Shown here in pieces: positions 1 to 64,000 of a DNA stretch of 64,000 bases. The stretch's first letter is position 1; each line of letters starts with the position of its first letter. The notes beneath the pieces were generated by a model. That model made no database searches. It had not been told where the DNA came from and saw only the letters and a list, made by a program, of their open reading frames with translations. Origin of the DNA: Mobula birostris (lineage: Eukaryota); the NCBI RefSeq assembly GCF_030028105.1, contig NC_092395.1, positions 28,302,424 to 28,366,423 of the forward strand. The letters are read 5' to 3'. The position numbers and the translations under genes were made by a program.

Positions 1-575
1 TTGCATCACAGCCTGGTATGGAAACACCAATGCCATTATACAGAAAAATCTACAAAAAGTAGTGGATACAGCTCAGTCCATCACCGGTAAAGCCTCCCCA
101 CCATTGAATACATCTGCGAGGAAAGCAGCACCCATCAGCAGAGACCCCCACCACCCAGGACATGCTCTCCTCTCACTGCTGCCATCAGGAAGAAAGTACA
201 GGAGCCTCAGGACTCGCACCACCAGGTTCAGGAACAATTAGGAACAGGCTCTTGGACTAATGTGGATAACTTCACCCAGCCCAACATTAAACTGATTCCA
301 CAGCCCATGGACTCACTTTTAAGGAATCCATAACTCTTATTCTCAAAACTTATTGTTCATATATTTATTATTATTACTTTTTTCTTTTCTTTTCGTACTT
401 GCACAGTTTGTTGCCTTTTGCACTCTGGTTGTTTTCCTACTTCGGTCATGTGCAGGTTTTCATTGATTCTCTTCTGCTTCTTTCTACTTACTATGAATGC
501 TGGCAAGAAAATGAATTTCTACGTAGTATATGATGACATATATCTCTACTTTGATAATAAATTTACTTTGAACCT
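1..575 (+). mobile_element. Rex1/Babar-type LINE 3' fragment
   Basis: CITAWYGN...LPSGRKYRSLRTRTTRFRN remnants, as in the other Rex1 copies here, with an AATAAA-containing tail. Confidence 0.7.
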
Positions 576-694
576 TATGACCACAGGAGAGAGCATGCTT
601 AATGTCTTTCTCATCCAAAACACAGTAAGTCCAATGTTAGATGTTCTCTGAACGTCAGGGAGGAAGGGACAAGGAAATGAAGACGAATGACTGT

Positions 695-3070
695 AATAAA
701 CGGAAGCAGAATCAGGCCATTCGGCCCATCAAATCTGCTCCACCATGGCTGATTTATTATCCCTCTCAATCTCACTTTCCTGCCTTCTCCCTGTAAACTT
801 TGATGCCCTGACTAATCAAGAACTCATCAACCTCCACTTTATATATATTCAATACCTTGGCCTCCACAGCCTTCTGTGGCAAAGAATTCCACAGATACAC
901 CACCCTCTGACTAAAGAAGTTCTTTCTCACCTCTGTTCTATTCTGAGGTTGCGCCCCTTGGTCCTAGACTCCCTCACCATGAGAAATATGTCCACTCTGT
1001 CTGGGCTTTTCAATATTCAATACGTTTCAATGAGATTCCCCTTCATTCTTCTAAACTCCAGTGAGTATAGGGCCAGAGCCATCAAGCAGACCTCATACAT
1101 TAATCCTTTCACTCCCAGAATCATTCTCATCAACCTGCTCTGGACCCTCTCCAATGTCAGCACTTCCTAGATGAGGAGCCCAAAACTGCTCACAATTCTC
1201 ACAATAAGTGCTGTCTGACCAGTACCTTATATAGTATCATATCCTTGCTCTTATATTCTAGTCTTCCCGAAATAAACGCTAACATTGCATTTGCCTTCCT
1301 TACAACTGGCTCGACCTGTAAGTTAACCTTTAGGGAATCCTGCACAAGAACTCCCAAGTACCTTTACACCTCTGATTTGTGAATTTTCTTCCCGTTTAGA
1401 GAACAGACACCTTCTACCTAAGTGTGTGACCATACACTTCCCTACACTATATTCCATCTGCCACTTCTTTGTCCATTCTCCCAAACTGTTCAAGTCCTTC
1501 TGCAGACTCACTGCTTCCTCAGTACTACCTGTCCCTTTGCCTATCTTCGTATCATCTGCAAACTTGGCCACAAAGCCATCAATTCTGTTATCCAAATCGT
1601 TGACACATAACATGAAAAGAAGCGGTCCCAACACCGACTCCTGTGGAACACCACGAGTCACCAGCAGCCAACCAGAGTATGCTCCTTTCATTCCCAGTCT
1701 TTTTCTACTGTCAGTCAGACAATCTTCTATCCATGTTACTAGTTTCTGCATAATACCATGAGTTCTTATCTTGTCAGCAGTCTCATGTGCAGCACCTTTT
1801 CAAAGGCCTTCTGAAAATCCAAGTAAACAACATCCACTGACTCTCCTTTGTTTATCCTGATTGTTATTTCCTCAATGAGTTCCAAAATATTTGTCAGGCA
1901 GGATTTCCCCTAAGGAAGACTAGGCTGACTTTCACATACTTTATCACGCACCTCTAAGTATTCCGAAACTTCATCCTTAATAATGGACTCCAACAACTTC
2001 CCAACCATTGATGTCAGGCTAACTGGCTTATAATTTCCTTTCTTCTACCTCCCTCCCTTCTTAAAGAATGGAGTGACATTTGCAGTTTTCCAGTCTTCTG
2101 GAACCACGCCAGGATCTAGTGACACTTGAAGATCATTACTAATGTTCCCACAAGTTACCTCTTTCAGGAGCCTGAGGTGCAGTCCATCTGGTCCAGGTGA
2201 CTTATCGACCTTCAGACTGCTCTGCTGCTCAAGCTCCTTCTCCTTAGTAATAGCAACAACACTCACTTCTGCCCTGACACTCTTGAATTTCTGGCATAGT
2301 GCTGGTGTCTTTCACAGTCAAAACTGATGCAAAATACTTATTAGGTCCATCCACCATTTCTTTGTTCCCAATTGCTACCTTTCCAGCATCATTTTTCAAT
2401 GGTCCAATACCCACTCTCACCTCTCTGTCGCTCTTTATACTCTGTATCTGACAAAAGCTTTTGATATTTTATATTATTAAGTTGCTTACCTTCATATTTC
2501 AACTTTTCTCTCTTTGTAGATTGCCTAGTTGCCTTCAGCTGGATTTTAAAAGCTTTCCAATCCTGGAACTTCGCACTAATTTTTGCTCTATTATATGCCC
2601 TCTCTTTTGTTTTTATGCTGTCTCTGACTTCCCTTGTCAGCCTCATCCTCCCTTCAGAACACTTCTTTCTCTTTGGGATGCATCTACACTGCGCCTTCCG
2701 AATTGTCCCCAGAAGCTCCAGCCATTGCTGTTTTGCCAGCGTCCCTGACAGTGCCCTTTCTATCAATTTTGACTGGCTCCTCTCTCATGCCTCTGTAATT
2801 CCCTCTATTCCACTGTAATACTGATGCATTCAATCCTGTCTTCTCCCTCAAACTTCAGGGGGAATTCTATCATATTATGGTCATTGACTCCTCAGGGTTC
2901 CTTTACCTTAAGCTCCTAATCAGATCTGGCTCATTACACAACACCCAATGCAGAATTGCTTTTTCCCTAGTGATTTCAACCTCAGGCTGCTTTAAAAAAA
3001 CCATCTCATAGGCATTCTACAAATTCCCTCTCTTGGAATCCAGCACTACCTTGATTTTCCCAATCTACCT
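695..3070 (-). mobile_element. Decayed CR1 LINE ORF2 and 3' end
   Basis: Minus-strand fragments KSPGPDG, DWKTANVTPFFKKG, GVPQESVLGPLLF, KFADDTK, interrupted by frameshifts. Confidence 0.9.
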
Positions 3071-3074
3071 CCAC

Positions 3075-3765
3075 AGGCATCACCATCACGGAATCCCCTA
3101 CTATCAGCATCCTGGGGGTTACCATTGACAGGAAACTGAATTGATCTAGCCATATAAACACCGTGGCTACCAGAGCAGGTCAAAGGCTGGGAATCCTGCA
3201 GTGTGTAACTCACCTCCTGACTCCCCAAAGCCTGTCCACCATCTACAAGGCTCAAGTCAGGAATACTCACCACTCGCCTGGATGAGTGCAGCTCCATCAA
3301 CATTCAAGAAGCTTGACACTGTCCAGTACAAGGCAGCCCACTTGATTGGTACCCCTTCCACAACTATCCAATCCCTTCACCATTGACAAACAGTTGCACA
3401 GTGTGTACTATCTACAAGGTGCACTGCAACAACACACCAAAGTTGCTACGGCAGCACCGTCCAGACCCACAGCCACTACCATCTAGAAGGACGAGAACAG
3501 CAGATACCTGGGAACACCACCACTTGGAAACCCCCCTGCAAGTCACTCACCATCCTGACTTGGAAATATATCACCGTTCCTTCATTGTCGCTAGGTCAAA
3601 ATGATGGAATTCTCCCCCTAACAGCACTGTGGGTGTACCTACACCTCAGGGACTGCAGCGGTTCAAGAAGGCAGATCATCACCACCTTCTCAAGGGCAAC
3701 TAGGGATGGGCAATAAATGCTGGCTTAGCTGGCGATGCCCACATCCCGCAAATGAATAAATAAAA
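3075..3765 (+). mobile_element. LINE (CR1/L2 group) 3' fragment
   Basis: RT C-terminal remnants (ILGVTIDRKL, TIYKAQVR, EYSPLAW) and an (AATA)n tail at about 3754. Confidence 0.65.
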
Positions 3766-3809
3766 AATAATTAAATCCCCCATGACAACTGTAACATTGT
3801 CCTTATTAC

Positions 3810-4430
3810 ATAGAATCTTAGAGTCATACAAAACTACAGCTCGGAAGCAGGCCCTCAGGCCCTTCAGCGCATCCAGTCTGTGCTGAACCATCTCAACTGG
3901 CTACTCACATTGAGCTGCATCCGAACCATAGCCCTCCATACCCCTACCATCCATGTACAGTACCTATCCGAACCACTCTTAACCGTTGAATCGAGCTTGC
4001 ACTGGCAGCTCATTCCACACTGTCATGACCCTCTGAGTGAAGAATTTTCCCCTCATGTTCCCCTTAAACCTTTCACCTTTTACCCTTAACCCATGACCTC
4101 TCGTTGTAGTCCCACTCAACCTCAGTGGAGAAAAGCCTGTTTGCATTTACCCTATCTATACCCTTCATAATTTTGCATACCCCTATCAAATCTCCCCTCA
4201 GTTTTCTATGTTCTAAGGAATAAAGTCCTAACCTATTCAATCTTTCCCCATAACTCAGGTCCTCCAGCATCGACATCATCCTTGTAAGTTTTCTCTGTAT
4301 GTTTTCAACCTTATTTACATCTTTCCTTTAGGTAGGTGACCAAAACATCTCAAGATACTCCAAATTAGGCCTCACCAACATTTTCTACAACTTCAATGTA
4401 ACATCTCATCTCCTGTACTCAATACTGTCA
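3810..4430 (-). mobile_element. CR1 3' fragment
   Basis: YGERLNRLGLYSLEHRKLRGDLI on the minus strand, with a catagaa-type tail. Confidence 0.85.
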
Positions 4431-4669
4431 GGTACCCTGAAATCCCACAACTCAGAGGAGGAGCAGTCCACTCACTGAATTACACTTGATTTACCTCTAA
4501 CTTCTCAAGCTAGAGTTCTAGCCTGCGCCTGTTCTCGCCAAAACCTGTTGAGCCAAAGACTGACCACCTTAACACTGGCCCGCTCCAACAATGGCCACTC
4601 CCACAGTGGTCACTTCATTTACACCTTGTTTCTTTTTATTGGCTCCTGCTGGGTACCTAAAAAATCTTG

Positions 4670-4850
4670 ACGATTGCAGCCCACCAAAAAGTTCTAAATG
4701 GCCCTGAGCTCTTTTTAAACCTTGTGTTGCCTCATCAACAAATGACTCTCGCGATGATTGCAGTCTGTCAGAAAGTTCTGAAAGGCTCCGAGCTCTTTTA
4801 AAACCTTGTGCCCCCTCACCAACGAAGGACTGTCATGATGGTTGCAGCCC
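4670..4850. repeat. Diverged 84-bp tandem repeat (about 2.2 units)
   Basis: gattgcag/ggttgcag anchors at 4672, 4756 and 4840, with shared aaagttct...gagctctttt.aaaccttgtg blocks. Confidence 0.75.
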
Positions 4851-5146
4851 GCTGAAATGAAGGAAGAGTGAGAAGACTGAGGAAATGGAATGGAAAGGGG
4901 ATGCAGTCAGGTTGGGTGTGAAAGAGCTGATAAAGACTTGGCTTGCAGTGGAACAGCCTGGTTTTGTTTGACAGACGGAAGCAGAAATGGTACGATTACA
5001 GTTCCCCATCATCCTGCTACCCCCACAAGGGTTTACCACTTAAGTGTGTCTCTGTGTGTGCATGTGTGAGTGCATTTACACAGATGGGATCTGTGCAGGC
5101 ATGTGTGCATGAATACAGACACGAGATTCTGCAGGTGCTGGAGCTC

Positions 5147-5377
5147 CACACAAAATGCTGGAGGAACTCAGCAGGCCAGGCAGCGTCTGTGGAAATGGGT
5201 AAACAGTCAACGTTTTGGGCTGAAACCCTTCTTCAGGACCGGAAAGGAAGTCAGTTTTACTCTGACTTATCCGCTTTCTTTCCAGTCCTGATGAAGGGTC
5301 TCAGCCTAAAACATTGACTGTTTACTGATTTCCATAGATGTTGCCTGGCCTGCTGAGTTCCTCCAGCATTTTGTGTG
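5147..5377. mobile_element. Penelope-terminus-derived palindromic element (about 95-bp inverted arms)
   Basis: cacacaaaatgctggaggaactcagcaggccaggc... is mirrored by ...gcctggcctgctgagttcctccagcattttgtgtg. The same sequence ends the Penelope copy at about 21790-21930. Confidence 0.8.
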
Positions 5378-5446
5378 CGTCACTGTACATGTGTGTATGA
5401 ATGCAGATGTACATATAGTGCATGTGTATGAGGATGTGCGTGGCCA

Positions 5447-5601
5447 NNNNNNNNNNNNNNNNNNNNNNNNNNNNNNNNNNNNNNNNNNNNNNNNNNNNNN
5501 NNNNNNNNNNNNNNNNNNNNNNNNNNNNNNNNNNNNNNNNNNNNNNNNNNNNNNNNNNNNNNNNNNNNNNNNNNNNNNNNNNNNNNNNNNNNNNNNNNNN
5601 N
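5447..5601. other. Assembly gap (155 N)
   Basis: Run of N. Confidence 1.
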
Positions 5602-6199
5602 CCTAGTTCTGAGCTACTAGAACTCTCCTGGTCCAGTTAACATTGTTGCAGAGACGAGTCCATCTGCACTAAGAATGACCAATGCCACTGCAGCTGTGAT
5701 GGACAGATTATCACCAATGCTACTGCTGCAGTCATGGACAGATTGGTGGTAGGCTCGTGAGACAAGGGAGATGGCTTATCCCACAAGATGGTTTGTTCAT
5801 TTCCTGCCACAAGTACAGTCCTGGTCCAGCAGCTATCTCCCTCAGGACCAAGGTAGAGGACATTGAAGCCTCGACCCAGCGTGCACTCTGTGCCTTCGCA
5901 GCTTTCAGTGTTTGTTCTCTGTTTGATCAACTTTAAGGGGCACTGATTCGGACTCAGGTTAGTTCATTGTCACTAACACCAGGATGTAATGAAATTTCTT
6001 GTTCGTGTCAAACTCAGAGTAAACAACGTACATGGTAATAATCAACACAACGATCAATACGGCAATGAGCACAGAGCAGCAGAGTGGTGCAACAGTTATG
6101 GTGCAATCTGAAACAGTGCAGAAAGAAATACTAAACTGGCAATAATGGAATGACCACGAGAGGTAGAATCTGAGAACGTGGCAGCTCCACTGCAACGGG

Positions 6200-6720
6200 G
6201 ATGTTAAAGAGGCAATCGGTTCAGAAGTCAGATAGTAGTGGGGAAGTAACTGTTCTTGACTCTGGTTGCCCAGGCTTTCAAGCTCCTGTATCTTTTCTCA
6301 GAAGATAGGAGAGAGAAAATGGGATGGCCGGAGTTGCAGGCGTCCTTGATGATTCGACTGAGATTTCTGAAGCAATGCTTTCGAAGGAAGCGACAGGCCT
6401 CCAGTGGAGTGGGCTGTGTTTACCACTCTCTTCAGGTTCCGTCGGGGCCAGAAGAGAGCAGCTACTGTACCAGGCTGAGATGTAAGCCATCAGAATACTT
6501 CCCATAGAATATCTGCAGACGTTCAAGAAAATCTGTAGGTGTTCAGGAGAGTCCTTTCAGACACCCAAGAAAGTTGATGAGCTGGTGCACCTTCTTAGTG
6601 ACTGCATTGGTATGGAAGAAGCAGAGACCCAGGTGAGGTTGCTGTGATATGGATGCCAAGGAACTTTAAGCTGTCCACACCTCTACAGCGAATCCTTTGA
6701 CAAGGACAAGATTGTGTTCG
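6200..6720 (-). mobile_element. Old Rex1-type LINE 3' fragment
   Basis: VDSLKFLGIHI and SILMAYISAWYSSC remnants on the minus strand. Confidence 0.6.
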
Positions 6721-6732
6721 ACCTTCACCCTT

Positions 6733-6733
<1 letters not shown>

Positions 6734-6790
<57 letters not shown>
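6734..6790. repeat. (CA)n microsatellite
   Basis: About 28 perfect CA units. Confidence 0.99.
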
Positions 6791-6794
<4 letters not shown>

Positions 6795-7099
6795 ACGCCT
6801 TAGTGTGGGGATCAAAAGGAGGCTTCCTTTTCCATGTTTGACCTGTTGCCAAGAGTCTTTGAGTTGTCCAGTATCAGTGTTGAGGCTCAAAGGATTACTC
6901 CTTCTGACCTGTATGCACAGTTTTGCCCCCTGTGGGTAGATCCTGGCAATCACACAAGGCAAGCAGCACGCAGGAACTGCGAGAGTCCCTGGCTCATTGT
7001 GTATAAGGGGTGATTGTGTGATTATGACTTTGTAAGTCTGATCATTGGCTGTACCCCTACTCCCCGAGTATAGGCAGAGACTGAAGACTGCAGCACCAG

Positions 7100-9170
7100 T
7101 AGTGAAGACCAAGAAGGTATAGACCAGGGAAGCCTTACAGGACTGCTTTGATTCAGGGAGTCATCTTTGAGTCTGGATGAGTATGCCACAGTTGATACTG
7201 ATTTCATTAAAACCTGTGTGGATGCATGTGTACCTGCGAAAACCCACTGTATGTTCCCAACACAAAAGCCATGGACGAACCAAGAGTTTTATAGCCTGCT
7301 GAGGGCTAGATCTGTGGCTGTTAAGTCTGGTGACACAGGCCTGTATAAGAAAACCAGGAATGACTTGCAGAGGGCTATTTCAAGAGCCAAGAAACAACTC
7401 CAAGCGAGGTTGTGGGTGAGGTTGGACGCATGTCAACTCTGACAGGGTTTGCAGGCCATTACTTCTTATAGAGCAAAACCCAACATCATGAATTGCAGTG
7501 ATACCTCACTCCCAGATGAGCTCGATGCCTTTTATGCTCGCTTTGAAAGGGAGAATAAAACTACAGATATGAGGATCCCTGCAGTACCCAGTGACCCTGT
7601 GATCTCTGCCTCAGAGGCCGATGTCAGTCTGTCTTTCAGGACGGTGAACCCTTGCAAGGCAGCAGGGCCCGATGGAGTACCTGGTAAGGCTCTGAAAACC
7701 TGTGCTAGCCAATAGGCAGGGGTGTTCTAGGATATTTTCAATCTCTCATTGCCACGGTCGAAAGTTCCCAGTTGCTACAAAAGGACAACAATTACACCAG
7801 TGCCCAAGATGAGCCGTGAGAGCTGCCTTAATGACTATGGTCCAGTAGCACTCACGTCTACGGTGATGAAATGCATCGAGAGATTGGTCATGGCTAGGAT
7901 CAACACCTGTCTAAGCAAGGACATGGACCCACTGCAACTTGCCTACTGCCACAATAGGCCTACAGCAGACGCGATCTCAATGGCTTTGCACGAGGATCAT
8001 CTGGACAATGCAAATACGTATGTTGGAATGCTGTTTATTGACTACAGCTCAGCATTTAACACCATCATTCCTATCATCCTTATCAAAGAAACTACAGAAC
8101 CTGGGCCTCTGTACCTCCCTCTGCAACTGGATCCTTGACTTCCCAACCAGAAGACCACAATCTGTGTATGGGATATAACATCTCCACCTCTCCGACAATC
8201 GACACTGTCACACTACAGGGATGTGAGCTTAGCCCACTGCTCTATTCTCTCTATCCCCACGACTTTGTGGCTAGGCATAGCTCAAATACCATCTATAAAT
8301 TTGCTGATTATGCAGCCACTGTTGGCAGAATGTCAGATGGTGCATTAAGGGCGTACAGGAGCAAGATATATCAGTTATTTGAGTGGTATCGCAGTAACAA
8401 CCTTGCACTCAACGTCAGCAAGACCGAAGAGCTGATTGTGGATTCAGAAACACGAACCAATCCTCATAGAGGGATCAGAAATGGAGAGAGTGAGCAGTTT
8501 CAAGTTCCTGGGTGTCAATATATCTGAGGATCTAACCTGGTCCCAACATATTGATGCGGTTATAAAGAAGGCAAGACAGCAGCTATTTTCAGTTGAAGTT
8601 CAAGGAGATTTGGTTTGTCAACTAAAACACTCAAAAACTTCTACAAATGTACCGTGGAAAGCATTCTGATTGGCTGTATCACCGTCTGGTATGTTGGGGG
8701 GGGGGGCTACTGCACAAGATTGAGGTAAGTTGCAGAAACTCGTAAAATTAGTCAGCTCCATCATAGGTACTAGCCTCCATAGTATCCAAGGCATCTTCAA
8801 GGAGGCAGGCGGCATCCACCATTAAGGATCCCCATTACCCAGGGCATGCTCTCTTCTCATTGTTACCTTCAGGTAGGAGGTTCAGAAGCCTGGAGGCACA
8901 CACTCAGCAATTTAGGAACAGCTTCTTGCCCTCTGCCATTCGATTTCTAAATGGACATTGAACCCATGTAGACTGCCTCACTACCTTTTTTTAATTTCTG
9001 TATTTTTTTTCCACTACTTACTTTAACTCAACTATATAAGAGATCGTAATTCAGTTTTTTTTCTCTATTTGATTACCGTATATTCATCGTGTATTTCATT
9101 GTACTGCTGCCACGAAGTTAACAAATTTCACAACACATGCCAAGGAAGTTAAACCTGATTCTGGTTCTTT
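7100..9170 (+). mobile_element. Rex1/Babar LINE, 5'-truncated, decayed RT
   Basis: [64 protein letters not shown] in shifting frames, with a ctgattctg tail. Confidence 0.9.
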
Positions 9171-10443
9171 TTGAACTGTCGGTAGACAGTTCTCCCAATG
9201 TAGACACAAGTTCCCAGATCTTTGAAAGGCAGAGTTACTGACAACTCGCTGTGGGGAAACATCCCAAACTGTTTCACAAGTGAGATTATGAAACAGTGCT
9301 TGATGGAAGCCAAACTCGAATCTGAGTGGGGAAGGTTTTAGGATGTTTCCTAAAGCACAGATAATTGCAGAGGTTTAGGGAGGGACGTCAAGAGTTAAAG
9401 AATAGTGTAGTGATTAAAGTCTGGGATGATGAAAAGTCAGTGAAAGCCAGAGGGTTCAGAGACGAGGGAGTTAATTCTTTCCCCCCCGGATCATTTTTCT
9501 TTGGGCTTGGCTGGGAGCCAAGGAAAGACCCCAGGGAAAGACTAATGCCTGACCACATATTTAGGGAGCAGTCACCACCCAATCCCCCAGCAAGGTTTAG
9601 CAGAAGAGATGAGAAAACTAGATAGAAAACAATTGGAGATAAAGCGAACTTATATTTCTCATTTTGACCCACTTTAAAAAATTTGCATCTGCTTCAGTCT
9701 CAGACTTGGGCAGATGACTCACTGGGGACATGAAATGACACATCCCATGGCCCAGTGGGAAGCACTATCACATCAGAACCAAGGCTAGAGCACGAAGTGC
9801 AGGCTGAAGACCACCCCCAGTACATTGCTGAGGAGTACTGCTTTGTAAGAGACAACGTTCTTCCACAGGCAGATTAAGAGAGTGAGCTGTCCAACCAGTA
9901 CGTGCTCAACATTATCAGGTTACAGGGTTATACAGTAATGCCAACAGCAATGTAGCCCAATGTCATAAATTTTCCCCTGTAGTAACGTGTCCCAGTGTCA
10001 TAGGGTCAGGCTGGTATTTTGTGTAGTGTTATACCGACCAGTACCTGTAGTTGTACAACACTCTAGTCATCGAGTGAAAGGCCAGTGACCATAAACACTA
10101 TGTTATATGTTATTAAGTGTAGAACTTGTCTCACCAGTATTATCCAATGTGGCAGATCTGCGTCCATCAGTACAATGTCACAATACCGGATGGTGATGGC
10201 CCTGAACCATCAGGATTGTAACCCAGTTTTACACCATATACCTACTAGCACATTATCATGCAGTGAAAGATCTGACGCAACTTTGCTGTACCCAAGTTTT
10301 ATAAAGTCATTGACTAGTTTCCAACTGCTATACAGTTATGTACTATCTCAGCCAGTACTGCCGCCGAGAATTCTGAAATATCCATCCTGACCTTTGGAGT
10401 ACTGTAACACAATATCATACCATGGCAGACCTGCCCCAGCAGA

Positions 10444-10929
10444 TATGTGCTGGTTGTCCTTTGTGTCCAACGATGACTGGAGACCTCTGTGGGAGAGTTT
10501 TTAAACTGGAAATGCCGTTGCACTGGGACAGTTCCACTCTCTTGTCCTCGGAAGTCCGAGTCCAGCGGTATGAACAAGCGTCACAAACTGGGGCCTTCCT
10601 CAGTTACAGTGGATGACCGTGATGTCTTCTGTGCCTTGTCATCCCCTTCACTCAGAGCTTCGGACCTCACTGTATTTCTCAACTGCCCAGTCCGCCAGAG
10701 TTGGCTCCACATGCTCGAACAGGCATGTCCCCGTATCTCCGCGGTATGAGGCACCTGGCAACTCCCACTTGATGGACATCCCCTGGCCAAGCGGTGTGCC
10801 GGGGTGTGGCCGCTGTCACACGCAAACAGCTACTTGGAGCCACAGGTGAGAGCTGAGGGTCCAGTGGGGACCAAATGAGAGTGAACCTCCTCAGAATGGA
10901 CATGTCCAGCAGAGGTGCCACCCCATACA
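10444..10929 (-). mobile_element. Non-coding interspersed element (probably RTE-derived) with a 10-bp target-site duplication
   Basis: GC-richer block flanked by CCCCAGCAGA at 10434-10443 and 10930-10939, inside the satellite. Confidence 0.55.
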
Positions 10930-11744
10930 CCCCAGCAGAAACGTATGCCATTGCTATACAGGGATACGTGAACACACCACTACCGTGCCTCAAACCTATA
11001 CATTGTTAGACCTTTATCCATCAGAACAATACACTGTGACACTCAACATTCATGTTATAATGTCACGAGCCTGAACTTACCAATACTGAGTAACACACGC
11101 AAAACACTGGAGCAACTCAGCAGTCAGACAGCATCTATGGGTGGGGGGGAGTTGCTGTTTTGGGCTGAGACCCTTCATTACTGACTAGAAAGGAAGGGGG
11201 CAGGAAACAGAATAAGAAGGCCTGGTAGGGGCGGGTGACAGGTGTGACCAGGTGAGGGGGAAGGTAGTTGGGTTTCTGACCCCAGAATTACAGCGTGTTA
11301 CAGTGGCAGACCTATCTCCACTAGACTTGTATACCTGTGCTAAGTACTGTACCCCGATTTTATATAGTGACAGATCTGCTTCCGCCAGTACGGCACACCA
11401 GTGCCTTAAGGTAACCAACCTGGGCTTTATGGTGACAGGTTTGATCCTACCAGTGTGAGGTCTGTACTCACTACTAGTATATCGCAGTGTTATATAGCGA
11501 TAGGCTTTACCAATACCTCGGAATCATAGTGCTAGGCTTAAAACTATCAGTACCATACCTCAAGGGTATACAATATAGGCTTATCACTATGCCTGTATTG
11601 TACAGTATAATATCTGTACTCCAATATTATAAAGTAACAGACATGCCCCTCCAGTACTGTACCTCAGCATGAGACTGTGACAGAGTAATATCCTCAGTTT
11701 TGTGCCTGTCTGTACCAAAGTGACAGTCTTGTAACCCATCAGTT

Positions 11745-12110
11745 TTGTTAGTTCCTGCCTGCAATGCCTCAGGCGTTTAGGGCAGCAGTGAAGGTCCCCC
11801 ATCTCCCCTTGTCCAAGGATCTTCACTGCTGTTTTTGACCAGTCAAGGTTGTTAGTTCTGAGCTGAACCCCCGAACCTGGTGGACCACTCTTCGTCTGGC
11901 CTTTACCGTTTGAGCTGTTTGGCATGGGTAATGGGTGAGCCTACCAAGAGTCAAGCACAAGGCCCTGACTCCAGCCAACATAGCTCTCTGGGCTATTGAG
12001 GCACGCAAGCCTCCAAACCCTACGATGAGGTTGTGGTCCTCTTGGAGAATCTGCTTTGTACTCCAGAGTTGTACAATTTGCTCGCCAATATTCTCTGGCC
12101 ACGTTACACA
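11745..12110 (-). mobile_element. RTE (BovB/Expander-like) 5'UTR-derived non-autonomous element
   Basis: Minus strand reads ...ggaggcttgcgtgcctcaat...gagagctatgttggc...ggtaggctcaccc...caggttcgggggtt...ctaacaacc, which I recognise as typical RTE 5'UTR motifs. Confidence 0.6.
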
Positions 12111-12559
12111 TGACAGACCTATCGGCACCACTTCTGTGCCCCAGGATTATACAGTGACAGACCTGTAACACCAGCATTTTACCTGAGTGCTAGACCTTCA
12201 CTATCAATATGGAACCCAATGTTTCACAGGGACAGATCTTCACCCACCAGTGCCATACCGCAGTGTTATATAGGAACAGGCCAATTCCACCAGTATTGTG
12301 CCCTAATACCATATAGCTTTGGACCTGTACCATCAGTAACGAACACCAGTGTAATATAGTGACAGTCCCACTGGTATTGTACTCAACTGGTGTACAGTGA
12401 CATGCCTTTAGCCAGCAGTACCCATTCCAGTGTTATACAATGACAGCTTGATCCTACTGGTACTGTAACCCAAATAGTGATAGACTGTCTCCTCCAGCAT
12501 TGTATCCCAGTGTTATTCAGAAGCAGACCTCTTCCCAGGAATGTGGTTCCCAGGAATGA

Positions 12560-13200
12560 GGGAGGAGAAGATGGCGGCGCGACGCAACGTGCGCAGCCGT
12601 TCTGAATGAATATTGTATGTGTAACTGGGAGGCCAAGCACAATCCGGATTTGATGGAGACAGCCGTGAGAAGCACGGAGGAACACCTGGAATAACTTTTG
12701 AATTGCCTGCTTCGCTACCGCTGCTACTGTGCGATCGAGAATCTCCGGAGACGAAGGCCCCAAATCCTCGGCTTTTCCCATTGCCTGTTGCCGGGGCTGG
12801 GTTGAAGCGCTCGGCAGAGATGGTGCTCGGTGCTCGGTGTCAGAGGGCTGGTCGGAGGCTCGGAGTTTTCAGACGGACTCAGAGTCGGACTGTGATCGGA
12901 TGCTTCCAGGATGCTGCATCGGCAAGTTGGCGGCGCTGGAGGTTCACCGTCTGCGTGAGATGATGGGACTTTCGAGAGACTTTGAGATTTTACCGTGCCA
13001 TGGTCTGTTCTTATCAAATTACGGTATTGCTTTGCTTTGTTGTAACTATATGTTATAATTATGTGGATTTTGTTAGTTTTTAAGTCGGTTTGTCATGTGT
13101 TTCCGTGATATCATTCTGGAAAAACATTGTATCATTTCTTAATGCATGCATTACTAAGTGACAATAAAAGGGGACTGTGTGTCCTCATAATCATAATCAT
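12560..13200 (+). mobile_element. Young GC-rich SINE-like element with a LINE-type 3' tail
   Basis: Starts AAGATGGCGGC, has a CpG-rich body, and ends gacaataaa...(cataat)n. Confidence 0.6.
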
Positions 13201-13499
13201 CACAGTATGATAAGTGGCAGACCGCTCCTTCCCAAAATTGCACACCGGTTTTACGAAGCGCCACACTTGACCCTATGGTTATACAGTGCTAACCTGGCTG
13301 TGGAACATTGTTTTACAGGGATTAGTCATTTCCCAACAGTATTGAGCTCACTGCTATATAACATCATACTACACTTATTGTCATATGGTGACAGAACCTT
13401 ACCCTTCAGAACTACACTCCCGCACCGAAGAGTCAGATCAGCAGCCACTAGTCAGACAGCATCCATGGACAGGAACAAAGTTGTAGTGGTTCCACTGGA

Positions 13500-14315
13500 T
13501 ATCAGAGAATGTATACGGTATACAACCTGAAATTCTTACTCTTCACAGACATCCATGAGACAGAAGAGAAAAAACCCCAAAGACAAAATGACAGAAAAAC
13601 ATTAAAACCCCAAAGCCCTCCTCCTACACACAAGCAGCAGCAAAATATTCAACCGAACTCCCTCCGCACACTTCCTCCATCGAAGGCATCAGCAACCCAA
13701 CCCCCCCCCCACCACCCCCATCGCCAGCAAAAGCAAGCCCCCAGAGGCCATGGTCTGGAATCCATTAAATACTACCGTCCATCCCCACACTTGGACATCG
13801 CAAACTGACCTCCCTCTCGCTAACGAAAGAGGGAGCGATATCGCTCCTGCCACAGCGAGAGAGGAAGTAAACCGCTCACTGCTCTGACGTTACAATCTGC
13901 AGCGTTGCTTATTCGAGTTCCCCCGACCTCGAGAACAGAAAGACTCTCTCTCATCATCGAGAGAGAGAACACTTGAGTGCAGAGGCCTCCGACAGCTGTG
14001 CCCACTGTCTCGATGTTTCGATCTCTCGTGATGCCTCAGTCGGTGACATCAGCGAGGGATCGGGTCGTCCTCTGGGCCCCATTCCGGAAGCGCCCGTCCT
14101 CCAAGCCGCTCCTGGAGATCCCGAAATGCCAGGCCACTTGGTGAGTTCTCAGAGCAAGAACCCACCACTGGTGAGGAACGTAGATCATGGACTCTGACAG
14201 GACCCCGGCCACCCTGAAAAGGGAAAAAGAGAAGTGGGAACGGGAGATTTATACGGTTTCGCAGAGCAACTGGACAAAGTCACCCAGGTCCGCAGAAATC
14301 TCTGGCGCCATCTTT
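13500..14315 (-). mobile_element. GC-rich SINE-like element inserted into a Penelope-derived palindrome
   Basis: Minus-strand start AAGATGGCGCC at about 14313. The flanks (about 13435-13490 and 14322-14420) are the two arms of the palindromic element. Confidence 0.5.
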
Positions 14316-14449
14316 AGCTGTGGTTGACTGTTTGTTCCTCTCTGGAGATGCTGCCCATCCTGCTGAGTTCCTCCAGCATTCTGTGTGTGTTCCTCTGCAT
14401 TTACAGCGCCTGCAGAACATCTTGTGTCCCCATTCCCATTGGTGCTGCC

Positions 14450-14451
<2 letters not shown>

Positions 14452-14481
<30 letters not shown>
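14452..14481. repeat. (CT)n microsatellite
   Basis: About 15 CT units. Confidence 0.95.
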
Positions 14482-14485
<4 letters not shown>

Positions 14486-15294
14486 TACTCACTCACTCTT
14501 TCCCTTGTTTCAAAAGTGCATGTGACATTTCCTTTCCCCTATCTCTCCATCCGCAAATTGAGCCATTTCCTTGTTTAACGCCCTTGTTTAGTTTCTTGCC
14601 AATAATCTACTTGCGCTAATTGTGAAGAATTCTATGACAAATGTTATTTGTTTTAATGACATTACCTTTTGGGTATTTCAACCCCCTCCTTTGTTCTTTT
14701 TATCTGTTAGTCAGCATTCTAGCCCTACTTGTTGCAAATACATACTGTCAGAATGTGCCTGGAAGATTTATTATACTTGTTCTATCTCAGCTGTCTTTTT
14801 CAAACAACACCATAATTAATTTATACCCTGGCTTTTACATTATGCTATTTTTAAATAGTCATGTTTTAGCAAGTTCGTTGGTTTGGCTCACTAAACTAAC
14901 AGACATGCTTTGCTTCTGGACTTTACACACTGTAATGCAGTTAAAATCTGATGTATTTGCATTACAATCTCCCTTCCATTGCGACTAAAGACATCCAAAG
15001 ACCTTAAAATTGGTTAATGCAAAAAAAAGGATCTCACTATTTTTTAGATTACCTTTTTTAGTTCTGTTGCACAAATATTCTATCCCAGTATTATATCACA
15101 ATAGGCCTGAACCCAACAATACTATATGCCAATGTCAGTATTAGTTCTCTACTTACCAGTACTGTACCCACTGTTACACAATGCCCGTCCCCTACAGTAC
15201 TGTACTCTAATGTCATTAGTTAACACGTTTCCACCAGTGTTGTACCCAGGGTTGCACAGTGACCAATCGACACCCACCAGTACCAGCTTAAGTG

Positions 15295-15740
15295 CGGTCA
15301 TTCAAGTTGAGTTTGATGTTCTCCAGAGGAGTTATCTACTTATGGGTCCTCAGAGCCCAATCTGAGATTCACATAACCGGGATCCACAATTCACTTTATG
15401 GAGAAAGCCTGTGCGTGACTTTGGTTAACGTTGGCAGGCTGATGCATGAGCAGCCAACATGCAGTCCCTGACAGACGGGGGTCAGGGGCCAGTGGCATGG
15501 AATGCAAGATGGCTGGATACTGCTGCAGCCTTCCTCCACCTTCACTGTTGTCGTGACGCATCATTGTCTTCCGCCAGCTCCGCCACTCAGATCCCTTGGT
15601 TGGATTGCCCTTGACCTTACTGCCATGGTAGCCCCTTACGGAGTTAAACTCCAGATGGCTAAATTCCAGACAGCAGCTCTCTCGGGATCTCAGAAACTCA
15701 CAAGCCTCTCCAGCACGACAAGGTGATGACCCTTGGAGTG
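15295..15740 (-). mobile_element. RTE 5'UTR-derived non-autonomous element
   Basis: Minus strand begins ...caccttgtcgtgctggagaggcttgtgag...gatcccgagagagct, a BovB/Expander-like 5' motif. No ORF. Confidence 0.6.
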
Positions 15741-15989
15741 ATAGCAACATCAACCGGTAGCTAGCTGTATTGTACCCCACTATTGCATAGCCACAGACAA
15801 CTTCCACCAGTACTGAACCCAAGTACAATACAGAGTTAAACAGTGACAGACTTGTACCCACCAATACCCTCCTCCTCTGATAAATAACCAATAGTCTGCA
15901 CTCGGCAATAATTTACCAAAGTCTTACAGTTGTGACCTGTAACCATCAACACTGCAAAAGTTCAAAATCAAAAATGTTTTTAGTTAGGT

Positions 15990-16720
15990 AACTGGACAGA
16001 GTGCAGAAAAGGTTTACAAGAATGTTGCCAGGACTCAGGTGACTGAGTTAGAGTGGGAGCTCAGTTAGGCTGAGACTTCACTCAAATTTGTTCGTAGGAT
16101 TGTAAAATAATCTGTGGTGATCTTATAGAGGTGTACAAAATCCTGAGGGGAGTACAGTATATAGGATTAAAGCTCACAGTCTTTCCGCCAGGGTTGGAGA
16201 ATCAAGAACTAGAGGACACAGGTTTAGGTGAGAGGGGAGAGACTTAATGAGGGGTGATTTTTATTCACTCAGGGGGTGGTCAGAATATGGAATGACCTGC
16301 CAGAGGGGGTTGTTCAAAGTGGAGGTTGATATGTTCTGGGTAAGTAAAGGTGTCAAAGGTTATGGGAGAAGACAGGAGAATGGGGTTGAGATGGAATATA
16401 TATCAGCCACGTTGGAATGGTGGAGCAGACTCAATGGGCTGAATGACCTAATTCTGCTCCTACCTCTTAAGCTCTTATGGCCTCATACATCAACGGCATT
16501 TCAAAAACATTTGAACGGGTACATGGATAGGGATGGCTTAGAGCAGGGGTCCCAACCTTTTTTATACCATGGAACCTTACCATTAACCGAGGGGTCTGTG
16601 GACCCAGGTTGGGAACCTCTGGCTTGGAGGGTTATGGACTAAATACAGGCAAATGGACTAGCTTAGTTTGGTGTCTTAGTCAGCATGGACAACTTGGAAT
16701 GAAGGGCCTGTTTCTATGAG
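15990..16720 (+). mobile_element. Nested CR1 3' fragments
   Basis: RVQKRFTRMLPGL...GDLIEVYKIL remnants and two CR1-type 3' ends. Confidence 0.75.
16544..16621. mobile_element. 78-bp hAT-type MITE
   Basis: Terminal inverted repeats CAGGGGTCCCAACC / GGTTGGGAACCTCTG and an 8-bp TSD, GCTTAGAG (16536-16543) / GCTTGGAG (16622-16629). Confidence 0.85.
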
Positions 16721-17179
16721 TCTACAGAACAGGGGGAGGGCTGGAGAGACCAAGGGAACATGACAGGCTGATGACTGGCAGAGGCTCAGTGACATCGATG
16801 TGGAACATAGCTAAAGGAAGATGGTAAAGGCAAAGTTGATCTGTCTGGAGAACCCCCCACACACTCAAACTTTGTCTTCTTTGCCCTCCTACACTGTTCT
16901 GTTGAAGCCTTGTGTAAGCCTGATATAGATCATCTGATTTCATGACCAACCAGATTAAGGTTCTCGTTGTCTGTAACAATAACTGGCCTTTCCAGTCTGA
17001 CTGCTCTCTGAGCTGTTGGGTATTCCCAGCACTCCCTTTCATTTCAGGTTTCTAGGATCTGCAGTATCTCTTTATTTGCTATTTCTGGAATTGTTTCATT
17101 TCCCTTCTTTCTCCTCTGGGTTCTGATTAATCTCTTTCTCCTGTGCCTCAGTGACTAATAGTCACCATTCAACCTTCCC

Positions 17180-17430
17180 CTATAGTGGTTAGCACAACAG
17201 CACCAGCAACCCAGGCTCAGTTCTCTCCGCTGCCTGTAAGGAATTTATATGTTCTCCCCATAACTGTGTGGGCTTTTCCGGGTGCACCAGCTTCCTCCCA
17301 TATTCCAAAGACGTACCGGTTGGTCATTGTAAATTGTCCCGTGATTAGGCTAGGGTTAAATCGGGGGTTGCTAGGCAACACAGCTCAAAGGGCTGGAAGG
17401 CCTGTTCCACACTAATCTCAATAAATAAAT
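17180..17430 (+). mobile_element. tRNA-derived V-SINE (HE1-like)
   Basis: tagtggttagc A-box region and V-domain core gttctcccc...gtgggcttttccggg...ttcctcccatattccaaagac. Confidence 0.7.
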
Positions 17431-18024
17431 AAGTTACTTAGGTCCTGAAGAGCCAGCAACAGTTTTCTCTGCACTCTTTCAAGCTTAGCAATATCTTTCC
17501 TATAGGGAGGTAAGCAGAACTCCACACAGTACTCCAAAATTTAGCCTCACTAGTGCCTTATACAACCTTATACAACTTCAACCTAACATCCCAACCTCTG
17601 CACTCCGTGCTTTGATTAATGAAGGCCAATATGCCAAAAACTCTTGTTATGACCCTATCTACCTGCGATGTGTCTTTCAAGGAATTATGGATTTGTATTA
17701 TCAGGTTTTTTTTGTCCTAACACACACCCCAGTGCCCTACATTTCAAAGTATTGGTTAATGGGTAAACACGGCTAATGAAGCAATGTCCTGCTCTTTCCA
17801 ATAGTATTGTGGACTCTTCTTGTTTTTGGACAGTATCCAAGGACTGAAGGTGAATTAATTCCATTTCAGATCTGAGGTTTCTTGTTGCTGATGAGTCTCC
17901 GGTCTGGGTGGAGCAGTGGGAGTGGGAATTCACTGAGGAAGGTGGAGCCTTGTTCCTGCCATCTTCGTTAGACTTTTGTGTGCTTCCAGGAAATGGACAA
18001 GATTTTCGAAACCTTCGCTGATGC

Positions 18025-18865
18025 TCGGAATCAGGTTTATTATCACCAGCATGTGTTGTGAAATTTGTTAAATTAGCAGCAGCAGTTCAATGCAATACAT
18101 AATATAGAAGAAAAAAAACCCTTAAAAAATAATTAAATAAATAAATAATTCAATTACAGTATACGTATATTGAATAGATTTAAAAAGTGCAAAAAAACAG
18201 AAATAATATATATTAAAAAAGTGAGGTAGTGTTCATGGGTTCAATGTCCATTTAGGAATCGGATGGCAGAGGGGGAGAAGCTGTTCCTGAATCGCTGAGT
18301 GTGTGCCTTCAGTCTTCTGTACCTCCTCCCTGATGGTAACAGTGAGAAAAGGGCATGCTCTGGGTGCTGGGAGTCCTTAGTAATGGACGCTGCCTTTCTG
18401 AGTCATCGCTCCCTGAAGATGTCCTGGGTACTTTGTAGGCTAGTACCCAAGATGGAGCTGACTAAATTTACAACCCTCTGCCCCTTCTTTCGGTCCTGTG
18501 CAGTAGCCCCTCCATACCAGACAGTGATGCAGCCTGTCAGAATGTTCTCCATGGTACATCTATAGAAGTTTTTGAGTGTATTTGTTGACATGCCAAATCT
18601 CTTCAAGCTCCTAATGAAGTATAGTTGCTGTCTTGCCTTCCTTATAATTACATCGCTGTGTTGGGACCAGGTTAGATCCTCAGAGATCTTGACACCCAGG
18701 AACTAGAAGCTGCTCACTCTCTCCACTTCTGATCCCTCTGAGGATTGGTATGTGTTCCTTCGTCTTACCCTTCCTGAAGTCCACAATCAGCTCTTTCGTC
18801 CTACTGACATTGAGTGCCAGGTTGTTGCTGCAGAACCATTCCACTAGTTGGCATATCTCACTCCT
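18025..18865 (-). mobile_element. Rex1-type LINE 3' fragment
   Basis: LKNFYRCTMENILTGCITVWYG on the minus strand, with a gaatcagg tail. Confidence 0.85.
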
Positions 18866-19959
18866 TCCCTACTTTGAATGGTTGTGGCTGGGGATAACCA
18901 TGGCTATCTTTTCCTATGACAGAATTGAGAGCAGTATTTACCTCAGACATCAGATAACAGGCATGTGAATAATGTAGTCAATCTAGCAGAACAGCCTACG
19001 TAGGATTTCAATGTTGGGAATGTTGGCTTGGTAGAAGAAATTGGTTCATTTATCTGGAGATGTTGAAGAGACAATGTTGTTATGTTGAAGTCCATTGCTA
19101 TATTCTCTCCCTTCTCCAATATCTCTTCTCCCTTCTTCCATCTGGAAAAAGATACAGAAGCCTGACAGCACGTAACACCTAGGCTCAAGGACAGTTTTTA
19201 TTCCACTGTCATAAGACAAGTAAATAGTCCCCTAGTTCGATAAATTGGACTCTTCACCTCACAGTCTACTTTGTTATGATTTTGCTCCTTATGGTTTACC
19301 CTCACAGCACTTTCTCTGTAGCTCCTACACTTCATCCTGCATTCCATTACTGTTTTACCTTGTTCTACCTCAATGAGCTATCTGTAAGAACAGTGTGTAA
19401 GACAAGCTTTTCACTGTATCTGAGTACATGGCACAATAATAAACCAATTCCAATTCCTATGTTAATGTACAGAAGTGTGTGCACTCACACAATTTTTGTT
19501 TGTGGACACAATGCTGATGGTGGGGCTCTGGTGCTTTCAACTGCATTCCCATATCTCCAAAACACACAAATGTGCTGAATTCTCCCGGCAGCAGTGATCT
19601 TGATCTTCCAAAGGATATCTGAGCTGGTGATGGTGAGTTTCTCCACAATTGCCTGCCTTCTGAGAGGCGGCTCTGGCATTTCGCATGTGATCCATACTTT
19701 CCAGAGTTTTATCACAGTCAGAAGGTTGGGTCACTTCTGAGGATTCCCGTGGCAATGAGTCTCTGCTCTAGGTGAAACACTGGGGAGGGGTTCAGTCATT
19801 TGCTTTACAGATGTGGTGAAAGGCTGTCCTTCCTTGTGCTTCAATGAATGTATCAACAGCAACTTAACCTGTCATTGTGGGCCCCAGCTTAACCTCCAGA
19901 AGTGCAGATATGCAAACTGCACCTGTACCCTGGAACTTCATGACTAAATTTAGGATGAC

Positions 19960-21930
19960 TTTGGCTCAGGGATGAAGTTAACACCAATTGCAACCTTACC
20001 AGCCTCTCTCCACATCAACCCCAACCTTGCCATCAAACCCACAGACAAAAAGGGTGCTGTTGTAGTGTGATGGACTGACCTCTACCTTGCTGAGGCCTGG
20101 CAGAAACTCTCAGGCATCTCTTCAAACTTACCCCTTGAAGAAGACCCCAGTCTGGACCATCAGAAAACTGTTTCTGACAGTTTCACTGACCTCAGCAACT
20201 CTGGAGAAAACTCTCCAGCAAACTCATATTTCCCTTACCCCACACTGCTTGCTTCTACTTCCTACCCAAGATCCGCATCCTGACTGTCCAGGTAGGCCCA
20301 TTGTCTCTGCCTGCACCTGCCCCTCTGTTCTGATACTCCGATTCCATTCTATCCTCCTTGGTTCAGTCCCTCCTCACCTACATCCGCAACACTTCACACG
20401 CTCTCGATCTCTTCACCATCTTTTAATTCCCTGGCCCTAACCGCCTCACTTGAAGCATGGATGTCCGGTCCCTATACATTTCTAACCACCCACCCCACCC
20501 CCCCATCAAGAAGGCTGTAAAGTTCTCCACTTCTTTCTCAGTAAAAGAACCAGCCAGTTCCCCTCCACCACCATGCTCCTCCAGCTGGCAGAACTAGTCG
20601 TTTGGCTCCTCCCACTTTCTCCAGACTCAGGGGGTCATCATGGGCCCCAGCTATACCTGCCCTTTCATGAGCTGGGTAGAGCAGTCCATGTTCCAAGCCT
20701 TCCCCGGTAATGCTCCCCAACTCTGCATTGACGACTGCATTGGTGCTGCTTCATGCACCCATGCTGAGTCCAGCAATTTCATCAACTTTATCTCCAACTT
20801 CCACCCTGTCCTTATATTCACTTGGCCTGGTACCTCCCTCCCCTTTCTCGATCCCTTTGGTCTCCATCTCTGGAGAAAAACTGTTGACCAACATTTTTTT
20901 GTAAACCTGCAGATTCCTTGGTTAGCTAGACTTTACTTATTTCCACCCTGTCTCCTGTAAAAACTTTTCTCAGTTCCTTCATCTCCACTGCGTCTGTTCC
21001 TAGGATGAGATTTTCCTGTCGAGGACATCATAGATCTCCTCCTTCTTCACAGATCAAGGCTTCCCTTTCTCCACAATTGATGCTGCCCACACCCACATTT
21101 CCTAGACATCCGCACTCAACTCATATTCCCATCACCTTAACAGTGACAGAGTTCCTCTTGTCCTTACCTAGCACCCCATGAACCACCACATCTAACACAT
21201 CAATCTCCGCAACTTCCACCATCTCCAAAGGAGTATTTCCAGGTGAGGAAACACTTCACCTGTGAATCTTCCGGGGCCATCTATTGTACCCGATGCTCTC
21301 AATGTGGTCTCCTCTACATTGGTGAGACCAGTCTTAAATTGGGGGACTGTTTCATCAAGCACTTCCACTCCATCCACCAACAGTGGAACTTCCCGGTGGC
21401 CCAACATTTTAATTTTGATTCCATTCCCATTGTGACATGTTGGTCTATAGCCTCCTCTTGTGTCACGATGAGGCTACCCTCAGGGTGGAAGAACAACATC
21501 TTACACTCCATCTGGATGGCTTCCAACCTGATGGCATGTATATCAATTTCTCCCTCTTTACGAAAAACACCCTCCTCCTCCCCTCTTCTTCTATTCCTCT
21601 CTCTGGCCACTTACCTCTTCTCTCATCTCCCTCTGGTGTCCCATTTACTTTCCTTTTTCCTATGGTCCATTCTCCTCTCCTATCAGATTCCTTCATCTCC
21701 AACACTTCAATCCACCTGACTTCACCTATAACCTAGCTATCCCTCCTCCCCTCCCCTCTGCTTTTTATTCTGGTGTATTCCCCCTTATTTTCCAGTCCTG
21801 AAGAAGGATCCTGCCCTGAAACTTTGACAATTTGTTCATTTCATGGATACTGCCTGACTTGCTGAGTTCCTCCAGCCATTCGTATATGTTGCTTTAGGTT
21901 TGTAGCATCTTCAGAATTTCTTGTGTTTTT
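19960..21930 (+). mobile_element. Decayed Penelope-like retroelement (RT, GIY-YIG endonuclease and terminal repeat)
   Basis: IKPTDKKGAVVV, PGRPIVSAC, MDVRSLY, MGPSY, IDDCIG, then FTCESSGAIYCTRCSQCGLLYIGET (GIY-YIG with CxxC), followed by the family terminal sequence. Confidence 0.9.
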
Positions 21931-21959
21931 GATCGAACTGTTTTGTATTTACCCTGTTG

Positions 21960-22390
21960 ACTAACTCTGCAGAAAGCTTGATGGAAGTGAGATGTAGCGT
22001 AACGGAAGGAAAGAATAAGAAAAGTGCTGAGTGATTATGCACTCTTGATTCACACCGGTCTGCACTGCGATTGATATTGTTGTGGATGTCTTGGTTAAGA
22101 TCACAAGTTGCTCACCATTATGTAGCAGAGATAGATGAAGATGCATTTCATTAGGCAGCCAAAGTTAGAAGTCAGTGATTGACAAAGACAAAGCCTTTTG
22201 CCATGTATGGTGGTTGATACTGTTCCCTGAACTTCTTGGCATCCATCCATGATGAAGATCCCACCCATTTTGCCTCTAGATGGGAAAAATCCACACAGAG
22301 CAGCTCTTTGACCTCTGGACGTGAGAGATAGAGAGCCAAGAATCCCTCTGTAGTTGCCACAATCTTTCTTGAAAATTGTCATGAGTATAG
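21960..22390 (-). mobile_element. Old RTE-clade RT fragment
   Basis: TIFKKDCGNYRGI and VQTGVNQECII (GVKQGCV-like) remnants. Confidence 0.55.
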
Positions 22391-23101
22391 TGTCTCTGAT
22401 GTACCTGATATCCTCCTCATGTTCTTCCCCCTCCTCCCCTTTCTAGACAATGCAAGTAATGCTGTGAGCTTATCATGGAAGCTCCTCCACCAAGTTTTAG
22501 AACTTCAACGGGGGTATTGGTTGCTCCTGGAACCTTGCTGCCTGGCCCTATTCTTGGCCCTCAGTTGTGAATCCCTTGATTATTTGAGCTGCAGATGACC
22601 TAGATGGCACCGGGAAATTCACACACAACTAGTGCTTCATTTGCAAGGTGGTAACCTAAGCAATGTAGAAGAGTATCAGCTTAAAACTTGGGTGTTTTGT
22701 ACCATCAGGCAGGAGGTTCAAGAAAAGCTACTTCCCTTCAACTACTTGGCTCTTGAACCAACTGGCAAAACCCTAATTGCTACCGCTTAGCAATACTTTG
22801 ATCACTTTACACTAATATTCACTTTTTTTGTTCTAATTGTGTTCTTTCTAGTAAAAATTGTGTATAATTTATGATTAATTTATGTTTAGTTAATACTGCT
22901 TATATAAATTATGTGCCTCTGATGCTGCTGCATGCTACAAGTAAGGCTTTCATTGCTCTTATGCATATATGTACTTGGCATATGACAACAAACACCACGT
23001 GATTTACAGTAACTTGACGACCTGAAGACTCCGGAGAGGATATTGCACCCACGATCTTCTGATTCCGAGGTAAAAGACTGTCATGAGACCGTGCAACACC
23101 T

Positions 23102-23908
23102 TTTTTTTATTTCAAAATATACTTTATTCAAAAATAAATATATACAATGAACCATTCAATAACTTTCCATCCTTTACATACATTTCCATTATAGTCAGTA
23201 CCTATCCGTATTTATAGCCACCCACGTAGCACTCCAGTAGTTCAGCTTACCATATCATTGTTGAGGGGTATACTCCCCGCCCACCGACCCCTCCCACTCC
23301 CACGGGTGGAGAAACCTATACTGTGGTCCTTCTCCACCGGGCCCTTGCGGTGGCTGCACCAAGTTTCAGTGCGTCCCTCAGCACGCACTCCTGCAGCCGA
23401 GAATGTGCCAGTCGGCAGCATTCTCCCACGGACATCTCCATGTGCTGGTAGATCATCAAGTTTCGGGCCGACCAGAGAGCGTCTTTCACCGAGTTGATGA
23501 TCTGTCAGCAGCACCGGATGTTGGTCTCCGTGTGCGTCCCCGGGAACAGCCCATAGATCAGAAAGTCCTCTGTTACGCAGCTGCTGGGGATAAAATGTGA
23601 CACTAGCCCGTCTATCCTCCCCCACACCCTCTTTGCGAACTGGCAGTGTGCAAAGAGGTGGGTCACAGACTCCTCCTCACTGCAGTCCTCCTGTGGGCAG
23701 TGGGGTGCGGAGACGACGTTCCGGGCGTACAGGGGGGCTCTGACTGGGAGGGCCCCTCTCACCGCCAGCCAGGCGAGGTCTTGGTGCCTGTTGGTGAGAT
23801 CTGGTGATGAGGCATTTTGCCAGATGAACTGGACAGTCTGCTCAGGGAACCACACCACTGTGTCCATCACGTCCTTCTCCTGCAGTGTCTGCAGGACATT
23901 ACGTGCTG
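23102..23908 (-). mobile_element. 5'-truncated Tx1/L1-clade LINE (ORF2 zf-RVT C-terminus)
   Basis: DLAWLAVRGALPVR...CPQEDCSEEESVTHLFAHC zinc-binding motif, AATAAA plus poly(A) (T-run at 23101), TSD ACACCT at 23096-23101 and 23909-23914. Confidence 0.88.
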
Positions 23909-24124
23909 ACACCTACATGGCTGGCTGGAATGTCACAAGTTTGCTTACAGCAAACATGATTGCAGGTTTGTGGGGCAGTCCTTAGCAACTAAGCAACCAA
24001 CACTCTGGAACTCTCCCCAAATTTACAGGTGATGGAAAGGATTTGTAATGTTAGGGGGTAAGTCACTTACCACAACTTGGCACAAAAATGTTGCCGAAAT
24101 CTTGCCATATATAGACATGGGACA

Positions 24125-24720
24125 GATTCAAAGATTCAACATGCAAAGCACATTTAATATCAAAGAATATATAAATTATACACCTTGAGCTTTACAAGCA
24201 GCCACAAAGCAAGAAACCCGAAGAACCCAATTTAAAAAAGGGAAGACTATGACCACTGTGCAGAAAAAGAGGGAAAATACACACACATCCCGCAAACAAT
24301 AGGAGCAAACAACAGCATCCCGAACCAGATTGGGTCCTTAGATCCGCTCCCTGGAGCAGCCGGAGTAGTAGACCCAAGACTCGATCTCAGTTCGTCATAT
24401 TAGCGGGGCAAAATGCCGCGAAGCTCGCAGAGATGCCAGCGGCTTGATCTGTTCACAGCCTCGGTGCCAGGAGAGCGAGCAGGAATCATCCCAACCCTCG
24501 CCCCTCCTCTGGTCCTGACACATGGGCTTTCCAGTCTACCTGGACCGGCGTTTAAGTTGTCCAAGCACCAGGTGGTGCCTCGCTCTAGGACCTGGACCCC
24601 GTCGCAGCGATGTGCTTGGGCAGCACAGCCCGAAGCCATTCTCAATCTCAACAGATCGGCTCGCCGCTTGGGGCAATCCAACCTCGCATAGCGATTCATT
24701 TTCTGATGAGGAGTGAATAG
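24125..24720 (-). mobile_element. GC-rich SINE-like element related to the 13.5-kb element
   Basis: Shares the tatca.agaat.tata....tataca.c.tga tail and has a CpG-rich non-coding body. Confidence 0.45.
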
Positions 24721-26474
24721 AATTAAACATCAAGAAATCATCACCAGGCTTACCCAATTCTGACCTTATGACGGAAAGAAGTCAGTGATGAAGCATCTGA
24801 AGTTAGCTGGGCATCAGATGTATCTTAAGGGAGGGATGATTGACCTTCAACAGCCACAATTATCTTCCATTAGATAGATAGATATGCTTTATTGATCCCG
24901 AGGGAAACTGGGTTTCGTTACAGCCGCACCAACCAAGAATAAATATAGCAATACAAAAACCACAAACAATCAAACAACAAAATGCAAACTATGCCAGATG
25001 GAAAATAAGTCCAGGACCAGCCTATTAGCTCAAGGTGTCTGACCCTCCACGGGAGGAGCTGCAAAGTTCGATGGCCACAGGCAGGAACAACCTCCCATGC
25101 CGCCCAGTGTTGTATCTCTGTATTATAGAGCCATTGAAGTGTTATCCCCTTAATACCTATTGACTTCAGCTTTACCAGGGCTGCTTGAGTACACTCAATG
25201 TTACACAGCTTTGGTGTCCATGATAGTTGCTCTCATCTCAGCTCTGGAACTCAGCTATGTTTGACAGAGATATAACTATTGTATTAATGTAGTAACTGGT
25301 TCAATCCTTATCCAGGGCAAAAGTGACTCTTGGCTGATCAATGAGATTGTCTACTAACTAACAAACTTCTGAAATGGACACTCAATGCAGCAGTTAACAT
25401 GGGAATGCTAAATAGTGGAAAAGACAGGTTTATCAAGATTGGTCTCCATCTGGATAATTGGAAGTCAGGGTCTGAGGAGCTGAAGGCCTCCTTTTCCAAT
25501 GATCCAGTTTCTCAGCTTGTGCTACAAAATACTTCTGCGGTTTTTCCTCGACCTCTTCTCTCCTGGGTCCTTGATGTCGGTGACCAACTCTTAGGAGCAT
25601 CAAAGAGCTTGATCCTATTCCTGCCAGGCATTGACCAAAAACCCCTGCGAAAGCACTAGCAACCCTGAACTGACTAAGGCAGCAAATTATGTACATCTGA
25701 GGGTCCTGTGTCCCACTGATCCAAGCAACTGAGATTATTAACCTGTTCCCAGCAATGCCATCACATGACATTACACATCTGACCCCACACTGCCTTCAGT
25801 CTCCAGACTTGTCCATTCGACTTCCTGCTTCCCTCAGCCGATCAGAATGCAAACAGTTTCTTCATTTGTGGTTGACCGATTTTTCATTCTTTATTCATTT
25901 TTCATGTCCAAGTATCATTACAAGGGGAAGATCTTCCCTCTCTCTCTTCTCTCTGGTGTCTGGAAGATTACTCTTTACCCAAAAGTTACCTAGCAATGCT
26001 TGAGCAACACACACAAAATGCTGGAGGACCTCAGCAGGCCAGGCAGCATCTATGGAAAAGAGTACAGTCGACATTTCAGGCCAAAACCCTTTGGCAGGAC
26101 TGGAGAGAAAAAGTAGTGCTTGAGGGTTGTTTTTGGATCTTGCCCTCCCTCTGTCTGCAACTTCTTCTTTATCTACTATAAGTTTTTAACACTCCTCCAG
26201 TTTTTGCCCCCGATCACTCCGGCTGCCCTTTGCTCCACCATGGGCCTCTCTGCCTTCGGTAGCTGTACACAGAATTGTGAATACCAAAACAAAACTGCTG
26301 ATGCTGTTTAATAGAGCAAAATATCAGAGGAACTTAATGGGTCCAGCAGTATCTGTGGAGGCAAAGGGACGTGTGATGTTTCAGGTTGAGATACTGCACC
26401 AGGACCAAGAGCCCAGGGGGAAGATTGTCAGTATCAACATGCGCAAGGGACAGGGAGCAAAAAGTAAGTACGAC

Positions 26475-26775
26475 ACGGCAGCGGTTAGTGCAGTCGCTTT
26501 ATAATCTCAATGACCACCAATCATGATTCAGTTCCCTTTGCTGTCCGTAAGAAGTTTGTACGTTCTCCCCGAGACTGGGTGGGTTTCCTCCGGGTACTCT
26601 GGTTTCCTCCCACATTACAAAGACGTACTGTCAGGGTTCGTAAGCTGTGGGCATGCTGTGTTGGTGTCAGAAGTGTGGCAACACTTGCAGTCTGCCCAGT
26701 GCTTGCTGATTCGATTTGATGCAAATGTTACTTATCACTCGACGGATTGATGTTTCAATGATCATGTGACAAATG
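26475..26775 (+). mobile_element. V-SINE
   Basis: aagtttgtacgttctccccg...gggtttcctccggg...ggtttcctcccaca core. Confidence 0.7.
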
Positions 26776-26784
26776 GAGCTAATT

Positions 26785-27940
26785 CAAGGTTCAAGATTGC
26801 TTAATGCCATTCCCAGTAAAGGTGAATGAAATATTTTTTTTTCTCAGGAGCACAGAAAAAAAGAAAAAGAATACAATAATAACAAAAACACAATAAATAT
26901 AAAAACATAAGATAGCTTATACGCACAGATTTGTTGTATGTCTGTAAAATGACACTGGTCTGTACATCAGGTGATTCTGACAGGGAATGATACAGTAGTG
27001 TGGTGGGTTAGTGGGTGCAGGTGTTGATCAGCCTTACTGCTTGGGGAAAGTAACTGTTTTTGAGTCTGGTGGTTGTGATACGATGTAAAATCCTCCCTGA
27101 TGGAACTGGGACATGAGCAAGGTGAGTGGGATTCTTCATAATGTTGGTGGTGTTTTTCCAGCATCCTTCTGTATATCTGCCCTCTCTGGCAGGTAGGCTG
27201 GTGCCGGTGATGCATGGGGCTGTTTTGACTACCTGTGGTCTGCCGCAGTGCAGTTTCTGTACCATGCAGTCATGAATGTTCTGTACTATGCAACTGTAGA
27301 AGGACTTGAGTATAGATGTGTAAAGTCCAGCTGTCTTCAGCCTCCTCAGAAAGTAGGTGCCTTGGTGAGTTATCGTGATTGTGTAGGACGTGTTCTGGGA
27401 CATGAGGGGTTGTACGTGATGTGCACTCTGTGGAGTTTGAAGCTGCTCATGGTTTCCACTGCTGTGCCACTGATATAGAGAGAGGTGTGAATGGTGCAAG
27501 TTCTCCTCAAGTCGATAACAATCTCCTTCATCTTTTCTTTTACAATGAGGAAGTGGTTAGTTGCTTAACCCCAGGCCTTGAGTTCCTCCAACTCTTCATT
27601 GCAAGCTGTCTCATCATTGTTGCTGATGAGCCCCACCACTGTTGTGTCATCAGTGAACCTGACAAGGAAATTACTCGGGTGTTTGGCCGTGAAGTCACAT
27701 GTGAGCAGAGTGTACAGCAGTGGGCTCAGCACGCAGACCTGGGGGGCATCTGTGTTGAGAATGACGGGGAGGGAAGAGCGGATGTGCATCCTGACTATCT
27801 GATGTCTGTTGGATAGGAAGCCCAACACCCGGTTGAATAATGGTGTGATAAGACCAAGGAATAGGAGTTTGTTCTCCTAGGTCTGTGGGACAATAGTGCT
27901 GAATGCTGAACTGAAACCCCAGAACAGCACCCTAGCATAA
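26785..27940 (-). mobile_element. Rex1-type LINE 3' portion
   Basis: APQVCVLSPLLYTLLTCD, RFTDDTTVVGLIS, YFLRRLK, TRLKNSYFPQAVRLIN. Confidence 0.85.
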
Positions 27941-29059
27941 TATTTAAGAGGTAGAATCAGGTGACATTGAAAATTAAAAGACCATAAGACATAGGAGCAG
28001 AATTAGGCCATTTGGCCCATCAAGTCTGCTCTGTCATTCAATCATAGCTGATTTATTTTCCTTCTTAACCCCATTTTCCTGTTTTCTCCCCATAAGTATT
28101 AACACCCTTACTGACAAAGAATCTATCAAGCTCCAATTGAAATATGTGCAATGACTTGGCCTCCACAGGTCTGTGGCAATGAATTCCATGGATTCACCAC
28201 TCTCTGGCGAGAGAAATGCCTCCTCAGCTCTGTTCTGAAACCCTCTGATCCTAGCCCTGCCCCCCCCATCAGAAACATCCTTCCCACATCCACTCTATCT
28301 AGGCCTGGTGGGCAGACAGAGCCGGGGGGGGGGGGGGGTGCTGAGAAGGGTGAGTTTGGAGACAGAGACTGAAAGACGATAAGTGATATCATGCCTACAT
28401 CAGCGAGCTGAAATGTATACAACCATTTTGTGGCACATCTGAGCTATCCACTACTTGAGCTTCCGGTTATATGTCATTTCAGTTTCCCTTCAATTCCCGC
28501 AACCTCTCTGTCCTCAACCTTCTCCACTACCACAGTGTGGTCAGATGGTATCACACCCCCATACCCCTAGCCTGTGTGGCAGAACTTTCCTTCACCCCTC
28601 CCCCCACTGTTCCCTCTAAACTATGCAGGTGCCTGGCCGCGCAGCAACGGAAATACTCCCACGCACGTAGCCTTTGTTGCCACGCAGCTAAACCTTTTAC
28701 ATATAATGTGCCATGCAGTTTTCAGGCCGTGTAAATATATTCTGCTCAGAGCACTGGTTTCTTCAGGCAGCTGTAAAAAAATAGAAGGAATATTGCCACC
28801 CCCTCCCTAAACCAACATGGCTTCTGGCCATTATCCACTAGCTCCTATCTCACCCCTTTCTCTCATCACTTTATGCCATCTATCTTCCCTCTGCACTTCC
28901 GGTCCGGATGCAGGATCTCAGCCCAAAACTTTTCCTTTGCCTCCACAGGTGCTGCTCGATCCGCTGATCTGCTCCTTGCTGCAGAGAGCTGTAGATCTTG
29001 AGTAAAATGCTGGAAAAACTCAGCGGGTCGGGCAGCATCTGTGAGGAAAGAAACAGTTG

Positions 29060-29300
29060 CCCACACACCCAATGGATGGAGCTTGGTGGGAAGAAGTGAT
29101 ATGGCTTTAAAAAATAACAAGAGCATTTTTTTGCAGTATTATCTCTCTGATTGGTGGAGGAACGAGGCTCCTCCTCCTTGTCCCTATTGGTCGAATGTGT
29201 CTGATTGCACTAGTAATTCGCTAGTTTCATACAGAAACAAGCTCTGACGGCGTTTAGGGCAAGGCAGGAATTAGAGATATTTCAGCGAGAGACGGGGAGA
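29060..29300 (+). promoter_or_regulatory. Candidate distal ARRDC2 promoter (exon 1a)
   Basis: CCAAT at 29069, inverted CCAAT boxes (ATTGG) at 29150 and 29186, CpG enrichment over about 29240-29900, unique sequence directly 5' of exon 1a. Confidence 0.55.
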
Positions 29301-29465
29301 TTTGGGGGTTATTTGATCACAATACAACACTGTTGGCACTTCATCGAAGAATATTTGGCGTGAAGTCGCCGTTGTAAAGAGTCTGGCCCCAGAGAAAGCA
29401 GGAGATAAAACAACAGGCGGCCCTGGCCTGAAATTTGGGCTAATTTCCTCATTTTTTAAGTAAAC

Positions 29466-29724
29466 ATGAAAGTGGGAAAGATCAGAAGGTTCCTGCTGGT
29501 CACAGACAGGATGGAGGACGCGGTGTACACCAGGGGTCAGCCCGTTTCTGGCCGAGTGATCCTCGACCTCCGCGCTACGGTCCGGGTTCGCTCGCTCCTG
29601 GTCTGTGCAAAGGGGATAGCTGCGGTACACTGGCTGGAGAGCCGGAGTATTGGCATGAACACTGTTTACTCCGATTACAGCTCGTACGAAACCTACTTCA
29701 AGAAGAGGCTGCACGCAATTCGAG
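29466..29724 (+). CDS. ARRDC2: ARRDC2 alternative (distal) coding exon 1a, start of the arrestin N-domain (MKVGKIRRF...VSGRVILD...VHWLESRSIG...KKRLHAIR)
   Basis: ATG at 29466 (aacATG), 86 codons plus 1 nt, donor G|gtgagc at 29725. Phase 1 joins exon 2 (G+AT = Asp). The peptide resembles my recollection of the alternative N-terminus of mammalian ARRDC2 (HWLEGRSVG...SDY...ETY). Confidence 0.85.
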
Positions 29725-32700
29725 GTGAGCCCGATTCACGCTCTGGGTACGGGGGTCCGGGGGGACAACTGGTCGTGAACGATGCCTGTGTGTCAGAGAG
29801 AGAATCTCCTTGTGTCGTGACTATATTGAGTGACCAGGTGTGCCCTGTGTGGTATATGGATGCCGGGGCCACTTAATCTGAGTGCATCCGGGAGTTGGGC
29901 TATTTATCCTAACGCATGCACTTTGAATTTGACGAGGTAGGCAATCAACCAGGAAACAATCGGCGTCTCCCTGGGCTGTTGTGTTTAATGAAAACTGTAA
30001 TCATACTAACAATGCCGTCGCAGGGTCCTTCACTAAATCTGTTACCTTCGTTGATAAGTCGGTTTTCTTAAAACATTTTTTAAAAACGCGAAGTTTGTTT
30101 GTTCTAGTGCTGAATCTTGCTCCTGACATTCCCTATATTGACAGCTGGTAACAACAAGGCCGGCGAATGCACTGTGTGCAAAGACACGTCTGCACCCGAA
30201 CACACTGCTCGGGGCGTTTCTCTGGCCTTGCGCCTCTCCCATCTCCTGCAGCTAGTGTTTATCGCACAACCGACACCACCAATGCGATTTATTGTGATGA
30301 TACAGTTCCTTTTCAGCTTCACTGTGTCTGACAGAAAAAAAGTGCCCAGTGTATGTACGACAGACAGTTCCCTTTAAACAACTGTGCACATCTGCTGTTT
30401 TGGGGGCGTTACAAAGCACACATGAATTCCTGCCTCTAACTACCCTGACTATACGAAGTGCTGTCTGCTCTATCCTGGCAGGTAAGCGCCCTCACACTGT
30501 TGACGAGCACAGAGGTATGCGTAGTTACATTGAGAGCGACAAACTTTTCACACTTGTTGAAAGAATGCCTGAAAATAGTTTAACTTTCTCTTTCGTAGCA
30601 TGATTCGCTCTGGCGCCCCCTTTGAGATGAGTCCTGTGTAGCCAGCGGCCTCTTCTCTGTATGCAGCCATCCAGTTCGTCAAGGCTGGGTGCCAACTGGA
30701 CCACAGTACGGAACCTCTCCCCGGCACTGCAGATTCATTTTCAGTGTTAGGAGTGAGAGCTCTGATCTCGGTATCCAGGAAGAAGCTGCGTTGTCAGCAT
30801 ACCCCACCCACGGGAATTCTGGATTTACAATGGCATCTAGTGTCGGCTGTGATGTGGGGTAGCACTCTCGCCTCTTGCCTTTGAAGGTGCTGGGCAACTC
30901 CCACTACTGAGATATCACCTAAATCCAGACTGGTTCTCTCTGTGCAGTCCCGAGGAAGTTTGTAACCCTTGACTTACTTATGATGATGCAAAGGAGGCCA
31001 TCCAGCCCATTGGGTCTATGACAGCTCTCATCAGTCCCATTTTCACTCCTTATTTCCCTAAATCCCTGTCACTTTATTCAGTTTCCCCTTGGATTATTTT
31101 TGCCCCTCGCTTATTTGGGATAATTCTTACAGTGGGCTGATTAGCTTGCAATTGTTTGGTATGTGGGAGGAAACCAAGGCACCTGGGAAACCCGCCCAGT
31201 CACGGAGAGAATGGAGACTCTGTACAGACAGCACCTGAGGTCAAGTCAGGCCAGCTCTGAGTCACTGGGAAGTGGTGGGGCAGCAGGCTTTAATGTGTTA
31301 CCCAGCACTCCTGAGACATGCTGAAATGTTGGGGTACCTCCCTTGAGTGAGAGATTAGACAACTCTCCTCTGGTGGATATGGCCATTACACGTGTAAGAA
31401 CAAGTCTCACAGCCAATGATTACCCCCCCCTCCCCACCCCAAGTAAGCATCCGTGGATGCTGGCTGTGCAGGAGTTAGCTGTGGTAGTTCCTACATCACG
31501 ACCATGATTACAGTTCAGTTGATTGCAAAGTGCATTGGGCTGTCCTGGAGTTGCAGAAAACACTGAAAACTAAACAACAGAGGCTGCTGATAAAGCATCT
31601 CCTGGTTTGCTGATGCCGCTCACCACAGGAGATGTACTCTCTTCTGCAGCCTAATGGAGACATAGCCAAATTAGTATTTAGTTTCACAACTTCAGGACAT
31701 CTCAGATAAGAATAATTACGGCCCCTGTAGTGGCTTAAGATGAATCAAATCCTGAGAGTTATTTCAAATTAAATCCACACCATGGATATCCTCTCACTTT
31801 GATGGAGATTACTTTTATCAAATCAAGTTATCTTCTCCTTCCCTTCCATTTGTTCCTCCCCTGAGCTCCTGGAGCTGTTTTCTACACTAAAGGAGCTCAA
31901 CAATGCAAGATGATAGAAACGCCCTGGGCAGAGTGTTGGGGTGCAGACGTGTCTTTGCTGCACAATCTGAGGGGCACGAAGGGTAGGTGCAGTATTGGCA
32001 CCAGGCTGTGAAGCAAGGGCTTGGAATCTGGGAAATGCCGTGCACCTCAACTTCACGGTCCTGAAATGTGGTCCCGGTGGATGCTGCTGCTGACTGTGGA
32101 GTGTGGATCGGTGAGATCTAGTCCGACCTGCGCCCTGCGTCACCAGTTCTGCTCGGACAGACCCCCTGTGGGCTGCACCTAATCACTTGGCCTGTACAAT
32201 CCTGCCACGTCAGGCACTCAACCCAGCCCCTGATCATCGGGAAGCTTCCTTCATCTCATGTGAATGCTCGGAACTCAACAGATCTTCCTAATGTTCCATT
32301 TGTAAATTAATAACCTCTCCAATAACTTTTTGCCCGGGACTTGTTCCACAAAGTTATGAAATTAATCCCAGAAAGCTACTTGACCCATTAATGCTCTATG
32401 TACATATATCCCATCCCTGTGCACTTCCCCTATAGTCCTGCAAATAATTTTCTCTTGAATACCTGCCCATTTCCATACTGAATCAGAACCAGATAGCTTA
32501 TCACTGACTTTAATGACATGAAATTTGTTGCTTTGTGGACAGCAGTCCAGTTCAAAGACAGGATTATTGTAAATTACATTAAAAATAAAGGTTGCAAAAG
32601 AATGGAACAATGAGATAGTATTCATGGACTGTTCAGAAATCGGATGACAATGAGTGCCTGTAAGAGAGCTGAAATTAGATCAGTAACTCGGAGTTGCTGA

Positions 32701-33343
32701 ATAAAAACCTTTTCTCGTTGCACTATGCTGGCATCCCCAGGGCAGACCAGCCCCTGCAGAGCCAGCAGCTCTTTGGTTCACCTTCCTTTGCCTGCCGCCA
32801 CTGGTTTAGATTACATGGAATGTAGAAATGATGCACTACTGTTTTATCTCAGACACCAGAGCAACGGGTTCAGACTCCATCCGTGCCTGTGCGTTTATCT
32901 GTCCCTGAGAGCCTAGGGTAAGGCAGGAGGGAGACAGTCTCCTGGTTTGTTCTCTATTGCCACCTGCTGGATGGTGCCTGGAGCCTATGGAAACATGAAC
33001 ACGGATAGAAAGCCATTCACGACACCTGATCATAAGGCTGGCTGACGGGAGCACTGCATCAGTATCTGGCTTGTGCTCGGACGCTCGTGGTGAATTTGAT
33101 CCACAAAAGTGAAATTTCTAGCACATAACATCTTGATCTCAATGTGGTTATGTAGATCTCTCATTGAGAGTCAGGATTTTGATGGCTGTTGGCCATAGGA
33201 GGCTTTGGGTAAAGAATTCACAATGAATATCTCCCTTGGCATCAGGATTCCCAACAGTATGTTGTCTGCAAGTGAGCACTTCAGATGTGCAGACATTGTT
33301 GAAATGGGGCAGCAAAGCTGCACACAGTAAGATCCCACAATAA

Positions 33344-36300
33344 TAGAAACATAGAAAATAGGTGCAGGAGTAGGCCATTCGGCCCTTCAAGCCTGCACCG
33401 TCATTCAGTATGATCATGGCTGATCATCCAACTCAGAACCCCGTACCTGCCTTTTCTCCATACCCCCGATCCCTTTAGCCACAAGGGCCATATCTAACTC
33501 CCTCTTAAATATGGCCAATGAACTGGCCTCAACTGTTTCTTGTGGCAGAGAATTCCACAGATTCACCACTCTCTGTGTGAAGAAGTTTTTCCACATCTTG
33601 GTCCTAAAAGACTTCCCCTTTATCCTCAAACTGTGACCCTTCGTTCTGGACTTCCCCGACATCAGGAACAATCTTCTTGCATCTAGCCTGTCCAATCCCT
33701 TTAGAATTTTATACATTTCAATAAGATCCCCCCCTCAATCTTCTAAATACCAGTGAGTATAAGCCTAGTCGATCCAGTCTTTCATCATATGAAAGTCCTG
33801 CCATCCCAGGAATCAATCTGGTGAACCTTCTTTGTACTCCCTCTATGGCCAGAATGTCTTTCCTCAGATTAGGGGACCAAAACTGCACACAATACTCCAG
33901 GTGTGGTCTCATCAAGGCCTTGTACAACTGCAGTAGTACCTCCCTGCTCCTGTACTCGAATCCTCTTGCTATGAATGCCAGCATACCATTCGCCTTTTTC
34001 ACCGCCTGCTGTACCTGCATGCCCACTTTCAATGACTGGTGTATAATGACACCCAGGTCTCGTTGCACCTCCCCTTTTCCTAATCGGCCACCATTCAGAT
34101 AATAATCTGTTTTCCTGTTCTTGCCACCAAAATGGATAACTTCACATTTATCCACATTAAATCGCATCTGCCATGAATTTGCCCACTCACCTAACCTATC
34201 CAAGTCACCCTGCATCCTCTTAGTATCCTCCTCACAGTTAACACTGCCGCCCAGCTTCGTGTCATCTGCAAACTTGGAGATGCTGCACTTAATTCCCTCG
34301 TCTATGTCATTAATATATATTGTAAACAACTGGGGTCCCAGCATTGAGCCTTGCAGTACCCCACTAGTCACTGCCTGCCATTCTGAAAAGGTCCTGTTTA
34401 TTCCCGCTCTTTGCTTCCTGTCTGCCAACCAATTCTCTATCCACATCAATACCATACCCCCAATACCGTGTGCTTTAAGTTTGCACACTAATCTCCTGTG
34501 TGGGACCTTGTCAAAAGCCTTTTGAAAATCCAAATATACTACATCCACTGGTTCTCCCCTATCCACTCTACTAGTTACATCCTCAAAAAATTCTATGAGA
34601 TTCGTCAGACATGATTTTCCTTTCACAAATCCATGCTGACTTTGTCCGATGATTTCACCACTTTCCAAATGTGCTGTTATCGCATCTTTGATAACTGACT
34701 CTAGCATTTTCCCCACCACCGATGTCAGGCTAACCGGTCTATAATTCCCTGGTTTCTCTCTCACTCCTTTTTTAAAAAGCGGGGTTACATTAGCCACCCT
34801 CCAATCCTCAGGAACTAATCCAGAATCTAAAGAATTTTGAAAATTTATCACTAATGCATCCATTATTTCTTGGGCTACTTCCTTAAGCACTCTGGGATGC
34901 AGACCATCTGGCCCTGGGGATTTATCTGCCTTTAATCCCTTCAATTTACCTAACACCACTTCCCTACTAACATATATTTCCCTCAGTTCCTCCATCTCAC
35001 TAGACCCTCGGTCCCCTACTATTTCCAGAAGATTATTTATGTCCTCCTTAGTGAAGACAGAACCAAAGTAGTTATTCAATTGGTCTGCCATGTCCTTGTT
35101 CCCTATGATCAATTCACCTGTTTCTGACTGTAAGGGATCTACATTTGTCTTAACCAATCTTTTTCTTTTCACATATCTATAAAAGCTTTTACAGTCAGTT
35201 TTTATGTTCCCTACCAGCCTTCTCTCATAATCTTTTTTCCCTTTCCTAATTAAGCCCTTTGTCCTCCTCTGCTGGACTCTGAATTTCTCCCAGTCCTCAG
35301 GTGAGCTGCTTTTTCTGGCTAATTTGTATGTTTCTTCTTTGGAATTGATACTATCCCTAATTTCCCTTGACAGCCACGGCTGCACTACCTTCCCGGGTTT
35401 ATTCTTTTGCCAAACTGGGATGAACAATTGTTGTAGTTCATCCGTGCGATCTTTAAATGCTTGCCATTGCATATCCACCATCAACCCTTTAAGTATCATT
35501 TCCCAGTTTATCTTAGCTAATTCACGTCTCATACCTTCAAAGTTACCCTTCTTTAAGTTCAGAACCTTTGTTTCTGAATTAACTATGTCACACTCCATCT
35601 TAATGAAGAATTCCACCGTATTATGGTCACTCTTACCCAAGGGGCCTCGCACGACAAGATTGCTAATTAACCCTTCCTCATTGCTCAATACCCAGTCTAG
35701 AATGGCCTGCTCTCTAGTTGGTTCCTTGACATGTTGGTTCAGAAAACGATCCTGCATACATTCCAAGAAATCCTCTTCCTCAGCACCTTTACCAATTTGG
35801 TTCACCCAATCTATATGTGGATTGAAGTCACCCATTATAACTGCTGTTCCTTTATTGCACACATTTCTAATTTCCTGTTTATTGCCATCCCCAACCTCAC
35901 TACTACTGTTAGGTGGCCTGTACACAACTCCCACCAGCGTTTTCTGCCCCTTAGTGTTATGCAGCTCTACCCATATCGATTCCACGTCCTCCAGGCTAAT
36001 GTCCTTCCTTTCTATTGCGTTAATCTCCTCTCTAACCAGCAACGCCACCCCACCTCCTTTTCTTTCATGTCTATCCCTCCTGAATATTAAATATCCCTGA
36101 ATGTTGGTCACCCTGGAGCCATGTCTCTGTGATCCCAACTATATCATATTCATTAATAACTATCTGCACTTTTAATTCATCCACCTTGTTACGAATGCTC
36201 CTTGCATTGACACACAAAGCCTTCAGGCTTGTTTTTATTACACTCTTAGCCCTTATACAATTATGTAGAAAAGTGGCCCTTTTTGACTTATGCCCTGGAT

Positions 36301-36552
36301 TTGCCGGCCTGCCACTTTTACTTTTCATCCAACTACTTTTTGCTTCTACCTTCATTTTACACCCCTCTATCTCTCTGCACTTGTTCCCACCCCCTTGCCA
36401 CATTAGTTTAAATCCTCCTGAACAACAGTAGCAAACGCTCCCCCTAGGACATTGGTTCTAGCCCAGCCCAGGTGCAGACCGTCCTGTTTGTTCCGGTCCC
36501 ACCTCCTCCAGAACTGATTCCAATGCCCCAGAAATTTGAATCCCTTCCCCTT
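33344..36552 (-). mobile_element. Young CR1 LINE: end of ORF1 (esterase-like) plus near-intact ORF2 (APE endonuclease and RT)
   Basis: 806-aa open frame 33718-36138 with GVVYRPP, MGDFN, SDHN, YLDFQKAFDKVPH, KFADDTK. N-terminus NARSIRNK/ITETWL and C-terminus lie in adjacent frames. (ATAGAAAC)n tail at 33344. Confidence 0.97.
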
Positions 36553-37002
36553 TCTATAATTAAAGAGTTAGTTATATAATCAGGTGATAATAATTGCCAG
36601 ATAATAAACTTTCGTCATGCTAGCTGAGAAATACGTATTGGTTCAGGGGATCTCTAATCTTTTCAAAACAATGGCTGTGGGATTATTTCCAGCGAACTAA
36701 CAAATTTAATATTTGTTTGAAAGTTAATGAAACAATCATGCCAATGTACTGTTCATCTGAAGGATCATAGAATAATATTTTCATAAAGGGAGAAAAAAAT
36801 GTTCAGACTATTTTTGCTGGATTTTTGAGCAGGGGTGATCATGAATAATGTTTTTTTTTGTCCCTCAGTGCACTTTTTCCTTGCCAGTCTCATTTATTTT
36901 AAAAAAAAAGCTTTACATCCTTCTCTTGAGAAGATACAACTCGGAGATCAGAACCATAACTGTAAGCTTGGCAAGGACCTGAAGGCCACTGTCTCATTCC
37001 TG

Positions 37003-37127
37003 CCGAAGGATCTCGGCCCGAAACGTCGACTGTACTTTTTCCCATCGATGCTGCCTGTCCTGCTGAGTTCCTCCAGCATTTTGTGTGTGCTACTTGGAGT
37101 TCCAGCATCTGCAGAGTTTCTCTTGTT
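37003..37127 (+). mobile_element. Short Penelope-terminus insertion with a 13-bp TSD
   Basis: TGTCTCATTCCTG at 36990-37002 and 37128-37140 flanks ...ggcccgaaacgtcgactg...cctccagcattttgtgtgtg... Confidence 0.85.
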
Positions 37128-38151
37128 TGTCTCATTCCTGTCTCTGTGAAACATTATTAGGGGTAATGCGATATGAAGGGTATAGATAGGGTAAATGCAA
37201 GCAGGCCTTTTCCTCTGGGTTTGGGTGAAACTAGAATTAGAGGTCATTGGTTAAGGGTGAAAGGTGACATTTCAGGGGGACTTGTTCACTCAGAGGGTGG
37301 TGATTTCAACACCTGAAGAGAAATTCGGGTAAGTACATAGATGTGAGTGGTGTGAAGGGCTATGTGCCAGGTGTGGGTCAATGGGGCCAGGCAGAATAAT
37401 AGCTCAGCATGGACAGGATGGGCTGAAGGGCCTTTATCTGTGCTGTTATGCTACGATACTCCGTGACAGTGCATAGAATACACACAGTTTGTCCAGAGGC
37501 CAAGCTCTAGAATTCATAAACACGGGCGTGGTAGAGCAGTAAAATGTCACGTACCACTGGAGTTGCTTTCCCCCGCTACCCTGCTCTGTTCCTGCCACCG
37601 CCGAGGTTCCCATTGACTGGCAGCTCCTAGCCCACATGGTCTGAGCTCACTCTGCTCACGGCTCATGGCTGGACACTCTCTCTTAATGACAAGACTGCTT
37701 GTCCACCAGCCAACATTGCAGCAGCAGAAAATTCCACCAATTTATTATCAGAAGAGGTCACCCTCCATTCTTCCCCATTGTACACTCTGTTCCCTGGCTG
37801 TTGAATCCATTCATCTCTGGCACCTCCCCTTGGTTAAACAAAGTTGTTTACAAACCAAATTGCTTCATAATTGGCCTTCAGATGTCGAAAATGTTGTTTT
37901 GCCAAGATCCCCACATTTTCCTCCCAACATGGCTTCTACAAATCATCGTTACAGCTGAATCAGACTATGTCATCGCTCCTCACGACGTCTGTTGTCCATT
38001 CCGTAAAGCTGAGCTCACCTGACATTGCTGCTCATATCCGTACTAAGTCCATTGACTCATCGTTCTGTGGTTTGACACCTCTGCTGGCTCCTAAGGCATC
38101 TTAATGGCAGCTTCTGTCACCATTTTAAAATGTGTCTGTCTATCTGCCCCT

Positions 38152-38715
38152 ATAGAACATAGAACATGGAAACCTACAGCACATTACAGGCCCTTCAGCC
38201 CACAACATTGTGCCGACCATGTAACCTACTCTAGAGACTGCCTAGAATTTCACTACTGCATAGCCCTCTATTTTTCTAAGCTCCATGTACCTATCTGAGT
38301 CTCTTAAAAGACCCTTTTGTATCCACCTCCACCACCGTCGCTGGCAGCCCATTCCACGCACCCACCACTCTGTGTGAAAAACTTACCCCTGACATCCTCT
38401 CAGTGACCATTTCCAAGCACCTTAAAACTACGTCCCCTCGTGTTAGCTATTTCAGCCCTGGGAAAAAGTCTCCAGCTATCCACGTGATCAATGTCTCTCA
38501 TCATCTTATGCACCTCTATCAGGTCACCTCTGATCCTCTGTCACTCCAAGGAGAAAAGGCCAATTTCACGCAACCTATTCTCATAAGGCATATCCCCCAA
38601 TCCAGGCAACATCCTTGTAAGTCTCCTCTGCACTCTCTCTGTGGTTTCCACATCCTTCCTATAGCGAGGTGACCAGAACTGAACACAGCATTCCAAGTGG
38701 GGTCTGACTAAGGCC
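38152..38715 (-). mobile_element. CR1 3' fragment
   Basis: Similar to 40720-41290, with an (atagaac)n tail. Confidence 0.85.
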
Positions 38716-38774
38716 ACCACACAATTGCTGTAATTTCCCCAGTCTTCTCATTGTCCTGCCTTCCCGTTTTATTT

Positions 38775-38975
38775 GGAGATACAGCCCGGTAACAGGTATT
38801 TGCGGCCAATGCCGCTGGAGTGACCAATTAACCTACTGACCCTTGCGCCTTTGGAAGCCCCTGGAGGAAGCCCACGTTGTCACGGGGAGGACGTACAAAC
38901 TCCTTACAGACCGCGGCAGGTCTGAACCCGGGTCACTGGCGCTGTGAAAGCATTACGCTACCATGCCGCACGCAT
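38775..38975 (-). mobile_element. V-SINE
   Basis: Reverse complement of ctgtaaggagtttgtacgtcctccccgtgac, plus a tRNA-like head (gcatggtagcgtaatg...ggttcagac). Confidence 0.7.
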
Positions 38976-40716
38976 CCTTCTGCCCGTTTCCATTTCCCAT
39001 GCTTTCTGCTGCCTGTGCTCCCAACCCGCAATCTGTCTCTCGCCTCAGTTCCTTGCGTGGCTCGGTGTGGGATTTAATTAGGATCAGGCGCTTCAACAAA
39101 TCTTTACGTTGGTGATGGTCACTGTTCCTTGGAAGTGCTGATGCAAGTTTCGGCGTGACGCATCGACACCACTGCTACATCTGGATGATACCTGGATGTC
39201 GTCGCGGATCACTTGAGTGTTAGTTGTCTCACAGTTCGCGCCCCCTCTCCCCCAGTTAGAGCCATGGATGATCCCAGTGAAGAACCTGATCAGGAAAATA
39301 TGGGACACGGGGGAGGGAGAGAGAGGGTGATGTAGGAACTGGGTGAACCTTAAAATACAACAGGCAGAGGGCGAAACGATACATTTTTAGACACCCGCAG
39401 GCCCATTTAAAAATGAAGGATCCCATCCCCTCCCCTCCCCCATGAGAATGTGCTGTGTCAACACCGAGACGTGACATGGGGCGGGGACAGGACATTTTTA
39501 AGGACGTCACTACGAAAATATCGGCAGTGTGTTCAGTACAGATTATTACGATGCTGACAATGCCAGCTGGTTTCGATGCGGTTTCTGCAAGATAACCATT
39601 CCTTTAAACAGCCAAAACAAGCGCGGAGTAGCTGCGATGTTTTCAGAGATTATGTTCCCTATTCTAGATTCCTGTTTCTGAGAACAAGTCTGCAAATTCA
39701 GAACACATGTAAGACCACACGATATTTACTCTTCCTTTTTGCAAATTATCCAACAGAAACTTGGTCCAATTGTCCTCCGCCAAAGATGCATTCAGTCTTT
39801 ATTCCGTGTATAATAAACACATGCATATGTCTCATTTTAAAAGAGTAGTACTTGTTATCGGTGATTTCCGCTGTGTGCGTCTATAGGGTGCCATACCCGG
39901 AAGAGAAGTGGCCAATCAAATGCGCTTCAAAAACTGGAGTTTAAAAAAAGCAGCAGCAGTTGCCACGGTGACTGTCTATTGCACACCTGAGCGTTCCGGC
40001 TTGAGGGGGAAATGATTAAAGACATTTGTTGCAAATCCGCAGAATTGCTACAGTAAATTAAAAGTTTTTTTTCAAGATATTTTAAAATCAGTAAGGCCTC
40101 GAAAAACAGATTTTTCTCCAGCTTTCAAGAAAAGAGAGAAAAATTTCACCAAAGCAAAAAATAAATTTCATTCAACCAACCGTATTTCTATCATCCCTTT
40201 TACCATTTCGAGACATAATTGACATGAAGTGGTTAAAGGGACGACAGAAATATTATTTAAAATACACTTAAAGTGTGAGTAATTTTATAATGAAGGACGC
40301 GTGGGTGTGCATGAGGTGACGACATCAGTTGGTCTATTTTTAGAGCATTAAAGTAACGTCCTATTCGGTTTCAGACTTTGTACGTGACTAAACCCTCATT
40401 CTAGACTCCATTATTTAATCAAAACTCTTTTCTGTAGAGCAGAGTACCACAAAGACTTTTATAGGCATTACCAGAAGGCACCTAGATACGTGACGATAAG
40501 CCTAGGAATTTGGCTATAATTAGCATCTCAGAGGTGGGATCTCCCAGGTGGAGATGGAAGAGGTACCGTGTGGGTTTTAGCGAAGAAATTCCGGAGACTG
40601 AGGTAGTGATTAAAAATTGGGTTGATCAAGAGCACCTGGGATGTAAAGAAACCTGGGCTAGAGACACAGGGTGTGGCAGTGCCAGGAAACGATTGAAAAG
40701 CAGGTTGCAAGATGTC

Positions 40717-43700
40717 ATAGAACATAGAAACACAGAAAACCTACAGCACAATACAGGTCCTTCGGTCCACAAAGCTATGCTGAACATGTCCTTACTTTAG
40801 AACTACCAAGGCTTACCTATAGCCCTCCATTTTTCCAAGCTCCATGTATCCATCCAGGAGTCTCTTAAGAGGCCCTATTGTTTCCACCTCCACCACCACC
40901 ACTGGCAGCTCATTCCATGTACTCACCACTATCTGCGTAAAAACAACAACAACAACTTACCCCTGACATCTCCTCTGCACCTACTTCCAAGCACCTTAAA
41001 AATATGCTCTCTCGCGCTAGCCATTTCAGCCCTGGGGAGAAACCTCTGACTATCCACACAATCAATGCCTCTCATTATCTTGTACACCTCTATCAGGTCA
41101 CCTCTCATCCTCCGTCGCTCCAAGGAGAAAAGGCTGAGTTCACTCAACCTATTCTCATAAGGCGTGCTCTCCAATCCAGGCAACATCCTTGTAAATCTCC
41201 TCTGCACCCTTTCTATGGTTTCCACATCCTTCCTGCAGTGAAGCGACCAGAATTGAGCACAGCACTCCAAGTGCGGTCTGACCAGGGTCCTATATAGCTG
41301 CAACATTACCTCTCGGCTCTTAAACTCAGTCCCACAACTGATGAAGGCCAATGCACTGTATGCCTTCTTAACCACAGAGTCAACCTGCGTAGCAGCTTTG
41401 AGTGCCTTATGGACTCGGACCCCAAGATCCCTCTGATCCTCCACCCTGCCAAGAAACTTGCCATTAATGGTATATTCTGCCATCATATTTGACCTACCAA
41501 ATGAACCACCTCACACTTATCTGGGTTGAACTCCATCTGCCACTTCTCAGCCCAGTTTTGCATCCTATCAATGTCCCGCTGTAAACTCTGACAGCTCTCC
41601 AGACTATCCACAACGCCCCCAACCTTGTGTCATCAGCATATTTACTAACCCATCCCACCACTTCTTCATCCAGGTAATTTATAAAAATCACAAAGAGTAG
41701 GGGTCCCAGAACAAATCTCTGAGGCACACCACTGGTCAATGGCCTCCATGCAGGATATGACCTGTCTACAACCACTCTTTGCCTTCTGTGGGCAAGCCAG
41801 TTCTGGATCCACAGAGCAATGTCCCCTTGGATCCCAGGCCTCCTTATTTTCTCAATAAGCCTTGCATGGGGTACCTTATCAAATGCCATGCTAAAATCCA
41901 TATACACTACATCTACGGCTCTACCTTCATCAATGTGTTTAGACACATCCTCAAAAACTTCAATCAGGCTCGTAAGGCACAACCTGCCTTTGACAAAGCA
42001 ATGCTGACTATTTCTAATCATATTATGCCTCTCCAAATGTTCTTAAATCCTGCCTCTCAGGATCTTCTCCATCAACCTACCAACTACTGAAGTAAGTCTC
42101 ACTGGTCTATAATTTCCTGGGCTATCCCTATTCCCTTTCTTGAATAAGGGAACAACATCCGCAACCCTCACATCCTCAGGAATCTCTCCTGTCCTCATTG
42201 ATGATGCAAAGATTGCCAGAGGTTTAGCAATCTCCTCCCTTGCTTCCCACAGTAGCCTGGGGTACATCCCGTCTGGTCCCGGTGACTTATCCAACTTGGA
42301 GTTTTCCAAAAGCTCCAGCACATCCTGTTCTTTGATATCTACATGCTCAAGCTTTTCAGTCCGCTGCAGGTCATCCCTACAATTGCCAAGATCCTTTTCC
42401 GTAGTGAATACTGAAGTAAAGTATTCATTAAGTACCTCTGCTATCTCCTCTGGTTCCATACACACTTTTCCACTGTTACACTTGATTGGCCCTATTCTCT
42501 CACATCTTTTATTACCTAGTTTTTTGAACCTTTCGTAAGCTCTTCTTTTCCTTTTGACTAGATTTACAACAGCCTTTGTACACGACGGTTCCTGTACCCT
42601 ACCATCCTTTCCCTGTCTCATTGGAACGTATCTACACAGACCCCATGCAAATATCCCCTAAACATTTGTCACATTTCTTCCGTACGTTTCCCTGAGAATA
42701 TCTGTTTCCAATTTATGCTTCCAAGTTCCTCCCTGATAGCCTCATATTTCCCCTCACTCCAATTAAACATTTTCCTAACTTGTCTGTTCCTAGCCCTCTC
42801 CAATGCTATGGTAAAGGAGATAGAATTGTGATCGCTAGATCCAAAATGCTCTCCCACTGAGAGACCTGACACCTGACCAGGTTCATTTCCCAATACCAGA
42901 TCAAGTACAGCATCTCCTCTTGTAGGCTTATCTACATACTGTGCCAAGAAACCGTCCTGAACACACCTAACAAACTCCACCCCTTCTAAACCCCTCACTC
43001 TAGGGAACTACCAATCAATATTTGGGAAATTAAAATCTCCCACCACAACAACCCTGTTATTATTACTCCTTTCCAGAATCTGTCTCACTATCTGCTCCTC
43101 GATGTCCCTGTTACCATTGGGTGGTCTATAAAAATCACCCAGTATTGACCCTTTCCTATTCCAAACTTCCACCCACAGAGACTCTGTAGACACCCCTCAA
43201 TGACTTCCTCCTTTTTTGCAGCCGTGACACTATCTCTGATCAACAGTGCCATGCCCCCACCTCTTTTGCGTCCCTCTCTGTCTTTTCTGAAATATCTAAA
43301 GCCTGGTACTTGAAACATAGAAACATAGAAACATAGAAAATAGGTGCAGGAGTAGGCCATTCGGCCCTTCAAGCCTGCACCGCCATTTATTATGATCATG
43401 GCTGATCATCCAACTCAGAACCCTGCACAAGCCTTCCCTCCATACCCCCCGACCCCCCTAGCCACAAGGGCCATATCTAACTCCCTCTTAAATATAGCCA
43501 ATGAACTGGCCTCAACTGTTTCCTGTGGCAGAGAATTCCACAGGTTCACCACTGTCTGTGTGAAGAAGTTTTTCCTAATCTCAGTCCTAAAAGGCTTCCC
43601 CCTTATCCTCAAACTGTGACCCCTCGTTCTGGACTTCCCCAACATCGGGAACAATCTTCCTACATCTAGCCTGTCCAATCCCTTTAGGATTTTATACGCT

Positions 43701-44715
43701 TCAATCAGATCCCCCCTCAATCTTCTAAATTCCAACGAGTACAAGCCTAGTTCATCCAGTCTTTCTTCATATGAAAGTCCTGCCATCCCAGGAATCAATC
43801 TGGTGAACCTTCTTTGTACTCCCTCTATGGCAAGGATGTCTTTCCTCAGATTAGGGGACCAAAACTGCACACAATACTCCAGGTGTGGTCTCACCAAGGC
43901 CTTGTACAACTGCAGTAGTACCTCCCTGCTCCTGTACTCAAATCCTCTCACTATAAATGCCAGCATACCATTCGCCTTTTTCACCGCCTGCTGTACCTGC
44001 ATGCCCACTTTGAATGACTGAAGTAGCCATTCCTGCCCCTGCACCATCTAAGTCTCTGTAATGAGCACAATATCATAGCCCTAAGTGCTGATCCACGCTG
44101 TAAGCTCATCCGCTTTATTCATAATACTTCTCACATTAAAATCGACACATCTCAAACCATCGGTCTGAGTGCATCCCTTCTCTGTCACCTGCTTATCCTC
44201 CCTTTCACACTTTCTCCAAGCTTTCTCTATTTGTGAGCTAACCTCCTTTCCTCTGTCACTTCAGTTCAGTTCCCACCCCCCCAGCAATTCCAGTTTAAAC
44301 TCTCCCCAATAGCCTTTGCAAACCTCCCCGCCAGGATATTGGTCCCCCTCAGATTCAAGTGCAACCCGTCCTTTTTGTACAGGTCACACCTGCCCCAGAA
44401 GAGGTCCCAATGATCCAGAAATCTGAATCCCTGCCCCCTGCTCCAATCCCTCAGCCATGCATTTCTCCTCCACCTCACTCATTGTCACATGGCTCAGGCA
44501 GTAATCCTGAGATTACTACCTTTGAGGTCCTGCTTCTCATCTTCCTTCCTAACTCCCTGTAGTCACTTTCAGGACCTCCTCCCTTTTCCTACCTATGTTG
44601 TTGGTACCAATATGTACCACGACCTCTGGCTGTTCTGCTTCCCACTTCAGGATATCGTGGATGCGATCAGAAACATCCCCGGACCCTGGCACCTGGGAGG
44701 CAAACTACCAATCCG
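40717..44715 (-). mobile_element. Older CR1 LINE of a second subfamily (ORF1 esterase region to 3' end), frameshifted
   Basis: DHWDLFWG...KDGLHLN (ORF1), then FYRPP, GDFNFP, SDHN, YMDFSMAFDKVPH, KYADDT across several frames. Confidence 0.93.
43313..44018 (-). mobile_element. Young 5'-truncated CR1 nested in the older CR1
   Basis: Nearly the same sequence as 33344-34038, (AAACATAG)3 tail. The host reads through as ggtacttgaa|gtagccattcc, with TGAA present on both sides. Confidence 0.92.
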
Positions 44716-45804
44716 CTGTCATACTGAAGCGTTGCTTGACTGACGTTTAATCTGAGTCAGCAAGCACATTTAATTTTTTTTTTAAATTTCTTTAGGATAT
44801 GGATATTGCTAGCAGGACTGGCATTTATTGCTCCAACGATACACGAGGAATAAAATCAGCCTGTTGCAGTCAGTGCTGTTGAATAAGGAGTGCTGGGAAA
44901 TCCACCCAGTGACGATAAGGGGGTCTATTGAGGATTACGTGACTTGGAAGGGTTGGTGACCCTCTACATCTGAAAATGCCTCTTTCTCAATGGTAGGGAC
45001 AGTGATTATGAGAGAACCTCAAGTTCGTGGTGCACTGCACCCCGCAGATAAATTGCAGCCACTGGTGGAGAGCATTCGGACTGGTTGCATCACACCTTCG
45101 TGTGGAGATGCCAACGCAAAGCAAAGCAAAGGGGCTTCAGAGGGTCGCAGACTCAACCAGCTCCATCACAGGCACAACCCTCCCCACCATCAAGGACATA
45201 TTCGCCGGGCGGGGGGGGGGGTGACTCAGGAAGGCGGCATCCATCATTAAGGACCATCGCCTTCTCGTTACTACTACCAGGGAAGAGGTACAGGAGCCTG
45301 AAGACCCACACTCAATGATCCAAGAACAGATTCCTCCCCCTGTCATCTGATTTTTGAATGGTCCCTAAACACTACCTCATTGTCCCTTTTTAACACGATT
45401 TTGTGCACTTTATGCAGTCCTGGGTAGGTCTGTAGTCTAGTGTATTTTTATGTTGTTTTTTACGTAGTTCAGTGTAGTTCTTGTATTGCTCATGTAGCAC
45501 CATGTTCCTGAAAAACGTTGTCTCGTTTTTACTGTGTACTGTACCAGCAGTTGTGGTCGAAATGAGAATAAAATTGACTTGACCTGACTTATTTTATAAT
45601 TTAGAGCCACCTTTATGGCTCGGCACTGTGTAACTGCCGCGAGGGGAAAAAACACATCATCACTGTCATAGAAGATGGGACAAGAAATTCTGCTTCTGAT
45701 GTTTAAAATGATGGTCGGAGGACCAGTCAACCACCCTGCTTTGTCCTGGACGGTGTTGAGAGACTTCAGATTTTTTTTTTTTGGAGCAGCAACTATAGGG
45801 TTGT

Positions 45805-46170
45805 GTCATCATCATGATCATGTGCCATGTCACATGATGTGGACAATCATAGTTAATGACCATAATTGTTTTTGCCAATTTTTTTTTCTACAGAAGTGGT
45901 TTGTCCTTGCCTCTTCTGGGCAGTGTCTTTACAAGACGGGTGACCCCAGCCTCAATCCTCTTCAGAGATTGTCTGCCTGGTGTCAGTGATGGCATAACCG
46001 GGACTTGGGATATGCACCAGCTGCTCATATGACCATCCACCACCTGCTCCCATGACTTCACATAACCCTGATTGGTTGCTGCACCTTGCCCGAGGGTGAC
46101 CTGCGGGCTAGCGGCGGGAAGGAGCACCTTACACCTCCTTTGGTAGAGACGTATCTCCACCCACTCCCAC
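45805..46170 (-). mobile_element. RTE-derived SINE
   Basis: Plus-strand cagaagtggtttgtccttgcc (reverse of the RTE/BovB GGCAATGGCAAACCACT motif) and a (cat)n tail. Confidence 0.5.
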
Positions 46171-47462
46171 CCAGTGTATTTATCATGCAATTTGTGGTCA
46201 TGATGGAAAGACTTTGTGGTGTCAGGAGGAAGAGTCGGGCTACTCAAGCTGTGACCTAGCGATGAATGGCTAGATTCTTGTTGGAGACAATCACTTGATG
46301 GCACGTGTGGTGTGAGTATTACTGAGTCTGTTTATCCAGGTCTTGTTGCAGGTGAATGAAAGGTGAATGGGGCTTGGTGCAAGTTGGGACATGAGCAACA
46401 ATGATTAGGACCGATCTAATTTATGGACCATGTCAAAGGTTAGACAGATTGGGAGGGCAAACAAATCACAATACGTCGAGATTACAAAAGCACAGGTGAG
46501 GGTCTCAGTGCAGTTGAGTTCTTGAAATCGTTGGTGATTTTCCCCATAGCCAAGTAGCTTGCGTGGACATAACGGCTTGCTGGACAAGGTGCAGGAAGTC
46601 ATGGTCATGGAGTCATTCAGCAAAGATACAGGCCCTTCAGCACACCCAATCCAGGTAAACCACCCAGCTAGATCTAATTTCCTGCATTCGGCCCATATCC
46701 CCCAAAGCACCACCCCTCCGTGTACCAATCCAAGAGCTTCTGGAATGATACTATTGTACTTGCCTGTGGCAGCTTGCACTATATACTCCAGACCCTCTGC
46801 ATGAAAAATGTTGCTCCTCGCTTTCCTTTTAAATATTTCCCATCTCACCCTAAACCTGCGCCCGCTAGTTTTGGATTCCCCTGCCTGGGGGAAAGACTAT
46901 TACCATCCGCCGTATCTGGGCATCTCAGAATTTCCAGTATGGCCATCCTTCATTCTCTTACGTTCCAAGGAATAAAGACGCAGCCTGGCCAACCTCTCCT
47001 TATAAAGTGTTTATCCAGGTCGTCGTCCTATGATGGCCACCAGCATCCCTGTGGTCAGAAAGGGAAAATCCCTGTGGGAGAGGATACTGCACACAGCATC
47101 TATTGATTCCCTCCCATGGGACCGAGTAAAACAAATCCTTCCCAGCATCACAGACATTCACCGTGGAATACCCGGCCTGAGATGAGGTCTACAAGCTGCA
47201 GCATTTATGTGGCTGCTGTGGCTGAGTTTCTGGCCAGTGGTGACTTTTAGGATCCTGGGCAACCTTGGCGATACTTTGGTTGAAATCTGGTTGAGCACCA
47301 GAGGAATAGGTTTCAAGATTCAAGATGGTTTGTCATTCTTCGGTACGCAAGAGTAGAGGAGAACAAAACGATTGTTACTCCAGATCTGATGCAGCAAAAG
47401 TAAACATACAATAAGCACGAAACACAATAAATATAAATACGTAAGATTAGCGGATATACATA

Positions 47463-47950
47463 GACTCAGCAGCCACTTTATTTGGTAACTCCGGAATTGA
47501 ATACAGTGGCCACTGAGGGTGTGTTTGTGGTCTTCTGCTGCTGTAGCCCATCCAATTCAAGGTTCGACGTGTTGTGGGTCCGGAGATTCAATTCTGCATT
47601 CCACTGTTGAATTGTGTGGTTAGTTGAGTTACTGTCACCTTCCTGACCTCGCTCATTAACAAGTCACGTCGGCCAAAATGTCTGCTGCTCACCGGATGTG
47701 TTTGTACTCTAAACTCTAGAGACTGTTGTGCAGGGAAAATCCCAGGAGATCAGCAGTTTCCAAGATACTCAAACCACCCCGTCTGGCACCAACCATCATT
47801 CCATGATCAAAGTCACTTAGATCGCGTTTCTGATGATTGGCCAAACAACAACTGAACCTGCTTTTATGCGCTGAGTTGCTGCCACATGATTGGCCGATGA
47901 GATGTTGGCGTTAACGAGCAGGTGCACCTAATAAAGTGGCCTCTGAGTGT
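47463..47950. mobile_element. Non-autonomous Tc1/mariner-type element
   Basis: Inverted termini actcagcagccactttatttggtaac / gtgcacctaataaagtggcctctgagt with TA-like flanks. Confidence 0.7.
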
Positions 47951-48299
47951 GTACCAAGCATATGTACATGAAGTCTCTCTAGGTACAGGAGTATCTAAAC
48001 AAAAGGCGACTCTGACAGGAAATGATAAAGTAGTGGTGTTTTGGCCTGGGACAAAAAGTTTTGCTTAAAAAATGAACACCAACACGGGGCATTTGGGCCA
48101 GTGGACCTGTGTCTAAGGTATACTATACGTGTAAGAAATGAGCTTCTGAGTCAAACTGCCCTGAAAGGAAAGGATTCTATAACTCTTTGAACAGATTTGC
48201 ACTGTTGCTGTGTGCACAATTTCTACGATAACTTACAAGAATGCTGTTCCCTCCGCTCAGTTGCTCTGTCTCTGACGTGCCTGTTCTCACGACCAGACT

Positions 48300-48830
48300 T
48301 CCCATTCCAGGAAGTCCAAGGTTCTCAGAAAACAGGGTTTCCCCTCCACTGCTACCAATGCAGCTATCGTCCACATGTCTGCCCTCACCCTGTACCTCTT
48401 TCCTGCAGCATAACGGGGAGAGGCTACTGCCTCCAAGTCCAACATATCACCATACTCTGCAACTTCTGCCATCTCCAACTACATCCCGTCACTGGGCACA
48501 CTTTCCCCTGTGTGCAGGGATTGCGCTGTCCATGACTTGACTTGCCTTCAGCCTCCCCACCAGTCTCCCTCCAGGTACTTATCCCTAAAGCCACACCTGC
48601 CCCTTCACCTCCATTCAGAGACCTAAACAGTTCTTCTAGGTGAGGCAGCAGCTCACATGTCAATCCTCTGAGTTCATCTGTCGTATCCAGTGCTCTCAGT
48701 GCAGCCTCCTCTACTTCAACGAGACCCACACAGTCTGGAGGATTATTCCATCGAGCACCTTGGCTCTGTCTGCCAGAACAGCCAGGATCTCCTGGTGGCC
48801 AGCCATTTTCATTCCATTCCCATTCCCACA
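48300..48830 (+). mobile_element. Penelope GIY-YIG fragment
   Basis: LTCQSSEFICRIQCSQCSLLYFNET, homologous to 21243-21330. Confidence 0.75.
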
Positions 48831-51049
48831 CTGACGTCTGAGACGTTGTTTTACTTTCAGAATGCTTGTGTGTGGAGTCCTTCTTGTGAATTGTGCTGTC
48901 TGTTCATTTCCTGTAATTCAGGGGAACTCCTTCAGTCTTGGGTGTGGTGAGCGTCCCATCCAGGTTTAATCAGGATGAAACCAGTTTCAATTTTGAATCC
49001 AGGGCAAAGTGGAGATTATTGCATTAAAAGTAGATCATTTAAGCATTAAAATACTTGGAGTGATAAAAAACACGTTGCACAGTGTGTGGTGGGATTCAAG
49101 AGCAGTTCCCATTACAGGGGAACAGTAGATTACACTGGACAACAAAGATTTTGCATCCTGAATGCTTTTGGGTGTATCTGATGTATTTTTAGCTGTTGAT
49201 CATGAAAATCACCAAGAAATTTCCTTCACGTGCACCATTTTAAAAAAAAAAGCGCCTATATTTGTTATTTCAATTCATATTTCAACTCAATTAAAATGTT
49301 GCCTACAGTGTAAGCTGAGAAGTTATCTATCTTGTCTAGGCATGCCTGGGCATGCTTAGACAGGGCGGATGCTGCACGGCAGGACAAGTTTTAGAAAGGC
49401 TATGAAAATGTCATACACGCGCAGTTCTATGCATTGTGTTAACATGTATATCAGTTTACAATGACGTCAATGCGCTTCCTCTGCACGCATAGTATATTCT
49501 GTGTACTCATTATAACAAAGTAATTGTATTTATAGGAGTATTTGTGATAGCAAAATGTCTCACCAATGGTGTAACAGCCCCAATATTTCTGTTATATTTG
49601 TGGTGAGTATGTGCTTAAATCTCAAAGACGAAACATGGCCTCTCTTATTAAGAAAGCCCATGAGTGCCACTTTGGGCGTAAACTTGGCTGCCGGGACAAA
49701 GCCTGGGCTCCTCTCATTTGCTGTGCAACATGCGCTGTCAATCTCTGAGCCAAGCTCTAAGGGACTCGGTAGTCAATGCTGTTCACTGTCCTGATGATAT
49801 AGTGAGAGCAGAAGGCTCGTGACAGACCACTACTTCTCTCTGACCAGTCTTAAACCTGGAGTTTAAGAGCATTCAGAGACTCTGCAAATGGTTCCATGGT
49901 ATGAGGCAATTTGGCCCATTGAATCCATACTGGCTCTATTCCAGGGCAATTGAACTAGTTTTAGCTTTGGGTACTTCTCAGCACCAGCTTCTTGCAGGTT
50001 CAAGTCTGTGCCCCATGGGCACTGCCTAATGGTTTTTTAAAAAAAAACTAAGCTAGTCTCTTTCCCCCTGACCATTGAAATTCTTTCCTGTTAAATACTG
50101 TACATACGTGGTTCTCTTTTGAATGCTGCATTCATACTCCCTCCCACTATTACCCCTGGCAGTCCATTTCAGATCCTAAACACTAGCTGTGCTTTTTTTT
50201 AAAAACATACTTGTGACACTCTTGGTTCTTTTGCCAATCACCTTTTTCCTATGTGTTTTTCTGTACACTTTTCATGTACTTTTGACTTTACTAGCAGAGA
50301 AGGTTTCTCTGTTTTTATCATCTCATGTCTTTAAATGCCCTTATCAGTTCTCTCTGTAATGTCCTCTGTTCTGTGGAGAACAAACCTAACTCTAGTCAAT
50401 CCTCATAATTAAAGTCCCCCATCACTGGAATAGTTTTGGCAAAAAGCTTCTGAGCCTTCACAGTTTTCCTAAAGTGTACTGACTAGAACTGGACATGAGC
50501 TCTCCAGTTTTGGCTGAACCAGTATTTTATAAAGGTCCATTGTGATTTCTCTTGAGTGTGGTAAAAATCCTAAGAACAACAAGAGCAAGTTATGCACCAG
50601 TCATTTCTTACTTTTGATATTGCTGATGTGCCTTCAGAACTTGATTATACAAATCCATCATGTTTTTTTTTTGTATGTGGACAATACTGCAAGATTGGCA
50701 CTTCTGGTCTTTTCTTAACTGCCTGTAAATTGAGGCAATATTTCAGAGCAAACTACATCAGCAGACCTGGAGTCACATAGAGATAGGTCAGGTTGCACCT
50801 GGGGAGCAGATTTTCTTCATTAAGGGATGTTAATGACACCAGTAGGCTTTTTAATAACAAAACCTTCAAATGGTATTGATCATGATTAATGCAACTATTT
50901 TCAGCCAGGGTTAATACAAATGATTGATGAGTTTTGAATTTGTATTACTGGATCAAAGGTTCAGATTTCCGGTTACTGGTGTGATGAATTAGCTTCAGTA
51001 CTTTTGAAAATCTCTACATTTGTACTTGTATTTAAAATTTCCTACCAAA

Positions 51050-51610
51050 TGAGGCCCTCCGTCAGTCGGGGTCAACCATGGGATGTTGCATCCCAGTTGT
51101 CTATACAATACGCAAGGCAGGACAGTACGATTTGGGGATCAAGCTGTTGCCCACGTAGTAGGCTTCCCCCCCCCCAAACACACAGCTGATGAATCCAAAG
51201 GACTGGCAGAGGCCAATACAGTTTGGCATCAGTGGCATCGCAGGAGTTGGACTCAACATAGGGATGCCAGCTCTGGATTTTTCCCTCGGGGTTTACTCCT
51301 GAAGCCTTTTGCACGAGTGGGTATAGCTGCAATCTAGCAGAGGTTTGTGATCAAAGTTATCCCTTCTCCTAGATGAGCTGCCAACCTCGGCTGACTCAGC
51401 TCCATCTGCCTGAAACGACTGGTTTCAAGGTGCCAGAAAGCCTCCTTTCCCCCTTCTTCTGTCTGTAGAAGTGATTCTGCCGTGCTTAGTATCTAAGCCC
51501 CGCGTGAAGGTCAGGAGCTGGACTTGGTTGTCAGAGGCTGTTTGAGACGCGCTATTGGGAGCTTAACTCCATTACCTCCCCAGGCTATACGGTAACAACT
51601 TTAAGAAACC
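51050..51610 (-). mobile_element. Non-coding interspersed repeat, probably RTE-derived
   Basis: GC-richer block with abrupt edges in AT-rich intron, no credible ORF. Family assignment and strand are tentative. Confidence 0.4.
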
Positions 51611-51799
51611 AGTGAATTTTCTGCCAGTTTGAGCTAAACACCACCAGAGGGCACCAATGCTCATCTTCTGATTTACAATTGGCAACAAAAATACAGGTGT
51701 ACAGTACTGATGTTGTGTTTCATAGCAAAGATCCGGTCATCAGGAATATGACTTCTGAAGTACTGTCACTCTTGCTCCCTGCTTTTAAATTTCTGGGTG

Positions 51800-52310
51800 T
51801 ACAGTACTTAGGCACATATATGTATAGCTAGGGTGCGTAAGACTTTTGTGCCGTACTGCATTTGTCAATATGGAATGGGGAGCGAGTTTGGAAATCTGGT
51901 GAGATCAAAGGATGTTGGGAATGGCGAGGGTAGGGTGCCTCGGGAAGGGTGGGGTGAGATGCCAGTGGTGGGGTGTAGTGTGAGTGCAGACACACCCAGC
52001 CCAGAGAGAACAGGCAAGGTTATTCGATTCCAAACAATTGATTTATTGATCACTGTAAAATGTCTCTCTAGCGCTTCCCTCGCCCTCCCCTCTCCCTTCC
52101 TGTTTTCCCAACCATGATTCTCCTCTCCCTTCCCCTTTTCCCAACCATTATACCACTCTCCCTACCCCCTTCCCACTCTCAGTCCACAACAGAGACCCAT
52201 ATCAGATTCATCACTCATGTCATAAAATTAGTTTTTTTTACATGGCAGCAGTACAGTACAATACATAAAATTACCACAGTACTGTGTAGAAGTCTTAAGG
52301 CACCCTAGTG
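51800..52310. mobile_element. Composite repeat carrying Tc1-like terminal sequences
   Basis: ctagggtgcgtaagacttttgtgccgtactg (about 51828-51858) and its inverse cagtactgtgtagaagtcttaaggcaccctag (about 52277-52308). Confidence 0.55.
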
Positions 52311-52319
52311 TGCGCGCTG

Positions 52320-52358
<39 letters not shown>

Positions 52359-52371
52359 GTGTGTGTGTGTG
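52320..52371. repeat. Compound (CT)n(AT)n(GT)n microsatellite
   Basis: Directly visible. Confidence 0.95.
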
Positions 52372-52829
52372 CTGCTTTAAATAATATAAAAATATTTTAA
52401 ATAAATGTGGCACAGTGGTTGTTACTGAGCTAATGATATGGGATTCATCGACTCTGCTTTGGTATTCAAATCCTCTATTCATAATCCTGGAAGTATTGCA
52501 TTAAAAAAACAAACCAGTGATGTGTACAAAACTACCTGATTTTTGGTTCACTAATTCTCCAGGGAGGAAATCTGCCATCCTTGCTGGTTATGACGTCAGC
52601 CTTGCCAATGAAATTGTCACCCTCAAATCACCTAGTGAGCCCCTCAGTTGTACTAAAATATTGAAAGGGAGTCAAACTGGACGAATCCAGTCCCCCAACC
52701 CACCCTGCAAACGGTCTATGTACCAATATTCCTCATGGCCCTCAAATATTTGAGGTGTTTCAAAGAGTTGTGAAGTGGCGGTCTGACACAATCATTGTGT
52801 CTTCCTGATTGTTACTATGGGACCTCCGC

Positions 52830-53190
52830 ATAGAAAAGGCCCAGACAGCGTGGATGTAGAGAAGATGTTTCCTGTAGTGGGGGAGTCCAGGACCACAGAG
52901 CACAGCCTCAGAACAGAAGGACATCCCTTTAGAACAGTGAGGAGGAGATATTTCTTTAGCCAGAGTGTGGTGAATCTGTGGAATTCACTGCCACAGATGG
53001 CTGTGGAGGCCAACTCCTTGGGTATAGTTAAAGTGGTAGTTGATAGGTTCTTGATGCGTAAGAGTGTTAAGGATTATGGGGAGAAGGCAGGAGAATGGGG
53101 TTGAAAGGGGTAATAAATCAGCCATGGAATGGCAGAGCAGACTGGATGGGCCAAATGGCCTAATTCTGCTCCTATATCTTATGGTTTTAT
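52830..53190 (+). mobile_element. CR1 3' fragment
   Basis: VDVEKMFP...FFSQSVVNLWNSLPQ with a cttatgg tail. Confidence 0.85.
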
Positions 53191-54679
53191 GGTCCCCACC
53201 CAATGTGGAACATGGGAGAATAATCTTAAACATTGTGCGTAGGCCCATTGGAATCACACAGCATTGGGCCAGCCATGCAGAGGAGGTAGTGGCAATCCTC
53301 CATGTCGAATAATGCTTGAAGAAGCGCCGAAAATAGAGGGACGTTCTACGTGGGGCCTCACTGTCCATCACCAAGAGTGCCATGGTGACCATCACCACTG
53401 ACCGAGTCCTGAAGGGTTGTGTTTGTAGCAGGGAGCAAGTGAACCAAGAGGTAAATGTCCACCCTACCTGTGCAGGCACACAGTGGAGACAAAGCCTTGT
53501 GTTCACATCTTGCTGAATGGCACCTCGAAGGTGTTCACCAGGATAAACTTCCAACGGTTTGCTCTAAACTGAACCTCCAGGGGGCGCTGTGGGCCATTAG
53601 CAGCAGAGATGCACACTACCACAATCTGTAACCTAATGGTCCAGCACATTACTCCCTCGATCCTCAGTAAAAATCCAGGGAATCATCCTGGTTCAATGGA
53701 AAGAGTGGAAATGCTGGGAGCAGTCCCGGACATAGTTGAAAACAAGTTAGCAACGTAGTGCCGTCCCTACAAAAGCAGAGGGCACAGGGAACACCACCAG
53801 TTGCAAGTTCCCCTTCAAACTGCACACAATCCAGATTTGAAAATGCCTCACAGATTCTTCACTGAGGAGTATAAATCTGGGAATTTTCTACTACCCAACA
53901 GCACTGGATCAGTTCATAAAGATGACTCCCCAGTGACATTTGGGATAGTAATAAATGCTGGTTTTGCCAGCAATGTCTAGGTCCAAAGACTTATTACTTT
54001 TTAAAAAAATTATATTATATATATATCTTGCCAAACTAGTGGAATAGACAAAGGGAATCTGTTTAACCTCCTAACTAAAAATAAAATTTCCATAATTCTC
54101 TTGAGCATATCATTCAAGAAAACGTCTTTGTGAGGGATTTTATTTGTTTGCAGCCTCTTTTTTAATAACAATGTGATAACTGAAAATGTTACAAAAATGT
54201 TATATTGCTGGTATACAAAAATAATCTGTCGAGGAATTCCATCTTTAATTTACAAGAGTGACAAGAAAACTGGAAATCGCTTTGAATGGCGGGGGGGGGT
54301 GCTTTTACTTGATGTGACTTATTGAAAATATGCTTTAAAATTATAATAATAGTCGTCTTGCAGTACTTCTCAGAACGCTAGATTTCATTTGAATTATGTA
54401 AAATAAATTAAATAAAATAAAGTAAAATAAATTATTTCGTAAAACCTAAAGTCATTATGCTTGAAATGAGCAATTTGGTGGATTGCTGCATAGATCACTT
54501 ACGGTATCAAAATTAAGTATAACTCAATAAGTAAAGGTAATTGCAAAAGTTCAAAGAAAGTAGTCACAAGTCTGGCAACTTTTCCAGAAGTTTACGGACT
54601 TTCCCTCGAAGTTGTTTGTTTCTAGGGCTCGATGTTTTCTCTGCTTTTTTTTTTATCCTGGCTGGAATCTCTCGTGATG

Positions 54680-54985
54680 TTTTCCTTCCAATGGGCGGAG
54701 AGATTCTGTCTTTAACGTCTAACTAATCCCAGGCTCGGGTTTTAACCCGTTCATTTTTCAGCTTTAAGAAAAACAAGCGAGGTGTGGTACGGTGGTGCAT
54801 GCGCAGTGTCACTTGTTTTTCTCTCCTTGCGATCTGTCAATCAAGCTAGCAAGAAGCTGTCGCCTCATGCTCCGCTGCTGATTGGACAGATTAGTGGACG
54901 TCTCTCTAATTTACTGGTCGAACCTATCTGTCAGTCTGTCCGCGGCCCGCCTTCCGCGATGCGGAGCCTATATTTAAAGTGACAC
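54680..54985 (+). promoter_or_regulatory. Candidate proximal ARRDC2 promoter (exon 1b)
   Basis: CCAAT plus GC box at 54688-54698, NRF1-like TGCATGCGCA at 54796-54805, ATTGG at 54881, TATA-like TATTTAAA at 54971-54978, CpG-rich through exon 1b. Confidence 0.7.
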
Positions 54986-55078
54986 ACACCCAGAAGTAAG
55001 GTAGTTTGCTTTCTTGTCGTGCCGGTCAGTTGGCAAGTAGTCGACAGTTCGAGATTCAATCAAGCCGAAAGCGCAGAA

Positions 55079-55352
55079 ATGATTCTAGAGAAGCTGAAGA
55101 CTTTTTCACTGATATTCGACAGCCCCGATCCCGACTCGGTGCCTGTGTACAGCACTGGCGATGAAGTGTCAGGCAAAGTTGTCCTGGAAGTGACCCGGCC
55201 AATGAAAGTGCAGTCCCTGAAGTTGCACACCGAGGGCTACGCGAAGGTGCACTGGACCGAGTCTCGGAGTGCCGGCTCCAGCACGGCTTACACCCAGAAT
55301 TACAGCGATGAAGTGGAGTACTATAACAAGAGGGTGAACCTCATCCAAGCAG
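55079..55352 (+). CDS. ARRDC2: ARRDC2 proximal coding exon 1b (MILEKLKTFSL...VHWTESRSAGSSTAYTQNYSDEVEY...)
   Basis: ATG at 55079, donor G|gtcagc at 55353, phase 1. HWTESRSAGSSTAYTQ is the characteristic ARRDC2 N-domain segment. Confidence 0.95.
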
Positions 55353-57119
55353 GTCAGCAGCCTGTCGCCACATGTTTCTAACCAGTCGACAGCTTTTCCT
55401 GAGAAGTGGGGAATCCGAGGTTGTTTTGCAGAACACTGGGATTGCAGGAGAAATTATGAACACCTGCATGTGAACAATGAGTTTATTGGCCTTTTGCTAT
55501 GCTGTATCGTGAGAGAAAGTAAAGGGGAAGGGGGGGGGGGTGGGAAAGGTGAGCACAGCCTAAATGCGTGAACTGTCAACTGCAAACCTGGGCAGCAACA
55601 GCAGTTCTTCTGCCCTGGTTTATTCGGCGTGTTGCTACTTCATTGTCAGTGTGTTTGGTGAAAGATGCACCAAACATGGGCTGCTTTTGTAGATCAGCAC
55701 GTTACTGGTGCTCTGTAAGTGAATCTAGTGACCTTGCTAGGAGATCAAGGTTTTTATTTCACTTTTTGTTTGGAAGGCTGTGTGTGTGTGTGCGCGCGCG
55801 CGGAGTTGTATTGTCCTTCCACGGCTTTCTGTCTTCTCTGGAGCATGGGTTAGTTCTGAATTAGAACAGATGAATCGAGACTCTGTCTGCTTGCTGGTCT
55901 TTGTCTAGAGGAACAAATCCCCAGTCGTTTTTTTTGTTTGTCACAGAGATCCCTTCTAGGATTTAGACGTCCATTTAAAGAATCGTTTCTGCCGGTACCT
56001 TTTAAATGCCATTTCCACTCAGCAGTCTATTTACCCCCGTCAGTTATGTCTCTGCAGTGCCCCTATTTAACCCAGTTCTCCATCCCATCCAAGTATCTGT
56101 CAAGTTTTCCCCTTTTAATTGTTTCAACACCTGCCCACGACTGACAAGGAGGTGGGTCAGGGACGGGTACGCCAATTTCGAAGCTTTCAAAAAGATGCAA
56201 AATTCTGATTGAATTATATTTGGTATTCCATTGAGCAGAGGCAAGTTAACTTAAAGTGAGAATAAATATTTGAAAGGAAGGATTTGGAAATTGACGGATG
56301 AGGCGGGGGGGGGGGGTGGAGTGGGACTACCAGCAAAGAGCTGGGATGGATTCAGTAGGCAGTATGTTCTACCAGGTGATATCATTCAGTGAAGAAGGGT
56401 TCTTGTTTCTGCGGTGGTGGCTCTGGACTATAAATCAGAGGTCTGACCATCTCCCACGACATCAGCCTTTCCCACTGGCAAAAAAAAACTTGCTTTAGGG
56501 TAACCAATCAAGTTGTGGGGGAAATTAGATAGCAGGAAGCAGAACTTGCAGGACTGTTTCAGATTTTTTCAGAACCCTTGGATGGAAGAAGTGGCTTGGA
56601 AGAAGGCAGAAAATGAGATGAGATGAGGTGGGGTAGGGGTGGAGAGAAACACACTCCTACCAGAAATATAGGATGAGATAGGGCTTGTAGCTTCTGCTCT
56701 GGACTAGTCAGGACTTTGTGGTCTTTGCTTTCATGTTTTGTTATTGTCTTGTGAGATCCTCAAAGTCACACCATAGGTGATGAAGTCATTGTAAAGGATT
56801 CTTAAAGACTGCCCTAGCATACCTTTTTTGTAATTAAAGGGATTGTTTCACTTGGGTAAGAGGTTTCTCCTCCAAGTCCCAGCCAGTGGATGCTGGCTCA
56901 CTCTAGTCCACTATGTGGGTGCAGAAAGCAGTGAACAGGATTTCTTAGTGCATTGAGTAGCAAGTAAGGACATGTCTCTTCCTACATGGGCTGTTTGTTA
57001 TATTGCTTTGTAAGTAGTCATTGTGTGGGCAGTACCCCGGAGGAGGAGGAGAGTGGAGTTGTCGTCACTGACAGCCTTGAGCTCTCAGGTTTGTCAAGGG
57101 AATCTAGGCATGGCTGAAA

Positions 57120-57350
57120 GTCATAAACACAGGAGGCTGAGCAGATGCTGGAAGTCTTGAGCAACACACACAAAATGCCGGAGGAGCTCAGTAAGTCAGG
57201 CAACTTCCATGCACGGGAATACAGCCAACATTTGGGCATGATGAAGCCGTTTCAGCCCAAAATATTGACTGCTTATCTACCCCTCTCCTTCCCCCAACCC
57301 CACCATAGATGTTGCCTGACCTGCTGAATTCCTGCAGCATTTTGTGTTTA
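57120..57350. mobile_element. Penelope-terminus-derived palindromic element, diverged
   Basis: acacaaaatgccggaggagctcagtaagtcaggcaac mirrored by gttgcctgacctgctgaattcctgcagcattttgtgt. Confidence 0.75.
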
Positions 57351-59130
57351 TGGTTAAAAATCAGTACACACAAAACCCCTTTTTTTAAAAAAAAAGCAGC
57401 ACTTCAGTTTCTGGAGCAAGTCTCACTTCCTTTTCAGAACAAATAAAAGCATTTTTTAAGCAAATTTTTTTCTCTCTCTTTAAAACGGTAATGAGGGAAA
57501 GGTAGTAGTTAACCAACAAAATCTCACACTTTCACCAGAAAAGTGGCATCACGAGGGTGGCAATCGCGAATGTGCTCAAGTCTTTGAATTGAAACTTGAG
57601 CCCACCACTTGCTCATTTTTTTAAAAGAGACAGCCTGAAGGTTTGAGGTTTTCTCAATCAGTGCAAAATTCAGTCAGTTCAGAAAGTTAACGGTGTGAAG
57701 CACGGAAATTGCGGAGCAAAATTGGAGAGTGACAGTCAGGAGTGGTGAATGATTGTATGTGTATAAAGCAGAACCATCACCAACGTCTTATTGTCTTGAT
57801 GAGAAAATAATTTTTTTCAGCATTTTATTCATCTTTACATCCTGTATACTACTGAAATTGGGCAACTGAGCTTCCGTACCCCATGTTGCAGTACGCTGGC
57901 TCTGAGGGTAACTGTTGTCTCTGCACTCCCACCAACCATCTACCTAGCCCTTCTTGCTACCTGAACAACTTTGAACTAGCATTATAACATCTAACTGTGC
58001 CTAATAAATACAATTGATCTCCTGTCACCTGCCCTAACAGCCTATTATTCTTCTCTGGTCTTCTGTCCCAAAAGTTGTGATATAACTTACTGATGCTCCT
58101 GGGCTGGAGGCTGACCCCCTCACGTGGTCACCTAGGCAGGGGTTCATTGGCCGAACTCTGACTTGTTTGGCCCATTGCATTTCAGTGCTTTTGTTCCGAC
58201 AGATCTGGCCCAGTGAGGCAGTCCTAAGGTTGCCGAACTGCCAACTAAAAATAATTGCCTTACTGCTGAGGCTTGATATTCAGTAATTTACCCTTCCGTT
58301 GATTTGGTTTCCAGGGAAGAATTGGATTATTGACTGGAGCAGGTGGGACGTTTTAAATTTTAAATACTGTACAGAATCCACTCCATTATGGGGCATAGCC
58401 ACATTCCTCACTGCAAGGGTTTTTCTGTCTAATTTTCGGTTGGTGGGCGACTATGAGATGAAGCTTTGTGTGATGAACAATTCCACCAGATTTGGACACC
58501 TGCTGTGATGTCCTCACTTCCCCCCCCCCCACCCCCCACCTTCTTCCAGGTACAAATCCCATGGTGATAGGTGATTCACAGGCATGAAATCCATTTGTGC
58601 TGTTTTCTCACCAGACATCTCAAAGCATGTTTTCTTTTTGGAAGTGCAGTGATGTAGGAAATAACCCAAAGGTCCTGCAGACAGCATTATCAGAATGGCC
58701 AGATGATCCAGGGAAACACACCAGTTCTTTAAAATGATGCCAGAGGATTCTCTGTCCTCCTGCAGTGCAGAGAACTTGGGTGGGAGCTCATCAGAGAGGA
58801 AACATCTTCAGGGGTGCAGCCCTCACTCTGTGCTGGACATGCCAGCCTGCTTTACGTCCAAGATAATTTCTAAGGTTTGAACCCAAGAACCTACACAAGG
58901 GAGCAGGTGTTGATGTGACCATTTCTTTACAATTGAGTTTGTGAAAACAGAGTGTTGGTTTCATGCATTTGATAATAGCATGGAAAGTGCATTTTTTTTA
59001 ATATCATGATCATATCCTTTAGTCTCTTCTTCACTTGCTATATGATAGTCTTTGATATCGGTGCATCAGAAGAATAATAAAGAATTAAGTGAATTTTTGT
59101 TTCTGAAGACTTGTTTCGTACTTTTTTCAG

Positions 59131-59200
59131 ATAACGGAAATTTCACAGTTCTCCAGGCTGGTCGTCATGAGTTCCCATTCAGCTTCCAGCTTCCTGAAGA
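59131..59200 (+). CDS. ARRDC2: ARRDC2 exon 2 (DNGNFTVLQAGRHEFPFSFQLPEE)
   Basis: Acceptor cttttttcag, donor gtgagt, 70 bp, phase 1 to 2. Contains the alpha-arrestin GRHEFxFSFQLP motif. Confidence 0.95.
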
Positions 59201-59620
59201 GTGAGTCTCCGAACTTTTTCCTATGTCTGTCCTTGTGGATTCCTAGCTTCTACCAAATGCAACTGGTTAACATGGGGGGGGGGGGTCAAGGTGCAAACTC
59301 CAAAGCTACACAAGATTGCTAAAAGTTGAGACAGAGCATCTCAGAATATTGTTTAATTGATATTAAGCTTTGACTTGAAGCCTTATTGGAGCGAGGGACA
59401 ATTAAGGAAAGTGCACAGCCATTAAGTCTTGGGGCATGAAGGGTGCAGGGAGTAGACTGTGAGTGCTGGTAGGTATGCAGTATAAATGAAGGTTATGTAG
59501 GGTAACTGCTATCTGAACAGGAGCTGCATGCACCCGCCAATTAGTTCTTCTATCGTAGAAGCAAAGCTGCTCCAGAAAATGTTTCTCTGAATAATCCTGT
59601 GAGCTGTGCCAGGTTTTTAA

Positions 59621-59863
<243 letters not shown>

Positions 59864-60321
59864 TAGGTGGTTCACACTCCCCTGTTAAATCCTGTAACCG
59901 TGTTCAATTCCAGGCTTGCTCCTCACTGGAGGGAGTGCAGGATCAGCTTATCACAATAGTGCCAGCAACTTAAAAGAGCTGGTTTACGAAAGCAATGTAC
60001 CTAATAGGTTTGCTTTCCTGCCATGAGTTTAAATTAAAGTTTGATCTCATTGAGGTGCTTTGAATTATTTGAAGGAGAGGACAGGGAGAACCTGTCTAAC
60101 TGGCTGTAATAAAATTGGGGAGGTACCGTCCTTGTGCAGGCATACACGTTGTCTTCTTCCAGATTTAATGAATGGCCCTGCTCATAGGATTGAGTATTCA
60201 TAGACGAAAAAGGGATTAAATGGTGGTGAGGTCATGCTGGGCCATTGTCTCTAATGACTGATTAGGAACTCGGGCAGTTACCTTGTCTGCCACTTGCATT
60301 CCTCACCTTTTGTCTTGCTAG

Positions 60322-60672
<351 letters not shown>

Positions 60673-61431
60673 TAGTAATTGGCAAGAGAATCCCAGAAAT
60701 TTGCCAGCCTTGAGGAAGAGGTTTCTTCTCATTTCAGTCCTAAATGACTGGCCCTTGAGGTGGAAGCCACCTGCTAGTATCTATCTAGTCCCTCTGAGTT
60801 TACATTGCATTATCTGCAGCCTTTCCTGTCTTATAACTATACAACAATATGCGCCAAACAAGTTATGTAATAAATAACCAGCTATTCTGAGCAATTTTTT
60901 GAAAAAGGCTGGATATTATGCTTTATAAACTAATTTTCTGGCTATGCATTCAGGGTAGGTTCACTCTATTTAGCATAGGTTGCATAAATTCAGCTTGTGT
61001 TTTATTATGGTTGGTAGAATGACCTAATTGCGATGATAAGAATGGAGGGGTTCAAAAGAACTGACATTGGGAAATTTTTTTAAAAACTTGGACATCTTAT
61101 CATGACATCGGAGCCTGGTTGTGCATGGTGGCTACTGGGTTAAGTGGGGATTTAGTGATCAAGTTTGCCATATTTCCATTGGCTGAGAGCAATCAAGGCA
61201 TCCAAAGGCAACACATTGCTATGGTTCCAAATAAGATATTAGATTGGATGGCCAAACAGGATCAAGTGGCTGAAAGGCCTCTTGAAACTTTGAAGCTCTT
61301 TTTTAAAAGAAGAAAGCAAGGATGGAATTTTGAACTGACCCTTTGTGAAGGAGGTATTAGGTTAAAATTTTAACCCTGTTGCAGTTATAGTTTAATACTT
61401 CTTGAATAAAGGAGAGTAATATTGTGCATAG

Positions 61432-62293
<862 letters not shown>

Positions 62294-62985
62294 TAAGGAT
62301 AAGGGGATGGGGATAAAGATGAGAGAATTGGGTGGGAGGGTGGTTAAATGGTTAAAAGGCCCCAGAAGCAGATAGCTCCCCGTAAGGGAAAAGGGGAGAA
62401 ATTCAAGGGCTTGTAGTACAAAAAAAAAGGGACTCTGACGTTGCAACTACTTCCATTTACAGAGCACCTTTTTTTTTAATGCGAAAGATTTCCCCACGTG
62501 CTTTACAGGAGTGTTAGCAGACCATTATGCCACATCAGGACATGATCAGGCAGGAGTCCGGAAGCTTGGTCGCAGAGTTGTGTCTTCAGCTTCGTCACTC
62601 TCTCCCTGTCTTAGGGATAGTGTGGGGTGGAGGATGCAAGGATGGGGGTCCATAGAAAATTACAAAGTTGAGATTGGCTGTTTGGTAAAGATGTTGGGGG
62701 TTCCATAATCAAAGTGGAACATGCACACAATTTAGCCAGGATCTAATTGAATGGCAGAACATCGACTAGGGGGCTGGGTGTTGACCCACAAAGGGGTGAG
62801 TGGTCTTTGCCACAGCAACAGTCTTCACTCATTATGTACAAGGCCTCTATTGTTGAACCTGCTCCAACCTCCTGTCTCCCCTTGATATCAGACCCTGGGA
62901 GGGCTTTATGACTTTTACAAACCCTGTTTTAATTTCTAGTCCTTCCTCTTCACATTTACCTTAATGTGCCCGCTTTCTATTTCAG

Positions 62986-63149
62986 CACCTCCTGATTACT
63001 TGGAGGTAGTCTCTGAGGAAGAGGCTGGCCAAACAGACCAAAGACTGTCCATTCCTGAGAATGAGGAAGAACGAGGGGGAATGCTGGGGCATCCCTTCTT
63101 TGTCTATGTACAGGAGTTCCGAAATCGCCCCCCACCCATTTATTCAGAA
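62986..63149 (+). CDS. ARRDC2: ARRDC2 exon 7 with two PPxY motifs (PPDY and PPIY)
   Basis: Acceptor ctatttcag, donor gtaagg, 164 bp. Translates PPPDYLEVV...QEFRNRPPPIYSE, the NEDD4-family WW-binding motifs typical of alpha-arrestins. Confidence 0.95.
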
Positions 63150-63980
63150 GTAAGGTGGCTTTTTTGCTTCTCACAAGCCTTCTCCCCACCCTCTATAACC
63201 CTGTAATCTCCTTTTCCTCTTCCTAGTGGATCTATCCCATTTTCTTAGGGTGCATTGGTTATTTTCTCAGAGAATGGGGCAAATTGAAACTTCCTGCTGT
63301 GGAATTAAATTTCATATTCTCCCCAATCTCTGGGAAGTGATCTTTCTCCTGAAGTTGTGACTGGGTCTGGTAATGATGGCTTCTGCACCCCATCCAATCC
63401 TTTCCCAGTCACCCCTTAGCCTTCTGTGCTCGTGAAGAGTCCCAGCCTGCTCAAGTTTTCTGACATCAGGATGGTCTCGCTTGTGTACCGGTTGACTTTG
63501 TAGTAGGCAGGTTCAGCATGCTCCATTGACTGACTATTTATGCGTCAGTCTCGATCATCACTTAATGAATGGAAACAAATTTGAAAAACAAGATGAGAAA
63601 CACATCCTCAGGGCACTATTAAGCAAAGTCTCTTTGCCCTGCCTGAGTGGAATCCAAGTCAGTGAAACCAATTTAAGAACCTTTCCCTTAACTCTGTTTC
63701 TGTGTCATCCATGGCCAATCCCTATAACCGTAATAATTAGTCAACCATTTTAATGTAAAATGGAACTTCAGAAGTGTACACTTGTTTGCAGTGGTATCTA
63801 AGCAGAGTTCTGGCAAGATCTACATCTTGGCCTCCTGTGGGAAATTAGCTCAGCATTTTATTTTCAGTCAACTTGCTAGCCTGCATTGTTACATGTCACC
63901 CCACCTAGGGTCACTTGCAATGATTTCCTGGTGAGCCTGTCATCCACTTGCTTATCTTGCTGCACTTTCTCTCCATCCAG

Positions 63981-64000
63981 ATTGACCCTCATCCCCAGGG
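63981..64000 (+). CDS. ARRDC2: ARRDC2 exon 8, start only (IDPHPQG...), truncated by the window end
   Basis: Polypyrimidine tract with ccag acceptor at 63980, phase 0. YSE|IDPHP matches the alpha-arrestin C-terminal pattern. Confidence 0.85.

What the first reader, a model, noticed from the sequence alone, without database searches (positions are those of the whole stretch)
29466..55352. ARRDC2 has two paralogous, mutually exclusive coding first exons 25 kb apart that swap the first part of the arrestin N-domain
Seen: exon 1a (86 aa) and exon 1b (91 aa) align along their length (K.+.F.L..D; VY..G..VSG+V+L+; V.SL; G.A.VHW.ESRS.G; YS...Y+.KR+). Each has its own ATG, CCAAT/CpG promoter and phase-1 GT donor compatible with exon 2. 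Knowledge: I recall human ARRDC2 having two isoforms with analogous N-termini (MLFDKVKAF... and MRSGGVRSF...). Inference: an internal exon duplication predating the shark/bony-vertebrate split has been kept, so promoter choice would change the cargo-binding surface while keeping the same PPxY/NEDD4 tail. Exon 1a is markedly more basic (many Arg/Lys) than exon 1b (Asp/Glu-rich), which hints at different ligand or membrane binding.
Basis: partly seen in the sequence, partly recalled or inferred. Interest (0 to 1): 0.7.

Follow-up and report, generated by a model that had tools for sequence, protein, structure and literature searches.

The report
ARRDC2's two ancient alternative first exons
In this ray the ARRDC2 gene has two duplicated first exons, each spliced to the same rest of the gene and each conserved from sharks to mammals, so promoter choice likely swaps an exposed binding loop of this protein-sorting adaptor; the human pair is already catalogued, and its function appears untested.

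Summary
Real, ancient and already catalogued. Exon 1a (29466-29724, 259 nt, 86 aa) and exon 1b (55079-55352, 274 nt, 91 aa) are paralogous phase-1 first exons (34/91 identical). Both join exon 2 in frame. Transcript-like contigs show 1b>exon 2 in 4 of 4 runs and 1a>exon 2 in 2 of 4. One run instead appears to splice 1a to an intronic terminal exon at 30599, giving an 87-aa stub (inferred); one shows 1a only unspliced. 1a forms its own clade (100/99) from chimaera to mammals. The human exons have the same lengths and order and are listed as event 17 in the supplement of PMC8373072. Added here: 8 of 12 fixed differences between the exon classes lie in 1a residues 57-76, the best-conserved segment, a predicted hairpin loop placed like the beta-arrestin finger loop. 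That is a better lead than net charge, which is only modestly higher in 1a outside cartilaginous fish. A change of cargo is inferred, not shown. Whether the duplication predates the vertebrate genome doublings is unresolved. In passing, an ARRDC3-like locus in this genome carries 4+3 first-exon copies.

The parts
29150..29190 (+). Two reverse CCAAT (ATTGG) words upstream of exon 1a; putative promoter 1a
   Evidence: motif scan; contig 5' ends at 29237-29334 (contigs cannot show a start)
29466..29724 (+). Coding part of first exon 1a (86 aa, phase 1): predicted N-domain strands plus a class-specific hairpin loop
   Evidence: joined to 59131 in runs X1 and X18; 1a clade 100/99
30599..32600 (+). 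Inferred intronic terminal exon reached from exon 1a; adds Ala plus stop (87-aa stub); polyA words at 32578 and 32584; end approximate
   Evidence: the offsets of X3 contig 21 predict a resume point at 30599, exactly after a pyrimidine tract plus TAG, and an end at 32563. The junction letters themselves were not displayed.
29725..55078 (+). 25.4 kb between the two first exons; LINE-like reverse-transcriptase fragments (label by eye); no remnant of downstream ARRDC exons
54881..54978 (+). ATTGG (54881) and TATA-like word (54969) in a CpG-rich stretch; putative promoter 1b
55079..55352 (+). Coding part of first exon 1b (91 aa, phase 1), the ARRDC3-like copy
   Evidence: joint to 59131 in 4 of 4 runs; 1b clade 97/88 in the reduced tree
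59131..59200 (+). Shared exon 2
59644..59791 (+). Shared exon 3
60322..60424 (+). Shared exon 4
61547..61800 (+). Shared exon 5
61943..62105 (+). Shared exon 6
62986..63149 (+). Shared exon 7 with both PPxY motifs (PPDY, PPIY); skipped in one X3 contig
63981..64000 (+). Start of shared exon 8; runs past the window end
   Evidence: joint 63149>63981; last residues in L009

Best explanation
ARRDC2 has two homologous coding first exons, each spliced to one shared set of exons 2-8, and choosing between their likely separate promoters would give two alpha-arrestin adaptors that differ in the first half of the N-domain and likely in which membrane cargo they recognise. The pair arose by one tandem exon duplication before cartilaginous and bony vertebrates split (shown). 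1b kept the ARRDC3-like sequence; 1a fixed its own sequence in the long hairpin loop at residues 57-76 and has kept it since (shown). That loop sits where beta-arrestins have the receptor-engaging finger loop (inferred from predicted strand order and recalled topology). Both forms keep the C-domain and the two PPxY motifs that recruit NEDD4-family ligases (sequence shown; ligase binding known from family literature). So the same ubiquitin machinery would be aimed at different partners (inferred, untested). In this ray, 1a transcripts can also end at an intronic exon, which would lower full-length 1a output (inferred from one contig).
For: In-frame phase-1 exons. Junction 29724>59131 seen as a 28-nt loose end in X1 and X18, two studies and two organism codes, and reciprocally from exon 2 in X1. 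Junction 55352>59131 in 4 of 4 runs. 1a-type ARRDC2 proteins are named in chimaera, sharks, skate, teleosts, frogs, salamanders and turtles and in bichir, cobra, donkey and chinchilla. 24 of 24 1a rows form one clade at 100/99; 9 of 9 1b rows at 97/88 in the reduced tree. In 5 of 5 species each window exon is closer to its own class (44-66% and 48-69%) than to the other (31-43%). The human exons are 259 and 274 nt in the same order. 8 of 12 class-fixed columns lie in 1a residues 57-76; residues 55-73 are the best-conserved segment in both classes (0.84 and 0.96 against 0.56-0.77). The models put a long low-confidence loop there between two strands; the N-domain of the 1b model matches ARRDC3 4R7V at Z 15.8, rmsd 3.5, 133 aligned.
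Against: No binding or localisation data for the 1a form were found. The catalogue's proteomics cell for ARRDC2 is empty. 1a>exon 2 was displayed in only 2 of 4 runs, with 28-nt overhangs, below the tool's 31-nt bridging rule. X3 appears to splice 1a into the intron and X4 shows it unspliced. The runs are only guessed to be RNA. A mouse striatum study lists Arrdc2 among genes with a single mRNA form (PMC4869301, passage). 1a is less conserved than 1b and the shared exons in every species compared. The models are low-confidence (pLDDT 50 and 62) and gave no residue-level match to the finger loop. Spea and Pelodytes models include both exons in one protein.
Confidence: 0.62

Rival explanations
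1. Regulatory subfunctionalisation only: the two exons are kept because their promoters serve different tissues or signals, and the two proteins do the same job.
For: The promoters share no DNA similarity. The beta-sandwich core positions are shared between classes. ARRDC2 mRNA answers to glucocorticoids, exercise and drugs in different tissues (review PMC9105457, passages).
Against: It does not explain why each class holds a different, nearly invariant loop sequence across jawed vertebrates, or the same-direction charge difference in 7 of 7 species pairs.
Confidence: 0.27
2. The 1a promoter mainly makes short or unspliced transcripts, and full-length 1a protein is a minor by-product. Exon 1a matters as an attenuator or as an 87-aa stub.
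For: Inferred intronic terminal exon at 30599 with polyA words; unspliced contigs in X1 and X4; empty proteomics cell for the human event.
Against: Length, frame and phase of 1a are kept from ray to human. Full-length 1a models are annotated in many species. A stub would hold only the first five predicted strands of the N-domain. The 3 substitutions seen in related organisms are 2 silent and 1 Val>Ile (too few to test selection).
Confidence: 0.08
3. Exon 1a is a dead remnant of a neighbouring duplicated gene, or an annotation artefact.
For: Whole-gene tandem duplicates of ARRDC genes do occur: G000:C21 and a divergent Pleurodeles ARRDC2-like gene.
Against: No leftover downstream exons between 1a and 1b; spliced junction to exon 2; a conserved clade across jawed vertebrates.
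Confidence: 0.03

Closest known systems
Human ARRDC2 N-terminal tandem duplicated exon substitution (event 17; ENST00000222250 and ENST00000379656; PMC8373072 supplement)
   Same: Orthologous event: exons of 259 nt/86 aa and 274 nt/91 aa in the same order. The human 1a peptide equals the first 86 residues of P0225 (compared by eye), which sits inside the 1a clade.
   Different: Spacing is about 6.7 kb in human and 25.4 kb here. The catalogue dates the event to 'Chordata'; I found no 1a-class exon in cyclostome or amphioxus hits, so only jawed-vertebrate age is confirmed here. ARRDC2 is not named in that paper's main text.
RefSeq 'ARRDC2 isoform X2' models in cartilaginous fish, teleosts, amphibians and turtles
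   Same: Exon 1a joined to the shared exons; up to 84% identity to the window exon.
   Different: Automatic annotation with no function attached. Spea and Pelodytes also have 1a+1b tandem models of 492-494 aa.
ARRDC3, ARRDC4, TXNIP (paralogous alpha-arrestins)
   Same: Same fold and eight-exon layout (PMC5501109, passage); PPxY tails; ARRDC3 exon 1 shares the 1b state in 7 of the 8 loop columns.
   Different: Each has one first exon in the stretches read in this genome: 70 kb for ARRDC4, 50 kb for TXNIP, and about 50 kb between ARRDC3 and its upstream neighbour.
UGT1A-type variable first-exon loci
   Same: Homologous first exons with their own promoters and a constant C-terminal part; the first exon sets specificity (PMC9013439, passage).
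   Different: ARRDC2 has two exons, not an array, and a specificity role is untested. The C21 ARRDC3-like genes resemble the array form more.

Membership tests
Tandem duplicated exon substitution, N-terminal type (PMC8373072) | Two homologous coding exons in tandem in one gene | tested here: met
   34/91 identical, score 152 against shuffled max 49
Tandem duplicated exon substitution, N-terminal type (PMC8373072) | Each replaces the other at the same downstream splice site and phase | tested here: met
   both phase 1 to 59131; junctions in 2 of 4 and 4 of 4 runs
Tandem duplicated exon substitution, N-terminal type (PMC8373072) | Each exon is more like its counterpart in other species than like its sister exon | tested here: met
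   5 of 5 species; trees
Tandem duplicated exon substitution, N-terminal type (PMC8373072) | Separate promoters and transcription starts | tested here: inconclusive
   CpG, CCAAT and TATA-like signs; no upstream exon among the loose ends displayed (32 rows not shown in each); contigs cannot show a start
Alpha-arrestin, ARRDC2 orthologue | Arrestin N- and C-domains | tested here: met
   PDB sequence hits TXNIP and ARRDC3; orthologue model against 4LL1 Z 16.6 (rmsd 12.4, 251 aligned) and 4R7V Z 15.8 (rmsd 3.5, 133 aligned)
Alpha-arrestin, ARRDC2 orthologue | Two PPxY motifs in the tail; eight exons | tested here: met
   PPDY and PPIY in exon 7; seven introns per isoform
Alpha-arrestin, ARRDC2 orthologue | Closer to named ARRDC2 than to its paralogues | tested here: met
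   shared exons 85% to Callorhinchus ARRDC2; ARRDC3-, ARRDC4- and TXNIP-type genes lie on other contigs (labels by sequence likeness)
Alpha-arrestin, ARRDC2 orthologue | Binds NEDD4-family WW domains and cargo | not testable with these tools
   family knowledge only (PMC3517545, passages)
Strict mutually exclusive internal exons (MXE) | Internal exons excluded by a splicing mechanism | tested here: not met
   both are ATG-bearing first exons; the strict definition excludes alternative-promoter events (PMC8373072); frog models include both
UGT1A/protocadherin-type variable first-exon array | Three or more homologous first exons on one constant region | tested here: not met
   two copies in 114 kb at ARRDC2
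Beta-arrestin-type finger loop | The loop between the long N-domain hairpin strands engages the receptor core | tested here: inconclusive
   loop predicted at the matching place with pLDDT under 50; papers say alpha-arrestins have a finger-loop region without giving residues; the residue mapping is recalled

The most novel reading that the evidence does not exclude
Exon 1 is the swappable specificity module of alpha-arrestins. ARRDC2 has kept two versions of the finger-loop-equivalent hairpin through jawed-vertebrate history, giving humans an unstudied seventh alpha-arrestin N-domain with its own cargo. The split may be older than the ARRDC2/3/4/TXNIP duplications. The same trick recurred independently as a UGT1A-like array of 3-4 first exons at an ARRDC3-like locus in rays.
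Probability: 0.3. Interest if true: 0.62.

Novelty: already known. Interest (0 to 1): 0.33.

Why it matters
How alpha-arrestins pick their cargo is poorly understood. The two ARRDC2 isoforms are a natural swap: same C-domain and ligase-binding tail, different N-domain hairpin, each held nearly constant across jawed vertebrates. Comparing them tests directly whether that loop selects cargo. It also means that ARRDC2 expression and interaction studies that ignore the first exon may mix two proteins. The event itself is catalogued, so the value lies in the testable lead and not in discovery.

Tried and rejected
(1) X3 was first counted as 1a>exon 2 support, then dropped: its contig offsets point to an intronic exon at 30599. 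(2) No RNA holder listed: none of the 21 runs is on record as RNA. Contig depths differ between runs but were not used, as the tool says they cannot rank parts of a gene. (3) Dating against the vertebrate genome doublings: 1a falls outside 1b+ARRDC3+cyclostome exons at 94/78 and 93/71 (unstarred), and a 1a+1b clade is not rejected (AU p 0.30 and 0.27). The second tree left out 18 of 54 rows and added 3 outgroups. Unresolved. (4) No 1a-class exon among the cyclostome and amphioxus proteins held. These come from the best 150 of 1192 hits of one search plus cluster look-ups, so absence is weak. (5) dN/dS could not be run: no orthologous DNA, only 3 substitutions. (6) No ChoRE- or GRE-like words near either promoter. 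(7) In-frame AG sites upstream of the 1b ATG exist (5) but have weak pyrimidine tracts (8-10 of 20), and no 1a>1b join was displayed. (8) The 1a model was too poor for surface analysis (pLDDT 50; Foldseek TM about 0.2). (9) The Atlas search gave only 'Arrestin_N'; Rfam gave nothing; earlier scan findings gave nothing. (10) Ten literature searches (listings and abstract starts only, except the papers cited) showed no functional study of the 1a isoform and no description of the C21 array. Subscription papers are not covered. The ARRDC3 N-lobe structure paper was not held. The PMC9741552 supplement held as text was only 15,271 characters and had no ARRDC hit. bioRxiv supplements were not seen.
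Full report
Observation. The window holds an ARRDC2 gene of a cartilaginous fish; exon 1a groups with the skate Leucoraja at 95/87, so a ray. Exon 1a runs 29466-29724 (259 nt, 86 aa) and exon 1b 55079-55352 (274 nt, 91 aa). Both end in phase 1 at GT donors, and both read in frame through exons at 59131, 59644, 60322, 61547, 61943 and 62986 without a stop. The last exon starts at 63981 and leaves the window. The two exons are 34/91 identical, with a local score of 152 against 23 +/- 4 for 2000 shuffles. Each has CpG-rich surroundings and CCAAT words, 1b also a TATA-like word, and the promoters are unrelated in sequence. No third copy lies in 114 kb around the gene, and no remnant of downstream exons lies between the two.

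Expression. None of the 21 runs listed is on record as RNA, but the four laid show GT..AG joints at the shared introns. 1b>exon 2 is seen in 4 of 4 runs. 1a>exon 2 is displayed in 2 of 4 (X1, X18; two studies, two organism codes) as 28-nt overhangs that equal the start of exon 2, in X18 with one difference, and in X1 also from the exon-2 side. These overhangs are just under the tool's 31-nt rule. X4 shows exon 1a only running into the intron. X3's contig leaves exon 1a at the donor. Its internal repeat offset places the resume point at 30599, exactly behind a pyrimidine tract and TAG, and its end at 32563, 15-21 nt before ATTAAA and AATAAA. I infer an intronic terminal exon that yields an 87-aa stub; the junction letters were not displayed. 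So the 1a promoter has more than one product.

Conservation. Exon-1a-type ARRDC2 proteins are named in Callorhinchus, sharks, skate, teleosts, frogs, salamanders and turtles, and in Polypterus, Naja, Equus and Chinchilla. In a 54-row, 88-column tree all 24 1a rows form one clade (100/99), mammals included. In that tree the 10 1b rows were not monophyletic, because ARRDC4 and TXNIP rows fell among them; with 18 rows removed and 3 outgroups added, 9 of 9 formed a clade at 97/88. In 5 of 5 species each window exon is nearer its own class than the other, but 1a is always somewhat less conserved than 1b and the shared exons. The duplication therefore predates the split of cartilaginous and bony vertebrates. 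Its place relative to the ARRDC2/3/4/TXNIP duplications is open: 1a falls outside them without starred support, and a 1a+1b clade is not rejected (p 0.30, 0.27). No cyclostome or amphioxus protein held here scores as 1a, and ARRDC3, ARRDC4 and TXNIP have no 1a-type exon in the stretches read. Spea and Pelodytes gene models join 1a to 1b in one 492-494-aa protein, so exclusivity may not be strict everywhere.

What is swapped. Models of orthologous isoforms (Heterodontus 1a, pLDDT 50; Callorhinchus 1b, pLDDT 62) put five to six strands in exon 1, with a long low-confidence loop between the last two. The 1b model matches the ARRDC3 N-lobe at Z 15.8, rmsd 3.5, 133 aligned. Among 24 1a and 10 1b rows, 12 columns are fixed (75% or more) for different states; 8 lie in 1a residues 57-76. 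Residues 55-73 are the best-conserved segment of both classes. ARRDC3 and hagfish rows share the 1b state in 7 of those 8, so 1a carries the derived loop. By strand order this loop lies where beta-arrestins carry the finger loop. The residue mapping is recalled, not computed. Passages in PMC12213294 and PMC10398895 say alpha-arrestins have such a region, and PMC5156545 describes its receptor-core binding in beta-arrestins. Net charge is higher in 1a in 7 of 7 same-species pairs, by 11 in this ray and by only 3-4 in frogs, bichir and donkey, so charge is the weaker lead.

Mechanism. Shown: two first exons, one constant region, two PPxY motifs, long-term conservation of two distinct loops. Inferred: separate promoters, and different cargo or partners for the two proteins (0.62). 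Rivals: promoter-only subfunctionalisation (0.27), 1a as mainly an attenuated or stub transcript (0.08), remnant or artefact (0.03).

What is known. The supplement of PMC8373072 lists ARRDC2 as event 17, N-terminal, with human exons of 259 and 274 nt in the same order, an empty proteomics cell and 'Chordata' as last common ancestor (rows seen; passages of the main text, which does not name ARRDC2). It is one of 40 N-terminal events among 236 (PMC9741552, passages). RefSeq annotates the 1a form widely. Other papers were seen as passages only: PMC9105457, PMC3517545, PMC5501109, PMC2515105 (no ARRDC2 mention), PMC10206516, PMC9013439, and PMC4869301, which lists mouse Arrdc2 with a single mRNA form. 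Ten searches showed no functional comparison of the isoforms; subscription papers and bioRxiv supplements were not covered.

Side finding. Upstream of the ARRDC3-type gene on G000:C21 lie two duplicated ARRDC3-like genes (blocks mostly 91-99% identical). One has four and the other three phase-1 first-exon copies, of three types 77-86% identical, each set ahead of a single set of downstream exons. Their exons group with ARRDC3, not 1a, so this is an independent expansion. RefSeq models show only the nearest type spliced; the others were not tested.

Verdict. Observation confirmed; history supported; functional consequence plausible and untested; already known as an event. Interest 0.33.

Noticed in passing
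G000:C21:5492436-5713842 (L010-L032): Two tandem ARRDC3-like genes with 4 and 3 first-exon copies (three types; the copy at 5646555 has a TAG) ahead of one set of downstream exons each. A possible UGT1A-like variable-first-exon array, or partly an assembly duplicate. Splicing of the upstream copies untested.
   Followed up: partly
window 30599-32600: Inferred intronic terminal exon used by exon 1a in run X3, giving an 87-aa stub; X1 has an unspliced contig running to about 32424.
   Followed up: partly
window 62105>63981: One X3 contig skips exon 7 (164 nt, both PPxY motifs), a frame-shifting skip; only 20 letters on the short side.
   Followed up: no
P0007, P0044 (Spea), P0038 (Pelodytes): Annotated frog isoforms splice exon 1a into exon 1b in frame, giving two tandem half N-domains.
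   Followed up: no
window 33718-36138 (-), 40929-44047 (-), 1323-2784 (-): Long LINE-like reverse-transcriptase open frames (one of 806 aa stop to stop) and fragments; label by eye from the translations.
   Followed up: no
P0187, P0257 (Pleurodeles): A divergent extra ARRDC2-like gene whose locus tag (NDU88_005651) is close to that of ARRDC2 (NDU88_005654), suggesting a further tandem duplicate.
   Followed up: no
P0153 (Chinchilla): The rodent exon 1a has a longer branch (0.28) than other mammals (0.02-0.04), and a mouse study lists one Arrdc2 mRNA form; possible relaxation in rodents.
   Followed up: no
window 5447-5601: One run of N; outside the gene.
   Followed up: no
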